From IMG/VR virus record IMGVR_UViG_3300013383_000020, positions 32,001-96,000 of that record: a stretch of 64,000 nucleotides of DNA. The stretch is one strand, 5' to 3'. Position numbers and translations under genes: made by a program. This DNA is from a virus. Lineage: Duplodnaviria; Caudoviricetes. Positions 1 through 64,000 of the stretch are shown here, piece by piece (the stretch's first letter is position 1; each line of letters opens with the position of its first letter). The notes under the pieces were generated by a model. That model was not told the origin of the DNA. It searched no databases and was given only the letters and a program-made list of their open reading frames with translations.

Positions 1-263
1 TTATCTAATCGTCCATTGTTATACAGTTTTTCAACCATCTTACAAACATCAGTCTTAATAGTCTTCTTTGTACTCTCAATATACTGTGTTCCGATTTCCT
101 GCATATCAATCTTAAATCTGTCATCGATCGTATCCCAATGCAACCACATTGATACCTTATATTGATCTAATTCCTGTTCATGAATATATGTACATACAAC
201 ATCATATTTGCTATTTGGTAGTGGAATAGTAATAGTGTAACCTTCATTCTTATAATTAAGCAT
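1..263 (-). CDS. hypothetical protein, 3' end runs off window
   Basis: ATG at 263 with AAGGAG SD; open frame MLNYKNEGYTITIPLP... to window edge. Confidence 0.6.
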   Translation of the reverse strand, partial: MLNYKNEGYTITIPLPNSKYDVVCTYIHEQELDQYKVSMWLHWDTIDDRFKIDMQEIGTQYIESTKKTIKTDVCKMVEKLYNNGRLD

Positions 264-456
264 TCTTCATTCTCCTTTCTCTTGCCTCTGTATTTTCTTT
301 ACATCTTGCGTCAAATTTCCAATCTGAGATAACATTTTCAACAATGTGACCGTTTGCGTGATCTGTGTCTAAATCGTATTCGGTAATATATCCTCCATAT
401 GTGTTATGGTTTGTTTTTGTAATATTCTGCATAATATAATTCATGTAATTGTTCAT
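256..456 (-). CDS. hypothetical protein
   Basis: 66-aa ORF with upstream AAGGAG; overlaps next start. Confidence 0.55.
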   Translation of the reverse strand: MNNYMNYIMQNITKTNHNTYGGYITEYDLDTDHANGHIVENVISDWKFDARCKENTEARERRMKNA

Positions 457-560
457 ATAGTAATTTTTGTTCTCCTTTTTGTTTGTTAAAATTTTTATTC
501 ATAATTTTCAGCTCCTTTGAGTGCTGCGTTGATGGATACATATGTATATTCTCTTTTTTT

Positions 561-788
561 CTATGATTTATTACCATTTTTTATTTCTCCAAATGAGTTA
601 ACATTATAGACTTCTAGCATCTTAGCTATAGCCCATTCAATTTCTTGTTCATAGCCTTCTTTATTAAGAACATATATATTTGGAACATTTTGTGGTGGCT
701 TTTTTGGATCTGGCTGAACGCTGCCAACCTCTTTCTTAATTAAAAGTGGTTCTTTATCACCAATAGAAGAGGTGAGATACTGAATATG
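561..788 (-). pseudogene. orphan 3' remnant of a gene related to the 1813-2622 Rep-like protein
   Basis: 76 open codons without start or SD (HIQYLTSSIG...PQNVPNIYVLNKEG...); resembles ...VPTRNVYALD in the neighbouring protein. Confidence 0.45.
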
Positions 789-1811
789 TTAAAAATTTGA
801 AAATTGTCTAAAACACTCCCCTTTGTTTTTATACACATATGTCAAATAACCATTATTTTGTAATTCTGTAACACGTTTTCTGAATTCTTCAATATTTATA
901 ATTCCATGTTTATTCTGAGAATGAAATTGATAAAAATGCTCCATATTAATTTTTTCTCCAATCTGCAAATAATATTTTTGTGGTTCTTTCCAATATTCTT
1001 CAACTGGAATATATTTTGGGCTTATAAATATTTGCTCAACATCAAATGTTTCTGTACCAACTCGATTTACTGAATATTTTGGAGATTGTTTTGGAAGTGT
1101 AAAGGATGGTTTGTCTAAACAACGACAGTCAGAATTGTATTTTGGATCATATTGTGCAATATAATATAATTCATATATATTTGTATCAGCTTGTGTTTTC
1201 ATCGGATATAACTCTATTTTTGAAAAGTTACCATTTGTTCTTTCTCTCGCAGACTCACAAGCACGATCAAGAAGATGAAGATTACTTTTACCAATATAAA
1301 CGAGCTGACCATTATCATCATAGATAAAATAACATCCAAAATTTTCTTCTTTAGAAATTGTTGGTTTATCATAAAATGTAATATTCCATCTTGCCATTTT
1401 ATAAGTACCTTCCAATATCTTAAAATGATGTGGATAATAAATATCATCTTGTTTAGGCTTTTGAAGTAAATACTGCGAATTATATGATATACTCAATCCA
1501 AATGATTCAAACACCTCATCAAAAGAAATAATTGATGGATTATTTGTAAATTTTGCAATATTTTCATTGCCTTTATTAGAGATAGAAGATAAATCTTGAT
1601 ATTTCCCATTTTGTGATAATGTAATCCAATTATAATAATTGTTTGATAAATCAAGAATATTTTTTGTATCTTTTGGAAGATTCTCTATGTATGTAAATAT
1701 TTTTGATAAGTCTTTAATACTATCAATACAATCTTCAGAAATATCAATATTATTATTCTTAAATATTTTTAATAGATAATTGGCTAAATGCCTTCCACTT
1801 GTAAAATGCAT
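789..1811 (-). CDS. GIY-YIG nuclease-domain protein
   Basis: GCYFIY...VYIGKS...R...E...PKYN motif set in the central region. Confidence 0.65.
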   Translation of the reverse strand: MHFTSGRHLANYLLKIFKNNNIDISEDCIDSIKDLSKIFTYIENLPKDTKNILDLSNNYYNWITLSQNGKYQDLSSISNKGNENIAKFTNNPSIISFDEVFESFGLSISYNSQYLLQKPKQDDIYYPHHFKILEGTYKMARWNITFYDKPTISKEENFGCYFIYDDNGQLVYIGKSNLHLLDRACESARERTNGNFSKIELYPMKTQADTNIYELYYIAQYDPKYNSDCRCLDKPSFTLPKQSPKYSVNRVGTETFDVEQIFISPKYIPVEEYWKEPQKYYLQIGEKINMEHFYQFHSQNKHGIINIEEFRKRVTELQNNGYLTYVYKNKGECFRQFSNF

Positions 1812-1812
1812 T

Positions 1813-2622
1813 TTATTCTCCTTTCATTTTTGTTAGATATCTTATTTCGCCAGGTACATCCTTCTTGTTATATATTCTCTTTCCATATATTCTTTCTAAC
1901 TCGATTAGAACAGCATCACCTTCTAATTCACTTGGATCAAGAGCATATACATTTCTCGTGGGAACAAATATACCTTCTTCTTTCTTATTCTCCACAAACA
2001 TATCTCTTCTTATATAAATCAATTTACAAGATTCTAATATAGATAAACCATTTTCCACAGTTGGAATAGAAGTATCTAATCCTTTTGCAATTTGTGATTT
2101 GGATGGAAATGAGATTTTAGCAGGCGCAATATCTCCTGGGTAGTCCATAATATATTGCTTTATATAGAGATAAATCCCAAAAAGAATTGATTTATTAATC
2201 TTAGATGATATAGAACAGATTTTTTCATATTCAGAAATGGTTATCTGTACAAAATTATCTTCTGTAAAAAAGATATTATTTTCATTAGATAGCTGTAAGT
2301 AAAATAAATCATTTGGCTTAACTACAAATATATCTACATTACAACTTGCATATCCTTTATTAATAATTTCTGTTTTAATGATTTCTCGAAAATCAGAATA
2401 TATGGATTTATTATTTGTTTTTATAGAATATCCAATTTCCTGTAACAAATCATTAAGTGTGAGAGTAACTTGTCCAAAAGTTTGTACATGCTTTCTTAGA
2501 TACAATATGATGAGATAGTATTTTAAACCTGAAATGCCTTTGTGATTTTTGATTTCTTTTTTTGAAAATCCAACTGATGTTATTTTTTTATCTTTTTCGG
2601 ATAGATAAATATAGTTGTCGAT
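1813..2622 (-). CDS. putative winged-helix replication-initiator-like protein (probable ATC start)
   Basis: Frame open to ATC at 2622, 9 nt after AAGGAG; FPSKSQIAKGLDTSIPTVENGLSIL HTH typical of phage replisome organisers. Confidence 0.5.
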   Translation of the reverse strand: MDNYIYLSEKDKKITSVGFSKKEIKNHKGISGLKYYLIILYLRKHVQTFGQVTLTLNDLLQEIGYSIKTNNKSIYSDFREIIKTEIINKGYASCNVDIFVVKPNDLFYLQLSNENNIFFTEDNFVQITISEYEKICSISSKINKSILFGIYLYIKQYIMDYPGDIAPAKISFPSKSQIAKGLDTSIPTVENGLSILESCKLIYIRRDMFVENKKEEGIFVPTRNVYALDPSELEGDAVLIELERIYGKRIYNKKDVPGEIRYLTKMKGE

Positions 2623-2647
2623 TTTTAATCGCTCCTTTCATAAAAAA

Positions 2648-3361
2648 TTATTCCCAAAACTTTATTCTCTGTTGTATATTAATTGTTTTCTTGTTTGTAA
2701 TTCTTTTTATAGTATTATCATTGCTATGAAGAGCTTCTGGTGAATAACCTGTAGTATAAAGTCTAATGTTTTTACCAAGTGAATAGAAAATAGATTCGTT
2801 ATTTTTATATTCAATTCGTGTGCCAATAACCTTTTTATCTTTTGAATTAGTGGTATAAGAAATTTCACCTTTTAATTCAGGGAAAAATTGTTTTAAAAAT
2901 AATAGATACTCTAATAATGGAGTAATTCCATTTGTAAGTGTTGTGCCAATAATTCCACTTTTAATATCTTTTAACAAAGTATCATTAAATACAATATAAT
3001 TTGATTGCTGTAAAATTTCTTCAATTCTGTTTACGCTTATATTAAGTCCATATGTATTTTCTTTTTCGAGTTTTGATGGTGTCATATTATATCCACACCC
3101 GTAAGCGTGAAATTTTTTAATATAAAAATCTTCAACAATCAGTAGCAAGTTTAAATCATTTATTGTTTCCAATATCTCAAACGAAAAATTTTCTTTTCCA
3201 TATCTATTAAAATCTTCTTGCAAATACTGTGAGTGATGGATGTTCTTTTCTAAATCTGAAAAATGTTTCTTTATTCGGGCTTCAATATTACGACTTTGAC
3301 CAATATAACATTTATCATTGATTAAATTTGTTATTTTATAAATTCCTTGTGTTTTCTGCAT
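2648..3361 (-). CDS. GIY-YIG homing endonuclease
   Basis: N-terminal GIYKITNLIN-DKCYIGQS...R...E...GYN. Confidence 0.85.
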   Translation of the reverse strand: MQKTQGIYKITNLINDKCYIGQSRNIEARIKKHFSDLEKNIHHSQYLQEDFNRYGKENFSFEILETINDLNLLLIVEDFYIKKFHAYGCGYNMTPSKLEKENTYGLNISVNRIEEILQQSNYIVFNDTLLKDIKSGIIGTTLTNGITPLLEYLLFLKQFFPELKGEISYTTNSKDKKVIGTRIEYKNNESIFYSLGKNIRLYTTGYSPEALHSNDNTIKRITNKKTINIQQRIKFWE

Positions 3362-3396
3362 TGTATTCTCCTTTATTATTTTACTAAAAAATTCTA

Positions 3397-3490
3397 TGTG
3401 AAAATTTTCCCATTAATTTAACCTGCCCCCATTAAGTTTGTGTGAAAATTTTCCCAAAGGGATACTTAATTCTGTGTGAAAATTTTCCCA
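3397..3490. repeat. three direct 16-bp repeats TGTGAAAATTTTCCCA (iteron-like)
   Basis: Exact copies at 3397, 3441 and 3475, followed by an AT-rich tract. Confidence 0.85.
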
Positions 3491-3688
3491 AAAAGTTGGT
3501 ATATAGTATAAAAGCATAATTAATAATATAAAAAAGCATAAATATATAAAAAAGAATAAAAACTTCGTAAATGGTCTAGCGACCATTTACTCCGTAAAAA
3601 ATCTTATTAACATTTATTGGTTGGATTTAGGTACATGATGCTCTGATTTGAATTTGAATTTGAGTACATGTGAGATATACCTATTTTA

Positions 3689-4066
3689 TTATTCTCCATC
3701 TGAATTATCATTCTCTTCCAAATTAATATATTTCCCAAACATATCCTTTACAAAGAATACCGGCATCTTATCATTGTATTTTTCATATAATTCTGTTCCA
3801 GTCATAACAGAATAGAGTATTCTTCTACTATATAACTCTGATCTTACATAGTCTTTTACAATACTATCTTTTAATTTCTCACCTATCTTTCCACAAATAG
3901 TACAATAACTGCATAAATGTGTTTGAATACGATTCTTACCTGCAAATGATATAGGATATTGAATTAAACATTCTTTATACTGATGTTTGTGTTTTGCTTT
4001 ACGGTTACTTTTCGAAATGTTGCTTTCTGTTGATTTTTTATATTTTGGAATTTCTTGCTCATTCAT
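3689..4066 (-). CDS. hypothetical protein with CxxC
   Basis: 125-aa ORF with SD; HKH...YCTICG. Confidence 0.7.
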   Translation of the reverse strand: MNEQEIPKYKKSTESNISKSNRKAKHKHQYKECLIQYPISFAGKNRIQTHLCSYCTICGKIGEKLKDSIVKDYVRSELYSRRILYSVMTGTELYEKYNDKMPVFFVKDMFGKYINLEENDNSDGE

Positions 4067-4255
4067 ATATTAATTCTCCTTTTTATTTCTGATATGGTCT
4101 GTATACAGTTTTTTCATACCCCTATCTTTCGGTTAAATTTGAGTTTTGGAGAGTAAATTTTAATTGTAATGCATAATGTGATAATTTATATGCCTGTGAT
4201 ATTAAAGTGGCTAATTTTTCTCTCAGCGTTAATTTAAATTAAAAGATGAGATATA

Positions 4256-5056
4256 CTATGATGCTTCATCAAATATTGTTGATATTTTAATATTGGTACT
4301 GTATGTATCTGACAAATTGTATTTATTGAGTAAATTATTTACTACAGATTCGAAAAGTTTGCGTAGTGTGAGATTATGTTCTATTACATCTAATGTATAA
4401 GCGGATTCAAGTTTATTATTATAACAGTAGTCATCTATTTCCTGATTGAGGTCTATATCAGGATATGTATTTTGTAATTCTCTGTATAAATTCTTATATA
4501 ATTCTGTGTTAGATATTTGAAAATAGTCTGTTAATAATTGATATTTTGGATACATTTTGGTTGACCAATAAGACCATTTCTTTTTAGGAAGTTTTGATTG
4601 AACTGATTGAACATCTTTTAATGAATTTTCCAGTCTATCTAATCGCTCATTTGTAGATTTTTGAATTTCAAGCATAGTATCAGAGATAGTTTTCATAGTA
4701 AATATTAGAGAATTTATTGTATTTCCTTCCTCTAATTCGTGGAATCTTGTAACATATCTTGCTGTAAATTCTGTGCCTTTAATACCTGTAAGTTTGTTTG
4801 CTATAAATTCGCATCCTTTGTGAGTAACATTGTAACAAGGTCTGATTTCACCTTTACTGTCTATATAAGTGCTATCAATAAAGAAATCAACGGGTGCAAT
4901 TTTGCACTGGTTAGATTTTTCGTTATTAATCTTATCAATCTGATTAAGATATCTGCGAATGTCTCTTAAAAGAAATCTGTGTTCTTTATTTATCATTTGA
5001 GCGACTTCCATAGATGTAATTGTTTCTGTGTTTGTTGTAATAATTGTGTTGTTCAT
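4256..5056 (-). CDS. Rha family phage regulatory protein
   Basis: ITSMEVAQMINKEH..LLRDIR...FFIDSTY...RPCY.VT.KG..F...KLTG.KG..F...YV..F. Confidence 0.85.
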   Translation of the reverse strand: MNNTIITTNTETITSMEVAQMINKEHRFLLRDIRRYLNQIDKINNEKSNQCKIAPVDFFIDSTYIDSKGEIRPCYNVTHKGCEFIANKLTGIKGTEFTARYVTRFHELEEGNTINSLIFTMKTISDTMLEIQKSTNERLDRLENSLKDVQSVQSKLPKKKWSYWSTKMYPKYQLLTDYFQISNTELYKNLYRELQNTYPDIDLNQEIDDYCYNNKLESAYTLDVIEHNLTLRKLFESVVNNLLNKYNLSDTYSTNIKISTIFDEAS

Positions 5057-5644
5057 TTGTAAATCCTCCTTAAGTTATTTTTATAAGTTTCTGGTTATAT
5101 ATTCTCTGTTTGATTTTATTTTTGACATAAAAATAAGACAGTGTGATTACTGCCTTGCTGATTTTATGTGTAGTTTTATGGTAGCCCCTATATTAGGGTT
5201 ATATTCACTCTGAGAGAGAAATAAGAGAGTTTTATGTTTAGGCAAGGAATTTTATCATTGGATGTATTTTGAGGTGAATTTGGGTCGATTTCGTGAGATT
5301 TAAGCTAGAGATTGGGGTATGAGATAGGCTGTGTGGAGAGATTAGTATGGATAACATAATTTGTAATTTTTGCTGGAAAAATGCTTATCGGTAAAAGTGC
5401 CTATAAATAAGGATAATTTTGGGATTATGAGTGGGTTTTTGGTGAGATTGGAGTTTGGTTTTTGGGCTGTGAAGTGGGTGAAATGCTTGATTTTAGTGGG
5501 TTTTGACGATATGGGGTACGATATGAGATTTAGACGGTGAAATTTGGAATTTTGCTTGATTTTAGTGGGATTTCTGATGATTAGAAGAGGTAGAATTTTA
5601 GAGTTGGTGTATAGATGAAGCTGCTATAGCCGGAATTAAAAAAT

Positions 5645-5789
5645 AGAATATTCGTTCTGGTTTTTGCAGCCCCCTATATTTAGAAAACCACGGTATTTCT
5701 ACATTTTTCCGTAGGATTTCAGATAGAACAAACGTTCGATAAAATCAAATCTGGACTATCAGAGCAGAACACACTCGAACGTATGTTTG
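5645..5789. promoter_or_regulatory. LexA/DinR (Cheo) SOS boxes
   Basis: AGAACAAACGTTCG 5725-5738, CGAACGTATGTTTG 5776-5789, weaker AGAATATTCGTTCT 5645-5658; match Firmicutes GAAC-N4-GTTC. Confidence 0.7.
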
Positions 5790-5845
5790 TATTCTATCTG
5801 ATATGATCCGTTATCGTATTTTTTAAAAAATATTAAAACAACTAC

Positions 5846-5873
5846 TTGACAACTATTAAAAAGTAGTTATAAT
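5846..5873 (+). promoter_or_regulatory. sigmaA promoter
   Basis: TTGACA-16-TATAAT. Confidence 0.75.
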
Positions 5874-5968
5874 GTAGCTATAAACAAAAACAAGTAACCA
5901 CATAAGGAGGTAGCAGCGCACACAAAAAACAATAAAATAAATAATTTTCAAAAAAATAAAATAAGTAG

Positions 5969-5997
5969 TTGACAACTACTAAAAACTATGCTAACAT
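5969..5997 (+). promoter_or_regulatory. sigmaA promoter
   Basis: TTGACA-17-TAACAT with TG extension and A-tract UP element. Confidence 0.7.
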
Positions 5998-6048
5998 ATG
6001 AACCATAGAAACAACCAAACAAAAACAACCAATCAGGAGGACAAAACA

Positions 6049-6427
6049 ATGTTAAAAAATTCAAAATTAGAAAACCTTTTCAAATTATCATCAAAAATAA
6101 CCGTCATAGTACCAGCTACAAAAAATATCAATGAGGAGATCGACAACACTCCATATGTTGACCGTGTAGCATCCCTTTTATCTGATCTTTTCGGAGGTGC
6201 AACCGCAACAACAACACTCGGTTACCGCAACAACAACACTCGGTTACTGGAAAAGCCCTACAATGGGATTAATCAAAGAAAAAAGTACAACAGTATTCGT
6301 ATATTGCAACCAATACGATCTGGAAGCTGGAGTTGATCAAGTAATTGATTTATGTACACAGCTTAAAGAAGAACTCACACAGGACGCTATAGCATTAGAG
6401 ATCAACGGCGAAATGTATTTTATCTAA
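6049..6427 (+). pseudogene. hypothetical protein (possibly DUF3574-like) frameshifted by a 22-bp tandem duplication
   Basis: GGAGG SD and ATG 6049; ACCGCAACAACAACACTCGGTT x2 at 6202-6245; removing one copy restores ...FGGATATTTLGYWKSP...GEMYFI. Confidence 0.8.
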
Positions 6428-6515
6428 TAAAAAATATCTGGACTGATACGGCAGCGGGTAGGGTTCAACGCCCTACACCAGATTTTCTAAACTATAAAAA
6501 GTTTAGTAAAAACTA

Positions 6516-6544
6516 TTGACACACTACATAAAAAGTAGTAACAT
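6516..6544 (+). promoter_or_regulatory. sigmaA promoter of RHH gene
   Basis: TTGACA-17-TAACAT. Confidence 0.65.
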
Positions 6545-6575
6545 GATAGTATCATTTAAGGAAGGAGTGATCAAT

Positions 6576-6761
6576 ATAGCAGACAAAAAACAACTAAATA
6601 CACCTATAACAGCGGACTTGCTGGATCAGTTTAGGGATGCTTGTAATGATTACAACCTTAAAATGAATGCTGTAATTGAGGCTCTTTTATCTGATTTTGT
6701 CAATGGTGATTATGATATTATTATCAACCGTAAGGATGGTATAAAGATCACCAGAAAATAA
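6576..6761 (+). CDS. ribbon-helix-helix DNA-binding protein (probable ATA start)
   Basis: AAGGAG SD before ATA; KKQLNTPITADLLDQFRDAC...MNAVIEALLSDFV RHH pattern. Confidence 0.7.
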   Translation: MADKKQLNTPITADLLDQFRDACNDYNLKMNAVIEALLSDFVNGDYDIIINRKDGIKITRK

Positions 6762-6797
6762 TTACTATTAAAAACTATAAAAAAATAGTAAAAACTA

Positions 6798-6826
6798 TTG
6801 ACAAGTAATAGCAGCTATGTTATAGT
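6798..6826 (+). promoter_or_regulatory. sigmaA promoter of long leader/early operon
   Basis: TTGACA-17-TATAGT with TG extension. Confidence 0.75.
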
Positions 6827-6917
6827 ATCATTACAGGGTAACAAAAAACCCTGTACACCTTAAAAGATAATACAGGGTTAGAAAGATATACAATGTATAC
6901 CTATCCTCAACAAATAG

Positions 6918-6947
6918 ATTATACATCATCTTTCTATAAGCTGTCAA
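6918..6947 (-). promoter_or_regulatory. antisense sigmaA promoter
   Basis: TTGACA-18-TATAAT on minus strand, facing hairpin plus A-tract at 6843-6880. Confidence 0.6.
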
Positions 6948-6994
6948 GTCTGGCAGTAAAAAATCCCTTATTATATAAAGTTTTACACAGTCTT

Positions 6995-7227
6995 TGAGGG
7001 CTACCCGTTTATTAGGCATTAAGTGAATATACCAGCTTAGATCTTTTAAGTTGTGAGGGCTACCTAATAAAAAGGTTATAAGTGAATAAACAAGACTATA
7101 GCGGATCAAGGCTCTAAACCGCTGAATAATTAAAAATGAGATATCCACCTGAACCTTGACAAACAAATATAAGTAGTAAGTAAGAAGTATTCTTTGAGGG
7201 CTACCGGCTACAATTTTGAGGGCTACC
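6995..7227 (+). repeat. four copies of TGAGGGCTACC
   Basis: Exact copies at 6995, 7054, 7195 and 7217. Confidence 0.85.
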
Positions 7228-7572
7228 AGTTTACCCATCACAGGGTATAGGGTTATAAGTTGCATAACAAATTGTTAGGGTAATAAGTGATCTAACAGGA
7301 AGAAAATGAACACAAAAGTATTTCATACAGACAGGCTTCCAAATAGGAAGTACAGTTATAAGCATAAAATAACTTTATCAAAATAATGCTTGCGGATGTA
7401 CACGCAACCCAGCTTTCACGGCTAACAGAACCGCTGGTTTCCTGTTTTAAGGATGTAAAAAAGTAATGTACATTGCACTATGATAGATAGCTCTATAGAG
7501 TAGGTGCATAGTAAAAAATAACTCTTACATAAAAGACGGAATAACAAAAGTATATTTCAGGAGGTGGCAGCC

Positions 7573-7683
7573 ATGCCATACAACGAAATAAAAGAATCTG
7601 AAAACGGTTTCGGTTTTTACTTTGACGAGTGCGAAATCGAATTTGTTTCAGATTCTGAATACTTTGAATCCCTTGAGGATTAA
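7573..7683 (+). CDS. small acidic protein (36 aa)
   Basis: GGAGGTG SD; MPYNEIKESENGFGFYFDECEIEFVSDSEYFESLED. Confidence 0.7.
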   Translation: MPYNEIKESENGFGFYFDECEIEFVSDSEYFESLED

Positions 7684-7849
7684 ACAATTATAACATAGGT
7701 AATAAATAAAAGCAAGGACAGAACGCAATCAATAATAGATCTGGCTTGCTTATTTTATTGCTTATAAGATGCCTATAATTTGTAGGCTCTATGAATTGTA
7801 GGCATAAATAAGCAATAAAAAGAGAATAAAAAGAAAGAAGGTTGATGAC

Positions 7850-7957
7850 ATGAAAAAGGTAATAATCAAGTTAAACGGAGTTTACATCGGATCTACAGAG
7901 ATGACAAAAGACGAGATCAGATCCGCTGAATATGCTGGATTTATAATTTTAGCATAA
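7850..7957 (+). CDS. small hypothetical protein (35 aa)
   Basis: AAGG SD; MKKVIIKLNGVYIGSTEMTKDEIRSAEYAGFIILA. Confidence 0.6.
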   Translation: MKKVIIKLNGVYIGSTEMTKDEIRSAEYAGFIILA

Positions 7958-7975
7958 GCAAAGGAGGCAGCAAAA

Positions 7976-8284
7976 ATGGCATATAACAGTTATAACAATT
8001 CAAGCAACGCAACGATTGAATTATATACCCTTGAGGATGCAAGGGAGATCTTAAAAAAAGAAGCAAGACAGAAACGACTTGCAAAGCAGAGAAGAGAAGC
8101 AAGGATCAAAGCTAAACGCAAAGCAAAATTTCTTTACTATCTCAAACAAAAAGCGTTAGGAGCTGGATTGATCGGGTTATCAATTTTAACCCCGATTATT
8201 TTAGACGGAGATGCAACCGCAAGTTTGTTTCTATTTCCTTTAGGAGTTTATACTCTTTTTACAAGAGAGAAGGTGTTATATTGA
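7976..8284 (+). CDS. hypothetical membrane protein
   Basis: AGGAGG SD; basic coiled coil followed by two hydrophobic segments. Confidence 0.75.
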   Translation: MAYNSYNNSSNATIELYTLEDAREILKKEARQKRLAKQRREARIKAKRKAKFLYYLKQKALGAGLIGLSILTPIILDGDATASLFLFPLGVYTLFTREKVLY

Positions 8285-8473
8285 TTTTAATAGCAGAATT
8301 GCACAACAGGAAAAGGCTAATACTTACATATAACGCAGAAAAAGAAGCAGATCAAGCTGGAATGTCGGTTGATGAATTTATCAAAGAGATTTTGAAAATC
8401 AATCCGCAATTTTCCAGAGTGTATGCAAAATAACAATAAATTCGCACTTCCTTGGATTGGAGGCAAGAGAAAA

Positions 8474-8695
8474 ATGAGTAAAAGCAATTATGAAAAATAT
8501 GCTGAAATAAAACAGCAGGAATTATTACATAAAGAAAGGAGTCTGCAACAGGCAATTAGTTGTCTACGGGATAGACGAAAGTTCGCATCATTACAATGTA
8601 TTGACAGTGCAATAGATTTTGTTGCCGACTTATACGATTTATCTATTGATGAAGTGAAACGAGCAATGGATGGAGAAGAATATTGGTGTATATAA
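8474..8695 (+). CDS. hypothetical protein
   Basis: GGAGG SD before ATG 8474. Confidence 0.7.
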   Translation: MSKSNYEKYAEIKQQELLHKERSLQQAISCLRDRRKFASLQCIDSAIDFVADLYDLSIDEVKRAMDGEEYWCI

Positions 8696-8837
8696 AACTA
8701 AGATTTCTTGGGAAGAATGGAGGTTGATTTAATGTTAAATGCAAAGGACTCACAGATTAAACTTGAAAAATATTATGCAGATTGTGTAAAATTTTGGATA
8801 AGACAAAACGGAATTAATGAAAGAGAGGTTGATTAGT

Positions 8838-9419
8838 ATGATGAAATACGAAATAGAAGAACCAAAAGGATTTGGTAGTACATGGGTAAATGTAATAGGC
8901 AAAAATGCAAAACAGGAAACAATGGTAATTGAAATTGTGCATTGCGAAAATCCAGGTGGAAACAATTCACTCCCTTATCTGTGGCACAAAAAAGGCTGGA
9001 CAGATAAGGTAATGGAAACTTATATTGGTTGTCATACTTATGTACATGATTCAGAAAATGGCTGTTATGGTGGATACAATGTAACAGAAAAATTTGATGG
9101 AAAGCGAAATGTGATTAACTTTGATTGGCTACTTGAGGACACAGAGGAAAACAGAAAGAAAATTATTGAAGAATGTATTAGATTATTTGAATCTGCTACA
9201 AGTAAAAGTGCAACAGAAAAGAAACTTGAACATGTAATGGAAGTGGCAAAGGAGAGAGGTCTTGAAGTTGTATTTGAATTGCCTGAAGGTTGGAAAAAGA
9301 ATCCGCTTATGACAGATCCTTGGGGAGCTGTAACCATTGACAATGGAAAGCCAGTTTTCATTAAAGTTGGAGATAGGCATAAGAAAAATCCAGAGTATAA
9401 GAGAATGTTATTAATTTAG
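8838..9419 (+). CDS. hypothetical protein
   Basis: GAGG SD before ATG 8838; long ORF. Confidence 0.75.
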   Translation: MMKYEIEEPKGFGSTWVNVIGKNAKQETMVIEIVHCENPGGNNSLPYLWHKKGWTDKVMETYIGCHTYVHDSENGCYGGYNVTEKFDGKRNVINFDWLLEDTEENRKKIIEECIRLFESATSKSATEKKLEHVMEVAKERGLEVVFELPEGWKKNPLMTDPWGAVTIDNGKPVFIKVGDRHKKNPEYKRMLLI

Positions 9420-9427
9420 GAAGGAGC

Positions 9428-9958
9428 GTGATGAATATGTTGCCACAGATTCAGTATGACAAAGCATTACTTGGCAAAATGAAAAGCAATTACTTTAATG
9501 CAAAGGCATTATATGAAACCATTAAGGCAAATGCAGAAGAGATTCAGAGAAAAGTTCTTGCAGAGAATGAGTTCTACGAGACAGAAGATGTTGCGGAGAT
9601 GATGGAAAAGAGAGGTGGAACTGGTAAGCCAGAACGGATTCTTGATCCTGATTTAACATATATGATGGATTTAGATAATGAGTTGCCACGATTCATTGAT
9701 TTGTGCTATCCAGAATATGTGAAAGCAGGTATTGCAGATCCAAGAGGTAAAGATTATATACCAGAAGCAAATGCAAAAGATTTGATGTATGAAGCAGAAA
9801 AGCAGCTTGTAGAGTATGGAATTGATATTATTCCTGACGAATTTGGAGAAAAGGAAACTCTTAGAAAGGCAGTACAGATGATTAAGTACAGAGATAAAGT
9901 GCTTGATTTGGTATTGAGATTAGAAAGTACGGAGGTTGAAAATTATGCAGATTATTAG
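9428..9958 (+). CDS. hypothetical acidic protein
   Basis: AAGGAG SD; 176 aa. Confidence 0.75.
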   Translation: MMNMLPQIQYDKALLGKMKSNYFNAKALYETIKANAEEIQRKVLAENEFYETEDVAEMMEKRGGTGKPERILDPDLTYMMDLDNELPRFIDLCYPEYVKAGIADPRGKDYIPEANAKDLMYEAEKQLVEYGIDIIPDEFGEKETLRKAVQMIKYRDKVLDLVLRLESTEVENYADY

Positions 9959-10277
9959 AAAAGGAACTACACCAAACGGAACAGATATTCAAATTGAAGA
10001 TTGGAGCGAAGACTATTCTTGTTATAACAAAAATGCAACTATTGGATTTTATCCAATGGCATTAGAAAGTATTTATAGAGAAGATCATCCAGATTAGACA
10101 CCATATCCAAAGAGAGGTGAAACATTCAGAGCTTCATTCGATTTTGAGACAGAAGCGGATGCATTAGAAGCATTTGTATTATTAGAAAATGGTTGTAAAT
10201 GTTTTATGGACTACATAGACCATTTTGCAACCAACGTTATACCAAAAGTAAATTTTATAAAAGCAATTGGCAATTGA
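9945..10277 (+). pseudogene. hypothetical protein interrupted by in-frame TAG
   Basis: GGAGG SD, ATG 9945, single TAG at 10095-10097; frame continues to TGA 10277. Confidence 0.7.
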
Positions 10278-10322
10278 AATTGTAATTTATAGTGAAATTT
10301 TAGAAAGGTAATGGTGAATAGT

Positions 10323-10631
10323 ATGAAAAAAATTATTAACGGAAAGATGTATAACACAGAAACAGCAAAGGAAATTGCTACATGGAGTAATTCATATAAT
10401 TATGGTGATTTTAACTATTGCGAAGAAACACTTTACAAAAAGAAAACGGGTGAATATTTCCTGTATGGTGAAGGTGGAGCATTAAGTAAATATGCAAGAT
10501 CGTGTGGAAGTAACGGAAGTTGTGGCGGCACTGAATTTATTCCATTCAGCGAAAATGAAGCAAAGGAATGGATGGAAAACAATGCAGATGCAGATGATTA
10601 TATTGCAGAATTCGGAGAAGTTGAAGAATAA
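10323..10631 (+). CDS. hypothetical acidic phage protein
   Basis: MKKIINGKMYNTETAKEIA...; acidic C-terminus. Confidence 0.75.
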   Translation: MKKIINGKMYNTETAKEIATWSNSYNYGDFNYCEETLYKKKTGEYFLYGEGGALSKYARSCGSNGSCGGTEFIPFSENEAKEWMENNADADDYIAEFGEVEE

Positions 10632-10735
10632 TACAGAGAATAATAAGGCAGACGCAAACAAATGTGTCTGTCTTATTTATTAGAAGGAGAATGCGAAATG
10701 AGAGAGTGCATATATGTATAGGAAGGATAGATATT

Positions 10736-10909
10736 ATGAAAAGAAAAACATATAACAATGTATTAAAAGCTGCAAAGCTGATTCAAAAGAAAGGATATGA
10801 ACAGAAAGAAGCGTTGGAAATTGCAGTACAGAAATTTGATGAGTTAGAACAAATGCACAATGGAATGTCCGTTGAGTGGCTGATTAGTAAGATGTCTGTA
10901 AAAAAATAA
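10736..10909 (+). CDS. hypothetical protein
   Basis: AAGGA SD before ATG 10736. Confidence 0.6.
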   Translation: MKRKTYNNVLKAAKLIQKKGYEQKEALEIAVQKFDELEQMHNGMSVEWLISKMSVKK

Positions 10910-11013
10910 AACCAAAGGAAAGAACTGTTTCAACGGAGAATATTATAACGGATAGAAAAGCAGAGATTATATATCCCTGCTTTTTCTATAAATACATAGT
11001 AGGAGGTGTCAGT

Positions 11014-11118
11014 ATGATTAGACCATATCCGAAGTATGGTTACTGGTATATTCCTGGATGCAATATTCAGTTTGAATCTGATGATGCAGCAATGGAATAT
11101 ATTAGGGAATACTACTAA
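11014..11118 (+). CDS. small aromatic/acidic protein (34 aa)
   Basis: AGGAGGT SD; MIRPYPKYGYWYIPGCNIQFESDDAAMEYIREYY. Confidence 0.65.
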   Translation: MIRPYPKYGYWYIPGCNIQFESDDAAMEYIREYY

Positions 11119-11199
11119 CAACAAGGGATATCAGTGCTAGCTGGTATCCCAAACTCCTATATGGATTATAACACAAAAGTAAGGAAAGAGGTCAATAAA

Positions 11200-11370
11200 A
11201 TGGCAAAATTTAATGTTAGATATTATGAGTGTTATGAAGGATATTATGAAGTGGAGGCAAATAGTAGAGAAGAAGCAGAAAAAATAATAATTGAAGATAT
11301 TTGCGAAGGTAGAGAAAACGCACCAGATCAGTGTTATGATAGTGGTGTAGAAGCTACGGAAATGGAGTGA
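11200..11370 (+). CDS. small acidic protein
   Basis: GAGG SD; ...YEVEANSREEAE... motif. Confidence 0.65.
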   Translation: MAKFNVRYYECYEGYYEVEANSREEAEKIIIEDICEGRENAPDQCYDSGVEATEME

Positions 11371-11376
11371 TAAATT

Positions 11377-11592
11377 ATGTACAAAACATATTATAGAGTT
11401 GAAATGGTAAATGGAAGCGGTAGTTTCCCAGATAAATACAATACATACGAAGCAGCATATGATGCAATGTGCAAGAATTATGTAAGAGAAATTAATGAAG
11501 GATACAAACCAACATTATATAAAATTGTAAGATATAGCCATTCAGAATTTGATGGTCGTAAAAATACAATGATTCAGCCGTGTTGGAGTTAG
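11377..11592 (+). CDS. hypothetical protein
   Basis: ORF with GGAG SD. Confidence 0.65.
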   Translation: MYKTYYRVEMVNGSGSFPDKYNTYEAAYDAMCKNYVREINEGYKPTLYKIVRYSHSEFDGRKNTMIQPCWS

Positions 11593-11604
11593 GAGAGTGA
11601 TTAT

Positions 11605-11970
11605 ATGGTAACAGAAAACGGAATGGTTATGATGACATTAGGCGAATATCATAGCTTAAATGTAACAAAGAATAAGGTAAAAGAGATTGAAAAGTCAAAC
11701 GAGATGTTACGCAAGGCAATGATACAGTTGACTGGTAAAGGCAATACAACAGATATTAAAGTTTCTCGTTCAGATTTTGTTAAAATGCACGACATGGCAG
11801 TAAACGAAATGTTTGAAACTAATAGCAATGAGAATGATGTTTATGGACATGATATTACAGTACATTGGCATGGAATGTATTGTAGTTGTTCAGATGGAGC
11901 GACACCGAATAATTACATAATTCCTGCAATAATGGATTGTGATGAAGAATTAGATTGGGAGGAGGAATAA
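11605..11970 (+). CDS. hypothetical protein
   Basis: ORF with GGAG SD. Confidence 0.7.
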   Translation: MVTENGMVMMTLGEYHSLNVTKNKVKEIEKSNEMLRKAMIQLTGKGNTTDIKVSRSDFVKMHDMAVNEMFETNSNENDVYGHDITVHWHGMYCSCSDGATPNNYIIPAIMDCDEELDWEEE

Positions 11971-12257
11971 TGCAAATGAGAGAATTTATAGTCAGATGGA
12001 CAGCAGATGGATATTGCGTAGACTTTTACCATATGGTAGTTGCTGAGTCTTTAGATAAGGCAAAAGAATTATGGAATGAATATGTAAATACACATAAAGA
12101 TATTCAGTATTCTTGGAAGAAGGTAAGCAATGCAGTTAAATATCATCATGGTGGATATATTACATGGAAAGATAATGGAGAAAGTAACAAGGCTGAAGGT
12201 TGTTACGAAATGGAAAATGTGAATACCTATGAAGGTAGCGATCATTTAAGAGATTAA
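11970..12257 (+). CDS. hypothetical protein
   Basis: GGAGG SD; TAATG coupling. Confidence 0.7.
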   Translation: MQMREFIVRWTADGYCVDFYHMVVAESLDKAKELWNEYVNTHKDIQYSWKKVSNAVKYHHGGYITWKDNGESNKAEGCYEMENVNTYEGSDHLRD

Positions 12258-12330
12258 AGGTAGTCCAAAATCGAAAGAGATTGGATAGAGGTTGAGGTTC
12301 ACAGCCAGTTACTTGTGGTAGCGAATGGAA
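12255..12330 (+). ncRNA. conserved three-hairpin element, copy 1
   Basis: Near-identical to 17047-17123; covarying third copy at 31411-31494. Confidence 0.55.
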
Positions 12331-12378
12331 ATAAAAAGCCAATGAATCGATGATTTACTGTGGAAAGGAGTAATAGAA

Positions 12379-12852
12379 ATGCATGAAGATTTTGAACCAT
12401 TAGACGAATATAATGGCAATATTATTAGAATTGACCGTCTTATTGAATTTCTTCCAACTGAACATTGGTCATGGGATGATACTAGGGAAATAAATTTAGA
12501 TGATATTTCAGTTGCTATTCATAAAGCAATTTCAGAAGTGTCTGAGCCATATGGAGATACATGGAAACATCCTGTACTAGAACAGAAATCAAGAGATTGG
12601 CATATAGGAAGAATTATTTATTTTATCAATCATCCAAAGGAGATTAGAGATATTGAGATTGATAATGAATGCGACAATGGGTTTATTCTTCCACAGCCTT
12701 TCATTGTAGATGGCTGGCACAGATACGCAGCGGCAAGATGGTTATATGACCAAGGTAAACTGACAGAAATTCATTGTAGATATGGTGGCAGAATGGACAT
12801 ACTTGAATATTTACAGGGAAAGACAGATAGTTTTGACAGTGAACCTGTATGA
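12379..12852 (+). CDS. ParB/Sulfiredoxin-like domain protein
   Basis: IVDGWHRYAA motif. Confidence 0.6.
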   Translation: MHEDFEPLDEYNGNIIRIDRLIEFLPTEHWSWDDTREINLDDISVAIHKAISEVSEPYGDTWKHPVLEQKSRDWHIGRIIYFINHPKEIRDIEIDNECDNGFILPQPFIVDGWHRYAAARWLYDQGKLTEIHCRYGGRMDILEYLQGKTDSFDSEPV

Positions 12853-13002
12853 CATAATATAAAGAAACGGAAAATTCAAAGAAATATTCGCAAAAGTCAA
12901 CTTTGCGAATATTTCTTTGAAATAATATTACACGTGTCAAGAGAATAAATAAGAGGTTGATTAATTCGATCTCTTATTTTGATGGAAAGGAGATTGATAA
13001 AA

Positions 13003-13203
13003 ATGCGATATGTAATAAGGAATAGACATGCTGGGAATTTCATTGATGAATATGATGATAAAAATAAGGCAATTTATACGTTGGATTTATTTGAAGCACA
13101 GGATTTAATTGATGGAATTTATGAACCACACTTTTATGAAGTATATGACACTGTAAATGAAGAATCAATTTACGAAGGGAGATATCCTAATGCCAATATT
13201 TGA
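13003..13203 (+). CDS. hypothetical protein
   Basis: AAGGAG SD before ATG 13003. Confidence 0.6.
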   Translation: MRYVIRNRHAGNFIDEYDDKNKAIYTLDLFEAQDLIDGIYEPHFYEVYDTVNEESIYEGRYPNANI

Positions 13204-13396
13204 TTTGTCCGGTTGGAATGTGAAAACATGGAAATATAATTCACGGAATGTTGAAGAACAGCTACATAAAAAGAATGCTTGGATTGCAAAGAATTACAAA
13301 CGGTATCAAATTGAGGAAATATATGTAGATGGAGCATGGGCAATACAGTACAGAAGGAGGGAAAAAAATGGAATATGTGAGTTGTGTTGTGGATGA
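13190..13396 (+). CDS. hypothetical protein
   Basis: GGGAG SD. Confidence 0.55.
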   Translation: MPIFDLSGWNVKTWKYNSRNVEEQLHKKNAWIAKNYKRYQIEEIYVDGAWAIQYRRREKNGICELCCG

Positions 13397-13511
13397 ACTT
13401 GGAACACCAATGTATCGAGTGTCGTACTTGGAACAACGAGGATGTTTAGATGAAGTATTAGATAACCATCCTGAATGGAGAGTTATATGTTTGCTGTTTG
13501 GAGAGGAGTGA
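13368..13511 (+). CDS. hypothetical protein
   Basis: AGGAGG SD. Confidence 0.55.
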   Translation: MEYVSCVVDELGTPMYRVSYLEQRGCLDEVLDNHPEWRVICLLFGEE

Positions 13512-13606
13512 TTGTATGTATATAGCTCAAATGCCAAAAGTTATAACAAAGAAATAGTAGAGAATATATAAATATGGTATAATTAAACTGAAGGAGGTTG
13601 ATTTAG

Positions 13607-13822
13607 ATGGGAGTTTTAATTTTAATAATTATTGTAATTGTTCTTATAAGTTTAATTTTGAGTGATCCAGGAACAAGTAGTTCAACAACTACAACAAAAT
13701 ATACACCACAACGTAAGTTCGGTGATGGAGCAAGTATGTATGATTTTAAGGATTATGTAAATACAAAAGCAGACAAACACTTGAAAGAAATGGAAGCGAA
13801 GAGAGAAAATAAATTTAGATAG
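13607..13822 (+). CDS. small membrane protein
   Basis: N-terminal hydrophobic helix; AGGAGG SD; TGGTATAAT extended -10 upstream. Confidence 0.7.
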   Translation: MGVLILIIIVIVLISLILSDPGTSSSTTTTKYTPQRKFGDGASMYDFKDYVNTKADKHLKEMEAKRENKFR

Positions 13823-13839
13823 AATAGAAAGTGAGGTCG

Positions 13840-14496
13840 ATGATTATGTTAGGAGCATTATTATATGGAGCAATGTCAGCAGTGTGTGGACTTGGTAGAG
13901 CTGTTGATAACGAAAAAACTAAAATAAATACTACACATGTGAACGAAAAGGGACAAACAGTGTATTATGATAGAAACTGTTGTTGCTATATAAATAACGA
14001 AAAGGTGTACAACTGGACAGAAATTGATAAATATGGTCGTACACATCGACTAACAATCGGTATGAATAGTGGTCGTGTTTATAATGATACGTGGGATAAA
14101 ATAACCACAGAAGATGATTGTAAAACAAAAGAGTCATACGAGGATGCAGTTAGAAGAGGTTGGTTAGCTTATACAGATTATAGCGACTACAGATTTGCTT
14201 GCAATTCTGGTGTAACAAAAGAAATTAGTACAGGAAAAGTGATAAATTGTCTCGATGAAGTGTATAATCTTACAACAAGAAAAAAAGAGTATAGAAAATG
14301 GTATGTTACAGAAGCTGCATTAAAGGAACATGGGAAATATGCATATAAGAATACTGCAAAAGGTGATTACGGAATTGTAATTACGAAAGAAGAATATTGG
14401 AAACTTGGGGGTAAATGTGCATTTAATATGGCTCATACTCCAACAGATCGGATTGTATGGGAAAAATTATATGGAATAGGAGGCACACATGAATAA
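13840..14496 (+). CDS. hypothetical membrane-anchored protein
   Basis: GAGG SD; N-terminal hydrophobic segment. Confidence 0.7.
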   Translation: MIMLGALLYGAMSAVCGLGRAVDNEKTKINTTHVNEKGQTVYYDRNCCCYINNEKVYNWTEIDKYGRTHRLTIGMNSGRVYNDTWDKITTEDDCKTKESYEDAVRRGWLAYTDYSDYRFACNSGVTKEISTGKVINCLDEVYNLTTRKKEYRKWYVTEAALKEHGKYAYKNTAKGDYGIVITKEEYWKLGGKCAFNMAHTPTDRIVWEKLYGIGGTHE

Positions 14497-14736
14497 AGAA
14501 CGCAGACGTAGTATTAATAACATCAAGGCAAACATAGCAAGATTAAAGAAGGAATTGCAGATTTATCATCAGAATTATCTATTGTATTAGACCAGGAGCA
14601 GGACACATTTGATAATATGCCAGAAGGATTACAAAGCAGCTACAGAGGAATGTGTTCTGAAGATGCTATTGATTCTATGGAAGAGGCAAGCGAAAAACTT
14701 GACGAAGTGATTGAGTTGTTAAATGATATTGTGTAG
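14489..14736 (+). pseudogene. frameshifted small coiled-coil phage protein
   Basis: MNKERRRSI... shifts frame near 14560 into ...LDQEQDTFDNMPEGLQSSYRG... Confidence 0.65.
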
Positions 14737-14778
14737 AATGGAAACATAAGAAGTAATAGTTTCTTTGGAAGATTCAAT

Positions 14779-14820
14779 CAATATATTGTGGTTGTGAGAT
14801 GCATAAAACACAATATATAG
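14779..14820. promoter_or_regulatory. tandem NrdR-box-like pair
   Basis: CAATATATTG 14779 and CAATATATAG 14811, 32 bp apart. Confidence 0.6.
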
Positions 14821-14949
14821 TATAAGGCAAACGCAAACCGCTAGTAGTAAAACACTGGCGGTTATTTTTTAACTAATAAGTGTTGAAAATGTGTTGACAT
14901 ATTCAATAATAAGTGATACGATATAGGAAATCAAAGGAGGTGCATTTGG

Positions 14950-15120
14950 TTGAGAACAAAATTTAACACTTCCATTGATTCAGAGATCCTACAGAAATTC
15001 AAAAACAAATGCAAAGAAGATAAATTGCCAGTAAGTGTTGTACTTGAGCGATTTATGAAAGGTTATATTGAAGACAAATTTGTTCTTGGAATGATGTGGT
15101 CTGATAATAATGGAAAATAA
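14950..15120 (+). CDS. ribbon-helix-helix protein, paralog of 6576-6761
   Basis: AGGAGGT SD, TTG start; RTKFNTSIDSEILQKFKNKC...VSVVLERFMKGYI; TTGACA-17-TACGAT promoter at 14895. Confidence 0.7.
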   Translation: MRTKFNTSIDSEILQKFKNKCKEDKLPVSVVLERFMKGYIEDKFVLGMMWSDNNGK

Positions 15121-15393
15121 AAAGAGCAGGTTCTCCACCGTCCAAAGCGAAAACCTACTCTTAGAACAACTTGAACCTAAGTCCTAGTCATTACATATTA
15201 TATCGTATTTTCTGGACTTATTCAAGTCACATTTTCCAAACAAAAATTGCGTACCTTGAAAACTGAATAACAGATTGGCTATCTGTAAAAGCCGTCGTGA
15301 TGGAGTTGGAATACTCTCGATAGTCTGCGAGCAAAATGGAGAATAAACATTAGAAGGCTATCAACAAATTTATATAAGAAAGGAAGATACGAT

Positions 15394-16104
15394 ATGAAAG
15401 AAGTATTAGAAACAAGAAATGAGATTGAAATTTTTAACAATGAGAATTTCGGACAGATTAGAACTATTGTAATTGATGGAAATCCTTGGTTCGTAGCAAA
15501 AGATGTTTGCGACATTCTTGGAACAACAAATCCAACAATGGCAATGGATGGGTTAGAGGATTTTGAACGGGCTAAGTTTAACTTAGGTCGTCAGGGTGAA
15601 GCAAATATCATAAGTGAAAGTGGATTTTATACACTTGTACTTAGAAGTAGAAAGCCAATTGCAAAGCCATTTAGAATTTGGGTAACGTCAGAGGTTCTTC
15701 CATCAATCAGAAAGACGGGCAGTTATGTTGCAACTCAATCTAATAAAGTAGAAACAATGCTTGAAGATATGGGCTGCAATATGAAAGTTGTGTATGCTCA
15801 GATTAACAATATGGAAAATATGTTGGGCGAGCAGACAGAAAAATTAAATCAGGTAGTAGATAATATGACTCTTACTACAAGACAGCAACAGAGAATTTAC
15901 AAAGCAGCGAAAGATAGAATCAATCAGTTGCTTGGTGGTGCTCATTCAAAAGAATACAAGGCAAATTCAAAAAGCTATTTTATAAATCTTTGGAATGGAT
16001 TGAAGAGTGAGTTCGGGTGTGGCAGTTCTTATAAGGATCTGAATCCTATTTACTTTGATGACGCAATGAATTTCATTCAGAATTGGATTTACATAGAAGA
16101 TTAA
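15394..16104 (+). CDS. BRO-N domain antirepressor with ORF6C-like C-terminus
   Basis: FGQIRTIVIDGNPWFVAKDVC...ISESGFYTLVLRSRKP.AK.F..WVTSEVLPSIRKTG. Confidence 0.9.
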   Translation: MKEVLETRNEIEIFNNENFGQIRTIVIDGNPWFVAKDVCDILGTTNPTMAMDGLEDFERAKFNLGRQGEANIISESGFYTLVLRSRKPIAKPFRIWVTSEVLPSIRKTGSYVATQSNKVETMLEDMGCNMKVVYAQINNMENMLGEQTEKLNQVVDNMTLTTRQQQRIYKAAKDRINQLLGGAHSKEYKANSKSYFINLWNGLKSEFGCGSSYKDLNPIYFDDAMNFIQNWIYIED

Positions 16105-16124
16105 AATATAGAAAGGATTAATAA

Positions 16125-16970
16125 ATGGATTATATAGATATAAACAAACTTACAGAAGAAGAAAAAGTGAAGGCATTAAGAAATTTTTCGGAGCTAATGA
16201 CACAATATGAAACAATGAGAAAGAATATTTCGGATATTGTATATGAATTAAAAAATAGATATGAGACTGAAGGAGAAACTGAAAAATTATGTACAGACAT
16301 TCTTAGTCAATATATTAAAAATTATGGGAAGAAACATAACTATGTGTACTTCTTTAGGAATAAATACAATAATTTAGTAAAAATAGGCTGTACGACAGAT
16401 ATTGTAAAACGCTATGGAGATATTAAATCAATATGTAAAAATTATATTGGAATGGAAGATGCATTGCGAATAGAAGGAGCAATAGATACTTCTTTTATCA
16501 AGCCGGAAAAGGTGGAAAAATATTTACATGAAAAATATAAGAAGTATCGTAAATTTGGTGAATGGTTTGAGTTTCCAGATGATGTATGGAAAGAACTTTA
16601 CTATCTTTTTATAGAAGGTGATAATTTTGCAGAAATGATAAATGATAAAGATGTCGAGAAATTGGATATCCCAAATAAAATACATAACATTATGTATGTT
16701 GGCTCTCCTGCGGACAATGAATTTATCAAGCTATTATCAAATAATACAAAGACAAAAGAAATTGAAAGAGAATTAGTGGAAATGTATATTGATAAACTTA
16801 CTAATATGTTATCTGGAATTCATTTCAAGGTAAAATTCTTTAATGAGGATGAGCCATTTTATAGATTATTGTACATGGATTTTATGGATAAATTCGTAGA
16901 AGAAAAATTTGATTTGTCAATTTATACGTTTGAGCATATGAAAAATTATTATATGAATCAAACTGAATAA
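16125..16970 (+). CDS. T5orf172/GIY-YIG-like domain protein
   Basis: YVYF...VKIGCT...R...E..LH...GEWF. Confidence 0.75.
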   Translation: MDYIDINKLTEEEKVKALRNFSELMTQYETMRKNISDIVYELKNRYETEGETEKLCTDILSQYIKNYGKKHNYVYFFRNKYNNLVKIGCTTDIVKRYGDIKSICKNYIGMEDALRIEGAIDTSFIKPEKVEKYLHEKYKKYRKFGEWFEFPDDVWKELYYLFIEGDNFAEMINDKDVEKLDIPNKIHNIMYVGSPADNEFIKLLSNNTKTKEIERELVEMYIDKLTNMLSGIHFKVKFFNEDEPFYRLLYMDFMDKFVEEKFDLSIYTFEHMKNYYMNQTE

Positions 16971-17046
16971 ATAATAATCTGAGTGCTGATATGAAGCATT
17001 CGACTTGTTCTATACTTCTCAAGTCAAAAGAAGTAGTGTATAATAA

Positions 17047-17123
17047 TAAAGGTAATCCAAAATCGAAAGAGATTGGATAGAGGTTGGGGGTTTACAGCCA
17101 GTTACTTATGGTAGCAAATGGAA
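17047..17123 (+). ncRNA. conserved three-hairpin element, copy 2
   Basis: Near-identical to 12255-12330. Confidence 0.55.
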
Positions 17124-17236
17124 AATAATTTCCAATGAATCCAAGTTTTCTTATTAAAGCAGAGAAAATATAGAAATAAGTATTAGAAGCAGAAATCAAC
17201 TGCTTCTTTTTTATTACAGAAAATGAGGTGATGAAT

Positions 17237-17527
17237 ATGTGCAGATATAAAAATGGAAATCCAAAAAGAACTTCTCAGTTTTTGTGCTTACATTGTATGA
17301 AAATAAACCAATTATCAGGAATACAGAGAGGAGGACACCAAAGGGAGAAATATCATATAAAAGATCTTTTATGTATTAATAAGGAATGCAAGAATCTTCC
17401 TTATACAAAAAATTTAGAGATCAGATGGTGTGATACATACGAAGAAGTGTATGAAAAGGCAATACAAATAAGAAGGCATTATTATTCAGACAAAATAGAG
17501 AATAATACAAATAGAAAGGTGTGTTGA
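17237..17527 (+). CDS. zinc-finger protein
   Basis: CxxC...QR...H.KDL.C motif. Confidence 0.65.
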   Translation: MCRYKNGNPKRTSQFLCLHCMKINQLSGIQRGGHQREKYHIKDLLCINKECKNLPYTKNLEIRWCDTYEEVYEKAIQIRRHYYSDKIENNTNRKVC

Positions 17528-17532
17528 TAGAT

Positions 17533-17805
17533 ATGGAATATGAAATAACTAATATTGGAAGCTCAGAAATTAAAGATATTCACCATATTGGAATTAATTA
17601 TGATGGCAACTATTACAGTGTAATTTTTGGCAAATATATTAATGGTGGATTCTTTAGTATTCCAAACTGGAATTGTGGTGGTGAACTGGCGAACTTTAGC
17701 GATGTGTTTTGGAATACCGAATCTATTTATAGAGCGTTAAAGAGAAAGAAAACAGCAAGAGTAATAGCACAAGCTATAGCTGACTATATGAAGGAGTGTG
17801 ATTGA
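17533..17805 (+). CDS. hypothetical protein
   Basis: ORF with SD. Confidence 0.7.
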   Translation: MEYEITNIGSSEIKDIHHIGINYDGNYYSVIFGKYINGGFFSIPNWNCGGELANFSDVFWNTESIYRALKRKKTARVIAQAIADYMKECD

Positions 17806-17806
17806 T

Positions 17807-18838
17807 ATGGCACAGACAAGAGACTACGCAACAAAGAAAAAGGGTAAAACTAAGGGTTATCCATTTTGGAATATGGAAGATATTAAGGGAATGATTGATT
17901 ATTTTCGGAACAATCAATTATGGAATGATTATTTGAAATTTATGTTGTTATTTTTATTTGGGAGAAGAGTAGGAGACACATTAGATATGGTGTGGTCTGA
18001 TATTTTTTATCCAAATGGAACAATAAAGGATGAGATTAGAACAATTGAGGAACAAAAGACTGGGAAATACAATATCATATATATTTCACCATATGCAAAG
18101 CAGGTTATTAAAGAATATCTACAGATAACAGGCATCAATCCATTATATGATTTAAATGACTATATTTTTCCATATGAGTTGAAGTATGAATGGAGAAAAA
18201 TGGAGAACGATGATTTTTTTCATGAAACAGAATCTACAAATTATTCTGATAATGAAGCATTAGAAATGATTAACAGGTTTGTAGAGTTATACAACAAAGA
18301 TTATAGCGAAGATAGAATTAAAAAGATTTTAAATGAGTGGAGAAAGCATCAAAAAGAATTTAAAACTTTAGGAGAATATATATATAAAGAAGTAATTTTT
18401 AAAGATATTTCAAAATGGCAAATTGGAGCATTTGATAAAATTTTTAAAAAAGCAGTGGAATTTAACAAAATTCAATACAAGGTGACGATTCACAGTATAA
18501 GGCGTTCCTTTGGATATTATAGTAAAGTAATTCATCCACATGATATGTTATGTTTGGAAACTTTACAGAATATTTTTGGACACAGTGACACACAAACAAC
18601 TATGCATTATATTGGTTTATCTGAAGAAAGAGAAAGAATGTATTATACCGATATTGGAGATTTTTTAAATGGTGTATCAAATGGGAATTATGATCTAAAG
18701 AAGAATAGCCCCGTAATAACAATAAAAGAACAAGACTTAAGAAAGATTTTATTAAAAGCCATTAAACTAAACTCTAATGATGCAGCGATATCTTTAAATC
18801 AAATATTAGACGAAATTGATGAGGTGAAATTAGAATGA
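17807..18838 (+). CDS. tyrosine recombinase (integrase family)
   Basis: Full catalytic set: GRRVGD (R), EQKTGK (K), HSIRR (H-x-x-R), FGHS (H), TMHYIG (Y). Confidence 0.9.
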   Translation: MAQTRDYATKKKGKTKGYPFWNMEDIKGMIDYFRNNQLWNDYLKFMLLFLFGRRVGDTLDMVWSDIFYPNGTIKDEIRTIEEQKTGKYNIIYISPYAKQVIKEYLQITGINPLYDLNDYIFPYELKYEWRKMENDDFFHETESTNYSDNEALEMINRFVELYNKDYSEDRIKKILNEWRKHQKEFKTLGEYIYKEVIFKDISKWQIGAFDKIFKKAVEFNKIQYKVTIHSIRRSFGYYSKVIHPHDMLCLETLQNIFGHSDTQTTMHYIGLSEERERMYYTDIGDFLNGVSNGNYDLKKNSPVITIKEQDLRKILLKAIKLNSNDAAISLNQILDEIDEVKLE

Positions 18839-18883
18839 AACAAATGAGATGAGAGTAATATAAATATGTAAGGACGACACAGA

Positions 18884-19096
18884 TTATTTCGTGTCGTCCT
18901 TGGTATCAAAAATGAGTATATCATTAGGGGTGCAATTTAAAACATGACATAGACTTTCTAGGGTGTCAAAATAAATTCGTTCAACATTGCCCGTATATAA
19001 ATTACAAGCTGCTTGATAACCGATTTTTAATTCCTTCGACAATTGATTTCGATTCATACCTTTTGAATCAACCAAAGGTTTGATATTTAATTTCAT
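18884..19096 (-). CDS. XRE/Cro-C1 HTH transcriptional regulator
   Basis: MNRNQLSKELKIGYQAACNL...TLESLCHVLNCTPNDIL; divergent from mazF-like gene. Confidence 0.85.
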   Translation of the reverse strand: MKLNIKPLVDSKGMNRNQLSKELKIGYQAACNLYTGNVERIYFDTLESLCHVLNCTPNDILIFDTKDDTK

Positions 19097-19258
19097 GCGT
19101 ATACCTCCTTAACAATATGTAGTTTAGCATATAATCTTAACAAAATAAATATGTTTTCAACATTATATGCTTGACAATATAATGTTAATAGTGTATAGTA
19201 TGAAATATCAAAGGTAATCCACGAGTACATAAATACAAAAGAGAGGAGGAACGTACAT

Positions 19259-19642
19259 ATGGATTTACAGAGATACGATGTTATAAAAGCAAAAATCAAA
19301 TATCAAGGCGAAGGATCAGTCCAGACTAAAGAACGTCCATATGTTATTGTGTCAAATCCGATAGGAATTAAACATGCAACTATAATCACAGTGATGCCTT
19401 TGACTTCTAAAATAAAGAAAATGAATATGCCTGTTCATGGTTGCATTAATGCAGACGATGATAATGGTTTAACAGAGTATTCTATGGTGCTCGGAGAACA
19501 AATTATAACAATATCCAAGGACGAAGTTATTGAAAGACTTGGAAATGTTACTGATCGCAATGAACGAAAACTTATAGATAAGGTTTGTTTCAATGGTTTG
19601 TTTTTTGGAACTGAATATAGATTAGAGGGGGCGAGAGTGTAA
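19259..19642 (+). CDS. PemK/MazF family endoribonuclease
   Basis: GSVQTKERPYVIVSN...VMPLTSK...SMVLGEQIITISK; TTGACA promoter at 19171. Confidence 0.85.
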   Translation: MDLQRYDVIKAKIKYQGEGSVQTKERPYVIVSNPIGIKHATIITVMPLTSKIKKMNMPVHGCINADDDNGLTEYSMVLGEQIITISKDEVIERLGNVTDRNERKLIDKVCFNGLFFGTEYRLEGARV

Positions 19643-19896
19643 TGTATGTGAGTAAAGAAAAGGCGAAACAAATAATTGATGAAACTCCTGGTATGATATG
19701 GGTTGATTCTTTTAATGGAATAACTTTTATTCATACAAGACCAAGACAAATAACTGTTGATGAGGGAAAGAGAATAATTAATAAGGCAAGCACAGTTGAT
19801 TATTTCGATAATGATTTTTTTGGCTTGCTTTCATTAGAGGGAGTACAGGAATATATGATTCATAACATAAAGTTCCCTCACCATATGTCCGAATAA
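19642..19896 (+). CDS. hypothetical protein
   Basis: Translationally coupled to mazF-like gene. Confidence 0.65.
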   Translation: MYVSKEKAKQIIDETPGMIWVDSFNGITFIHTRPRQITVDEGKRIINKASTVDYFDNDFFGLLSLEGVQEYMIHNIKFPHHMSE

Positions 19897-19937
19897 TTGG
19901 ACATATCGTGAGGTATAATAAAAGAAACTAGCAAAAC

Positions 19938-19989
19938 AGAACGGGTGTTCGGTGTTTCTGTTGACAAATACAACCATATGTTCTATTAT
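19938..19989 (+). promoter_or_regulatory. SOS box plus sigmaA promoter
   Basis: AGAACGGGTGTTCG 19938-19951; TTGACA 19961 -17- TATTAT. Confidence 0.65.
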
Positions 19990-20208
19990 AATTATTGTCA
20001 GCAACAAAATAGAGCCAAGCGATTCAAACGCTGCGCCAACAGCTTTCTACTTGACTCTACTAAAACCAAACAATACAACGAATAATCGTTGTAAAGAAGC
20101 AGAAAATCCGCTTGGTACTATTTTACATAGATTTTCTTTAAAAGTCAAGTTTCTGAGCATTTCTGCTATTAAGTCCATTTTTGCAATTAAATATGGAGAA
20201 TAAAGTAT

Positions 20209-20280
20209 TGGGCATTTGCCAAGTGGTAAGGCGCTGAATTTTGATTTCAGTATTCGTAGGTTCGAATCCTACATGCTCAG
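20209..20280 (+). tRNA. tRNA-Gln(TTG)
   Basis: TGGGCAT/ATGCTCA acceptor, anticodon loop TTTTGAT, GGTTCGAATCC T-arm. Confidence 0.85.
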
Positions 20281-20548
20281 TTTGTTTTGGCAAAACTTCA
20301 TAAGGTGGAATCTTATGAATGAGCAATAAGGAGATGTAAAACAACTTTTATGAATATTCCCATCGCCTTATTTCATTGATAATTGCGCGCAAATCAATGA
20401 CAGAACATAATTTGTGATAGGTATCTTTAGCATAAGACTTAAAAGCGGAGTGTAACAGCACACAAATAAACAAAACAGGGAGTCGCGCCATCACATTTTT
20501 TACATTTTACATTTTACTTTTACGTCTTCGAGGCTTACTCGGAGACCC

Positions 20549-20622
20549 GGATCATTAGTTCAGTTGGTTAGAACGCTCGGCTCATAACCGAGAAGTCACA
20601 GGTTCGAGTCCTGTATGATCCA
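20549..20622 (+). tRNA. tRNA with CAT anticodon (Ile2-like or elongator Met)
   Basis: GGATCAT/ATGATCC acceptor, CTCGG-CTCATAA-CCGAG, GGTTCGAGTCC. Confidence 0.85.
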
Positions 20623-20653
20623 TTACAAAACAATAAGGAAGGAGATGTTTTTA

Positions 20654-21262
20654 TTGGCAGAGTATGTCATAACAGACGGAACTCGTTGGATTATGAGAGA
20701 TCGGAACAAGAAATATGTTCCAACTTCTTGTGAAGCATTAGCTGATAAGTTTTCAAATAAATCAGCAAATAGTGTTTACAACAATCAATTACCAAAGGCA
20801 TTGAAATCGGTCTTTCATATCGAGAAAGTAGATGACACACCAGATGGTATAAAGCAGATCACACAGAAGGGAGTGGAAGAGAATACAGAAAAAGTTATGA
20901 TTTCTGAGAATATTCAGAAATGGCTTAATAAAATTTCTGATCTGAATGGATTGGTAGCAGATGCCCTACATAGAAAGAGTGAGCTTACAAATCAGCTTAG
21001 TTCGGTGGACAAAGAGATATGCGATATCTTGCATTATATTGAGTTCTGCAATTTAAATGCAGCACAAGGATATAAAGCGTACAAAATGTTAAAGGAGAGG
21101 AGAATAAAAAGAAGAAGCATTAAAAATGAATTACAGGTTTTGGACATTATCTTAAGCAAAAAGATTTCCGAAACGGTGACAGATGAGATCCAAAAAGCTA
21201 TTGCTGGAATGGATCGACGTACATATGAACCACGAGTTTTGAATGAGTTATTCGATTTTTAA
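20654..21262 (+). CDS. hypothetical coiled-coil phage protein
   Basis: AGGAG SD; ...DILHYIEF..LNAAQGYK.YK...R..RR..KNE. Confidence 0.75.
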   Translation: MAEYVITDGTRWIMRDRNKKYVPTSCEALADKFSNKSANSVYNNQLPKALKSVFHIEKVDDTPDGIKQITQKGVEENTEKVMISENIQKWLNKISDLNGLVADALHRKSELTNQLSSVDKEICDILHYIEFCNLNAAQGYKAYKMLKERRIKRRSIKNELQVLDIILSKKISETVTDEIQKAIAGMDRRTYEPRVLNELFDF

Positions 21263-21278
21263 TGGAGGTATTTGAATT

Positions 21279-21455
21279 ATGGTGTTATGCAATAATTGTC
21301 GTATTGTTATGATTCCTATAATGTCATTTTCACAAGATGGAAATAAGAAATATTGTAGATGTCCTCGTTGTTATGCTGAGACAAAGAAGCAGCGTTTGGA
21401 TAAGAATGAATTATCTTTCGGAGAATATTTACATAAGGCAGTTAAACGCAAATAA
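21279..21455 (+). CDS. small zinc-ribbon protein
   Basis: GGAGG SD; MVLCNNC...CRCPRC. Confidence 0.6.
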   Translation: MVLCNNCRIVMIPIMSFSQDGNKKYCRCPRCYAETKKQRLDKNELSFGEYLHKAVKRK

Positions 21456-21476
21456 AAGATGAGGCAGGTGTATTGA

Positions 21477-23675
21477 ATGAAAAAAGAGATATTACGTGAA
21501 AAATTGCAAAATCTTTCATCTGAGCAATTAGGATTGATCAATACATATTGTGAAAACGATATGTCAAAGTTAAAAAAGATCAGTTATAACGCATTTTTTA
21601 GGTACGGCATTCCATCATATGAACATGATGAACTGTACGATGATGCGATGAACGTTTTGATGGAGAGTGTCGTGACATTTGATTCATCTCAAGGTGCAAA
21701 TTTTAATACCTATCTGACTAACAATATTAAAAAGTCAACTATAGATTGGTATAGGGACAATTATCAACGAGGTAAAAGAAGAAATTTATTAACTGATAAA
21801 AAGGGAAGAATATTAAAATTTGATGATGACGGAAATATAACAGATGAAAAAAATGGAAAACCAGTTATTATTCCAAATAGCTCATTTGATGCACCTGCTG
21901 ACGATGATAATAGTTTGGCTGACAAACTTGCGTCAGATTTTGACATTGAACACGAAAGTGAATTTGATTTTGAAATAGATCAAAAAGTGGAAGACTTTTT
22001 GAATACATTACCTAAAGTACAAAAAAATATTTTACTTTTATTAATGCAGCATGAAAGTAAAACAGATATTAAACGGCAGTTAGGTATCTCTGATAGAGAA
22101 TATAATAGTGCGATTAAGTCAATTAATATGAATAAAGGACTTTCCGCATTCTCAAAGAACAAAAATGATGGAAATTATGAAGTGGAGGTAAAGGATATGG
22201 CAGACAGAATTATTGAAATTGGTGAATCAGAAAACTACAGAATGGACAAGTATAGCATGTATGCATTATTACAGGATAAGAAAAACGGAGATATGAACTG
22301 TAATTACATTTTGCAGCGTGAACCTTTTCAGTGGAGCACAGAAGAGGCTAATAGATATTTTTGCCGTATTCTTAGTAATCTTCCAATTCCTGAGATTATC
22401 ATTTGTGAGCAGAAGAAGAAAGGATTGACAATTTCTCATTTGATTGATGGATTACAAAGACTTTCCTATGCTGAAGCTTTCAAAGAAAATCGTATCAAAA
22501 TTGGTTCAGCAGGAGCAGAAAGACATTTAATCCAGTATAGAGATTATGTTTTAGACGAAAATGGTAATCGTATATTGGATGAAGACGGACTTCCTGAATA
22601 TGAAATGAAAGTGTTCGATGTGATTGGAAAGTATTATAAGGATTTACCAGATGAACTGAAAAAGAGATTCAATAATTTTAATATTAATGTAACCAAGTTC
22701 TTTGATTGTACAGACGAACAGATTGCAGATCATATTCGTGATTATAATAATCACGCAAGTATGAATAAGGAACAGAGTGGCTTGCTTAATGTATCTGCTG
22801 ACATTGCCGTACAGATTAAGAAGATTTCACAGAAAAATTCTTTCTTCAAGAATTGTGGTAAGTTTACAGGTAATAATTCAATCAAGGGAAAATGTGAAAG
22901 AGTTGTTGTTGAATCACTTATGTTGTTGTTTTTCCGTGAATCATGGAGAGCAAACCTGGATTCAATTTATAAGTTTGTTAATGAGAATGCATCAGAACAG
23001 CAGTTTATGAAGCTTAATTCACAGTTCAACAGACTGGAATTAGCATTAGGCGATAATAATAAAAAATTATCAGAGGTATTATTTACTCCAACTACGATGC
23101 CAATGTGGATTACAGTGTTTGATAAATTTACTACATATAATATGGAAGATTCTCGTTTTGTTGACTTTTTAAATGCTTACAATACAGAACTCAAGGATAA
23201 AGATATCAATGGTGTATCAATGGCAGACTTTAAAGATCAGCAAACAAAGAAAAAGACAACTATTACAGGTAAGATTGATTTACTTGTACAACTTATGAAC
23301 GAATTTTTACATATCGAACAGACAACGGAGAATAAGGAAGTAGAAGATAGCACCACAGTAGCTTCTGAAAAGGATTTCGTACATAGTGTAATTGAGGCAG
23401 ATATCACAGACGAAGATATGGAGGATTATAAGGATTATATTGAAGATACAGTAAGAATGTCGTCACCATTATATCATCAGGCATATCCAGCTTTGTTAGC
23501 AATGGCTGCATATGTGTATAGCTGTGATAAAGATGATGAATTTAATCAGTTTATTGATGGATATGCTAATAATACATATGAGTTTACAACAGATCAGAAT
23601 GTTAATTACAATCAGATGAAACATGCCTTTCAGGAGTGGCTCGACAAAAATAAATCAAAGGAGGTAGCTGCATAA
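21477..23675 (+). CDS. sigma-70-like N-terminal domain fused to DUF262 (ParB-like) domain
   Basis: DELYDDA...ESV.TFD...ANFNTYL (sigma region 2) plus HTH; C-terminal LQR..FQW...PIPEI...LIDGLQRL (DUF262). Confidence 0.7.
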   Translation: MKKEILREKLQNLSSEQLGLINTYCENDMSKLKKISYNAFFRYGIPSYEHDELYDDAMNVLMESVVTFDSSQGANFNTYLTNNIKKSTIDWYRDNYQRGKRRNLLTDKKGRILKFDDDGNITDEKNGKPVIIPNSSFDAPADDDNSLADKLASDFDIEHESEFDFEIDQKVEDFLNTLPKVQKNILLLLMQHESKTDIKRQLGISDREYNSAIKSINMNKGLSAFSKNKNDGNYEVEVKDMADRIIEIGESENYRMDKYSMYALLQDKKNGDMNCNYILQREPFQWSTEEANRYFCRILSNLPIPEIIICEQKKKGLTISHLIDGLQRLSYAEAFKENRIKIGSAGAERHLIQYRDYVLDENGNRILDEDGLPEYEMKVFDVIGKYYKDLPDELKKRFNNFNINVTKFFDCTDEQIADHIRDYNNHASMNKEQSGLLNVSADIAVQIKKISQKNSFFKNCGKFTGNNSIKGKCERVVVESLMLLFFRESWRANLDSIYKFVNENASEQQFMKLNSQFNRLELALGDNNKKLSEVLFTPTTMPMWITVFDKFTTYNMEDSRFVDFLNAYNTELKDKDINGVSMADFKDQQTKKKTTITGKIDLLVQLMNEFLHIEQTTENKEVEDSTTVASEKDFVHSVIEADITDEDMEDYKDYIEDTVRMSSPLYHQAYPALLAMAAYVYSCDKDDEFNQFIDGYANNTYEFTTDQNVNYNQMKHAFQEWLDKNKSKEVAA

Positions 23676-24538
23676 TGCCGGATATCAGCATGTGCTTTGG
23701 CAAGGATTGTGACAGAAGGGAGCATTGTTATCGATACAAGGCGAAACCCAATCAGGTTCAAACATATAGTGATTTGGAACAGGATTGTAAGATGCACCAT
23801 TATCGTAACCAATGATTGAAGAAAATCGAGTCCATGTAGATAATATAAGTAATATGTTGGCGAGGTGTTGAACATAGATGACAAGATTAATTCCATATCA
23901 AGGTTATGTTGTTCCACAGGAATTCGTCATGACATGTAATAAGTGTTACGAACGTAATATATATCTAGTTCAAGATACAATTATGGATACAGAAACAAGC
24001 AAAAGATATATAAAATGTAACAATTGCAATTCTAAGATATATGTAAATTTACGAAGTATATGTATTTGTTAATAAAAATAACAGGAATTATATTTCGTGA
24101 AATTATCTATCTTCTATACATAGTCAGTTCTGACATTCTAATATCTTGTATCTTATAACTCGATATATAATTCCTGATTATATAGATAGCGTATAAATGA
24201 AAGGCGGTGAGAATATGGGTATTGGATGTAGACCAATTGGTAAGTTTAAAAGTGAGATGGTCAAGATCGAAAATCAGATTTCCAAGGAAAAGGCAGCACA
24301 TGTTGTAAAGAAGAACAATAAGAATAAGAAGGGAGAATAATATTTATGGAGAAGAAAACAGTTACATATCAGTTGCACACAAGAAAGTTGGATCGTGAGG
24401 TCGCACATAACAAGATGAAGAAGGCTGGTGTGATTCAGCTAAATAAGGACAAAGGAAAGGGTAGTTTCTTCGCTAATCATTGGCGTGAGTATGTGTAAGA
24501 ATTGTGATGAACTTATTGTATTGTAAGTTCATCTGTAA

Positions 24539-24610
24539 TGGGCTATCGCCAAGCGGTAAGGCACAGGACTTTGACTCCTGCATTCGTTGGTTCGAATCCA
24601 ACTAGCCCAG
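24539..24610 (+). tRNA. tRNA-Gln(TTG)
   Basis: TGGGCTA/TAGCCCA acceptor, CAGGA-CTTTGAC-TCCTG, GGTTCGAATCC. Confidence 0.95.
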
Positions 24611-24614
24611 TTAT

Positions 24615-24687
24615 GTGCCATTAGCTCAGTTGGTAGAGCACTCGACTTTTAATCGAGTTGTCACGAGTTCGAGTCTCGTATGGCACA
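24615..24687 (+). tRNA. tRNA-Lys(TTT)
   Basis: GTGCCAT/ATGGCAC acceptor, CTCGA-CTTTTAA-TCGAG, AGTTCGAGTCT. Confidence 0.95.
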
Positions 24688-24715
24688 TTAAAAAATTAAA
24701 AAGGAGTATAAAGCT

Positions 24716-25093
24716 ATGAGAACAATAGACAACAAATTTGAAATTGGAGAAGAATGTTATACCTATGCAAGAGAGAATTTAGCCATTATTTGTCCTGTAT
24801 GTAAAGGAACTAAGAAGATTCTCTACAACAGATACGAAATTCCATGCAAACAGTGTAATGTATCTGGAAAGATTATAGGTAAACAGACTGTAGTTGCACC
24901 ACATAAGGTTAAGATTAGAAGAATTATTGCTAGTATTTGGAACGATGTGACGACAATTAAATACAAAGTTGATTCTGTTGGAGAATATATCAATGTGAGA
25001 AACAGAGGAGAAACTTCTTTATTTAAGACATTAGAAGAGTGTGAACAAAAATGTAAAGAAATTAATCAGGGCGAGAGTAGTGCTGCATTTTAG
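24716..25093 (+). CDS. hypothetical protein with DnaJ-type CxxCxGxG zinc motif
   Basis: CPVCKGT...CKQCNVSG. Confidence 0.7.
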   Translation: MRTIDNKFEIGEECYTYARENLAIICPVCKGTKKILYNRYEIPCKQCNVSGKIIGKQTVVAPHKVKIRRIIASIWNDVTTIKYKVDSVGEYINVRNRGETSLFKTLEECEQKCKEINQGESSAAF

Positions 25094-25131
25094 TAGGAAA
25101 ATTCTCTTTCTTTAGATTGTGAGGTGAAAAT

Positions 25132-25407
25132 ATGACACAAGAAGAATTAGTAAATAGATTGAGAAAAGTTGGTATAAACGGACAATGGGTTAATCCAGAC
25201 AAATATGGTTTCAGTAGAACTTATGAGTTTGTAATAAATGAGCAAATCATTCAAATTGAATGGTACACTAATTATTCTACTATTATGATTGGCAATGCAC
25301 ATTTTTGGTTCGATAGTATAGTATTACATAGTGGTTATCCTATGCAGGGAGAATGGATTGAATTTTCTTTTAGAGGGGAACATCCATTACATATAAAAGT
25401 TAAGTAA
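25132..25407 (+). CDS. hypothetical protein
   Basis: GAGGTG SD; bounded by repeat sites at 25092 and 25406. Confidence 0.7.
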   Translation: MTQEELVNRLRKVGINGQWVNPDKYGFSRTYEFVINEQIIQIEWYTNYSTIMIGNAHFWFDSIVLHSGYPMQGEWIEFSFRGEHPLHIKVK

Positions 25408-25448
25408 CAAGAATGTTCGATTTCTTGGGAAAATGAAAGGAGAAAATT

Positions 25449-26216
25449 ATGAGACACGCAAACGATGCGGAAGTAATGAAAATTGATGACAAGTTGGTTG
25501 GGTTCGATTTAGGTGCAGATTACTGTGCAGAACACGAATGGGGAATTAATGGTATCATAAGAGAATTCCAAGTGAACACAGATAAAATTGGAATTGAAAA
25601 AAGAATGGTTACAGTTGTCCCTAAGTTATTGATATATAAGGATATTACATACAGAAAGATGAAATGTCATCTACTTGCTTTAGTACCATGTTGGTATTTT
25701 GATGAAGATATTAAAATTACGAAAGATAACTTAGATAGTTGGGAGCTTTATGATTATTATCTCGAAAAAAATGGAATTACAACTGCGTGGGATGAAAAAA
25801 GTTTTGCCATTCTTGTAACTGACAAATACGAAAATGAATTAAAAGAATTGTATAATGCATTCTTAAATCTCGATGTTGCTGTTGGAATTGCACCATCAGA
25901 AGTATTCAAGAATGGTGGATTAAAATTCTATATCAAATCAAGACTTCCAAAAGAAACAATTGAAAAAATAAAAGCCGATGACTTAGACTATATTGCATTA
26001 CAGAAAGCAGCAGAGAAAACCAAAATTAAGAAAATTTTAGAGAAAGCTGGGAAGAAATATTTTGCACTATCTCCTCGTTGGAAAGACGAAAATAAAAAAG
26101 AAGTAATCTTTTGGCTAAATCCTTATTATCAGGCTATTGATAATTGTGGTTGGTTTACAGTTGATGATTTGAAAGACTGGGCAAAAGGCAAGGGTAAAAT
26201 ACCGATGAAAAAGTAG
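25449..26216 (+). CDS. hypothetical protein
   Basis: 255-aa ORF, AAGGAG SD. Confidence 0.8.
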   Translation: MRHANDAEVMKIDDKLVGFDLGADYCAEHEWGINGIIREFQVNTDKIGIEKRMVTVVPKLLIYKDITYRKMKCHLLALVPCWYFDEDIKITKDNLDSWELYDYYLEKNGITTAWDEKSFAILVTDKYENELKELYNAFLNLDVAVGIAPSEVFKNGGLKFYIKSRLPKETIEKIKADDLDYIALQKAAEKTKIKKILEKAGKKYFALSPRWKDENKKEVIFWLNPYYQAIDNCGWFTVDDLKDWAKGKGKIPMKK

Positions 26217-26287
26217 CAAGATTATGATATCACATTAAAGAAAGATGAGCTGCTGTTTTTGGACATGATAACGAATGGAGAATAACT

Positions 26288-26539
26288 ATGTATAAAACAG
26301 GAGATATTTACAGAATTATTCAAGATGCATTAGATGCAAATCAGATATATTGCGCAGATTCTAAACTTGGTGATGGATCTGAAGACACTTATGAGACAGA
26401 TACGGAATTTGTTTCTGGCAATGATGCTCATTTGATTGCAACCGTTCATCACCAACATTTTGATTATAACCGTCCTTGTCGAGAAAATGAATATATAGAA
26501 ACAACAAAATTTAGAATTAAAGTTGAAATGATAGAGTGA
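26288..26539 (+). CDS. hypothetical protein
   Basis: GGAG SD. Confidence 0.65.
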   Translation: MYKTGDIYRIIQDALDANQIYCADSKLGDGSEDTYETDTEFVSGNDAHLIATVHHQHFDYNRPCRENEYIETTKFRIKVEMIE

Positions 26540-26548
26540 GGTGAAACT

Positions 26549-27289
26549 ATGTACGAAAAATTAAGAGAATATATAGAAGAGTCAAACAATATTGTATTCT
26601 TCGGTGGAGCAGGTGTGTCAACTGAAAGTGGTATTCCTGATTTTCGTTCCAAGGATGGATTGTATAATCAGCACGATGTTCAGTTTGATAAATATAAGCC
26701 TGAATATCTTTTGAGTAGAGAATGTTTATACAATAACCCGAAAGTATTCTATGAGTTCTATCGTCAGAAGATGGATACAAGAAATATTGAACCAAATATT
26801 ACTCATAAGGTGCTTGCTAAAATGGAAGAAATGGGTAAGCTGAAGGCTATCGTCACACAAAATATTGATGGACTTCATCAGAAAGCTGGCAGTAAGAATG
26901 TGTTTGAAATTCACGGAACTACCCAGAGGAATTATTGTAGTAAATGCAAAATGGAATATCATTCAGATTTCTTATTTAACACTAAAGATGCAATTCCAAA
27001 GTGTAAATGTGGTGGACTGATTAGACCTGATGTGACTTTATATGGAGAAAATCTTCCTAATGATGCAGTGAATGGTGCTGTTGAAGCGATCAGTAATGCT
27101 GATATGTTGATTATTGGCGGTACTTCGTTACAGGTTTATCCAGCAGCGAATTATATTTCATATTTTAGTGGTAGGCATTTGGTTGTTATCAACAGAGAGA
27201 AAATTCAAGTGTTGATGAATGAAGATACGGATATGATGATTGTTGATTCGTTGGGTAATGTGTTTAGTGAAATTGATAAGTGGATGTGA
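26549..27289 (+). CDS. cobB: Sir2 family NAD-dependent protein deacylase
   Basis: GGAGVSTESGIPDFR, TQNIDGLHQKAGS, EIHGT, two CxxC-type motifs, GTSLQVYPAA. Confidence 0.92.
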   Translation: MYEKLREYIEESNNIVFFGGAGVSTESGIPDFRSKDGLYNQHDVQFDKYKPEYLLSRECLYNNPKVFYEFYRQKMDTRNIEPNITHKVLAKMEEMGKLKAIVTQNIDGLHQKAGSKNVFEIHGTTQRNYCSKCKMEYHSDFLFNTKDAIPKCKCGGLIRPDVTLYGENLPNDAVNGAVEAISNADMLIIGGTSLQVYPAANYISYFSGRHLVVINREKIQVLMNEDTDMMIVDSLGNVFSEIDKWM

Positions 27290-27651
27290 GGTGAAAAAGT
27301 GAAAATATTTTTAGCAATTTTGATCCTAATTTCAGCATTGAATATAAATCTGACTTTAGAAAAGTTAAATGGTACAAAAAAGAGATATGATTTGCATTGT
27401 ATCGTGTCATTATTAGCATTTATTTTGTTTTTAATTTTCTTTTAAGTAGAGAATAATCTAATATAGAAGTATTTCTATTCAAGGCTGATCAGCCAAATTT
27501 TCCAAAAAAGTAACAAGAAATATTTTTTTCATTCGATTAGGCAGACGTGTTTATTTTCGAGTGATTTTATAACAAAAATTATTAAAATGAAAGGATTAAA
27601 CAGTAACTCCTAGGTAAAAATGATTGCGCAATCTCTGTAGATTAAAGGATT

Positions 27652-28752
27652 TTGACAGAGAATAAAGAAAAAAATAATTATTGTGAGCTTAATGGAAGAC
27701 CATTACGTTTACTAATAGGTGGTTCACCTTGTACATATTGGTCGATTGCTCAGAAGAACAATAGAGAAACAGAAGCAGAAGGGTTAGGATGGGAGCTATT
27801 TAAAAACTATTTAATAGCAAAGGATAAATTCAAACCTGATTTATTTCTATATGAGAATAATAAATCAGCTTCATCGGCTATAAAAGAACAGATTGTACAT
27901 GAGCTTGGATATCCATTACAAATTATTGACAGTGCATTAGTATCAGCTCAAAAGAGATTAAGATTCTATGTAAAGAACTGGACGTGTCCATTGCCAGAAG
28001 ATAGAGAAATTTTATTGAAAGATATTCTTGAATTATCGGAAAGTGTAGTTGAAAGAGAAAAGGCTTATTGTTTATGTACAGATCACGTTGGAACAACGAG
28101 AGATTATTTTAAGAAACATCAGAGTCAGATTGTATTTGAACCAGTAAGAATCGGAGATATTGGAAGTAATTCACAAGCTCATAGAGTTTATAGTTGTTAT
28201 GGGAAGTCTGTTAATTTAGTTGCTAATGGCGGTGGTCAAGGTGCAAAAACTGGCTTATATTTTGTACCACTTCCAGAAGAATTAGAGAAATTAGTGTGTG
28301 ATAAGGGGAAAATTTATAAGGTTACAAATAAAACTATCCCTACAAAATTTGGTGAATTCCAAGTAAATTTACCAGATGGATTATACATAATTAGAAAACT
28401 CACTGTGACAGAAGCAGCAAGATTACAAACTATGCCAGATAATTATATGAAGTCTGTATCTGCACAACAAGGATATAAAGGGCTTGGGAATGGTTGGACA
28501 GCAGAAGTAATTATTCATCAGTTAAAATATGGACTCAAAGATATCCCTAAAGATTATCCAATTGAAGTTTTATCTATGTACGATGGAATTGGAACTGGAA
28601 GATATTGTTTGGATAAAATGGGATTTACAAATATTACATATAAAGCATATGAGATTGATAAGTATGCTATGACAGTTGCCAATGATAATTATCCAGATAT
28701 TATTCAGTGTGGTGACGCATTCCAAGTCAGAAACGATGATTGGGAATATTAA
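27652..28752 (+). CDS. circularly permuted C5-cytosine DNA methyltransferase
   Basis: Motif order IV (GGSPC), VI (YENN), VIII (QKRLR), TRD, IX (RLQT), X (GNGW), then I (SMYDGIG), II (YEID), III. Confidence 0.85.
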   Translation: MTENKEKNNYCELNGRPLRLLIGGSPCTYWSIAQKNNRETEAEGLGWELFKNYLIAKDKFKPDLFLYENNKSASSAIKEQIVHELGYPLQIIDSALVSAQKRLRFYVKNWTCPLPEDREILLKDILELSESVVEREKAYCLCTDHVGTTRDYFKKHQSQIVFEPVRIGDIGSNSQAHRVYSCYGKSVNLVANGGGQGAKTGLYFVPLPEELEKLVCDKGKIYKVTNKTIPTKFGEFQVNLPDGLYIIRKLTVTEAARLQTMPDNYMKSVSAQQGYKGLGNGWTAEVIIHQLKYGLKDIPKDYPIEVLSMYDGIGTGRYCLDKMGFTNITYKAYEIDKYAMTVANDNYPDIIQCGDAFQVRNDDWEY

Positions 28753-28796
28753 ACAGAGAATAATACAATAGGCAATTAAAAATAAAGCGACATATA

Positions 28797-28838
28797 CAAT
28801 ATATAGTATCTGATAATTACAACAAATACTATATATTG
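28797..28838. promoter_or_regulatory. tandem NrdR-box-like pair
   Basis: CAATATATAG 28797 and CTATATATTG 28829, 32 bp apart. Confidence 0.6.
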
Positions 28839-28892
28839 TATAAAAATCAAGTCCGAAGGAAAGCGGAATTTCTTGTGGCGAAAGGAGAGAAT

Positions 28893-29615
28893 ATGTATCC
28901 AGAATACGATGATTTTTATGAGCCAAGTGAAGGCGAAATGTTTTTTGATGAAATGAAAGAAAAGTTCAGAGAGATTTTACGTGAAGATGTAAACTCTGAA
29001 ATCAGCAAATTAACAAAAGAAAATGCAGAATTAAGACAGAAAGTTAAAGAGTACAATGATAAAAATTGGGATCTGTCTCGTAGAGAAAGAGATTTACAGT
29101 ATAAGATGGACAATTACAAACGAGAAGTAGAGAACGATTTTTACAATAAAACAATGGAAGAAGTTTTTGAGAATCTTTTAGAGGATTCAGAAGTTTGGTA
29201 CGCAGAACATGTTCCTCATGAGAAACCAAAATGTAATTTATGTAATGAAGAAAGAAAACTTGTTGCAGTATATCCAGATGGTGAAACTGTAACCAAAGAG
29301 TGCAAATGTTCTCGTCCAACATATATTTACGAGCCAGTAATTTCATTGAATAAAGAGGTTAACTTCCATAAGACGTATAAGCCAAGATACAGTGATAAAA
29401 AGAAAGTCTATTTTACTAAAAATCACAAGCCAAACAAGGATTATGCAGATGCATATGATTATTATAGTGAATTCAGAATAGAAAATATCTTTGATGATTT
29501 TAATGATGATGTAATCGCATATCACAATGATAAAAGATATGGAGAAAAAATTGCATTTAGGAATAAAGAAGCTTGTCAGAAATATTGTGATTGGCTTAAT
29601 AAGGAGAATAAGTAA
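28893..29615 (+). CDS. hypothetical coiled-coil/zinc protein
   Basis: AAGGAG SD before ATG 28893. Confidence 0.75.
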   Translation: MYPEYDDFYEPSEGEMFFDEMKEKFREILREDVNSEISKLTKENAELRQKVKEYNDKNWDLSRRERDLQYKMDNYKREVENDFYNKTMEEVFENLLEDSEVWYAEHVPHEKPKCNLCNEERKLVAVYPDGETVTKECKCSRPTYIYEPVISLNKEVNFHKTYKPRYSDKKKVYFTKNHKPNKDYADAYDYYSEFRIENIFDDFNDDVIAYHNDKRYGEKIAFRNKEACQKYCDWLNKENK

Positions 29616-29963
29616 ATGACAATAGGCGTAAAAATTTGCGAAGCAAAGGATACAGTTAAGAAATATGAAGACCTTGGATATAGATTTGTTGGTGAAGAAA
29701 ATATAGGTGAAGGATATCTAAAACTTATATTCAGAGATCCAGTTGTTTCAGAAGAAAATTTGATTAAAATACCGAATGTTCCATCTACTGTTACAGGTAC
29801 AATTCCAAGAGTGTTTCTTTTTAAAACTGATTTATCATTTGATGATGCTGAAAATATAAGTGACTGGATTTATAAAAACATTAAGAAGGGTGTGCTTGTT
29901 ATCCCAGAATGTGTTGAATTCATAGGTGTAGAAGATTTGTTTAAGACAGAAAGGGTGAAATAA
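29616..29963 (+). CDS. hypothetical protein
   Basis: ORF with SD. Confidence 0.7.
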   Translation: MTIGVKICEAKDTVKKYEDLGYRFVGEENIGEGYLKLIFRDPVVSEENLIKIPNVPSTVTGTIPRVFLFKTDLSFDDAENISDWIYKNIKKGVLVIPECVEFIGVEDLFKTERVK

Positions 29964-30170
29964 ATGAATAAAGAAAAACAAATTGAGGTATTAGAAGATC
30001 TGAAATCTTATGTAAATGAGGAATGGGATGCTTATGAATATGCAGACGATATAAAGGATGCTAATACAGCATTAGATGCAGCAATTGCTTTGATCAAATC
30101 ATCTAATGTTGCAGGTACATTAACTATAAATGATGAAAGTTATATAGTCCTCAAAGCACAAGAATCATAG
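29964..30170 (+). CDS. hypothetical protein
   Basis: ORF with SD. Confidence 0.6.
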   Translation: MNKEKQIEVLEDLKSYVNEEWDAYEYADDIKDANTALDAAIALIKSSNVAGTLTINDESYIVLKAQES

Positions 30171-30420
30171 ATTTCTTCCGCTTTAACGGAGAATATATAA
30201 ATGAGGTAAAACTAACTGAAAGCCTGAGATGGTGAAAAGGTAAAGGTGAAGGCTGGAAGTAACAAATCAGTCAACCGATGAGCGTATAGGCTGAAATTCA
30301 TTAGAGAATATAACGCCTTGGAACAAACCTCAGTCATGGCATGTAATGATGAGGGATAAGGATGCTCTCATAGAGTACAGAAATGAATGTACTCTTAATT
30401 TAAACAAGGAGGTAAACAAC

Positions 30421-30957
30421 ATGGAATATAAAGAGATTGATTTTCTTTGCGGTTGGACTATTGAACGAGCTGTAAGGGAATTACACGAAAGAGCAAAGGA
30501 TGGTAGTAAATATTGTGGTGAATTCAATGGAAATAAACTGACATCTGATATGTCGCTAGATGAAGCTTATATGCTTTGCATCGGAAAAACTTTTGAACAA
30601 TTTAACAAGGAACAGGAAGAAAGTCGTCAAAGACTGATTCATGAAGAGGAAGAACATAAAAAGAAAATTCCAGAATTATCAAAATATTGGATAGAAGAAG
30701 GTCATAAGGTTTTATCTAAAGATAAATGGGAAATGTGGGATAAATGCGTTCCTATTCGACTTGGAGATCTATACAGAGGGATGGAACTTGGTCAGTGTTT
30801 AGATATTATCAAAACTGTTAAAGAAAAATCTATCCAAGATGGAATTGAGGTTATGAAGAATCAGGGACATTCTGGTATGTCATGGGGATTAATGAAGTCT
30901 ATGGTTAGAGAATTTTGTGATTGTGGAAATGAGTTTTTGGAGCAGTTAGGAGAATAA
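30421..30957 (+). CDS. hypothetical protein
   Basis: AGGAGGT SD; ...QGHSGMS... motif. Confidence 0.75.
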   Translation: MEYKEIDFLCGWTIERAVRELHERAKDGSKYCGEFNGNKLTSDMSLDEAYMLCIGKTFEQFNKEQEESRQRLIHEEEEHKKKIPELSKYWIEEGHKVLSKDKWEMWDKCVPIRLGDLYRGMELGQCLDIIKTVKEKSIQDGIEVMKNQGHSGMSWGLMKSMVREFCDCGNEFLEQLGE

Positions 30958-30962
30958 ATCAT

Positions 30963-31244
30963 ATGAAGAAGAAAATTTTAGCAGTTGTATTAGGATTAAC
31001 ATTATGTTTTGGAATGACTGGATGTGCATCATGGGACAGAATGGTAACAGACGTAAAAAGTGATGTAAGCGGCGGTATGCAGAGAACAATTACTGTATAC
31101 ACGGCAGACGGTAAAGAGCTTGCAACATACGAAGGCAAGATTGATATTGAAACAAATGATGGTAGATATGTCAAGTTTGACTACAACGGCAAGAGATATA
31201 TTTATTACAACTGCTTTGTAGAAAGCATTGCAGACATTGATTAA
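30963..31244 (+). CDS. putative lipoprotein
   Basis: MKKK, hydrophobic stretch, MTGC lipobox. Confidence 0.75.
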   Translation: MKKKILAVVLGLTLCFGMTGCASWDRMVTDVKSDVSGGMQRTITVYTADGKELATYEGKIDIETNDGRYVKFDYNGKRYIYYNCFVESIADID

Positions 31245-31410
31245 AAATTTCATTATTGTAGGGCTGTTCAATTCAGATTGACAACGGCATAAACGTGGAT
31301 ACTAGTTGGTGATTTATGTGTCAGTGGGGCTGTACTAGGTTCGAACCCTTTATATGGTGTAAGTGGGCATAACAATAATGAATTAAGTTGAAAATTTTGA
31401 TAATTGAAAA

Positions 31411-31494
31411 TAAAAGGTAGTCCTAAAGGTCATTGACAATAGGATAGAGGTTACGGTTCTTAACCATCTGGCTTAAAAATAAGGCAGTAAACGG
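31411..31494 (+). ncRNA. conserved three-hairpin element, copy 3 (divergent)
   Basis: AAGGTAGTCC...GGATAGAGGTT...ACCA with compensatory stems. Confidence 0.5.
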
Positions 31495-31638
31495 TTTTAT
31501 AAAAGCCGAAGAATCCGAAGTTTCCTTCGGAATTTTCAAGAGCAAGTCGCTCAAAAATTATAATAAATAAGAGAATATCTAAAAGAAAGGATAATTAGTA
31601 GCTGGCTTTAAAGGTTGCAACCGCTTTGGTACTAATTA

Positions 31639-32445
31639 TTGAAATTACAAAATGACAAGTATTACACACCAATAGAATTAGCAAACTACTGTTGGGATAA
31701 GGTTTTTGAAGTTGTTGGTGAAGAGAACATATCGGAGATTATTGAGCCTAGTGTGGGGAATGGCAGTTTTCTTCATCATACAGAGCAACTACCACATTTT
31801 GCGTATGATATTGAACCTGAGTGTGAATCTAATTTTACTCATATCTTTAAGCAGGATTATTTAAGTGCTGACATGAAGTATCTTTGGGGAAGGCTGATAA
31901 TAGGAAATCCACCATACGGAAGATGTTTAAGCATGGCACAGAAATTTTTCAAAAAGTCTGTTGCAATTGCAGATACAATCGCTTTTATTCTCCCTATAAG
32001 TCAATTAAATAATACAAGGTCAATGTATGAGTTTGACTTAGTATATAGTGAGGATTTAGGCATTCAACATTACACAGATAGAGATTTACATTGCTGTTTT
32101 AATATTTATCGCAGACCTGATAGTGGAGAATTGAATAGTAAACCAGTTACAAAATTAAAGGATATTGCTATCTATCGTCAGGATAGCAAGGGATATGACG
32201 AGAAAGATTTTGATATTCGTATGTGTTATTGGGGAGATGGAACTGCTGGAAAAATATTGAAGGATGGTGAACATTATTCAGCAGAATATAAAATTAAGAT
32301 AAATAATGAAGAATTAAGAAAAGATATTATTGAAGTACTTACTACATTTGATTGGAAAGAATATCTAAATTGTATTGCAATGCGAAAAATACAGCAATTT
32401 CATATTATAGAGATACTTAAACAGAATGTAAAAGGAATTAAGTAA
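31639..32445 (+). CDS. N6-adenine DNA methyltransferase (gamma-type order)
   Basis: DKYYTP, IEPSVGNGSF, GNPPY. Confidence 0.85.
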   Translation: MKLQNDKYYTPIELANYCWDKVFEVVGEENISEIIEPSVGNGSFLHHTEQLPHFAYDIEPECESNFTHIFKQDYLSADMKYLWGRLIIGNPPYGRCLSMAQKFFKKSVAIADTIAFILPISQLNNTRSMYEFDLVYSEDLGIQHYTDRDLHCCFNIYRRPDSGELNSKPVTKLKDIAIYRQDSKGYDEKDFDIRMCYWGDGTAGKILKDGEHYSAEYKIKINNEELRKDIIEVLTTFDWKEYLNCIAMRKIQQFHIIEILKQNVKGIK

Positions 32446-32513
32446 GAGAATAATAAAATGAAAGGAGACGAGGTTCGTGTACACAAGAAGGAATTCCTTA
32501 CTCCAAGTAATTT

Positions 32514-33254
32514 ATGAAATATATGGGTTCAAAGTCTCGTATAGCAAAATATATATTACCAATTATTCAGGAAAGATTAAAAGATTATAATATTAAAACA
32601 TATATCGAACCATTTTCAGGTGGAATGAATATGATTGATAAGGTTGAGTGCGAGAATAAAATTGCATCTGACAACAATAAATATCTTATGGAAATTTTTA
32701 ATCATTTGAAAGAAATAGAAACAATGTTACCAGAAATGGTATCAAAGTCACATTATGATGAATGCCGAAAAATGTATTATTCAAATGATTTCTCAAAATA
32801 TCCACAATGGTATATTGGAGCAATCGGCTTTTTGGCGAGCTATAATGGTAGATGTTATGAAGCTGGTTACGCAGGTATTGTGCATACAAAAGCTGGAACT
32901 GAGAGAAATTATTATGATGAAGCCAAGAGAAATTTGTTAGAGCAGATTCCAAAGTTGGAAGATATTCAGTTCCAATGCGGAGATTATGAAGAGTTATATT
33001 CTGATAAAATCGACTGCTTATTTTATTGTGACATTCCGTATAAAGGCACAAAACAGTATGGATCAAGTAAGAATTTTGATTATGACAGATTCTGGAATTG
33101 GGCTGAGAAGATGAGTGAGAAAAATATTGTCTTAGTCAGTGAACATGAAGCTCCTTCAGAATGGGAATGTATTTGGCAACAGGAAGTCAAGAGAACGATT
33201 GACAATACAAAGCGAGTTAAAGCAGTAGAAAAATTATTTGAAATAAGAGAATAA
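32514..33254 (+). CDS. Dam/D12-class DNA adenine methyltransferase
   Basis: KYMGSKSR, YIEPFSGG, YCDIPY (DPPY variant). Confidence 0.85.
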   Translation: MKYMGSKSRIAKYILPIIQERLKDYNIKTYIEPFSGGMNMIDKVECENKIASDNNKYLMEIFNHLKEIETMLPEMVSKSHYDECRKMYYSNDFSKYPQWYIGAIGFLASYNGRCYEAGYAGIVHTKAGTERNYYDEAKRNLLEQIPKLEDIQFQCGDYEELYSDKIDCLFYCDIPYKGTKQYGSSKNFDYDRFWNWAEKMSEKNIVLVSEHEAPSEWECIWQQEVKRTIDNTKRVKAVEKLFEIRE

Positions 33255-33286
33255 ATACATAGAAAATAGAAAGAGAGGTACTGAAA

Positions 33287-34372
33287 ATGCCAAGAGCATT
33301 AGCACATATTGAAGAAATTAATTCTATTGTCCCAATTGAGGGTAAGGATAGAATTGTATTAGCAACAGTATTAGGTTGGACAGTAATTGTTCAGAAGGAC
33401 TTTAAAGTAGGAGATAAGGTTGTATTTGCAGAAATTGATTCTGTATTTCCTGAAAAGCCTGAGTTTGAATTTTTAAGAAGTAAGAAGTTCCGCATTAAGA
33501 CAATGAAGATGGCTGGTGTGATCAGTCAGGGTATTGTATTTCCATTATCCATTCTTCCAGAAGGAGAATATAACATTGGTGATGATGTAACAGATATTCT
33601 TGGTATCACACAGTATGAGCCAACAATGGACAAGGAAGAAGCCGATATAGAAAATACAAAAACATCTGTAAAGAAATATCCTGAATTTTTAATGAGAATG
33701 GCGTGGTTTAGAAAACTTGTGTTGCCAAAGAAACAGGCTAAAGGTTTCCCAAGTTTTATTAGTAAGACTGACGAAAGCAGGGTGCAGAATTGTCCTTTTT
33801 ATCTCAATATGGATTGTAAGTGGATTGCAACCGAAAAGGTTGATGGACAAAGTGGTTCGTTTACATTACAGCGAGTAAAGGGTAAACATTTTTGGAATAA
33901 AGATACATATGACTTTGCAGTTTGTTCAAGAAATCTCAGAAAGTGGAAGAAGGATACATCTTCATTTTGGAGTGTTGCTGAAAAATACAACATCGAAGAT
34001 GTTCTTCATAAACTGATTGGAGATAATGAGTGGGTAGCAATTCAGGGAGAATGTGTCGCATCTAATGTACAAGGTAATAAATATCATGTTACAAAACCCG
34101 ATTTATATGTTTTCAATTTGATTTATCCAAGTGGAAGAGTCGGATCTATAGAAGCAAAGAAGATTGTAAATGATTTAGGATTAAAGTTTGTTCCTATTTT
34201 ATCTGAAGATGCACAGATTAAGGGTATGACAGTACCAGAAGTTCTTGAATATGCAACAGGTAAGAGTCAGTTATATGATACTCTCAGAGAAGGAATTGTA
34301 TTCAGAAGTGAAGATGGAAAGCAATCATTTAAGGCAGTTAGTCCCGATTTCTTATTGAAGAATAATGAGTAG
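33287..34372 (+). CDS. RNA ligase (Rnl2/DRB0094-like)
   Basis: N-terminal OB fold; TEKVDG motif I, IQGE, EGIV, FKAVS. Confidence 0.85.
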   Translation: MPRALAHIEEINSIVPIEGKDRIVLATVLGWTVIVQKDFKVGDKVVFAEIDSVFPEKPEFEFLRSKKFRIKTMKMAGVISQGIVFPLSILPEGEYNIGDDVTDILGITQYEPTMDKEEADIENTKTSVKKYPEFLMRMAWFRKLVLPKKQAKGFPSFISKTDESRVQNCPFYLNMDCKWIATEKVDGQSGSFTLQRVKGKHFWNKDTYDFAVCSRNLRKWKKDTSSFWSVAEKYNIEDVLHKLIGDNEWVAIQGECVASNVQGNKYHVTKPDLYVFNLIYPSGRVGSIEAKKIVNDLGLKFVPILSEDAQIKGMTVPEVLEYATGKSQLYDTLREGIVFRSEDGKQSFKAVSPDFLLKNNE

Positions 34373-34380
34373 GTGAATTT

Positions 34381-35442
34381 ATGAATTATTACATCAGCGA
34401 TTTGCATTTGAATTGCAAGAATAAATACGAAGGCAGAACATTAGAGCACGATAAAATTTTAAAAGAAAATTGGAATAAAACAGTTACAAATGGCGACACA
34501 GTGTATATTCTTGGCGATATCGGCAGAGAGGGTGGAAATAAAGAGATGGAATATCTCTGTGAAATTATTTCTACTCTTAAAGGTAAGAAAGTATTGGTGC
34601 AAGGAAATCATGAGAAATTAAAGGATATAAGAGTTAAGCAGTTATTCGTAGAGATAATACCATATAAAGAGATTAGTGATAATTTTAATGGTATAAATCA
34701 AAATGTAGTTTTGTGTCATTATCCAATATTATTTTGGAATGGGCAACATAAAAACTGGATTCATTTATATGGGCATTTGCATAATACTAACGAAGAAGCT
34801 TTATATAGGAACTGTCTTAAAGAAGTCAATAAGTATTTTGCTATTCAAGGCACAAAAGGTCATACAGATTGTCCACCTGCTAGAGCATATAATGTTGGTG
34901 CAATGATGCCATATATGAACTATACACCAAGAACACTGGAAGAATCATTAAGAGTGGAGAATAAAGATATGAAGATAGAACTAATCAAATTGAAATTCAA
35001 TGACACTTGTTCATATAAATACAAACCATTTAAGCATTGCTGTGAAGCAATTCAGAATGACAAAGCTATTGTTTTTACAGACGAAGATATAAATGATATC
35101 GGTGGAGAATATAAAGATGACGGTATTTCTACTCCACAGTTTTGCACTTCACATACAGAAGTTATCACTTCTTATGAAGATGAGTGGGAACAGACAGACA
35201 ATTATCCGATTCGATTCTGCCCTCATTGTGGAGAAGAGATTGAGATTTCAGTTGTAGAAGAAATTGATGTATCTGATAAATACAATGAACTATCTAAGCA
35301 GCGTAATGAAGTGTGGAAGAAGTGTCAGAGAACGGATAGCAAGAAGAAGGAATCTGAGCTGAGAGAACAGGTTAGCAAGTTGGATAAACAGATTGATAGC
35401 TTTTACTGGTTGGATGAGTGGAAGGAGAATAATTATGTATAA
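34381..35442 (+). CDS. metallophosphoesterase fused to a downstream zinc-ribbon ORF
   Basis: SDLH, LGD, GNH, CHYP, GHLH; internal GGAG SD and ATG at 34969. Confidence 0.8.
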   Translation: MNYYISDLHLNCKNKYEGRTLEHDKILKENWNKTVTNGDTVYILGDIGREGGNKEMEYLCEIISTLKGKKVLVQGNHEKLKDIRVKQLFVEIIPYKEISDNFNGINQNVVLCHYPILFWNGQHKNWIHLYGHLHNTNEEALYRNCLKEVNKYFAIQGTKGHTDCPPARAYNVGAMMPYMNYTPRTLEESLRVENKDMKIELIKLKFNDTCSYKYKPFKHCCEAIQNDKAIVFTDEDINDIGGEYKDDGISTPQFCTSHTEVITSYEDEWEQTDNYPIRFCPHCGEEIEISVVEEIDVSDKYNELSKQRNEVWKKCQRTDSKKKESELREQVSKLDKQIDSFYWLDEWKENNYV

Positions 35443-36034
35443 GCAGATTATTATTGCCAGAAAAGATTTGGGGATGAGTTCTGGGAAGCTCGCAGCCCAA
35501 GTCAGTCACGGCTCTATGGCGTTTTTAACATGGATGATTAGAAATAATGCAACAGCAATTATTAATGAAAAAAGTGGTAGAGCATGGGAATATCCAGATA
35601 AACCACAATACTATAGGCATCCAGATTTAAATGAATTTGCAGAAATTACAAGGCAAAATGGTAAAAGGTTATTTTACTATAAGCCTTCGAATCCAAATAA
35701 TCCATATGGAACACAAGTGATGTGCGACCATCCAACTATCAAAGAATATTCTACAAAATTCACTATTGACAAGGATTTATATGAACAGTGGATTAATGGT
35801 GAATTTACAAAGTGTGTTCTTCAAGCAAAGAATAAGAATCAGTTATTAAAAGCTAAGACTATGGCAGAAGAGTTAGGAATGGTTGAAGGTAAAGATTTCT
35901 GGCTAATAAAGGATAATTGTCACACCGAATTAGAACCTGAAGAAGATGGTAGAACACTTACTGTAATCGGCTTTAGACCAATGGATAGTGAGATTATTGA
36001 CCAGATTGGAAGAAAATATCATTTATATATGTAG
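35435..36034 (+). CDS. peptidyl-tRNA hydrolase, Pth2 family
   Basis: KQIIIARKDLGMSSGKLAAQVSH...TKCVL...D...TE...T..G..P. Confidence 0.85.
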   Translation: MYKQIIIARKDLGMSSGKLAAQVSHGSMAFLTWMIRNNATAIINEKSGRAWEYPDKPQYYRHPDLNEFAEITRQNGKRLFYYKPSNPNNPYGTQVMCDHPTIKEYSTKFTIDKDLYEQWINGEFTKCVLQAKNKNQLLKAKTMAEELGMVEGKDFWLIKDNCHTELEPEEDGRTLTVIGFRPMDSEIIDQIGRKYHLYM

Positions 36035-36051
36035 AAATGGAGAATATTAAA

Positions 36052-36390
36052 ATGGCAAATAGATTATTACTTGAGAGTGAAGTGATTAAAGTAGTAGATA
36101 AGAATACAAATGATGAGAGTCAGTTAGATAATGATATTAGCTGCATTCTTGAAGAGGTAAATCCTGTTGTATTAGTTGGTTCAAAAGAAGCGTTGGATAG
36201 TTTAAAAGTAGAGTGTAAACCAGCACAGAAACAAAAGCGAATTGAGTTATTCGAGAATGAAGATGTTGTATTAGAACAGCGTGGCAACAGATATTACTTG
36301 TCTCTATATGATAAGGAAGGAAAGTTCCAGAGGGAAGTTACTATTGATGTCAAGGATGATTACAAGGTTGGACTTGGAAATTGTAAGTAG
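36052..36390 (+). CDS. hypothetical protein
   Basis: GGAG SD. Confidence 0.6.
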   Translation: MANRLLLESEVIKVVDKNTNDESQLDNDISCILEEVNPVVLVGSKEALDSLKVECKPAQKQKRIELFENEDVVLEQRGNRYYLSLYDKEGKFQREVTIDVKDDYKVGLGNCK

Positions 36391-36399
36391 GAATAGCTT

Positions 36400-36591
36400 A
36401 TGAGATCAGAGATAAAAAGACGACAGTTTTCTGAAAATCATCAATCTTGGTTCTCCCATGATTATGCTTGCTGGGCAAATAATCACAATGGTTGGAGAAA
36501 GATGAAAAAGAAGAATCGTAGATTATTTAAAAAGAAGTATCGAAGAGAAGTTGAGAAGGATATTAATAATGAATTGAATGATATGCAATAA
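36400..36591 (+). CDS. small basic protein
   Basis: ORF with SD. Confidence 0.55.
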   Translation: MRSEIKRRQFSENHQSWFSHDYACWANNHNGWRKMKKKNRRLFKKKYRREVEKDINNELNDMQ

Positions 36592-36632
36592 TAGTAAATT
36601 CAGGATTCATTGGCTTTAAGAAAGGAGAACAT

Positions 36633-36923
36633 ATGAGAGAAGATAGGCTTAATTATATTGAGAAAGAGATTAGTAAAACACCACTTTATTCGCTGCTTGG
36701 CGCAGATGGTATTAGTGAATTGAAGAGTAGAATTATTGACATTATCTGTAATCAAGTACAGAAAGATTTGAGAGAAAGTCCGTATTATCTTATTAGTCCA
36801 GATGATGTAAATGAGACTCTAGGAGAGAATATTGTTAAGGAAGCAATTGATGAATTAAAAGAAGAGTGGAAGGACAAGCTCAAAGAATATATGTCTCAGA
36901 AACTTGAAGCAATGATGAAGTAA
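36633..36923 (+). CDS. hypothetical protein
   Basis: AAGGAG SD; bounded by repeat sites at 36590 and 36927. Confidence 0.7.
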   Translation: MREDRLNYIEKEISKTPLYSLLGADGISELKSRIIDIICNQVQKDLRESPYYLISPDDVNETLGENIVKEAIDELKEEWKDKLKEYMSQKLEAMMK

Positions 36924-36983
36924 CTTCACAGGAAAGCAACATATCTTTGGATTTTGAGAGAATAATACATTGGAGGTGAAAAC

Positions 36984-37211
36984 GTGAAGTTAATTGGTGA
37001 CGAAGCATTTGAAGAATATCAGAAATTAAAAGATAAGAATACTCCAAAGAAAGTAAAAACGCAAAAATATGAACTATTAGTTAAATCAGGATGGGAGTAT
37101 GCATGTCCTGCTTGTGGATGTGCTGTTGGTGCAAATAAATATGACACAGAATATACTGACGAATATCCATATTGTGACAATTGCGGTCAGGCATTAGATT
37201 GGAAAAAATAA
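36984..37211 (+). CDS. zinc-ribbon protein
   Basis: CPACG...YCDNCGQALDW; bounded by sites 36927 and 37210. Confidence 0.75.
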   Translation: MKLIGDEAFEEYQKLKDKNTPKKVKTQKYELLVKSGWEYACPACGCAVGANKYDTEYTDEYPYCDNCGQALDWKK

Positions 37212-37215
37212 CAAG

Positions 37216-37526
37216 AATCCAATCTTTCAAGCGAATTTTCAATCTTTACTCGATAGAATTTATGTTCATTTCCTTGCTTATCAAATCCCTTAATAATGGA
37301 TTTATCCAGCCAAAAGTAGCCCTCTTTCAGATCTTCTAATGGCTGTTTGGTTGTATCTCTCAAGAATGTAAGATACTCATTGTAAATTGGGTTCACTCAT
37401 ATACCTGAGTGTTATGTACATAACCTTTTACCTAGGATTATCCTTACCTTTCTTTGATTTTATGGCATTTGCAACTACCATTTATGTTGTTATTTGTTCA
37501 AAAATTTTCCAATGAAAGATTGGATT
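37216..37526. mobile_element. inverted DNA segment carrying leader and 5' end of the PAPS-reductase-like gene (OFF orientation)
   Basis: 14-bp inverted repeats AATCCAATCTTTCA (37216-37229) / TGAAAGATTGGATT (37513-37526); minus-strand ORF ...ENSLERLD joins plus-strand ERLDCTKLK. Confidence 0.85.
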
Positions 37527-39770
37527 GCACCAAATTGAAATCCTATGACAATATATCAGATGTAGATTTAGCAAGTTGGCAAGACTTAATCGAATTACAG
37601 AAAGAACATCTAACGCAGCTTGAAGCTGATTCATTAGAACTAATCAAAGAAAAGACAGAGAAGTTTAATACATATACTTCAATAATTCCTGTCTCTATGG
37701 GTAAGGATTCAATGCTTACCTGTCATCTAGTCAGAAAATTATATCCAGAAACCAAAGCAATATTTAATAACACATCGCTTGACTGTGCTGATACATACAA
37801 AATGGTTAAGACTTTTCCTAACTGTGAGATTATGAATCCTAAGAAGGGATTTTACCAGTATGTAGAATCAGATCACATGATCCCTACGAGATTTGCAAGA
37901 TTTTGCTGTAGGATTTTCAAGGTTGGTGTTATGGTATCCCAGCTTGACCACGACCATCCGTATCTTATGTGGATGGGAATGCGAAACGAAGAGTCAAATA
38001 CTCGTAGTGGTTATCAGGATGAATGGGTGAATGAGCAGGAATGGGGCAAGACCCGTTGGCAAGGTATTCTTCCTATTAGAAAATGGTCAGAGATGGATGT
38101 ATGGCTTTATACAATTTGGAAGAATATTGAGATAAATTCCAAGTATAAGAAGGGTTATTCTCGTTGTGGGTGGACTTTGTTACGCCCCTTTATATAGAAA
38201 TATATATCGAAAATGCAGTGAACACGTTTATCAGCGTGGTGTCAGATTAACGATGTTAGGAATTGTAGGAAATGACAATTAGTAATCTGGCTAACAGGGA
38301 AGCCTAAATCAAAGATGATATGGTAATCCTGTGCTAAGTCTTTTGGTTGAGACGAAAGGAAAGATAAAAATAAGTAGATTAGGAACAATTTATATTATAA
38401 GAAATAAATGTAATGATAAAGTTTATATTGGACAGACAACACAATCTGTTGAGGAAAGATTTAAACAACATCTAAAACCATCTGCACATAAAAAATTTGG
38501 TAATTATAAAATTTATAGAGCAATGAATAAATATGGTTCTGATAACTTCTATTGTGAAGTATTAGAAGAGAATATACCATATGAAAAACTCGATGAAAAA
38601 GAAGTATATTACATAGAAAAATTTGATGGTTTTCATAATGGATATAATTCTACTCCTGGTGGTGACGAAAAAACTATTTATAAAATTGATGATGTAAATG
38701 ATATTATCAATAGATTACAGACTGGTGAAATGATAAAAAACATTGCAAATGATTATGATGTTTGTCCTCATACAATAAGAAGAACTTTGCAAGCATATGG
38801 AATTAATACTCCAAGTGATATACAAGGCAAACATATTCGAGAAGATTTACGAACAATTCCAAGAGAAGAAATAAGGGAATTATACACAAAAGGACTATCG
38901 CATTCAGAAATTGCAAAGGAACTTGGTATAGATCAGAGAAGTGTTTCGAGAGTGGTAAAAGAACTTGGGATAGGGAAAAGAAACGTAATTGATTATAATT
39001 CGTTAGATTTAGACGCAATTTTGATTGATTTTGAAAAAGCCGAATCTGGCGAATTAAAGAAAAAAGATGTTTTGAAAAAATATGGCTTAAATCAACATTC
39101 ATTAAAAGTAATTAAGAAATTAAAAAATATATCATAAACGACCAAAAGAAAAGTCAATCGACTATTATGTAGGGCTGAGATTGATACAGCTCGAAGTGCT
39201 GCACACGAGTAATTATAGATTATTCTGAGTGATGTTCTGTCACAAACCTAACGTTAAACGAGGGTGATGATATAGTCAGTACTATATGAAAATATAGAAT
39301 TATATGGTAATATTGCGTGTCCGTTTTATACGAAGTCAACATGGATTTTGGACAAGTATTGGTATCCACAGGCTTATGAGAGATGGAGAAACATTTTAAA
39401 ACAAGACTTCATCGCAAATAAGAAATGGATAATCATGAACTGTACTATTGACGAATATCTTACACAGGCTTGGAATGGTGGAACATTCAGAGATGAACCA
39501 ACTGATGAAGTCATTAAAGAATTTGCTGAGTATAACGGATTGAATGTTGGCGACACAAAAGTAGCAAGGCAGTATTTTAATAAATATTGTGATGAGTGCG
39601 AAAAGAGAATAAAAGACAAGACAACGCTGGCTATGAACATGAAGTTCCACGGAAGAGATGTATCGAAGTTTTTGTGTAAGAAATGTTTTAAGAAATTGTA
39701 CGAGATGGATGATGATAAGTGGAATAAGTATGTTGAATCGTTTAAAAGAGATGGTTGTGCGTTGTTTTAA
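37517..39770 (+). CDS. PAPS-reductase/DndC-like PP-loop protein (N-terminus on inverted segment; exons 37517-38171 and 39307-39770)
   Basis: SMGKDS PP-loop, RFCC, GMRNEES..R, spliced GYSRCGCNIACP. Confidence 0.8.
38172..39306 (+). ncRNA. group I intron
   Basis: 5' splice after U with GGGU/GCCC P1; P7 elements GACTA (near 39160) and GATATAGTC (near 39270); terminal G; splicing restores the TGT Cys codon. Confidence 0.88.
38370..39137 (+). CDS. intron-encoded GIY-YIG homing endonuclease with C-terminal HTH repeats
   Basis: GTIYIIRN...VYIGQT...R...E...GYN; probable ATA start after AAAGGA. Confidence 0.85.
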   Translation: MSRLGTIYIIRNKCNDKVYIGQTTQSVEERFKQHLKPSAHKKFGNYKIYRAMNKYGSDNFYCEVLEENIPYEKLDEKEVYYIEKFDGFHNGYNSTPGGDEKTIYKIDDVNDIINRLQTGEMIKNIANDYDVCPHTIRRTLQAYGINTPSDIQGKHIREDLRTIPREEIRELYTKGLSHSEIAKELGIDQRSVSRVVKELGIGKRNVIDYNSLDLDAILIDFEKAESGELKKKDVLKKYGLNQHSLKVIKKLKNIS

Positions 39771-39875
39771 TAGAGAATAAGTAATTAGAGGTCACGAAAG
39801 CCTTGAAAAACAAGGCTTTTAGAATCTCAAAAGTCGAAGGAAATTTTTCTTTCTTGTGAAGATTGGAGGTGTGTT

Positions 39876-40199
39876 ATGAGAACAGAGAATATAAAAGTGA
39901 CATTTAAAATTCCAATTCCAGTTGATAAGCCTGACTTAAATGGTCATATATATTCAAAAGAAGCAATCAGAAATGCTTATAAAAATGTAAAGAATATTCC
40001 GATTGAGATGCCAAACAATGACGGTCAATTCTTTCCTATTGGAGTAGCACAGGAAGTTGAATTGATTGAAGATGACAATGGTGTGTATGTCACAGGAGTT
40101 GGTCTTGTCTGGCATGGTGGCACAGAAGAAAGTGTTGAGATGGTTGATGGCAAAGTAACGAGCTTTCATGTACGTGGCGTTGGGATCTCTAAAGATTAG
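39876..40199 (+). CDS. hypothetical phage protein
   Basis: GGAGGT SD. Confidence 0.7.
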   Translation: MRTENIKVTFKIPIPVDKPDLNGHIYSKEAIRNAYKNVKNIPIEMPNNDGQFFPIGVAQEVELIEDDNGVYVTGVGLVWHGGTEESVEMVDGKVTSFHVRGVGISKD

Positions 40200-40211
40200 G
40201 AGAATAATATT

Positions 40212-40529
40212 ATGAAGTTGATTAACAAATATGCGAACACAAAATACTCAAAAATGAGTGAATATTATTGTGAAATCACATCAGAGTTGGACAAACTTGT
40301 TGGACTTGATCTTAATGGACATTGGAAACATTATGTGCTTTGTGATTATGAAGATGGATGTTTTCCTATTAGAATTCCAGGTGGAACACTTGGAAGTATA
40401 GAGTACGATGAAAATAAAGTGATTACGAAAATTCATGTTTGTACTGATTATGTTGTGAAAACTTATCCTAATAATGTAAACGAACAGCTTCAGAAATTCA
40501 TTGGTCAGAAGATAGAGATAGGAGAATAA
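40212..40529 (+). CDS. hypothetical protein
   Basis: GGAG SD. Confidence 0.7.
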   Translation: MKLINKYANTKYSKMSEYYCEITSELDKLVGLDLNGHWKHYVLCDYEDGCFPIRIPGGTLGSIEYDENKVITKIHVCTDYVVKTYPNNVNEQLQKFIGQKIEIGE

Positions 40530-40533
40530 CCAT

Positions 40534-40881
40534 ATGGCAGATAGACAGACCAAAACTATACAGTGGACAATAAATCTACCCATGAATTTTCCTTCAGATT
40601 GGGATAATGACATGATAGAATTCCATCTAAACGAATCAAGTTGGTGTTGTAGCAATCTCATTAGTGAACTTGAAAAATATGATGAGGAAAATGGTTGTAT
40701 TTGTGGTATATGCGAAGCAAAAGTGACTGATAAGATAGAGAACTTAATAAGTAAAGAAAGAAATAAAACACTTGATGAAGTTCTAAAAGCTTGTGACATT
40801 GAATGTGGATTATATAGTGGCGATGTTAAGAATCTTACAAGACATGTTTTGATGAGAGTACTTGATGGATTGAGAGAATAA
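40534..40881 (+). CDS. hypothetical protein
   Basis: GGAG SD; Cys-rich. Confidence 0.7.
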   Translation: MADRQTKTIQWTINLPMNFPSDWDNDMIEFHLNESSWCCSNLISELEKYDEENGCICGICEAKVTDKIENLISKERNKTLDEVLKACDIECGLYSGDVKNLTRHVLMRVLDGLRE

Positions 40882-40904
40882 ATATCTGTGAGGTGGTGAA
40901 ATAG

Positions 40905-41594
40905 ATGAATGAAATAAAAAATGGTACAAGATTATATATAAACCTGACTAACAAATGTAATACAAACTGTCCATTTTGTTGTATGTATAGTGGAGTTGAC
41001 AAAGATAGGTTTCTTACATTTGAACAATTTGAGGACATAATTGATAATTGTACAACGGATTTTGAGCTTCAGTTAGAAGGTGGTGAACCACTTTTACATA
41101 AAGATATTTTTCTCTTTATAGAATACGCAATTCACACTAATAAATGTACTAAGGTAATCGTATTGACTAACGGAATTTTACTTCCAGCTTATATGAATAG
41201 ATTTATAGGCATTGCTAACTGGTACAATACTAAATTTGAATTTAAGATAAGTATTAATTACTTCTTGCTAAATCAAGCAAAGAAATCAGGCATAGATCAG
41301 TTAAAAGTATTTAGCAATATTGCATTTGCGACAGATTATATTCCAAATATAGATGTTATATTCAATGTAAGAAAAAGGCATAGTATTGATGAGTGGATCG
41401 AAAATGAGTTAGAAAAATATGATTTAAAGAAAAAATCTAATATTTTTTATTTACAATCATATGGAAAACTTACAGATAGCGATGAATATGATAAGCCAAT
41501 AATAGTTCAAAATATAGACGATTGGAAAATTTATGCCAGCGATGGAACATGTTTTGGACAAGATTTAATTGCCAGAAGCGAATATGAAAAATAG
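40905..41594 (+). CDS. radical SAM protein 1
   Basis: CNTNCPFC, GGEP, TNG. Confidence 0.9.
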   Translation: MNEIKNGTRLYINLTNKCNTNCPFCCMYSGVDKDRFLTFEQFEDIIDNCTTDFELQLEGGEPLLHKDIFLFIEYAIHTNKCTKVIVLTNGILLPAYMNRFIGIANWYNTKFEFKISINYFLLNQAKKSGIDQLKVFSNIAFATDYIPNIDVIFNVRKRHSIDEWIENELEKYDLKKKSNIFYLQSYGKLTDSDEYDKPIIVQNIDDWKIYASDGTCFGQDLIARSEYEK

Positions 41595-41606
41595 GAGCGA
41601 AATAGA

Positions 41607-42542
41607 ATGAACACAATTAAGTTTAGCAAAAGAGAGAATAAAACTACGGAGCAGCATAATTTGCAAATTACAAATATTGTAGATTCTAATATATTTGGTT
41701 CTCATCTAAAAATGTACACACCTTGTAATTTAAATATTTTTGTCACAGAGTCGTGTCAAAATAAATGTTTTTTCTGTATCAATGATAAGACGAATAAAAA
41801 TATACACATGCGTCCCTTATCAGATGAAGAATATATTATTGGGCTTAAAAAATTATTGAACGAACTTAATTGTGAGAATTTTGAAACAACCATTACTGGT
41901 GGAGAACCTACTTTAGACATTCATAGGTTTGTAGAAACTATGCGAATTTGTCATGAACATAATTTAAAGTGCAGGACAGTAAGCACAACAGGATTAAATC
42001 TCATGAGTTTGTATGATGGGAAACCACTGTGCCAGCATATGATTGAAAACAATTTTGTACATAACATCAACATAAGTAGAATGCATTATGATGAATCAAA
42101 AAATAACGAAATCTCTGGTGGAAGAAATATAACAGATAAGGATATCGAAAGATTGGCATTATTCTTCAAATTAAATAATGCCGAAATGAGAGTAAGTTGT
42201 AATCTGATAAAAGGTTATATTGATAATCCTGATGACATTTTAAAATTTATAAAACATTATATGAATCTTGGTGTTGAAACGGTTATGTTCAGAGAATTAG
42301 AAATGTGTGAGAATGTTAGATTAAATAATATTGTAGAAAGTATACTTGGATTATTTGAATATATAGAAACTTTACATGGAATGGTTTATGACGTAGACGT
42401 ATATAGTTACAAAGATTTAATCGTGAAACATTACAAAACTTTGGAGAATATAAATAAAGAGATAACATATTCACTTTCTTATAAAAATGGTATTGTGAAA
42501 GATGGTTTTATAGGAAATAAACTAAATGTCAAATTGACATAG
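41607..42542 (+). CDS. radical SAM protein 2
   Basis: CQNKCFFC, TGGEP, NISR. Confidence 0.9.
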   Translation: MNTIKFSKRENKTTEQHNLQITNIVDSNIFGSHLKMYTPCNLNIFVTESCQNKCFFCINDKTNKNIHMRPLSDEEYIIGLKKLLNELNCENFETTITGGEPTLDIHRFVETMRICHEHNLKCRTVSTTGLNLMSLYDGKPLCQHMIENNFVHNINISRMHYDESKNNEISGGRNITDKDIERLALFFKLNNAEMRVSCNLIKGYIDNPDDILKFIKHYMNLGVETVMFRELEMCENVRLNNIVESILGLFEYIETLHGMVYDVDVYSYKDLIVKHYKTLENINKEITYSLSYKNGIVKDGFIGNKLNVKLT

Positions 42543-42551
42543 GAGGTTAAG

Positions 42552-43631
42552 ATGATAAAGGTAGGTTCTGAACGAGAAATCAAATTTGATAAAGAATTAA
42601 GAAACAAAAGACATATGGCTAAAACATGTGGAACAAAAGATTACAATATTAATAATTACGATTTAAAAGAGTTTGAGTTTGCAACTGGCAATAAAAAAGT
42701 ATATGGGAATGTAAATTTCAATATTTTCATTGATGATTATTGCAACGCTGACTGTAAATTTTGTGTGGCTCAGTTAAGATATGAACATAAAAATGCTATG
42801 TATAACAAAGGTCATATAAAAGATGTAGATAAATATTTGAGTAGGCTTGATGAAGTTTTAAGAATCGCAAAAGCTTTAGATACATCGGTTAGTATTACAG
42901 GTGGAGAACCAACAATGAGTCCAATCTTAACAGAAGTATTAAAAATGGTTGATTCATATGGTTTTAGAAAACGAACCATTACAACTAATGGAAGTGGTTT
43001 ATTTCAAATCCAAGACAATGATACGATTCTGAATAATCTCATTAAATACAATTGGGATTATTTGAATATTAGTAGAGCAAGTTATGATGATGAACTTAAT
43101 CGTAAAATTATGAGATATGTATCAGATAAAGAATATTGTACTATGGATATGTTAAATGAAATTCTAAATATTTCTAATAAAACTAATCTAAAACATCGTA
43201 TCAGTTGTCTCTTACTCAAAGAGAGTGTAAATTCCGTTGAAGAAATGAAAAAGTATATTGATTTTTATAGTAAACTCGGTGTTAATAATTTCATTTTTAG
43301 AGAATTAATGGATTACGATAAAAGTGCGGTCAACACAGAAAAAATGAAATACTGCGATGAGAATAAGATTAAGTTATATGATATTTGGAATGATTTTGAT
43401 AAATATCCTGAGTTTGAACCATACTTAAATATTCTTGGATATTACTATTATGTGGAGATTTATAAATATTTAGGAATGACAGTAGCAAGTGAAACAGCAG
43501 ACTTGAATATCCAGAATCGTGAGGTTGCAGCACATGATGATGTTGTTTATGAGATGGTATTTCATAATAATGGTAACTTATGTGCAAGTTGGATTGATAA
43601 CGAAAGAATTTTAGACAAGTACATAGACTAG
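42552..43631 (+). CDS. radical SAM protein 3
   Basis: CNADCKFC, TGGEP, TTNGS, NISR. Confidence 0.9.
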   Translation: MIKVGSEREIKFDKELRNKRHMAKTCGTKDYNINNYDLKEFEFATGNKKVYGNVNFNIFIDDYCNADCKFCVAQLRYEHKNAMYNKGHIKDVDKYLSRLDEVLRIAKALDTSVSITGGEPTMSPILTEVLKMVDSYGFRKRTITTNGSGLFQIQDNDTILNNLIKYNWDYLNISRASYDDELNRKIMRYVSDKEYCTMDMLNEILNISNKTNLKHRISCLLLKESVNSVEEMKKYIDFYSKLGVNNFIFRELMDYDKSAVNTEKMKYCDENKIKLYDIWNDFDKYPEFEPYLNILGYYYYVEIYKYLGMTVASETADLNIQNREVAAHDDVVYEMVFHNNGNLCASWIDNERILDKYID

Positions 43632-43677
43632 AAAAGATTCGTTTCTTGTGAAAATTTGAAAGGAGATAAAAAGAATA

Positions 43678-44007
43678 ATGAAAGCGTTTGACAAAATTTT
43701 TGATGCAATTAACAGTCTTAATAGCAATATTACACATTTAATTGATTGTTATAAAAGAGAACATGATGATGTGATTAGAACCTATAACCACTATAGGGAT
43801 ATTATTCAGGAACAGGATAGAATTATTCAGTCATTGTTGAAATCACAAACAAACAACAAAGATATGGAGTGTATGGTATTTGTTCCATATAGAGGCAAGC
43901 CAGTCGTGATTAAAAATGGTGAGGTGGTCAGTACAGATAGCATGACTTCATTTGATGTTGATTGGTCTTATGATAGACGAATTGATGTGACCGTGAGAGG
44001 AGAATAA
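43678..44007 (+). CDS. hypothetical protein
   Basis: AAGGAG SD. Confidence 0.7.
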   Translation: MKAFDKIFDAINSLNSNITHLIDCYKREHDDVIRTYNHYRDIIQEQDRIIQSLLKSQTNNKDMECMVFVPYRGKPVVIKNGEVVSTDSMTSFDVDWSYDRRIDVTVRGE

Positions 44008-44011
44008 ATAT

Positions 44012-44194
44012 ATGACGGTCAAGGAGTTAAAAGAATTATTAGAAAACTTACCAGAAGATATACTTGTCTGCTGCAATGGCATAGGTGGCAAATACCTTAT
44101 AACAAACAATGGTATTGTTAGTGTTGATTCAGAAGATGAAGACTTCTTTGTAAGTGATGATGTTCTTGTGTTGTATACGGAAGGACAGCAATAA
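44012..44194 (+). CDS. small acidic protein
   Basis: MTVKELKELLENLPED... pattern. Confidence 0.65.
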   Translation: MTVKELKELLENLPEDILVCCNGIGGKYLITNNGIVSVDSEDEDFFVSDDVLVLYTEGQQ

Positions 44195-44224
44195 ATATCG
44201 GTTTCCTTGGGAGGTGAAAATAAT

Positions 44225-44461
44225 ATGATAACACCACCAGTAATACAAAGCTTAACAAACGAAAACACAATGTTGGCAAGTGCTTCTATAGAAGATTTAG
44301 AAGAGTATAAGAAAAATGCTTGTAAAATTCTTAGAAGTCAAACGCAGTGTGCTACTGCAAAAATCGTAGAAGAATTGATTGATCAGGAAATTATGAATAG
44401 GAAGATTATTGAAGAGTGGAATAAATTGTATGAGCAATTTCCTGAATACGTAGGAGTGTGA
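44225..44461 (+). CDS. hypothetical protein
   Basis: GGAGGTG SD. Confidence 0.65.
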   Translation: MITPPVIQSLTNENTMLASASIEDLEEYKKNACKILRSQTQCATAKIVEELIDQEIMNRKIIEEWNKLYEQFPEYVGV

Positions 44462-44464
44462 ATT

Positions 44465-44653
44465 ATGGCGGTAAAACATGTTAAAACGATAGATGCAATT
44501 GAGATAGAGGAAATTCTTACAAAATATCTTCATGTTTTTGATTGTGCATTAAAAATCATAGATACCAAAGATGGACAATCTGTTGTAGCAGAGGTTTATG
44601 AACGAGTAGAGAATAGTCTACCAGGAGGTGATACCAATAGAATTAGAGAATAA
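44465..44653 (+). CDS. hypothetical protein
   Basis: GGAG SD. Confidence 0.55.
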   Translation: MAVKHVKTIDAIEIEEILTKYLHVFDCALKIIDTKDGQSVVAEVYERVENSLPGGDTNRIRE

Positions 44654-45062
44654 TCCAAAACAGATTGAAGAAAATCTTAAAACTGTACTCACATTAGAAT
44701 ATATGGGAATTCATATTGAAGACACAAAAGAACAAGGGTTTAAACAGTTGTATTATTTCTCAGTACCAGAAAAAACAACACTAAAAGTTGAATCTGCAAA
44801 AGAACAGGCTGAGACGGCAGAAGACTTAATTGATGTTGCAAAAGCTGTTTTAACAGAAATGATTCTTGATTCGTGTAAATCTGAATTTAATGATGGAGAG
44901 GAAGACGAAGAATTTTACAAAGATGTAGAGAATAATATTTCAGACTACGCTTTATTCTTTGCAAAAGTCAGAAAAGGGGAAGTGTGGAATAAGGAAATGG
45001 GTAAAGCTGCTGTTAATAAGGCGGTTGAGCAGTTTAAAAATCCATCATACAAGCAGGTTTAG
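44628..45062 (+). CDS. hypothetical acidic protein (start probably ATA near 44637)
   Basis: GGAGGTG SD at 44624; open frame. Confidence 0.7.
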   Translation: MIPIELENNPKQIEENLKTVLTLEYMGIHIEDTKEQGFKQLYYFSVPEKTTLKVESAKEQAETAEDLIDVAKAVLTEMILDSCKSEFNDGEEDEEFYKDVENNISDYALFFAKVRKGEVWNKEMGKAAVNKAVEQFKNPSYKQV

Positions 45063-45253
45063 AAGGAGAATAACTATATGGACATTAAATATATAGGTGG
45101 AGCATATCAAATTGTAATATCAGACTTGCAGTATACAATTGGTTGCGACAATGTAATGAAATGTAAACAGAGATTTTTAGATATGATGTCAAAAGAATTT
45201 GATAAAGTCGTGAATGAAAAACTTGGCGATTATGGTTTCTATAAGGAGAATAA

Positions 45254-45619
45254 ATGAGTTGTAAATATCCAGTAGATAGTAGAAGTTATAAATTTTGTAT
45301 AGGATGTAGCGATGTAGATTGTTGCGAAGATGCAGTTACTTCTAACATACCTATGCCAGAAGTTCAGTCACCAAAGAATGTTATTCCGTCTGCATCAGAA
45401 GCAAATAAGATGACAAATCATGTGATTTTTGGTGATCAATTAGAAGATATAGGTGAGGAAATTAGAAAAACTATTAAAGAAGGTAAATTTTTTATTAGCA
45501 ACATTGGTTATCTTGAATCTGAAACACGAAAGAAGTTGAATGAGCTTGGTTATAAGGTTGAGACTGGAAGCAAGTACAATGAATCGTATTATATTATCAG
45601 TTGGGAAGAAACAGAGTAA
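45254..45619 (+). CDS. hypothetical protein
   Basis: AAGGAG SD. Confidence 0.65.
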   Translation: MSCKYPVDSRSYKFCIGCSDVDCCEDAVTSNIPMPEVQSPKNVIPSASEANKMTNHVIFGDQLEDIGEEIRKTIKEGKFFISNIGYLESETRKKLNELGYKVETGSKYNESYYIISWEETE

Positions 45620-45649
45620 ATTTCTTTTGGAGAATAAACATAAGGAGGA

Positions 45650-46555
45650 TTGATACATACGAATTTAGTACAAGCATTAGAAAAACAGATTAAATTCTGT
45701 GAAGCAAATGAAAATTATAAATGTGGTGTATTTGTAAGGACACAAGCTCAACGAGAGATTGCAACAAAATGTATTTCCAATCTATTATCATCTTCTGTAC
45801 AAGTTCAACATAGGGCTAGTAATCACGAGACAAGATTTTGGTGGAAAAATGGAAGCATTATTACAGTTCTTCAGGTTAATGACTATATACGAGGTCATAA
45901 ATTTAATGGTGCAATAATTGAAAATGAGATTGATAGAGATGTTGTTATTACTTTAATTATGCCATTTTTAATGGCAAGGATTGATTCTACAGGTCATAGA
46001 ATGGAAGAATTTGGCAGTGTAACAAGTAGGGTATTTACGGTAGATATTAATAATAATGATGTTATTGAAAGTCAAAATCATCCAATTTATATTTCAACCG
46101 AATGGCAGAGAAATTTAATAAATAATTTAGTACCTTGGCAAAGAAACATGTTAAGCAGAGGACTAAGAAATTCAAATATATTTATTGATGATTTATGTGA
46201 AGAAAGTTTTAAGAAGGAGTATATGTGTATGTTTAATAATCACACAGCAGCTTATAGAGTTGCACAGGTAGGAACAGATAAGATTTATATTTACAATGCG
46301 ACTGGTATTCCAAAAGAGAATATTAAATATGAGACAGAGTTCGTCAATAGAAATAAGGAAACTTATCTGAATATTAATGGCGAATATAAAAATGAGGATA
46401 TTGGATTTGAGAATGAAATTGATGTTCATTTACTTATTGATACTGATGTCTATGACAAATATGAAGTTGAGTTCCATGATGGTCTTGTTCTTGTAGTCTT
46501 ACATGAAATTATCAATAAGAAGCCTGTTTTAGAGGACGTTTCAAAGAATAATTAA
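45650..46555 (+). CDS. hypothetical protein, N-terminus resembling a degenerate terminase/helicase ATPase fragment
   Basis: NGSII...IRGHKFNGAIIENE. Confidence 0.55.
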   Translation: MIHTNLVQALEKQIKFCEANENYKCGVFVRTQAQREIATKCISNLLSSSVQVQHRASNHETRFWWKNGSIITVLQVNDYIRGHKFNGAIIENEIDRDVVITLIMPFLMARIDSTGHRMEEFGSVTSRVFTVDINNNDVIESQNHPIYISTEWQRNLINNLVPWQRNMLSRGLRNSNIFIDDLCEESFKKEYMCMFNNHTAAYRVAQVGTDKIYIYNATGIPKENIKYETEFVNRNKETYLNINGEYKNEDIGFENEIDVHLLIDTDVYDKYEVEFHDGLVLVVLHEIINKKPVLEDVSKNN

Positions 46556-46589
46556 AAGGAGAATAATATAATAAAAGAGAGGTACATAT

Positions 46590-47447
46590 ATGCCAGTACA
46601 TGATGATTTAGGCTGCCGTATGAAAACATTTTATGAGCAGATTCCAAAGACAAAATTAATGAAAAGGTGTCCAGTTGCTATCCGCATTGATGGAAAAGCG
46701 TTCCATACATTCACAAGAGGATTCCATAAGCCATTTGATAAAGTGCTAATTAAGTCAATGCAGGAAACAATGAAATATTTATGTGAGAATATTCAGGGCT
46801 GTGTTCTTGGTTATACACAGTCAGATGAGATTACATTGATCCTCGTTGATTATAAGAAACTTACATCTTCAGCATGGTTTGATTATGAAGTACAGAAGCT
46901 TTGTAGTATTGCTGCAAGTATGGCAACAATGGCATTTAATAGAGCTTTTGTAAAAGAAGTTAAAAAATATTCTTTTGAACTTAGTATGGGAATTCATACA
47001 GATGAAGAAAGAAGATTATTAGATATTTATGATAAAGCAATGGACAAGGGTGCAATGTTCGATGCTCGTTGTTTCAATATTCCAAAGGAAGAAGTAACTA
47101 ATCTCGTATATTGGAGACAATTAGACGCTTCTCGCAATTCAATTCAGATGATTGGTCAAGCCAATTTCTCACACAAGGAATTACAGAATAAGTCATGCAA
47201 TGACATTCAGGATATGCTTATGATTCAGAGAGGCATTAACTGGAATGATTTACCGACTTATCAGAAGAGAGGAAGCTGTTGTGTAAGAAATAAGATTGTT
47301 ATTGAATCTGATGGTGTTACAGCAACTGCACAGTTAAGAGACACTTCTAAATCAGAAAATGAGTGGATTATTGATACAGAAATTCCTATTTTCAAGGGTG
47401 AAGGCAGAGAATATATTGATAAGCTGGTATTTATCGGTGAAGAATAA
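46590..47447 (+). CDS. tRNA(His) guanylyltransferase Thg1-like protein
   Basis: RMK.YE, IRIDGKAFHTFT, YTQSDEI, FDAR, WRQ.DA.RNS. Confidence 0.92.
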   Translation: MPVHDDLGCRMKTFYEQIPKTKLMKRCPVAIRIDGKAFHTFTRGFHKPFDKVLIKSMQETMKYLCENIQGCVLGYTQSDEITLILVDYKKLTSSAWFDYEVQKLCSIAASMATMAFNRAFVKEVKKYSFELSMGIHTDEERRLLDIYDKAMDKGAMFDARCFNIPKEEVTNLVYWRQLDASRNSIQMIGQANFSHKELQNKSCNDIQDMLMIQRGINWNDLPTYQKRGSCCVRNKIVIESDGVTATAQLRDTSKSENEWIIDTEIPIFKGEGREYIDKLVFIGEE

Positions 47448-47455
47448 ATAATATA

Positions 47456-47497
47456 CTATATATAGTGATTACAAAATACTATAAGCACTATATATAG
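47456..47497. promoter_or_regulatory. tandem NrdR-box-like pair
   Basis: CTATATATAG at 47456 and 47488, 32 bp apart. Confidence 0.6.
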
Positions 47498-47744
47498 TAT
47501 GAAAATTAAGACCGAAGGAAACTGACATTTCTTGGTGCGATTTTAAAGGAGAATTGTAGAATGAGTGATATTTGTAAAGACAGAGAAGCTTTAAGACCTA
47601 AATATGAACAGTTTATTCAGACTGAGAGAGGTAAAGAGTGGAAACATTTTTGGCAGAGTCAAACAGGTTCAGAGAGAAGTGGAGATTTTGGAGATTATCT
47701 TTATGACTTTTATCCAGAAATGTTGCAGTAAGGAGAAAAAATAA

Positions 47745-47993
47745 ATGGCGAAAAAGAAAGGCTTTGGTGTAAGTCCAATAACAAATACAATCTATTATGG
47801 AACACAGGATACAGGGAAACATATGTGGGTTGGACAGAAAACGGATGTTACAGATGAGGTAATAGCTGCTGTATATGAATGGTTTATGGGCAATATGGAA
47901 GATTCAGAAGGCAAGAAGGAGGAATACCAGATTACATATCCTAATACAGAGTTTGAATTAGTGATGAGAAGAAAGAAAACAGAGAATATATAG
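47745..47993 (+). CDS. hypothetical protein
   Basis: AAGGAG SD. Confidence 0.7.
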   Translation: MAKKKGFGVSPITNTIYYGTQDTGKHMWVGQKTDVTDEVIAAVYEWFMGNMEDSEGKKEEYQITYPNTEFELVMRRKKTENI

Positions 47994-48332
47994 TTGGAGG
48001 TGATAATTATAGAATACAATTTTGAAGGAAAAGAAAATGCTATCACGGCAGAACATTTAAGAAATGGTGAAACTTGTAAAGTGGTTGGATTTGGTCAGTC
48101 TATGACACCAATACTTAAATCTGGTCAGCCAGTAATTTGTAAACCTGTAACAGAAGATACAGAGTTAAAGAAGAATGATATTGTACTCTGCAAGGTTAAG
48201 GGTAATTATTATTTACATAAAATTTCAGCAATTAAAAATGGTGTGAGTTACCAGATTTCAAACAATCATGGTCATGTCAATGGCACTATTACAAGAAGTA
48301 ATATCTTTGGTATTGTTGTTGAAATTCTTTAA
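47994..48332 (+). CDS. S24/S26 peptidase-like protein
   Basis: GQSMTPIL.SG...DIVL...LHKI; start probably ATA 48009. Confidence 0.65.
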   Translation: MEVIIIEYNFEGKENAITAEHLRNGETCKVVGFGQSMTPILKSGQPVICKPVTEDTELKKNDIVLCKVKGNYYLHKISAIKNGVSYQISNNHGHVNGTITRSNIFGIVVEIL

Positions 48333-48405
48333 GATTCATTCGAGTCACAATTTCCAATAAAAATGAAAATCGAATAGAGAATAAGTAAATGAAAGGAAAA
48401 ATTAT

Positions 48406-48687
48406 ATGAAATTATTTAAAACAGTAGACGACAAATTAGCAGAAATTGGATTTATTAATGTTAGAGAAGACAAGTATGGTGTAGTATACGAAAGAAAAGA
48501 TAACGAACACAATTTTACGCAATCTGTAACTATTTTACATAAAGCTTCTGGCAGACACCTTCTACAGTCTTATGATGCTGAACTGACAGATCAGAAAATG
48601 ATTGGCAATACTTGTGTTGGACTTACAGGATACGAGATGAAATTATTTCTTAAAAAGATGAAACAGATTGGTCTGTACAGTAAATAG
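48406..48687 (+). CDS. hypothetical protein
   Basis: AAGGA SD. Confidence 0.7.
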   Translation: MKLFKTVDDKLAEIGFINVREDKYGVVYERKDNEHNFTQSVTILHKASGRHLLQSYDAELTDQKMIGNTCVGLTGYEMKLFLKKMKQIGLYSK

Positions 48688-48933
48688 TGAGTGAGGAATT
48701 CACTGTTTCATGCGAAATTCGTAAATCTAATCTTGAACAATTCGTTCAAAAATCCCTAACAAATAAGAGAATAAATAAATGGTGGAAGAACAGCATACCA
48801 TTGAGCTTGTGCGCTCATAAACCACTGTTGAAGATAGATTTTTACATAAATTTATTTTCTGTGTTCCAGTCGCAAGACTGTTCAAATATAGTTATCAAAA
48901 AATTTTACATATTATAAGGAGGACATTTTTTAA

Positions 48934-50013
48934 ATGGCAGAGACAAAGAAAAAAGGAAGATTATTTGATTTACCTGAGACAAAGGGTGCGTTCCAGTTAA
49001 AGGGAGTTGTATCTGGTATGGAGAAGGATACAGCATTTAAGGAGATTAAGACCAAGAGTGGCAAGCCTATGAGAATGCTTAATTTTGGTACAAGTTATCT
49101 TGATGGTGAGACATTATATGTCAATCTTCAGGGAATGGAACAGGAGAATGTTTATTTCTCTAAGAGAGCTGAGAAGAAAGGCGAAAAGGCAGAAACTGTA
49201 AAAGTTCCTTGGGCTGACAGATTCTCTTATAATCGTGAAGGCTTCCGTATGATTGGTAAGAACATTGGAGTAAAAAAGAAGGTTGATTCTGAGGGTAAGA
49301 CAGTTAATGACAAGAAGATTCTTACAGACTTTGATGCTTGTAAGGAAGTTAAGGAGAATCTAAAAGATGGTGCAAGCGTATTTATTCGTGGAAACCTTGA
49401 TTATAGCAGTTTTACAGATGACAAGGGCAATAAGAGAACATCCACAAAACTTGTTCCAAATCAGATTTCACTTTGTTCAGAAGTGGATTTCAATGATGAG
49501 AAGTTTGAGAAGCAGAACGATTTCAACCAGGTAATTATTTTCATGGGCATCGAACAGGAAAAGGATGATAATGACAAACCAACAGGCAGATTCATTGTCC
49601 TTGCAAAGATTATTACATACAGCAATATTGAGGACGTTCAGTTTATCATTGAGGATAAGGCTCTCGCTAATAAGTTTAAGAAGTCGCTTAATCCTTACAA
49701 CGCAATTAAGGTAAGTGGACATATGGTTTCTTCTACTCAGACAGAGACAGTTACAACAGATGATGATGACAATTGGGGCGAAGAGGACAGCATGGAGAAA
49801 GTGTCTGCACCTACAAAGAGAGAATTCATCATTACAGGAGCAAAGGGTTCTTCAATCGACAAGGAGCTTTACACAGAAGAGAATGTGACAGAAGCTATTG
49901 CAAAGATTAAGAATGCAAATAAGGCAGAGGAGAGTTTCGGTTCTGACTCCAATGATGATTGGGGAAGTGCTGATGGTCTTGATGGATCAGACGAGGACGA
50001 GGCTTGGGATTAA
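48934..50013 (+). CDS. putative single-stranded DNA-binding protein (two OB folds, acidic tail)
   Basis: VFIRGNLDYSSF...; acidic ...DEDEAWD tail; first gene of replication cluster. Confidence 0.65.
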   Translation: MAETKKKGRLFDLPETKGAFQLKGVVSGMEKDTAFKEIKTKSGKPMRMLNFGTSYLDGETLYVNLQGMEQENVYFSKRAEKKGEKAETVKVPWADRFSYNREGFRMIGKNIGVKKKVDSEGKTVNDKKILTDFDACKEVKENLKDGASVFIRGNLDYSSFTDDKGNKRTSTKLVPNQISLCSEVDFNDEKFEKQNDFNQVIIFMGIEQEKDDNDKPTGRFIVLAKIITYSNIEDVQFIIEDKALANKFKKSLNPYNAIKVSGHMVSSTQTETVTTDDDDNWGEEDSMEKVSAPTKREFIITGAKGSSIDKELYTEENVTEAIAKIKNANKAEESFGSDSNDDWGSADGLDGSDEDEAWD

Positions 50014-50092
50014 TCCTTTAGCAACTAGAGAATAACTAAGTGGAACGTCAGAAATGGCGTTCCAATAAATCAGATATTAGGAGGAATTAAAT

Positions 50093-51256
50093 TTGAAGAC
50101 AAGAGCAGCAAACAAAATTCAGACAAAATTGGTTACATTATTATACGGTGCAACATTTAGTGGAAAAACAACACTTGGTTTACAGCTTGCAGATTTTAAG
50201 AGAAATGATGGAAAGCCATTTAGAGTTGCAGTTGTAGATGCAGAGGGTGGCGGCGTAGATGATGCAGTAGATGAGTTAGAAGATAGAGGTATTGATACAA
50301 GAAATATTCATATCTTCTATACACAGAGTCTTCAGGAACTTACTACAATTCTTGATAAAATTAAGAATCACGACACATTCTATGAGTTCGATGAGGATGG
50401 AAATGAGACAGATGAACCTATTGTAGATGCTGATGGAGAAGAGTTCTTCCCAGATGCAATTCTTATTGATGGTACAACAATTTTCCGTTTAACAAGTGAA
50501 CAGGGATTATTAGAGTTATCTAAAAAGAGAAATACAATCAAGGCAGATAAGGATGGTTTAGTTGGTGCTGAGAGATTTGTAAAGATTCAGGGTGCAGACC
50601 TTGAGTTTAAGGATTATAAGAAACTGAATTATTCTGGACAGAATCTTGTACTTGATTTAATGGCTATTGGTATTAATGTAGTTCTTACTGCAAGAGAGAA
50701 AGATGAAACAGTACAGAAGATGGACAAGAATGGTCAGCAGGTATCGGTTTCTACAGGAAGAAAGGTACATGATAGTTTCAAAGGACTTGATTATAATGTA
50801 AAGACTATTCTTCACATGTATCAAGATTCAGAGACAGGTCAGATTTGTGCAGAAGTTGTAAAGGATAGAACTAGAGTACATAAAGCTGGTGATATTCTTG
50901 AAGATCCAACTCTTCTCGATTGGCAGACAGTTATTGATAAGAATGTTGATAAGAAGGAGTTTGTATTAAAGAATGACTTAGATAAGGCTGTGGAAACAGA
51001 GCAGGAAATGTATGAGAAGGAAGCAATGGAACTTCATAAGTCATTAAAGGATGGTTCAACAACTACAAGTGAAACTACTTCAGACGATACAGACATTGAA
51101 GCAATCAAGAAAGAGATTATTGCCAAGAGAAATGCACTTCCACCTACAGAGAAGAAAGCTATGAAGGAAAAACTTGAAGCAGCAGGACTTCCTACAGCAT
51201 ACAAGAATGTAACTGATGTTGAGATTCTTAATAAAGTATTAGCAATGTTTGAGTAA
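50093..51256 (+). CDS. AAA_24/Sak4-like P-loop ATPase
   Basis: LLYGATFSGKTT Walker A, VDAEGG, ILIDG. Confidence 0.75.
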   Translation: MKTRAANKIQTKLVTLLYGATFSGKTTLGLQLADFKRNDGKPFRVAVVDAEGGGVDDAVDELEDRGIDTRNIHIFYTQSLQELTTILDKIKNHDTFYEFDEDGNETDEPIVDADGEEFFPDAILIDGTTIFRLTSEQGLLELSKKRNTIKADKDGLVGAERFVKIQGADLEFKDYKKLNYSGQNLVLDLMAIGINVVLTAREKDETVQKMDKNGQQVSVSTGRKVHDSFKGLDYNVKTILHMYQDSETGQICAEVVKDRTRVHKAGDILEDPTLLDWQTVIDKNVDKKEFVLKNDLDKAVETEQEMYEKEAMELHKSLKDGSTTTSETTSDDTDIEAIKKEIIAKRNALPPTEKKAMKEKLEAAGLPTAYKNVTDVEILNKVLAMFE

Positions 51257-51281
51257 ATTCTAGTTATGTAAAGGTAGGATT

Positions 51282-51974
51282 ATGGCAAGATACACAAGTA
51301 ATAACAAAAATGGTGTTAAAAGAAAATGTGGTTGTTGCGGAGAAAACCTTTATATAAACAAGAATAATATTGACGATGCAATCTACTATGATAAAAAAAC
51401 ATATCATAGTAGTTGCTTTATCAATATATGTCGGAAGCGTATTGCTAACAAAAGGGCAGACGTATCAGCAAAATGGACTTGGGTATATGACCACATTGAT
51501 TCTATAAAAAAAGATACATATTCGCATCTCGCAGTAGCAATAGAGCAAGATGAGATATTTGAGTTTATTAAAGAAGCATATGATTTGACGATTATCCCTA
51601 CTACTGTGTGGCAAAAGTTAGGTAACATTTACAATGGAACTTTTAAGGGAATGTCAGTAGGTATTCCACCTTCAGACTTACTTGATATGTGGCAAAGAAA
51701 AATAGATATGCTTAATGGTATTGCGAAAAAGAATGAAGTCAAAGGTATTCATATGCAGCCAGAACAACGACTTTCGTATGATTTATCCATTCTGGTTAAT
51801 AAATACGACAGTTATTTAAGGTGGAAAGAAAAACAAAAAATACTTGAAGCTGAGAAAGAAATAGAAAAATCACAGAATATTGTCAGTCAATCAATTGGTT
51901 ATACAAGTGTGTCCAAAGATAATAAGGCTGATACAGATGATATTTCAGACTTGGTGGATGATATTTTTGGATAG
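51282..51974 (+). CDS. hypothetical replication-associated zinc protein
   Basis: CGCC...YHSSCF; position before helicase. Confidence 0.7.
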   Translation: MARYTSNNKNGVKRKCGCCGENLYINKNNIDDAIYYDKKTYHSSCFINICRKRIANKRADVSAKWTWVYDHIDSIKKDTYSHLAVAIEQDEIFEFIKEAYDLTIIPTTVWQKLGNIYNGTFKGMSVGIPPSDLLDMWQRKIDMLNGIAKKNEVKGIHMQPEQRLSYDLSILVNKYDSYLRWKEKQKILEAEKEIEKSQNIVSQSIGYTSVSKDNKADTDDISDLVDDIFG

Positions 51975-51983
51975 GAGATAATA

Positions 51984-52748
51984 TTGGATAATTACACAGT
52001 TTACAAACATATAAGCCCATCTGGAAAACAATATATTGGAATTACAAAACAAGATGTGAAAAAAAGATGGGCAAATGGCGAAGGATATAGGAATTGTACA
52101 TATTTTTATAATGCCATTCAAAAATATGGATGGGATAATTTTGAACATATTATCTTATATACTCAATTATCCCGTGAGAGAGCTTGTGAAATTGAGAAAA
52201 AGCTTATAGAAGAGTTAGATTTGTTAAATCCAGAAAAAGGTTATAATTTGAAAACTGGTGGCAGATATGGAATTTTAACAGAGAAAAGTAAGAATAAAAT
52301 TAGCCAATCATTAATTGGCAATAGTCGTAGGGCAGGAATTCCGCACACACAAGAAACTATTGAACATTTCAAAGCAATAAGAACTGGTAAAAAAACTCAT
52401 GATTGGACAGATGAATCAAGAGAAAAAATGAGACAAAATAGGCTTGGAAAGAAAGCCTCAAAAGAAACAAAAAATTTATTGAGCGAAATGCGAAAGGGTG
52501 AAAGCAATTCATTTTATGGAAAGCATCACACCGATGAGAATAAGAAAAAATTTAGAGAAAATGGTATTAAAGATAAAGTTGTTCAATTAACAATGGATCA
52601 TGAATTTGTAAAAGAGTGGGATTGTGCAATTGACGCACAAAGAGAATTACATATTTACAATATAGGTAATGTATGCAATGGAAAACAAAAATCAGCAGGA
52701 CATTTTTTATGGATGTATAAGGGGGATTACGATGGAAGAAGAGCGTAG
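51984..52748 (+). CDS. free-standing GIY-YIG homing endonuclease with NUMOD3/NUMOD1 repeats
   Basis: YTVYKH.SPSGKQYIGIT...GYN; HTQET, FYGKHHT motifs. Confidence 0.85.
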   Translation: MDNYTVYKHISPSGKQYIGITKQDVKKRWANGEGYRNCTYFYNAIQKYGWDNFEHIILYTQLSRERACEIEKKLIEELDLLNPEKGYNLKTGGRYGILTEKSKNKISQSLIGNSRRAGIPHTQETIEHFKAIRTGKKTHDWTDESREKMRQNRLGKKASKETKNLLSEMRKGESNSFYGKHHTDENKKKFRENGIKDKVVQLTMDHEFVKEWDCAIDAQRELHIYNIGNVCNGKQKSAGHFLWMYKGDYDGRRA

Positions 52749-54285
52749 AATATCAGATACCAATGTGTCCGCAGAAATATGTTTTGTGGGAGCACTCGTG
52801 AAACAGCCTGATTTGATTGTTAATTATAGCAACTTTATGAGAAGTAAATATGACTTCTCTGATCCTGCAACAAAGTTCTTCTATGATAGTTTTGAAACAT
52901 ATTACTTAACATTTTCTCAAACAGTAGATGAAACAAAAATGAATGTGTTTATGAGTCAGAATGAAGAACGACTCAAGCTATATAAACAATATAAGGGTTG
53001 GAAAACACTTCAAAGATATATGACCTTGGCAGATGAAAATGATGTGAAAAATTATTTTGATACTGTTAAGAAGTATTCATTAGTTAGAGAGTATGGAAGA
53101 AATGGATTTCCAGTTGAGAGAATATTATCTCATAGGAACTTTGATAAAATGTCACCGAATGACATTTATAGGATTATTCGTACAAAAGCGGATAAGATAA
53201 ACACAGTAATTAATGCTGGTGAAGAAGCAGTTGAGCTTACTGATAAAAACTCATCTCAAATCGACAAATATCTTGAAAAGCCAAATTTCGGCTTACCTTT
53301 CCCCTGGTATATGTATAACGAATTTTTTCTTGGTCTTAGAGAGACAAAGGTTCTCTTTGAAGGATTCCTTTCTAATGAGGGCAAAACAAGAAAACTTGTA
53401 CTTTTAGCAGCTTATGTAGCACTTGTGCAAAATGAGAATTTTTTTCTTATGAGTAATGAGATGGATGAAGAAGACCTTCGTAGCTGTCTTATTACAACTG
53501 TTATTAATAATAAAGAGTTTCAAGAGTTGCATGGCGTACATATTACAAAGCCTGAGAAAGAGATTGTATTAGGTGTTTACCATGATAAAAATGGTGACAT
53601 TATCAGAAGAAAAATTGATGATAATGGTGTTTATCTTGAAAGTAATGAAGATTACATAAAGAGAATAAAAGATACGTCAGAGGAATATTGGAACGTAAAA
53701 AAAGTTACAGATTGGATTGATAATAGTGATCGTAAGGGCAAAGTTATGTTCAAAGATGTTGGAGATGATTATAGCCCTGAAAGAATTGAATTTGAATTGC
53801 GTAAAGCAAAGATGGTTCAGAATATTAAATATTATGGTTATGACACGTTAAAAGGTTATAACACTGATGATTGGTCACAGATTAAACAGTTTGCAACTAA
53901 ATTGAAAGAATTGACAAAAGAACTTCGTATGAGTGGATATGCAGTATTCCAGTTAAGTGATGATACGGTATTTACGGATATTTTTAGTTTGAGCAGTAAT
54001 AACATTGCCAATGCAAAACAGATAAAGCATGTAGCCGATATCTTGAACATTGGTAAAAAGTTAAATAAGGAAGAATACCATAAATATCAAGTTGTTTTAG
54101 AATGTGATTCTTGGGGCGAGCCAGTGACGGAAGATTTGGATTTAAGTAAACAATATTTTTGTATTAAGCCAGATAAAAACAGAGCAGGTAGTAAGGACAA
54201 GATTATGTTATTTGAGATTGATTTGAACTTAAATATTTGGAGAAATATAGGTTATATCATTAAAAAACCAAAAAATAGTGACTAA
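52732..54285 (+). CDS. replicative DNA helicase, DnaB-like
   Basis: SNEGKTR Walker A-like, SNEM, VFQL, KNRAG. Confidence 0.8.
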   Translation: MEEERRISDTNVSAEICFVGALVKQPDLIVNYSNFMRSKYDFSDPATKFFYDSFETYYLTFSQTVDETKMNVFMSQNEERLKLYKQYKGWKTLQRYMTLADENDVKNYFDTVKKYSLVREYGRNGFPVERILSHRNFDKMSPNDIYRIIRTKADKINTVINAGEEAVELTDKNSSQIDKYLEKPNFGLPFPWYMYNEFFLGLRETKVLFEGFLSNEGKTRKLVLLAAYVALVQNENFFLMSNEMDEEDLRSCLITTVINNKEFQELHGVHITKPEKEIVLGVYHDKNGDIIRRKIDDNGVYLESNEDYIKRIKDTSEEYWNVKKVTDWIDNSDRKGKVMFKDVGDDYSPERIEFELRKAKMVQNIKYYGYDTLKGYNTDDWSQIKQFATKLKELTKELRMSGYAVFQLSDDTVFTDIFSLSSNNIANAKQIKHVADILNIGKKLNKEEYHKYQVVLECDSWGEPVTEDLDLSKQYFCIKPDKNRAGSKDKIMLFEIDLNLNIWRNIGYIIKKPKNSD

Positions 54286-54300
54286 TTGGAGGGTGGCAGC

Positions 54301-55326
54301 TTGGATGTAAAAGAGTTGAAGAATTATATATATGAAAATAATTATTGTGAACAGATATTAGAATCCGTTGGTTGCCACCATATCAAATATCATTCAGTTG
54401 GATCATATTGGACTGCTGGTAATCCTGATGGAGATAATAAGGGAGCAATTATTCTATATAATAATGAGTCCCTTATCTGCTTAAATAAAACTCGACAAAT
54501 GATAAAAGGAAATAGACAAACAGATATTATTGATCTTGTATGTTATGTCAAAGACCTTACATTTCCAGAAGGATTAAAAGAAATATGCTCAGAGATAGGA
54601 ATGTCTTATTATCACGACTTTGAAGAGGATATTCCAGATAGTTTTAAAATACTGAAAATGTTAGAAGATATGGATTCTAATATATCAGAAGAAAAAGAAA
54701 AGCCATTACAACCTATTTCGGAGAAAATACTTTCGTATTACAAACCTTATGTAAATGATTTATTCTACGAAGACCATATAAATTATGAAACACAAAGAGA
54801 GTTTGAGATAGGTTTTGATGAAGAAACAAACCGATACACAATTCCTATTCGTTCTGAATTAGGAGATTTAGTCGGTGTAAAAGCAAGATATTTTGATAGA
54901 AAAGTACCTGATGGAATGAATAAATATATTTACTTAGAACCATGTGCAAAATCAAAAATCATATATGGATTGTATAAAACTCTTCCTTATATAAAGAGAA
55001 CAGGAAGAATATATGTTGCAGAATCTGAAAAAGCAGTACAACAAGCATGGAATTATGGTTATCAAAATGTTGGTGGTACAGGTGGGAAGGAACTTTCACA
55101 ATATCAAATTGATATGTTAGTTAGACTTGGTACAGATATAATCTTATGTTTAGACAAAGATGTAAAAAAAGAAGAATTAGAGGAACTAGCAGAAAGATTT
55201 CCTGATGGTGTTCCACTCTATTATATGTTTGACGAAGATAATATTCTTGATGAAAAAGAATCCCCAACAGACGATCCTATTAAATGGAAACACTTGGTAG
55301 AGAATAATATATATAGATTAAGATAG
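54301..55326 (+). CDS. DNA primase (TOPRIM)
   Basis: TIPIR..LG..VG.KAR, KY.Y, LYGL, VAESEK, LCLDKD. Confidence 0.85.
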   Translation: MDVKELKNYIYENNYCEQILESVGCHHIKYHSVGSYWTAGNPDGDNKGAIILYNNESLICLNKTRQMIKGNRQTDIIDLVCYVKDLTFPEGLKEICSEIGMSYYHDFEEDIPDSFKILKMLEDMDSNISEEKEKPLQPISEKILSYYKPYVNDLFYEDHINYETQREFEIGFDEETNRYTIPIRSELGDLVGVKARYFDRKVPDGMNKYIYLEPCAKSKIIYGLYKTLPYIKRTGRIYVAESEKAVQQAWNYGYQNVGGTGGKELSQYQIDMLVRLGTDIILCLDKDVKKEELEELAERFPDGVPLYYMFDEDNILDEKESPTDDPIKWKHLVENNIYRLR

Positions 55327-55332
55327 GAAGGT

Positions 55333-57108
55333 GTGTATTTGAAGTACAGATTATATGAAAATAGCGACAATAACACTTCCAATGTATTAGAGGAAGTTTT
55401 AAGAAATAGAGGAGTTGATGATTATGAAAAATATCTCAACTTAGATGAGAGTGTTTTGATTCCATACGAAAATTTGGATAACATACATGAAGCAGTAGAG
55501 TTATTTATGAAACACTTTAATAATAAGGATAAAATAGAAATATTAGTAGATTCTGATCCAGATGGTTTTTGTTCAGCAGCTATGATGTATTCTTATATTA
55601 AGAAAATGGATAGTGATTATCCAGTTAATTACATATTACATGCAAGAGCAAAAGCACATGGATTAGATGATGATATTGTAATATCTGATGATACAAAATT
55701 ATTGGTTATTCCTGATGCTGGCACAAACGACACAGAACAGTGTGAGGAACTTTCGGGAAAGGGCATTGATATACTTATTCTTGATCACCATGAGTCAGAA
55801 GAAGAAAATCCATATGCACTAATTGTAAATAATCAAATGAGTGACAATTATCCTAACAAAGATTTCTGTGGTGCAGGTGTTGTGTATAAGTTTTTACAAG
55901 CGTTAGATACAGAAACATGGAATGAGTTTGCAGATGACTATTTAGATTTATGTGCATTAGCAAATATTAGTGATGTTATGGATATGCGTTCATTTGAGAC
56001 AAGATATATTACAAACCTTGGATTACTCAATATTACAAATAAATGTTTTCAGGCTTTTATTAAAGCGCAAGATTATAGTATGAATGGTAAAGTTAATATA
56101 CATAATATCCAATGGTATGTAACACCCGTGATTAATGCGTGTATCCGTATCGGCTCAAGTGATGAAAAGGAGTTATTATTCAGAGCTTTTATTGAAAAAG
56201 ATGAGTTCTTTGAATATAAAAAAAGAGCCACAAAGGATAAACCAGCAGAAATAATTCAGGAAAGCATTTATGATAGAGCTGCTAGACTTTGTAAAAATGC
56301 AAAATCACGACAAGATAAAATGAAAGAAAAAGGTGTAAAAGCCATTTCAGAAGTCGTAGATGAACTTCCAATTGATGACAAGGTTATTATGGTTGATGTA
56401 TCTGAATTACTTGATAGTGGATTAACTGGTGTTGTAGCGATTAAAATTGCAGAGCAATATAATAAACCTTGTATTCTGCTAAAGAAACACTTTGATAAAA
56501 AGACAAAAACAACTGTATTTGGCGGTAGTGCAAGAAATATTGATAATAGTCCAATTGATAGTTTTAAAGATATTGTTAATTCAACAGGATTTGTTAATGG
56601 TAAAGGTCATGCAAATGCCTTTGGTATTGTAGATTTACCAGTTGATAATAAAGAAAAAGCAATCAATATGATGAACAGTATTCTTAGAGATACTGAATAT
56701 GATTCTACATATCGTGTGGATTTTATCTTAGACATTAATCATGTCACAATCCCTTTAATTATTAAGTTATCACAGTTTGAAGATATTATTTGTCAAGGAA
56801 TTGATGAACCTATGCTTGCAATAGAGAATATATCATTGACAAGAGATTGCTTTGAAGTATTTGGAAAAAATGAAGATACTATCAGTTTTATGGTGAATGA
56901 TATTAAATACATTCAGTTCAAATGTAAAGAAGGTAATCAATTATATGATTTTCTTCAAAACGCATGGGATGATAACGATAGTATTACATTTAATATTGTC
57001 GGAAAACCTTCAATAAACGAATATAACGGCATTAGAACACCACAGATTATTATCGAAGATGTAGCTGTTATCAGTACAAATAGTAACGATGAGGACGATG
57101 ATTGGTAG
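55333..57108 (+). CDS. recJ: RecJ-like DHH exonuclease
   Basis: DSDPDG, HGL, ILDHH, CGAGV, GSAR, GHANAFG. Confidence 0.9.
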   Translation: MYLKYRLYENSDNNTSNVLEEVLRNRGVDDYEKYLNLDESVLIPYENLDNIHEAVELFMKHFNNKDKIEILVDSDPDGFCSAAMMYSYIKKMDSDYPVNYILHARAKAHGLDDDIVISDDTKLLVIPDAGTNDTEQCEELSGKGIDILILDHHESEEENPYALIVNNQMSDNYPNKDFCGAGVVYKFLQALDTETWNEFADDYLDLCALANISDVMDMRSFETRYITNLGLLNITNKCFQAFIKAQDYSMNGKVNIHNIQWYVTPVINACIRIGSSDEKELLFRAFIEKDEFFEYKKRATKDKPAEIIQESIYDRAARLCKNAKSRQDKMKEKGVKAISEVVDELPIDDKVIMVDVSELLDSGLTGVVAIKIAEQYNKPCILLKKHFDKKTKTTVFGGSARNIDNSPIDSFKDIVNSTGFVNGKGHANAFGIVDLPVDNKEKAINMMNSILRDTEYDSTYRVDFILDINHVTIPLIIKLSQFEDIICQGIDEPMLAIENISLTRDCFEVFGKNEDTISFMVNDIKYIQFKCKEGNQLYDFLQNAWDDNDSITFNIVGKPSINEYNGIRTPQIIIEDVAVISTNSNDEDDDW

Positions 57109-57111
57109 GAG

Positions 57112-57831
57112 GTGATACTAATCGGCAGATTAATTGACCTAACTGGAAAACGATTTGGCAGACTTTTAGTATTGAGAAGAAATGGCACAGCAAAAGATGG
57201 AACACCATTATGGGAATGCCAATGTGAATGTGGAAATATAAGAGATATAAGAGGTACTTCATTACGAAGTGGTTCTACATTATCTTGTGGTTGTTTGCAT
57301 AGTGAAATTATATCTAAAAGAGTTAAAAAATACAATGAGTATAATTTGTTAGGAGAATATGGTATTGGGTGGACTTCAAATACGAATAAAGAATTTTATT
57401 TTGATTTAGAAGATTATGATCAGATAAAAAATCATTGTTGGTTTGAAAATGATCAAGGTTATATTTGTACTCGACTATACGGTGAAGATAAAAGGGGTAA
57501 AAATATTAGATTACATCAACTGATTACGGGATTTAATTATGAACTTATCGACCATATAAATACTAATAAAAAAGATAATAGAAAATTTAATTTAAGACCA
57601 AGTGACAAACAGACAAATAATATTAATCGTGATGCTAACTGCAATAATAAGCTTGGTATTAAAGGAGTATTAAAAAAGAAAAACGGTTCATATATGGCTA
57701 GAATTGAACGCAATGGAAAAATATATTCTAAAACGAACAAGAGCCTAGATGTTGTTGTTAATTGGAGACATGAAAAAGAAAAAGAGTTATATGGAGAATT
57801 TGCATACAAATATTATAAGGAGGTTCGGTAA
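57112..57831 (+). CDS. HNH homing endonuclease with AP2-like C-terminus
   Basis: DLTGKRFGRL, CQCECG, SCGC, RLH...DHIN.NKKDNRK.NLR, YGEFA. Confidence 0.85.
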   Translation: MILIGRLIDLTGKRFGRLLVLRRNGTAKDGTPLWECQCECGNIRDIRGTSLRSGSTLSCGCLHSEIISKRVKKYNEYNLLGEYGIGWTSNTNKEFYFDLEDYDQIKNHCWFENDQGYICTRLYGEDKRGKNIRLHQLITGFNYELIDHINTNKKDNRKFNLRPSDKQTNNINRDANCNNKLGIKGVLKKKNGSYMARIERNGKIYSKTNKSLDVVVNWRHEKEKELYGEFAYKYYKEVR

Positions 57832-60800
57832 TGGCATATTCCAGTTTACATAATCATGATTTCTATTCACTATTAGATGGTTATGGAAGTCCAAAAGAAA
57901 TGTTGGATAGAGCTAAAGAAATAGGTTTAAAGGCGTATGCCACAACAAATCATGGAAATGCATATGCCCATATTTACTTTGATCTTATTAAAAAAGACTA
58001 TCCAGATATTAAAATGATATATGGATGTGAGTTATATGAATGTGAAGATATTACTGTTAAGGACAAAGACAATAAATATTTCCATTTGATTTGTTTGGTA
58101 AGAAATGAACAGGGCAGAAAAGACTTAAATAAGGTTATTACAAAAAGTAATTTTGAAGGGTTTTATTTTAAGCCACGATGCACAGTGGAAGATATTAAGC
58201 CTTATGCTGAGAATTTTGTTATTTCTTCTGCTTGTTTAGCAAGTAAGTTAGCAAGAGAATCAGACTTTGAGAAGTGTATTGAATATATCAATGAGTATAA
58301 AGAAGCCTTTCCACATTTCTTTCTTGAGATGCAGTCACATTCTCATCAAGATCAGTGCTTATATAATCAGAAAATTTTAGAGCTTTCAAAAAGAACAAAT
58401 ACCCCATTTATCATTACTACAGATAGTCATGCACCTAAGAAAGAAGATTTATATTATCAGGACAAGCTTATTCAGATTGGTAGAAAAAGTAGCAACAACG
58501 ACAAAAATGCTATCGAAAATAGTGAGGTGTACGAAGGTTGCTATATGCAATCTGAAGATGAAATTCATGAAATCATGGATAGCCAGATTGGATATGAAAA
58601 TGTATGTCTTGGATTGGAGAATACTAATAAGGTAGCAGATTTAATTGAAAATGTAGATATGCCATTCCAAAAACCACAATTGCCTACATTTCCACTACCT
58701 GATGGATATAGAGATAATAACGAGTTTCTATGGCATTTAGTTAGACAAGGTTGGAAAGATAGAGGTTATGACAAGCTTAGCGAAGATGAACAGCAAGTAA
58801 GACGAACTAGGTTGAATTATGAGATGGGTATTATTCATTCAATGGGGTTTGATGGTTATTTCTTGTTTGTATGGGACTTTATCAAGGCTGCTGAGAAACT
58901 TGGAATTGAAGTTGGTAAAGGAAGAGGAAGTGCAGCAGGTTCTTTAGTTTGCTATTGTTGCCATATTACAGATATTGATCCGATTAAATATGGACTCATT
59001 TTTGAAAGATTCTTAAATCCTGAAAGAGTAGGACTTCCTGATATTGACACAGATGTTGGAAATAGAGATGCAATTATTGATTATCTGGTAGAGAAATATG
59101 GAGAAGAAAGAGTATGTCAGATTATTAACTACTCTTATATTACTCCAACAGTTGCGATCACTGATGTTGGTAAAATACTCGGATTCCCATATAACCAAAT
59201 GCAAAAACTTTCACAGAAGTTCACATTTGATAAATGGGATGATTGTATGAAAGCAAACCCTAATCTACTTACAGACAATCCACAATATGCTGATTTATTT
59301 GATATTGCAAAGCATTTAAGCGGTCGTGTTAAAACAGTTTCTATTCATGCTGGTGGTGTTGGAATTGTTGATACAACAATTAATGATTATATGCCAATGA
59401 AAATAGGAACTAAGGGCGAGCATGTAATTCAGGTTGATAAACATTACGTAGAAGATATTGGAATTGTAAAATTTGACCTTCTTGGTGTGGCAACACTTAA
59501 TCTTGTAAAAGAGATTAAAGATGATTTACATCTGAATCCTTGGGATTATGATATTAACAATCCAGCATTTGAGAATGATAGACCTACATATGAATTACTT
59601 GCAAGTGGCAAGACTAATGGTGTATTCCAGGTTGAATCAGCAGGTATGAAAGATTTACTTATTCGATTAAAACCAAAGCTTGAGCAACTGGATTTTGAGG
59701 TTATATCTGTTATTTTGGCATTGTATAGACCTGATAGTATGGGAGCACTTGATGAGTATGTAGAAATGGCAACAGGTGGAAGTAGACCACCATCAATTCA
59801 TCCAGATATGGACGAAATCTTAAAAGATACAAATTACTGTATGATTTATCAGGAACAGCTTCTTGATATTGTTAAGAAGTTTGGTGGAAGAACATATGGA
59901 CAAGCTGACCTGTTTCGTAAAGCCATAGGAAAAAAACTTCCAGAATTAGTAAAACAGGAATCGGAAAAACTTCGTGGAGAAATTTCAGCGAATGGATACT
60001 CTAAAGAACTTGCTGATAAAATTGCAAATGAACTTTCTTCTAAGGGCGGGTATTTGTTTAACAAATCGCATTCTTTTAGTTACGCAGTCCTTTGTTTCGA
60101 GACAGCTTGGTTCAAAGCTCATTATCCAACTTATTTTTTCAAAGCATTGTTCAATCAGAATAAGGATAAAGCAGGTGCGATTAATAAATATATTCTTGAT
60201 GCAAGATATTTCAATGTGGATATTATGCCACCGAACATCAATCATTCTGGAATGAATTTCACAGTCGATAAGGATAAGGTTCTTTTTGGATTATCTGCTA
60301 TTGGTGGAATTGGTGAATCACTTTCTAAGCAAATTATCGAAGAAAGAGAGAATAATGGTATATACAAATCGTTTGATGATTTGATTCAGAGACTTTCTTT
60401 AGGTAAGGCATCTGTTATTGCACTGATAAAATCTGGTGCAATTCCTTGTAAAAATAAGCGTGAAAAACTTATATCATATCTTAAATCAGAGTATCAACCA
60501 TTAAAATTCTCAGAAGTTCAATCATTGCCTACCTATAAGAAACTCGAAGAAGATTGGAACATTGACTTAAAGAAGTACGTGATTCCTTCATCTGGAAAAC
60601 GAATTGTATATGACAAAGAAGCATTACTTGCCGAATATAACAGGTTGAAAAAGATACAATTTGAAGAAAATCAGAGGGTAAGATTCCAAAAGTACATAAA
60701 TGATAACAAAAAATATCTTGAAGATGAACAGTTTTGGGAATTCCAAACATTACAGGTATTTATTAACGATAATCCATTTGATGCAGCTTATACATTCTTG

Positions 60801-61103
60801 ACACCATTTGAGGATGTGCCTGATGGTGAGAAGTGTACTTTAGTTGGAATTATAGCAAAGGTTCAAAAGAAGAAAGATAAGAATGGTAAGCAATTCGCAT
60901 ATATAAACATCTATTCAAGTTTTGGACTTGTTGAAGGAATTGTATGGCATAGTCAATTAAAGGAATATGAAGATTTAGTTAAAAAAGGGCAGCAAGTAGC
61001 AATTCTTTGTAAGAAAGATAGCGAAGAAAAAGTAATTGTAGAAAAATTAAAGCCATATAGCAAATGGCTTGAATATGTGAGAAAGAAAGGAGTGTCAGTC
61101 TAA
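57831..61103 (+). CDS. dnaE: DNA polymerase III alpha subunit
   Basis: PHP domain (HNH.FYSLLDG), GRGSAAGS, FERFLNPER..LPDIDTD, KFDLLG, FNKSH. Confidence 0.95.
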   Translation: MAYSSLHNHDFYSLLDGYGSPKEMLDRAKEIGLKAYATTNHGNAYAHIYFDLIKKDYPDIKMIYGCELYECEDITVKDKDNKYFHLICLVRNEQGRKDLNKVITKSNFEGFYFKPRCTVEDIKPYAENFVISSACLASKLARESDFEKCIEYINEYKEAFPHFFLEMQSHSHQDQCLYNQKILELSKRTNTPFIITTDSHAPKKEDLYYQDKLIQIGRKSSNNDKNAIENSEVYEGCYMQSEDEIHEIMDSQIGYENVCLGLENTNKVADLIENVDMPFQKPQLPTFPLPDGYRDNNEFLWHLVRQGWKDRGYDKLSEDEQQVRRTRLNYEMGIIHSMGFDGYFLFVWDFIKAAEKLGIEVGKGRGSAAGSLVCYCCHITDIDPIKYGLIFERFLNPERVGLPDIDTDVGNRDAIIDYLVEKYGEERVCQIINYSYITPTVAITDVGKILGFPYNQMQKLSQKFTFDKWDDCMKANPNLLTDNPQYADLFDIAKHLSGRVKTVSIHAGGVGIVDTTINDYMPMKIGTKGEHVIQVDKHYVEDIGIVKFDLLGVATLNLVKEIKDDLHLNPWDYDINNPAFENDRPTYELLASGKTNGVFQVESAGMKDLLIRLKPKLEQLDFEVISVILALYRPDSMGALDEYVEMATGGSRPPSIHPDMDEILKDTNYCMIYQEQLLDIVKKFGGRTYGQADLFRKAIGKKLPELVKQESEKLRGEISANGYSKELADKIANELSSKGGYLFNKSHSFSYAVLCFETAWFKAHYPTYFFKALFNQNKDKAGAINKYILDARYFNVDIMPPNINHSGMNFTVDKDKVLFGLSAIGGIGESLSKQIIEERENNGIYKSFDDLIQRLSLGKASVIALIKSGAIPCKNKREKLISYLKSEYQPLKFSEVQSLPTYKKLEEDWNIDLKKYVIPSSGKRIVYDKEALLAEYNRLKKIQFEENQRVRFQKYINDNKKYLEDEQFWEFQTLQVFINDNPFDAAYTFLTPFEDVPDGEKCTLVGIIAKVQKKKDKNGKQFAYINIYSSFGLVEGIVWHSQLKEYEDLVKKGQQVAILCKKDSEEKVIVEKLKPYSKWLEYVRKKGVSV

Positions 61104-61104
61104 A

Positions 61105-63387
61105 TTGGATGAAGATGAGATTTATAAATTTACAGCAACTATAACCTTTGAACAATGGTACAACGAGGATTCAACGTGGGGCGTATTTGGATTTTCAACA
61201 AAAGATGATATTCCGTTCTTTACAAAACCTACAAAAACATTCGATCCGTTTGGCGATAATAATTCTGCAAATGATATTGATGATAAAAAGATGAGTAAGT
61301 TGGCAGGAAAGATGCAACATTTAGTTGTGGGTGGAGAATATGTAGTTAAGGCGAAATACAAAAAGGATAAAAAATATGGCGATCAATATGCACCGATTGC
61401 CATATACGCCATTATTCCACAAAGCAGAGAGACACAGTTATTATTTTTGAAGTCAATGATTCCTGAATGGATGGCTGATAATTTAATAAATGCATACCCA
61501 AATGTGGTAAATGATGTAGCGAATGGAACACTAAAAACTATTGATTACAGTCTTGTAAAGGGTGTTAGAGAAATTACTTGGAATAAAATCAAGGAAAAAA
61601 TCATCAATAACTATCTCATTTCTGACATTATTATGATGTTAAAACCACTTGGTGTTACTTATGCGATGATTAAAAAACTTCTATCCGATGAACCAAATCC
61701 AGTTTTATTAAAACAAGAAATTGAAAAAAATCCCTGGGTTTTAACTCGTGTGGAAGGTTTGGGATTCAGACGTGTCGATGACCTTGCCTTAAAATTAAAA
61801 CCTGAATTGATTGACTCTACACAAAGACTTGTGGCTTTTATCCAATACTATTTCAAAGACTTAGGAGAAAGTAAGGGTCATACATGGTGTTCTGAGAAGA
61901 TTTTAAGGGCAGCAATAAGCAATAATATATACGAGTGTTGCAATAAGGTTGATTGGCTATTAGAAAATAATGACTTTCTTCATATTGATAATGGTCGAAT
62001 TGGTCTGAAATATTATTACGATATTGAGATGCAGATTTATCATTTAATTCTGAATAAATCTAAAATTGAAACAACAATCAATATTTCTGATGAAGCGATT
62101 GATAAAGCAATTAAACATGCGGAAGAAGAACAAGGATTTGATTATGTGGTAGAACAGTTAGACACGATTCATAAGAGTTTACATAGAACTGTTAGTCTAA
62201 TAACTGGAAAAGCAGGAACTGGTAAAACGTCAATAATGCGAGCAATTGTTAAGGCTTATATGGAGAATAATTATATGATGACAGCTTCAGCACTTTCAGC
62301 AATGGCAGCTCAAAGAATTACAGAAGCAACAGAATTTCCTGCAATGACTATTCATAGAACACTTGGATGCCAAGGATTAAACGATTTTACATACAACAAG
62401 GACAACCATCTAATTACAGATGTTGCATTTCTCGATGAGGGAAGTATGGTTAATGCCAGTTTGTTTTTACATTGGCTTGAAGCAATCGGAGATAATACAA
62501 GAATTATCATTTCAGGCGATCATAAGCAGTTACCACCTATCGGATTTGGTAATGTGTTCTCAGATTTGATTGAAATATTTGATGACTCAGTTGTGAGCAA
62601 GTTAGTAAAACCTATGAGACAAGCAGAAAAATCAGGAATTCTTGTTGATGCAAATAAGATTCGTGAGAATATAAATCCTATATCTGAAAAGTTACAGCCA
62701 CGAATTATTCATGGTGAGTTACAAGATATGTATTATATGTTCCGCACAAATCGACAGTCGTTATTCAATATTGCTGTTAAGACATTTATTAAATCTGTTG
62801 AATCAGATGGAATCGACAATGTGGTTATTGCAGTACCTCGTAGAAAAGATTGTTTAAATAGCACCAATGAAATTAACAAGGTTATTCAGAATGAGTTACT
62901 TGGTGATGTTTTAGAAAGCATTGAAGGTTTTGATACCATTTTTAAACTTGGTGCGAAAGTCATGCAAACAGTTAATGATTATGACAAAAATGTATTTAAT
63001 GGTGAGATTGGCTATGTGACAAAAATCAGTGAAAGATATGATGGTAAGAAAAAAGAAGAATATTGTGAAGTTACTTACACTGATATTTTTGGCAAAGACA
63101 AAATTATTGAATACACAAAGAAAGAATTAGCTGCTTTGGATCTTGCTTATGCCATGACGGTACATAAATTACAGGGTGCTGGTCGAAAGACTGTAATCGG
63201 CATTATTGACAATACACATCATCAGCTTCTTGATAACTGTATGCTTTATACATTACTTACGAGAGCAAAGAAGAGATGTTTGCTATTAGCTGAACCAGAA
63301 GCATTTTTACAGTGTATTAGGACAAGTCATAACAATAGAAACACTTGGATGATGTTAGAAACAGAGAATAATACAGTAGAAGAGTAA
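61105..63387 (+). CDS. recD2: RecD2-like SF1 helicase
   Basis: GKAGTGKT, DEGSM, GDHKQLPPIG, RQA, YAMTVHKLQG, YTLLTRAK. Confidence 0.9.
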   Translation: MDEDEIYKFTATITFEQWYNEDSTWGVFGFSTKDDIPFFTKPTKTFDPFGDNNSANDIDDKKMSKLAGKMQHLVVGGEYVVKAKYKKDKKYGDQYAPIAIYAIIPQSRETQLLFLKSMIPEWMADNLINAYPNVVNDVANGTLKTIDYSLVKGVREITWNKIKEKIINNYLISDIIMMLKPLGVTYAMIKKLLSDEPNPVLLKQEIEKNPWVLTRVEGLGFRRVDDLALKLKPELIDSTQRLVAFIQYYFKDLGESKGHTWCSEKILRAAISNNIYECCNKVDWLLENNDFLHIDNGRIGLKYYYDIEMQIYHLILNKSKIETTINISDEAIDKAIKHAEEEQGFDYVVEQLDTIHKSLHRTVSLITGKAGTGKTSIMRAIVKAYMENNYMMTASALSAMAAQRITEATEFPAMTIHRTLGCQGLNDFTYNKDNHLITDVAFLDEGSMVNASLFLHWLEAIGDNTRIIISGDHKQLPPIGFGNVFSDLIEIFDDSVVSKLVKPMRQAEKSGILVDANKIRENINPISEKLQPRIIHGELQDMYYMFRTNRQSLFNIAVKTFIKSVESDGIDNVVIAVPRRKDCLNSTNEINKVIQNELLGDVLESIEGFDTIFKLGAKVMQTVNDYDKNVFNGEIGYVTKISERYDGKKKEEYCEVTYTDIFGKDKIIEYTKKELAALDLAYAMTVHKLQGAGRKTVIGIIDNTHHQLLDNCMLYTLLTRAKKRCLLLAEPEAFLQCIRTSHNNRNTWMMLETENNTVEE

Positions 63388-63470
63388 TTTGGATTTCTGG
63401 AATGCCCATAAATAGGGTGTTTCAGAGACTTAAAAAGCCAATGAATGACGGATTTCATGCGGAGGATTTT

Positions 63471-63791
63471 ATGAGTGAATTAAAAGAGATTATTAAAAAT
63501 TCAGACAGATATAATAAATTTACATTATTAGACGAACCTATATCATTTGAAGAATTATTTAAAGATGAAAATTTTGATTGTGTACAACTACATTCAACAC
63601 ATATATTTTCCTATAAAAATGGAGTTCAAGATATTGTAGGATTTTGTGGAGTATTTAGTTGGATAAATAATGATATAAAATCATTAGATGGCGATTCTTA
63701 TAGTGACAACTTTAAGGTCATTGGATATGAAAGATTTACAACGCAAGACAAGGATAAATGCATTGATATCCTTGTAGACGATGATTGGTAA
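63471..63791 (+). CDS. hypothetical protein
   Basis: GGAGG SD before ATG 63471. Confidence 0.65.
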   Translation: MSELKEIIKNSDRYNKFTLLDEPISFEELFKDENFDCVQLHSTHIFSYKNGVQDIVGFCGVFSWINNDIKSLDGDSYSDNFKVIGYERFTTQDKDKCIDILVDDDW

Positions 63792-63942
63792 TAATTTGTC
63801 ACAATTTCTATATAATATTCGAGACATTTCTTAGAGCAAATCGCTCATCATTTCACAAATAAAAAGAGAATAAATAATCAGGAGGTGATTCTTATAGAAT
63901 GGTACGTTTATTATCATGATTTTAATTATAAGGAGGTAATTT

Positions 63943-64000
63943 ATGGCTAAGATATCCATAGGAGATAAGTTTGGTATGTTGACAGTAGTTGAACAAGGCG
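63943..64000 (+). CDS. probable HNH endonuclease, 5' end only
   Basis: AGGAGGT SD; MAKISIGDKFGMLTVVE resembles the GKRFGRLLV N-terminus of 57112. Confidence 0.5.
   Translation, partial: MAKISIGDKFGMLTVVEQG

Follow-up and report, generated by a model that had tools for sequence, protein, structure and literature searches.

Recombination sites with single-use cores as probable positional addresses for cassette exchange in an SPbeta-like phage

Introduction

A long-standing question is how phages can exchange unrelated genes at gene boundaries and still keep their gene order; the usual answer is random illegitimate recombination plus selection. The window studied here, 64,000 nucleotides of a large, temperate, SPbeta-like gut phage of Lachnospiraceae, raises this question in a specific form, as it contains, among its optional genes, about 25 sites of dyad symmetry in which 9-bp arms flank a 6-bp core. 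We propose, at a probability of roughly 85% and on the basis of sequence comparison, that these sites are tyrosine-recombinase crossover points used as positional addresses in a natural cassette exchange, most likely allowing unrelated genes to be exchanged between related phages one slot at a time.

Results

The sites are positioned between a stop codon and a ribosome-binding site and have a fixed length of 24 bp. The initial annotation had reported about 22 copies of a palindrome with an 8-bp core; all those listed are present, and with added sites the count becomes about 25. With n=8 the pattern A.GAA-Nn-TTC.T has 15 matches, compared with 1-7 for other spacings; for the full pattern the counts are 6 and 0. 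A weight matrix, seeded from the same sites, gives 21 matches above 13 bits in the 108.5-kb genome and 1.1 in shuffles. The conserved core is not 8 bp long but comprises the inner 6 bp; the two outer positions differ among orthologous sites and were assigned to the arms. The resulting arrangement, two inverted arms at fixed spacing around an overlap of 6-8 bp, is that of Cre/Xer-type sites. Every core differs, as had been claimed, but chance alone would lead one to expect this for 25 hexamers, and the weight of evidence lies in the conservation of cores across genomes rather than in their uniqueness within the window.

The position and spacing of the sites also bear on a different reading, namely that they are RNA hairpins for processing or translational coupling, or an AT-rich intergenic artefact. 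The location between stop codon and ribosome-binding site would suit it; however, no covariation between paired arm positions was found, the arms are at no variable pair more complementary than in shuffles, the enrichment is specific to the spacing and the addresses are ordered, all of which makes this reading scarcely credible. An Rfam search returned tRNAs only.

Fifty cores recur in 12 related genomes, once per genome and in fixed order. Over these genomes and addresses 12,096 pairs are concordant in order and 17 discordant, pair counts here and below representing non-independent events; the suggestion that syntenic sites keep their core and act as positional addresses was thus borne out. 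A recurring core is present in at most one copy per locus and is paired with many different arms. From left to right, and named by their addresses, the window contains TTCGCA (8432..8455, in 5/12 genomes), a weak site CTAAGA (8689..8712), TTGTAA (10271..10294, in 9/12 genomes and previously overlooked), GAACTG (10913..10936), CGATGA (12339..12362), a decayed CGGAAA (12859..12882, 0.5 bits, with an exact core in the expected order), TAATAG (14745..14768) and CCAAGT (17132..17155), after which the following five family addresses are missing from this genome. The regulatory block at 17.2-24.7 kb had been described as free of sites, yet a strong one (24450..24473, 19.5 bits) closes it, with a core outside the shared address book. 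ATTCTC (25092..25115) and GTTCGA (25406..25429, in 10/12 genomes) come next, the left arm of the latter overlapping the stop codon of the gene at 25132-25407, and then TATTTT (27512, with its reverse-complement core at 27662), GCGGAA (28854..28877), CATAGA (30157..30180), CCGAAG (31506..31529), TTCAGG (36590..36613), GCAACA (36927..36950), CCAATC (37210, with its reverse-complement core at 37509), TTTTTC (39835..39858), GATTCG (43627..43650), TATCGG (44187..44210) and CTGACA (47513..47536). The sites added at 8432, 10271, 27662 and, decayed, at 12859 bear family addresses in the correct order. TCACTG (48691..48714, in 11/12 genomes) and GACGGA (63438..63461) stand directly before and directly after the replication core, 48.9-63.4 kb, within which, in agreement with the initial annotation, no site was found in the window; three relatives do have a site there.

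Address conservation, the position of crossover, the replacement of contents and both inversion states were seen by comparison of genomes. Where both ends of a slot are shared by a genome pair, the contents are unrelated in 381/706 cases (54%), and 209/214 homologous cassettes are located in overlapping slots. Most core mismatches fit either a deletion between nearby addresses or a drift of one nucleotide. The idea that heterospecific cores block self-deletion holds only in part, as slots have been lost in some genomes by crossover at the core edge.

In comparisons of two genomes that share homology on just one side of a site, homology being called from the flanks only, identity spans the core and ends at its far edge. 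In pairs homologous on the left only (n=976) the core is identical in 92.5%, while the variable right-arm columns agree in 46, 38 and 41% against backgrounds of 36, 35 and 33%; pairs homologous on the right only (n=464) show the mirror pattern, with 87.7% for the core and 49, 38, 47 and 42% for the left-arm columns. These sequence patterns point to crossover within the overlap together with overlap identity, as is characteristic of Cre/Xer-type recombination. The prediction that gene-content breakpoints fall at the sites was sustained as regards the break of homology in the core, but many breakpoints lie elsewhere. Near sites, block ends are about 8 times as frequent as a uniform distribution would give (26/129 within 20 bp, against 2.4%), and the difference between junctions with and without sites is not significant (p=0.14).

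Numerous breakpoints without a site would fit a second explanation, in which the sites serve as short boundary homologies for phage single-strand annealing or host homologous recombination and no site-specific enzyme takes part, an idea proposed earlier for linker sequences and for T4 PeSL motifs. In the position of SPbeta yorF/yorG (Sak4-like) the replication core has genes for an SSB-like (48934) and an ATPase-like protein (50093), even though the latter has no significant match to YorG, and laboratory SPbeta/phi3T hybrids cross over mostly in long homologies (10.1101/2020.05.06.055103). The identity shared at the sites, however, amounts to no more than about 12-14 bp, annealing requires neither dyad symmetry nor a fixed 6-bp spacing, and the variable arm positions have not been homogenised. 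As the explanation of the sites we consider this quite unlikely; annealing or homologous routes probably act alongside them.

The inversion noted in the initial annotation is real, both orientations being present among relatives; instead of the single matched inverted pair described there, two were found, 27512/27662 and 37210/37509. Comparison of inversion states between assemblies shows that in both segments the outer arms are fixed and the inner arms swapped between orientations, and that each inversion reverses the orientation of a gene's 5' end. Segment 1 (27512..27685), whose sites at 27512 and 27662 are 150 bp apart, is in the ON orientation here and contains the leader of a circularly permuted C5 methyltransferase (27652..28752, plus strand) together with its putative TTG start. 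The first codons of the methyltransferase pass through site 27662; behind this address relatives have different gene bodies. Segment 2 (37210..37532, sites 37210 and 37509) is in the OFF orientation and carries, on the minus strand, the leader of a PAPS-reductase-domain gene along with its first ~58 codons. Two sequencing runs, belonging to two studies, have contigs that contain the opposite-strand joint 37230/37513. Promoter scans around both segments remained at chance level.

The central tyrosine recombinase (17807..18838, plus strand), which had been named as the candidate enzyme, consists of a catalytic domain only, plus an insertion. Its description as catalytically intact is right in so far as the R-K-H-R-H-Y set is kept (R54, K84, H229, R232, H259 and Y268 are invariant), but the protein has no core-binding domain. 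In a fold search with a modest model the top hit was VchIntIA (E=0.013), with XerA and XerH on a par with it. The candidacy of this protein was weakened by six of 12 same-address genomes, which carry at that locus a recombinase without BLAST similarity to it; since genomes sharing addresses have unrelated proteins in the slot, it was ruled out as the sole enzyme. A second recombinase (344 aa, G000:22032-23066) lies outside the window, and its types vary as well: just 12/40 family genomes have a close match, and others carry types that are 21-29% identical or undetectable by BLAST. Its apparent conservation at 93-100% in most of 61 loci proved to be an ascertainment effect. Neither of these two intact candidates is conserved across the genomes that share the sites, and both slots contain several divergent types among genomes whose addresses and arm profile are the same.

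In 12 genomes the type of the central recombinase had seemed to be associated with arm position 9, but 17 held-out genomes did not reproduce this (Fisher p=1.0). Beside either recombinase gene no type-specific site was found, nor was a type-specific operator motif, and the regions compared, which cover the structural arm in part, contain no other conserved recombinase-like protein; the genome of this phage is about 65% complete. A homologue of one of the structural-slot types is present in the Staphylococcus phages SEP9 and 6ec, where the 50 kb examined contained no array. Our tentative choice for the enzyme is the structural-arm, YomM-like recombinase outside the window; a host or other enzyme is nearly as likely, and the protein of the central 17807 slot is a doubtful candidate.

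The central locus corresponds to the yopP/yopR position of SPbeta and converges on a small gene. This is what would be expected if the sites were only operators of an integrase-fold repressor and their cores conserved by descent, and MrpR/SroF are indeed integrase-fold repressors with dispersed sites (PMC10516654; 10.1101/2025.11.27.690993). The 17807 protein, which has no significant match to YopR or YopP, keeps all six catalytic residues, whereas SroF has lost them and reads 24/26 bp as a monomer; here the centre is free across addresses. Moreover, cores remain identical where similarity in the flanks and at variable arm bases is at background level, sites have one and the same profile whichever protein occupies the central slot, and operators would leave the precise inversions unexplained. 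We regard a role as operators only as highly improbable; the sites may have an additional, secondary repressor role.

Discussion

In the mechanism we propose, two nearly symmetric 9-bp arms would bind the recombinase on either side of a 6-bp overlap, whose match would be needed for both strand exchanges, and each overlap sequence would serve just once in a genome and be passed on as a positional address. We infer both the tyrosine-recombinase chemistry and an exchange between co-resident genomes: related phages would meet in one cell, by superinfection of a lysogen or by co-infection, and crossovers at two matched addresses would swap the intervening content with no requirement for homology. 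Through such address-matched swapping, gene content would turn over within an unchanged gene order. On rare occasions a reaction of mismatched cores would delete a slot and leave one core intact, and a core repeated in reverse would make the segment invert as an ON/OFF gene switch.

The same pattern was found in SPbeta, phi3T and Goe12. On balance we favour the view that SPbeta-like phages, from those of Lachnospiraceae in the gut to SPbeta, have a dedicated, phage-encoded system of about 50 orthogonal 6-bp addresses, which would partition the accessory genome into slots, for homology-free, in-register exchange and inversion switches; a literature search that included few subscription papers found no published account of a system of this kind. 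A specific mechanism is thereby offered for one large phage group, one that can be tested with SPbeta/phi3T in Bacillus subtilis, and slots are defined in which accessory functions can be sought. The implied recombinase would tolerate about 50 naturally orthogonal spacers and could be useful for multiplex cassette exchange.

The closest engineered counterpart in design is recombinase-mediated cassette exchange with lox or FRT, in which non-matching spacers prevent self-recombination and direct the exchange of cassettes. Cre acts on a 6-nt overlap within an 8-bp spacer and follows an overlap identity rule. The phage sites share heterospecific spacers and the 6-nt overlap, and their identity rule agrees with that of Cre; they differ in being natural, in their ~50 addresses, in shorter and degenerate arms and in having a candidate enzyme only. 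Spacer rules for loxP have been published (PMC1479339).

Similarly, pdif modules of Acinetobacter Rep_3/OrfX plasmids are genes between tyrosine-recombinase sites with 6-bp spacers, which have to match; single modules are replaced by two crossovers and matched inverted pairs invert (PMC13141974). Module replacement between matched 6-bp spacers is likewise what we found in the phages. Unlike the distinct XerC and XerD arms of pdif (PMC13141974, Table 1), the phage arms are nearly symmetric, and compared with these no separate XerC and XerD arms resembling chromosomal dif were found. Instead of sites in alternating orientation, with spacers reused within a plasmid, there are about 50 single-use spacers; C/D-alternating inverse sites were not seen, the cores being unique, in one order, and only two pairs inverted. 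The phage sites are further set apart by their fixed order across a phage family and by an enzyme that is a candidate only.

In integrons, attC folds as a hairpin with a variable stem and cassettes enter at attI. The phage array resembles them in its promoter-poor small genes split by recombination sites and in the nearby tyrosine recombinase. It differs in that its sites, of fixed 24-bp length and with no arm covariation, have no attC-type hairpin, that there is no single attI entry, and that cassettes stay in their slots (the 209/214 given above) and are not stacked or reshuffled. Shufflons and invertons (Rci/sfx, FimB/E, the invertible promoters of Bacteroides) are invertible switches, and two phage site pairs would likewise act as invertible gene switches; these, however, are 2 pairs among ~25 sites with no dedicated invertase adjacent, and the same site type would also serve exchange.

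Finally, SPBRE of SPbeta phages is a repressor site for the catalytically dead MrpR/SroF (PMC10516654). The likeness extends to the same phage architecture, a dispersed intergenic motif and an integrase-fold protein in the central operon, whereas the array sites would be crossover points. SPbeta carries both motifs, SPBRE and the array-type site.

Results

The array of 24-bp dyads described in the initial annotation is real, with an enrichment specific to one spacing. The profile of 426 distinct sites from relatives consists of 9-bp, nearly symmetric arms flanking six uninformative central columns; the 8-bp core originally proposed was too long, its outer bases (positions 9 and 16) varying between orthologous sites, and the core is therefore 6 bp. 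The window holds ~25 sites, among which are a site at 24450 and two pairs in inverted orientation. Dyads of this type are also present in more distant phages, where the core sequences differ. In SPbeta, phi3T and Goe12 there is a variant that keeps the 6-bp spacing (7-11 copies, compared with 0-2 at each other spacing) and has cores in common at points of flank change. Three array-type sites are located near tRNA genes in the structural arm, before the window (G000:C1 14289, 14510 and 18720, in the source genome). NrdR-box-like palindromes occur at 14810, 28796/28828 and 47455/47487; the latter two are tandem pairs with members separated by 32 bp, and lie immediately upstream of sites 28854 and 47513, respectively. 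A ~100-bp intergenic element is present in two copies, at 12255-12356 and 17047-17149, immediately upstream of site 12339 and of site 17132, respectively.

The suggestion that cores serve as positional addresses is borne out by recurring cores kept in fixed order across genomes. In the window and 11 close relatives, 50 such cores are found in the accessory arms, each of the 12 genomes having ~60% of them, with 12,096 concordant and 17 discordant pairwise orders; all 17 discordances trace to a single genome in which two adjacent addresses are displaced. Around three anchor genes, a recurring core is never found more than once per locus and is accompanied by up to 16 different left arms.

Homology breakpoints were expected in the cores, and the one-sided pairs agree with this. 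With homology defined from the 50-bp flanks only, identity in left-homologous pairs extends through the left arm and the core (92.5% identical) and is lost at the variable right-arm columns, right-homologous pairs being the mirror image; these alignments indicate that crossovers lie in the core. Most core mismatches fit single-base drift or a deletion between nearby addresses leaving one core. Among 706 genome pairs with both slot ends in common, the contents between the addresses are unrelated in 381, partly related in 266 and the same in 59, these and the flank-homologous counts being pairs and not independent events. Homologous cassettes lie in overlapping slots in 209/214.

The inversion initially reported is real, both orientations being seen in relatives, but there are two inverted pairs rather than one. 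Segments 27512-27685 and 37210-37532 each have reverse-complement cores at both ends, and occur in the opposite orientation in four and two distinct contexts, respectively; in the flipped copies the inner arms are swapped and the outer arms fixed. The putative start of a permuted C5 methyltransferase lies in the first segment, which is ON in the window; the second, which is OFF, contains the initial ~58 codons of a PAPS-reductase-domain gene, whose frame is continuous in the relative G014. The strand switch at 37230/37513 is present in contigs from two other studies. These inversions are the most direct sign of recombination at the sites.

The C5 methyltransferase (27652-28752) is circularly permuted, with motif I near the C-terminus, and in relatives different bodies are fused behind the same address. 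Both segments share a leader (27583-27655, + strand; 37426-37462, - strand), in which a strong SD is followed by a CCTAGG element, a hairpin and then the coding start, possibly serving translational control or recoding; variants are found in distant relatives. In locus L146 of the relative G022 a copy of the first segment lies upstream of the 61105 homologue, outside its usual slot. The PAPS-reductase-domain gene (38126-39306) is apparently split by an insertion with a GIY-YIG-like endonuclease (38331-39137), absent from one contig and probably an intron; Rfam returned no match.

Breakpoints follow the sites in part. Homology-block ends are ~8-fold enriched near sites compared with a uniform distribution, but site-less gene junctions are also frequent breakpoints and the difference in breakage between junctions with and without sites is not significant. 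Further recombination routes act alongside the sites.

Discussion

Judged from sequence comparison, the sites very probably mediate site-specific addressed exchange (probability about 0.85). Both pdif module replacement (PMC13141974) and engineered heterospecific lox exchange work like the slot exchange described here; on the features tested, the array failed to group with pdif modules, integrons or the MrpR/SroF operator system. No description of an ordered address system in phages was found in the literature. Two natural inversion switches, each seen in both states, are new here, as is the finding that neither phage recombinase, central or structural-arm, is by itself a family-wide conserved enzyme, since both slots vary in type among genomes.

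A typical family genome encodes three tyrosine recombinases: an end integrase, a structural-arm protein and a central protein. The central one (17807-18838, + strand), the candidate enzyme of the initial annotation, keeps all catalytic residues and the tyrosine-recombinase fold was recovered; its candidacy is weakened by the lack of a core-binding domain and by six genomes with the same addresses whose central slot holds an unrelated protein. The 344-aa structural-arm protein, encoded outside the window, has full architecture and intact catalytic motifs. Its types number at least three, with ~21-29% identity or no similarity that BLAST could detect; one of them gives a 27% match to the corresponding SPbeta-group protein. 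We slightly favour this family as the candidate enzyme because all its types have one architecture. Arm profiles compared by central and by structural-arm recombinase type showed no difference, and a host enzyme may act on the sites.

The viral contig, of which the window covers positions 32001-96000, is 108.5 kb long and ~65% complete. Relatives are temperate phages of 140-190 kb, several recorded as proviruses; prophages at a greater distance (74-83% in a replication protein) come mostly from Lachnospiraceae genomes, and the gene order matches that of SPbeta. In the regulatory block (17228-23675), a Zn-ribbon-like gene, the 19259 gene and a 732-aa sigma/GmrSD-like gene are present in 11/11 close relatives (29-90% identity), whereas the type of recombinase changes.

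Follow-up and report, generated by a model that had tools for sequence, protein, structure and literature searches.

The DNA analysed here (the window) is a 64,000-nucleotide stretch of a gut-phage genome, positions 32,001 to 96,000 of IMG/VR record IMGVR_UViG_3300013383_000020 (Duplodnaviria; Caudoviricetes). A 311-base segment of it (37216-37526), which holds the start of a PAPS-reductase-like gene, is reversed relative to the rest of that gene. The features of the locus are listed below; OFF denotes the orientation found in the window, ON the orientation in which the gene is continuous, and P0001 a 429-aa, 92%-identical homologue of the gene product.

36984-37211, plus strand: upstream Zn-ribbon-like gene, 75 aa, with its stop just before the left site
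37210-37233: putative left recombination site, an OFF hybrid of outer arm AACAAGAAT, spacer CCAATC (37219-37224) and an inner arm from gene codons 56-59
37216-37229: left arm of a perfect 14-nt inverted repeat (inverted-repeat search)
37218-37396, minus strand: head of the gene from its GTG start through codon 59 (MNPIYNEY...ENSLERL), matching residues 1-59 of P0001 at 57 of 59 positions
37230-37512: invertible interior, 283 nt, with its sense strand now on minus, flipped relative to the flanks of ON relatives
37397-37512, minus strand: leader (5' untranslated region), homologous to the pre-start leader in ON loci L005, L010 and others
37509-37532: putative right recombination site, an OFF hybrid of arm CCAATGAAA (leader end), spacer GATTGG and weak arm ATTGCACCA (gene body)
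37513-37526: right arm of the perfect 14-nt inverted repeat, within the coding sequence (ERLD codons; inverted-repeat search)
37514-38172, plus strand: exon 1 of the gene body, with PP-loop SMGKDS and a PAPS_reduct domain (PF01507, E 1e-20)
38173-39307, plus strand: intron, 1,135 nt, recognized because runs X1 and X13, as well as P0001 and its loci, have DNA forms that lack it
38331-39137, plus strand: GIY-YIG homing-endonuclease ORF inside the intron (PF01541)
39308-39770, plus strand: exon 2 of the gene body, the Cys-rich C-terminal part (joined-frame comparison)
39838-39855: dyad site where the gene cassette ends downstream (dyad pattern match)

In its present state exon 1 begins with ERLDCTKLKSY at 37514 and has neither a ribosome-binding site nor a start codon. 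When 37514-38172 and 39308-39770 are joined, they form an open 373-aa frame that is 95% identical to residues 57-429 of P0001, and P0001 itself reads straight through MNPIYNEY...LEKLDCTKLKSY. An earlier note on this DNA had described a gene split between strands, with an MNPIYNEY ORF on the minus strand and the body resuming on the plus strand. The split is real, since the two parts are joined in P0001, and more distant full-length relatives also carry the MNPIYNEY N-terminus fused directly to the body. Judged by their reading frames, the gene pieces in the window are all intact and not decayed. An Rfam search of 36800-39500 gave no match that would assign the intron to a class.

Matches to the PAPS_reduct domain (PF01507) have E values of 1e-20 to 1e-22, and the S-x-G-K-D-S motif is invariant across the alignment of homologues. 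The best match in a defence library is BrxP, which spans the PAPS-reductase part only (positions 99-360 of 779). An identity as BrxP (BREX type 4) was rejected on account of this partial match and the lack of BREX gene context, and the likeness is at the domain level only. The DndC-like label of the earlier note was also dropped: no DndC model is found among the NCBIfam and PADLOC matches, the best of which are the PRK13795/PRK08557 hypothetical proteins and BrxP, and what is left is the general PAPS_reduct domain and the BrxP model match. The downstream ORFs checked for dnd neighbours (39876-43631) have radical-SAM matches or no dnd match. The gene product is probably a DNA-modifying enzyme. 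Megablast of the region against deposited phages returned nothing, tblastn with the N-terminal piece returned noise only, and no relatives were found in species-representative bacterial genomes.

The segment is bounded, as had been noted, by the perfect 14-nt arms at 37216-37229 and 37513-37526. Its comparison with ON relatives yields inverted HSPs of 311 nt at 95-99.7% identity, the interior is flipped relative to the window with 0 differences in the X18 contig, and the strand-change joints in Logan contigs land in the left arm, with 14 letters of ambiguity. When the gene is ON, the left arm sits in the intergenic space and begins five bases past the stop of the upstream gene, while the right arm corresponds to codons 56-60. 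The ~60 codons first thought to be flipped divide into about 55 within the interior and a further 4-5 within the arm. From the GTG at 37396, the minus-strand ORF in the present arrangement ends at 37187 and encodes 69 aa, the first 59 of which end in ...ENSLERL(D); it converges on the Zn-ribbon-like gene. A sigma-70 consensus scan of the leader found no promoter match. The 14-nt repeat is unremarkable by itself, because one inverted repeat of this length with a spacing of 60-600 nt occurs in the window and composition-matched shuffles give 0-2. What lies beyond chance is that the repeat falls exactly where a conserved gene changes strand.

Both ends of the segment coincide with candidate recombination sites. 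The left site fits the dyad pattern ARGAAW-N6-WTTC, and its position weight matrix (PWM) score rises from 14.3 in the present arrangement to 16.4 when it is restored to ON, where the 15 training sites span 10-22. In the ON form this intergenic site reads AACAAGAAT-CCAATC-TTTCATTGG. The earlier reading that re-inversion joins the gene into one piece and yields a canonical intergenic site, and that the gene is therefore captured OFF, is borne out by this restored score and by the continuity of P0001 and other homologues; the partner site likewise proved to lie inside the coding sequence, in codons 55-61. The right spacer GATTGG is the reverse complement of the left spacer CCAATC. By PWM, one half-site of the in-gene partner is strong and the other weak, which counts against the reading as a switch. 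The 9-6-9 dyad family, of which the left arm is a canonical member, has 24 matches where 4.5 are expected, an enrichment of about 5-fold that is equalled in 0 of 100 shuffles. As read from these letters, the layout is lox/dif-like, with two inverted arms around a 6-bp spacer, and the restored left site is within the range of the family.

The spacer differs between lineages in a coordinated manner. Most lineages have CCAATC, but CAACGC occurs in L019 and TCGCTG in L049, each in both partner sites and with the flanking arm letters unchanged; these are two diverged lineages represented by one contig each, and scans for either variant spacer in further contigs recovered none beyond these. Locus L038 is OFF although its two spacers mismatch at one position.

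Related phage contigs carry the segment in either orientation. By tblastn, the window, L020, L021, L038 and L050 are OFF and some 37 loci are ON, and the OFF-specific junction is present in at least nine IMG/VR contigs. An unbiased junction scan of metagenome contigs found OFF in 9 of 26 and ON in the other 17, so that about one third are OFF. Three runs from two studies have the ON form in their Logan contigs, and in one of these the segment shows 0 differences; among the Logan contigs listed for four sequencing runs, no junction-bridging OFF contig was found, only ON. Pairs of close relatives differ in orientation: OFF L020 and ON L036 are 100% identical in the segment and 99.8% in the body, and OFF L021 and ON L013, from the same IMG dataset, do not differ in the segment or in the 3,994 nt downstream of it. 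A tree of 37 rows needs seven changes of orientation, at least six of which are forced by well-supported branches. One contig (L046) terminates exactly in the arm. Whole-genome comparison of G000, G003 and G004 was uninformative, since no more than 11-26 kb could be aligned.

Among loci that carry the repeat, 4 of 16 have the OFF orientation, and among those that lack it 0 of 25 (p = 0.018); by this comparison of loci, inversion requires the repeat. The contigs place the same segment with the same breakpoints in both orientations in many related gut phages, and the flips are repeated and recent. Because related contigs carry either orientation, this is taken to be a real, recurrent on/off DNA switch. 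Within the window's own lineage the picture is more uniform: where a contig combines the PAPS cassette with a left flank exactly like that of the window, it is OFF in six of six cases, and contig scans found no ON form with that flank. OFF may be fixed or strongly favoured in this lineage.

Three further features of the window are as follows.

17137-17152: dyad site heading the operon of the tyrosine recombinase (dyad pattern match)
17798-18838, plus strand: tyrosine recombinase, 346 aa, candidate invertase (PF00589), ~19 kb upstream of the segment
27521-27676: homologue of the C5 methylase inversion, the counterpart of one of the inversions in relatives

Relatives have four further small inversions with this layout, and in each of them the two partners share a 6-bp spacer of their own. 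Small inversions occur at just five places in 548 kb of pairwise aligned related sequence; the arms of all five follow the scheme GAAW-like / 6 nt / TTTC-like, and all lie at the 5' ends of, or inside, DNA-modification-type genes. A scan of 10-nt inverted repeats with a TTTC anchor gave mostly chance pairs, of which only the C5-methylase pair 27521/27667 is borne out by relatives. The sites also mark points of gene exchange: in different contigs the Zn-ribbon-like gene and the same outer arm and spacer are followed by four different gene cassettes. Because one outer arm and spacer precedes all four, the crossovers are placed at the spacer or inner arm, and the claim that this repeat family is recombinogenic holds.

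Tyrosine recombinases number 2-5 in every genome examined, and the same set is present in genomes with and without the repeat, so their presence or absence does not separate the two groups. The product of 17798-18838 has weak XerA, XerC, XerD and integron-integrase matches and would be a plausible agent of this inversion. The earlier statement that no invertase is adjacent is right in that no recombinase adjoins the switch; it needs amending in that the genome does encode tyrosine recombinases, one of them in the window. Serine recombinases (PF00239) gave no match in five genomes, with control genomes positive.

The reading put forward for the locus, to which a probability of about two in three is given, is that of a site-specific on/off switch (a partial intergenic inverton), probably driven by a tyrosine recombinase and OFF in the window. 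A phage-encoded tyrosine recombinase would act on dif/lox-like dyad sites, in which arms of ~9 nt flank a 6-bp spacer. The intergenic site and the half-canonical site in codons 55-61 would present one spacer in inverted orientation, and strand exchange in or next to it would invert the intervening DNA, because the partner spacers are inverted relative to each other. The ON form would produce the full-length enzyme. In the sequence as read, OFF parts the ribosome-binding site, the start and 57 codons from the body, and it would leave no more than an N-terminal peptide of 69 aa, next to a body that lacks both ribosome-binding site and start. A phage population could thus be mixed for a probable DNA-modifying activity, a form of bet-hedging against restriction that needs, or is blocked by, modification.

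The earlier note had allowed for either a programmed switch or an accident, and a recurrent switch is favoured by the two orientations, the at least six to seven flips, the spacer covariation and the four sister inversions. One version of the accident, which is unlikely, is that a cassette-exchange recombinase strikes a cryptic half-site in the gene and that the inversion is a neutral or harmful by-product, fixed as OFF in the window's lineage. Such an origin would agree with the uniformly OFF contigs that share the window's left flank, with the one poor arm of the in-gene site and with the clear marking of cassette exchange points by the same site family, and no dedicated invertase lies nearby. 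Yet the gene pieces of OFF lineages stay intact and conserved, and both partner spacers have been altered together in two diverged lineages. The number of flips, with about a third of contigs OFF, also argues against a by-product, and five inversions of like design at DNA-modification-type genes are hard to ascribe to accident.

It is improbable that the inversion is driven by homology, with general recombination or template-switching between 9-14-nt inverted repeats, no dedicated enzyme and a merely incidental dyad context. The arm sequences vary between lineages yet always match each other, as homology would have it; this variation, however, is confined to the 6-nt spacer while the flanking letters are fixed. 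L038 was flipped with just 9 identical bases and no recombinase is tied to the switch, but the left arms coincide with dyad-family sites, and the restriction of small inversions to five places in 548 kb, all with the same arm form, also speaks against homology.

Two last explanations are very improbable: that the arms are kept for a long-range mRNA helix between the leader and codons 56-60, with inversion a side effect, for which the predicted ON-transcript fold pairs both arms (z = -3.6) and variant L012 pairs through G-U only, although such a fold is expected by construction of any inverted repeat and the other imperfect variants (L005, L009, L038) are not RNA-compatible; and that OFF is an assembly artefact, which is excluded because more than 20 independent OFF contigs from different assemblies, assemblers and samples have identical breakpoints. 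Assembler k-mers are usually longer than the 11-14-nt arms, so a misjoin at the arms is not expected.

As an on/off switch, the locus can be compared with several known systems. The fimS element of Escherichia coli is a ~300-bp invertible element with 9-bp inverted repeats, acted on by the tyrosine recombinases FimB and FimE for on/off control. It is alike in size, short repeats and on/off action but differs in holding only a promoter, in having adjacent recombinase genes and in controlling a bacterial surface structure rather than a phage enzyme. In lox, FRT and dif sites, dyad arms flank a spacer of 6-8 bp, and two partners must have matching spacers. The 9-6-9 dyad, the spacers that differ from site to site in the genome but are shared by recombining partners, and the prediction of inversion from spacer orientation are alike, whereas the in-gene partner here has one weak arm and the binding and cleavage positions are putative. 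The Mu G and P1 C segments are kilobase-sized and are inverted by serine invertases to exchange alternative tail-fibre ends for host range. They share with the present switch a programmed inversion in a phage genome that changes the protein made; here there is no serine recombinase and the target is an enzyme gene. Passages of PMC9881135 and PMC12823448 cite these segments with their invertases Gin and Cin.

A further comparison is with cwpV of Clostridioides difficile. In that species recV is not beside cwpV, and RecV serves several switches. The cwpV segment of 195 bp lies between short inverted repeats and is flipped both ways by RecV, which belongs to the XerC/XerD group of tyrosine recombinases (Emerson et al. 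2009, PMC2784873). The small segment between short inverted repeats is alike, with the recombinase in the window a candidate only; the cwpV segment has no promoter or ORF and acts via a terminator, whereas the present segment holds the start of a coding sequence. Partial intergenic invertons and gene-altering programmed inversions are described in bacteria, with restriction-modification, BREX and DISARM genes as frequent targets (Milman et al. 2023, PMC9881135; Chanin et al. 2023, PMC10028968). Like the partial intergenic invertons, the switch has one arm in a gene and one outside, alters the coding sequence and occurs in both orientations in nature. Bacterial invertons, however, are chromosomal and mostly swap alternative gene ends in a shufflon-like manner, while the present switch is a plain on/off device in a phage accessory gene, which loses its leader, start and 57 codons and gains no alternative N-terminus. 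For viruses, TPMM (PMC13501310) lists 16 putative invertons from metagenome read mapping; like the present segment, these stretches of viral contigs lie between inverted repeats, and reads support both orientations. It gives no mechanism or site family, and its example lies inside a Microviridae capsid gene.

On/off inversion switches are well known in bacteria and barely described for phage accessory genes. To our knowledge, programmed inversions in phages are textbook material in one case only, the switching of tail-fibre host range by serine invertases. If true, a small switch that controls a probable DNA-modification enzyme would mean that phages phase-vary counter-defence or epigenetic genes. 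The switch flips repeatedly in a widespread gut-phage group, with sister switches on methylase genes, and would explain the 'broken' look of such genes in metagenome assemblies. It would also offer a compact and testable system of recombinase and sites, with partner choice set by the spacer. Mixed modification states are predicted in natural phage populations, with a bearing on host-range prediction and virome methylation signals. A more tentative extension is that one phage recombinase, through dif/lox-like sites that differ in their spacers, might independently toggle five or more genes for DNA modification (a D12 adenine methylase, two genes of the PAPS-reductase-like kind, and two C5 methylases or a radical-SAM gene) and swap them as cassettes between phage genomes. 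If so, one lineage could give rise to virions or lysogens that differ widely in how their DNA-modification states are combined, which would be the viral equivalent of bacterial phasevarions and would hedge against restriction.

The PAPS-reductase-family gene of the window lies on a linear IMG/VR viral contig of 108.5 kb with an estimated completeness of 65%. To judge from its sequence, the gene is intact and is interrupted twice, by an inversion and by an intron. Its parts are arranged as follows.

37216-37229 and 37513-37526: perfect inverted-repeat arms of 14 nt each, with 283 nt between them
37396 (GTG start) to 37187 (stop), minus strand: N-terminal ORF beginning MNPIYNEY, which leaves the invertible segment after 59 residues (...ENSLERL)
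37514 onward, plus strand: gene body, resuming at ERLDCTKLKSY in the PAPS_reduct frame (PF01507, E 1e-20)
38173-39307: intron of 1,135 nt with a GIY-YIG/HTH homing-endonuclease ORF at 38331-39137

A 14-nt inverted repeat at such a spacing is expected by chance about 0.4 times per window, so that the repeat alone is no proof and the proof comes from comparison with homologues. An exhaustive profile-free search using the body recovered P0001, a 429-aa homologue (92% identical) in which MNPIYNEY...LEKLDCTKLKSY is continuous without a break, and remoter full-length relatives share the N-terminal domain at about 35-45% identity. The N-terminal piece of the window is identical to P0001 at 57 of 59 residues, and 37514-38172 joined to 39308-39770 forms an open 373-aa frame that matches the remainder of P0001 at 95% identity, which means that the gene is intact. 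The proposal of the earlier note that the gene head is inverted relative to the body is thus borne out by homologues in which the MNPIYNEY N-terminus is present and reads straight into the body. The in-gene arm aligns to a variable, gap-rich linker that joins the N-terminal domain to the PP-loop core. The intron splits the gene between the G and C codons where ...SRCG meets CNIACPF, and intron-less alleles are present as DNA in relatives and in some sequencing runs. Rfam intron models gave no match to the intron, and a sigma-70 consensus scan located no promoter for the gene leader. Three radical-SAM genes follow in a row closely downstream (40905-43631).

Both orientations of the segment are found in related phages: ON, with the head collinear with the body, and OFF, as in the window. 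Among 44 related IMG/VR loci fetched, tblastn of the N-terminal piece found about 37 ON and four OFF with the geometry of the window (L020, L021, L038 and L050). A pattern specific to the OFF junction matches nine IMG/VR contigs. A junction pattern whose single diagnostic base is left ambiguous matches 26 metagenome contigs, of which 9 are OFF and 17 are ON; they stem from numerous assemblies of gut samples, human as well as animal. In Logan contigs from sequencing runs X18, X19 and X13, the strand-change joints fall precisely at the arms and mark the ON form, and the X18 segment has 0 differences from that of the window in the opposite orientation. Loci L020 (OFF) and L036 (ON) have segments that are 100% identical and bodies that match at 99.8%, while L021 (OFF) and L013 (ON), both from one IMG dataset, are 100% identical over the segment and 3,994 nt downstream. 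A maximum-likelihood tree of 37 rows, each an orientation-normalised segment plus body, requires seven state changes, at least six of them forced by well-supported branches, and one set of identical rows contains both states. The possibility raised earlier that the OFF form is an assembly artefact is ruled out, since assemblies built with different pipelines repeat the same OFF junctions. Arms of 11-14 nt also fall below the usual k-mer sizes of assemblers, and a repeat this short should not produce a misjoin. The inversion is a real, recurrent switch.

OFF is found in 4/16 loci with the repeat versus 0/25 without it (p = 0.018), the latter comprising a second N-terminal allele and several variants; L038 is OFF although its spacers mismatch at one position. 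Across loci L116-L121, L124, L127 and L128, all six contigs (from six samples) that combine the exact left flank of the window with the PAPS-reductase cassette are OFF, whereas ON predominates with other left flanks. OFF may be favoured or fixed in this lineage, though arms and gene are intact.

The arms belong to a larger family of dyad sites. The pattern ARGAAW-N6-WTTC has 24 matches against 4.5 ± 2.2 expected, a count reached in 0 of 100 shuffles, and the 6-nt spacer is different at each site. Scored with a weight matrix trained on 15 other dyad sites, the restored ON-left site AACAAGAAT-CCAATC-TTTCATTGG reaches 16.4, within the family range and equalled by only 11 window positions. Of the two halves of the in-gene site, one is strong, ranking in the top 74 of 128,000 half-site positions, and the other is weak; the spacer of this site is the reverse complement of the left-site spacer. 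In most lineages both partners carry CCAATC; both carry CAACGC in L019 and TCGCTG in L049, at the cost of amino-acid changes, with the flanking letters TTTCA and CAAT unchanged. Sites of the lox/FRT/dif type are expected to vary only in the spacer, matched between partners, and this is the pattern seen here. The arms do pair in the predicted fold of the ON transcript; a reading of them as an RNA helix is very unlikely, since such pairing is expected for any inverted repeat and the other variants are not RNA-compatible.

An all-against-all comparison of related loci, covering 548 kb of pairwise collinear alignment, revealed small inverted blocks at five positions only.

Inversion 1: the PAPS-reductase-family gene segment of the window
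Inversion 2 (L013:5361-5515, also L021, L023 and L112-L115): about 140 nt; leader, ATG and five codons
Inversion 3 (L030:616-771 and L031:1148-1302): about 153 nt, before a C5 methylase (L030) or a radical-SAM gene (L031)
Inversion 4 (L030 and L031, 5996-6314): 319 nt within a D12-class adenine methylase, whole in L031 and split in L030
Inversion 5: about 162 nt at the start of a C5-methylase gene; homologue in the window at 27512-27680, with arms TATTTTTTTC at 27521-27530 and 27667-27676 and a 136-nt interior

All five have arms of the form GAAW-like, 6 nt, TTTC-like, each with its own spacer. Inversion 2 affects a second PAPS_reduct-domain gene (349 aa), which directly follows the first in relatives and is absent from the window; both of its sites have the spacer TAGTAT, and four IMG/VR contigs carry the segment in flipped form. 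The near-identical genomes L013, L021 and L023 show independent settings of switches 1 and 2. The start that inversion 3 provides, MTENK, is also that of the methylase switch. For inversion 5, the difference between L026 (ON) and L027 (OFF) is precisely this block. In the window, its 27521-27530 arm is a canonical dyad site, and the interior holds the leader, a TTG start at 27652 and about five codons of a C5 cytosine DNA methylase (27652-28752, PF00145), before which the switch is ON. Short motifs are common to the leaders of three invertible segments (window 37397-37512 and 27531-27666, and L013:5375-5486), for example CCTAGGTAAAA, with the GATTGCGCAATCTC palindrome in two of the three, and suggest a common leader module.

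The earlier claim that the repeat family is recombinogenic also holds. Across contigs, a 75-aa upstream gene (window slot 36984-37233) and the same outer arm with spacer CCAATC are followed by varying genes, namely the PAPS-reductase gene, LemA, a C5-methylase or an N6/N4-methylase (loci L121-L130). Homology between these variants ends at the spacer or inner arm, which identifies the dyad sites as crossover points. Alignable DNA common to the whole phage genomes G000, G003 and G004 amounts to just 11-26 kb, yet their PAPS-reductase cassettes are 95-100% identical, which suggests that the cassette moves between genomes that are diverged elsewhere.

A tyrosine recombinase acting at spacer-matched dyad sites is the likely but unproven mechanism. 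Five genomes searched for serine recombinases gave no match, and every genome examined encodes two to five tyrosine recombinases. The window includes one, in a small operon with a dyad site at its head.

17137-18838: operon of a 99-aa ORF, a DUF6618 protein and a tyrosine recombinase, with head site CCAATGAAT-ccaagt-TTTCTTATT
17798-18838: the tyrosine recombinase, with weak matches to Xer and integron integrase

The same recombinases are present in genomes whose gene lacks the repeat, so no particular enzyme is tied to the switch. In the classical phage inversions Mu G and P1 C, serine invertases exchange the ends of tail-fibre genes, and the present switch differs from these systems. It resembles the fim switch in size and enzyme class, the recombinase here being a candidate. 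The same likeness, with the same proviso, applies to the RecV/cwpV switch (PMC2784873). Its design is that of bacterial 'partial intergenic' or 'gene-altering' inversions (PMC10028968, PMC9881135), and the viral precedents reported are only tentative candidates from reads (PMC13501310).

The earlier description of the gene as PAPS-reductase/DndC-like stands in its first half only: the domain content is general PAPS_reduct, and NCBIfam and defence-library searches gave no DndC-specific match. The top NCBIfam matches are uncharacterised PRK13795/PRK08557 proteins, and the top defence-library match is the PAPS-reductase part of BrxP. From the BrxP, DndC and SspD-type relatives, the methylase cassettes in the same slot and the sister switches on methylases, we infer that the switched gene would have a role in DNA modification.
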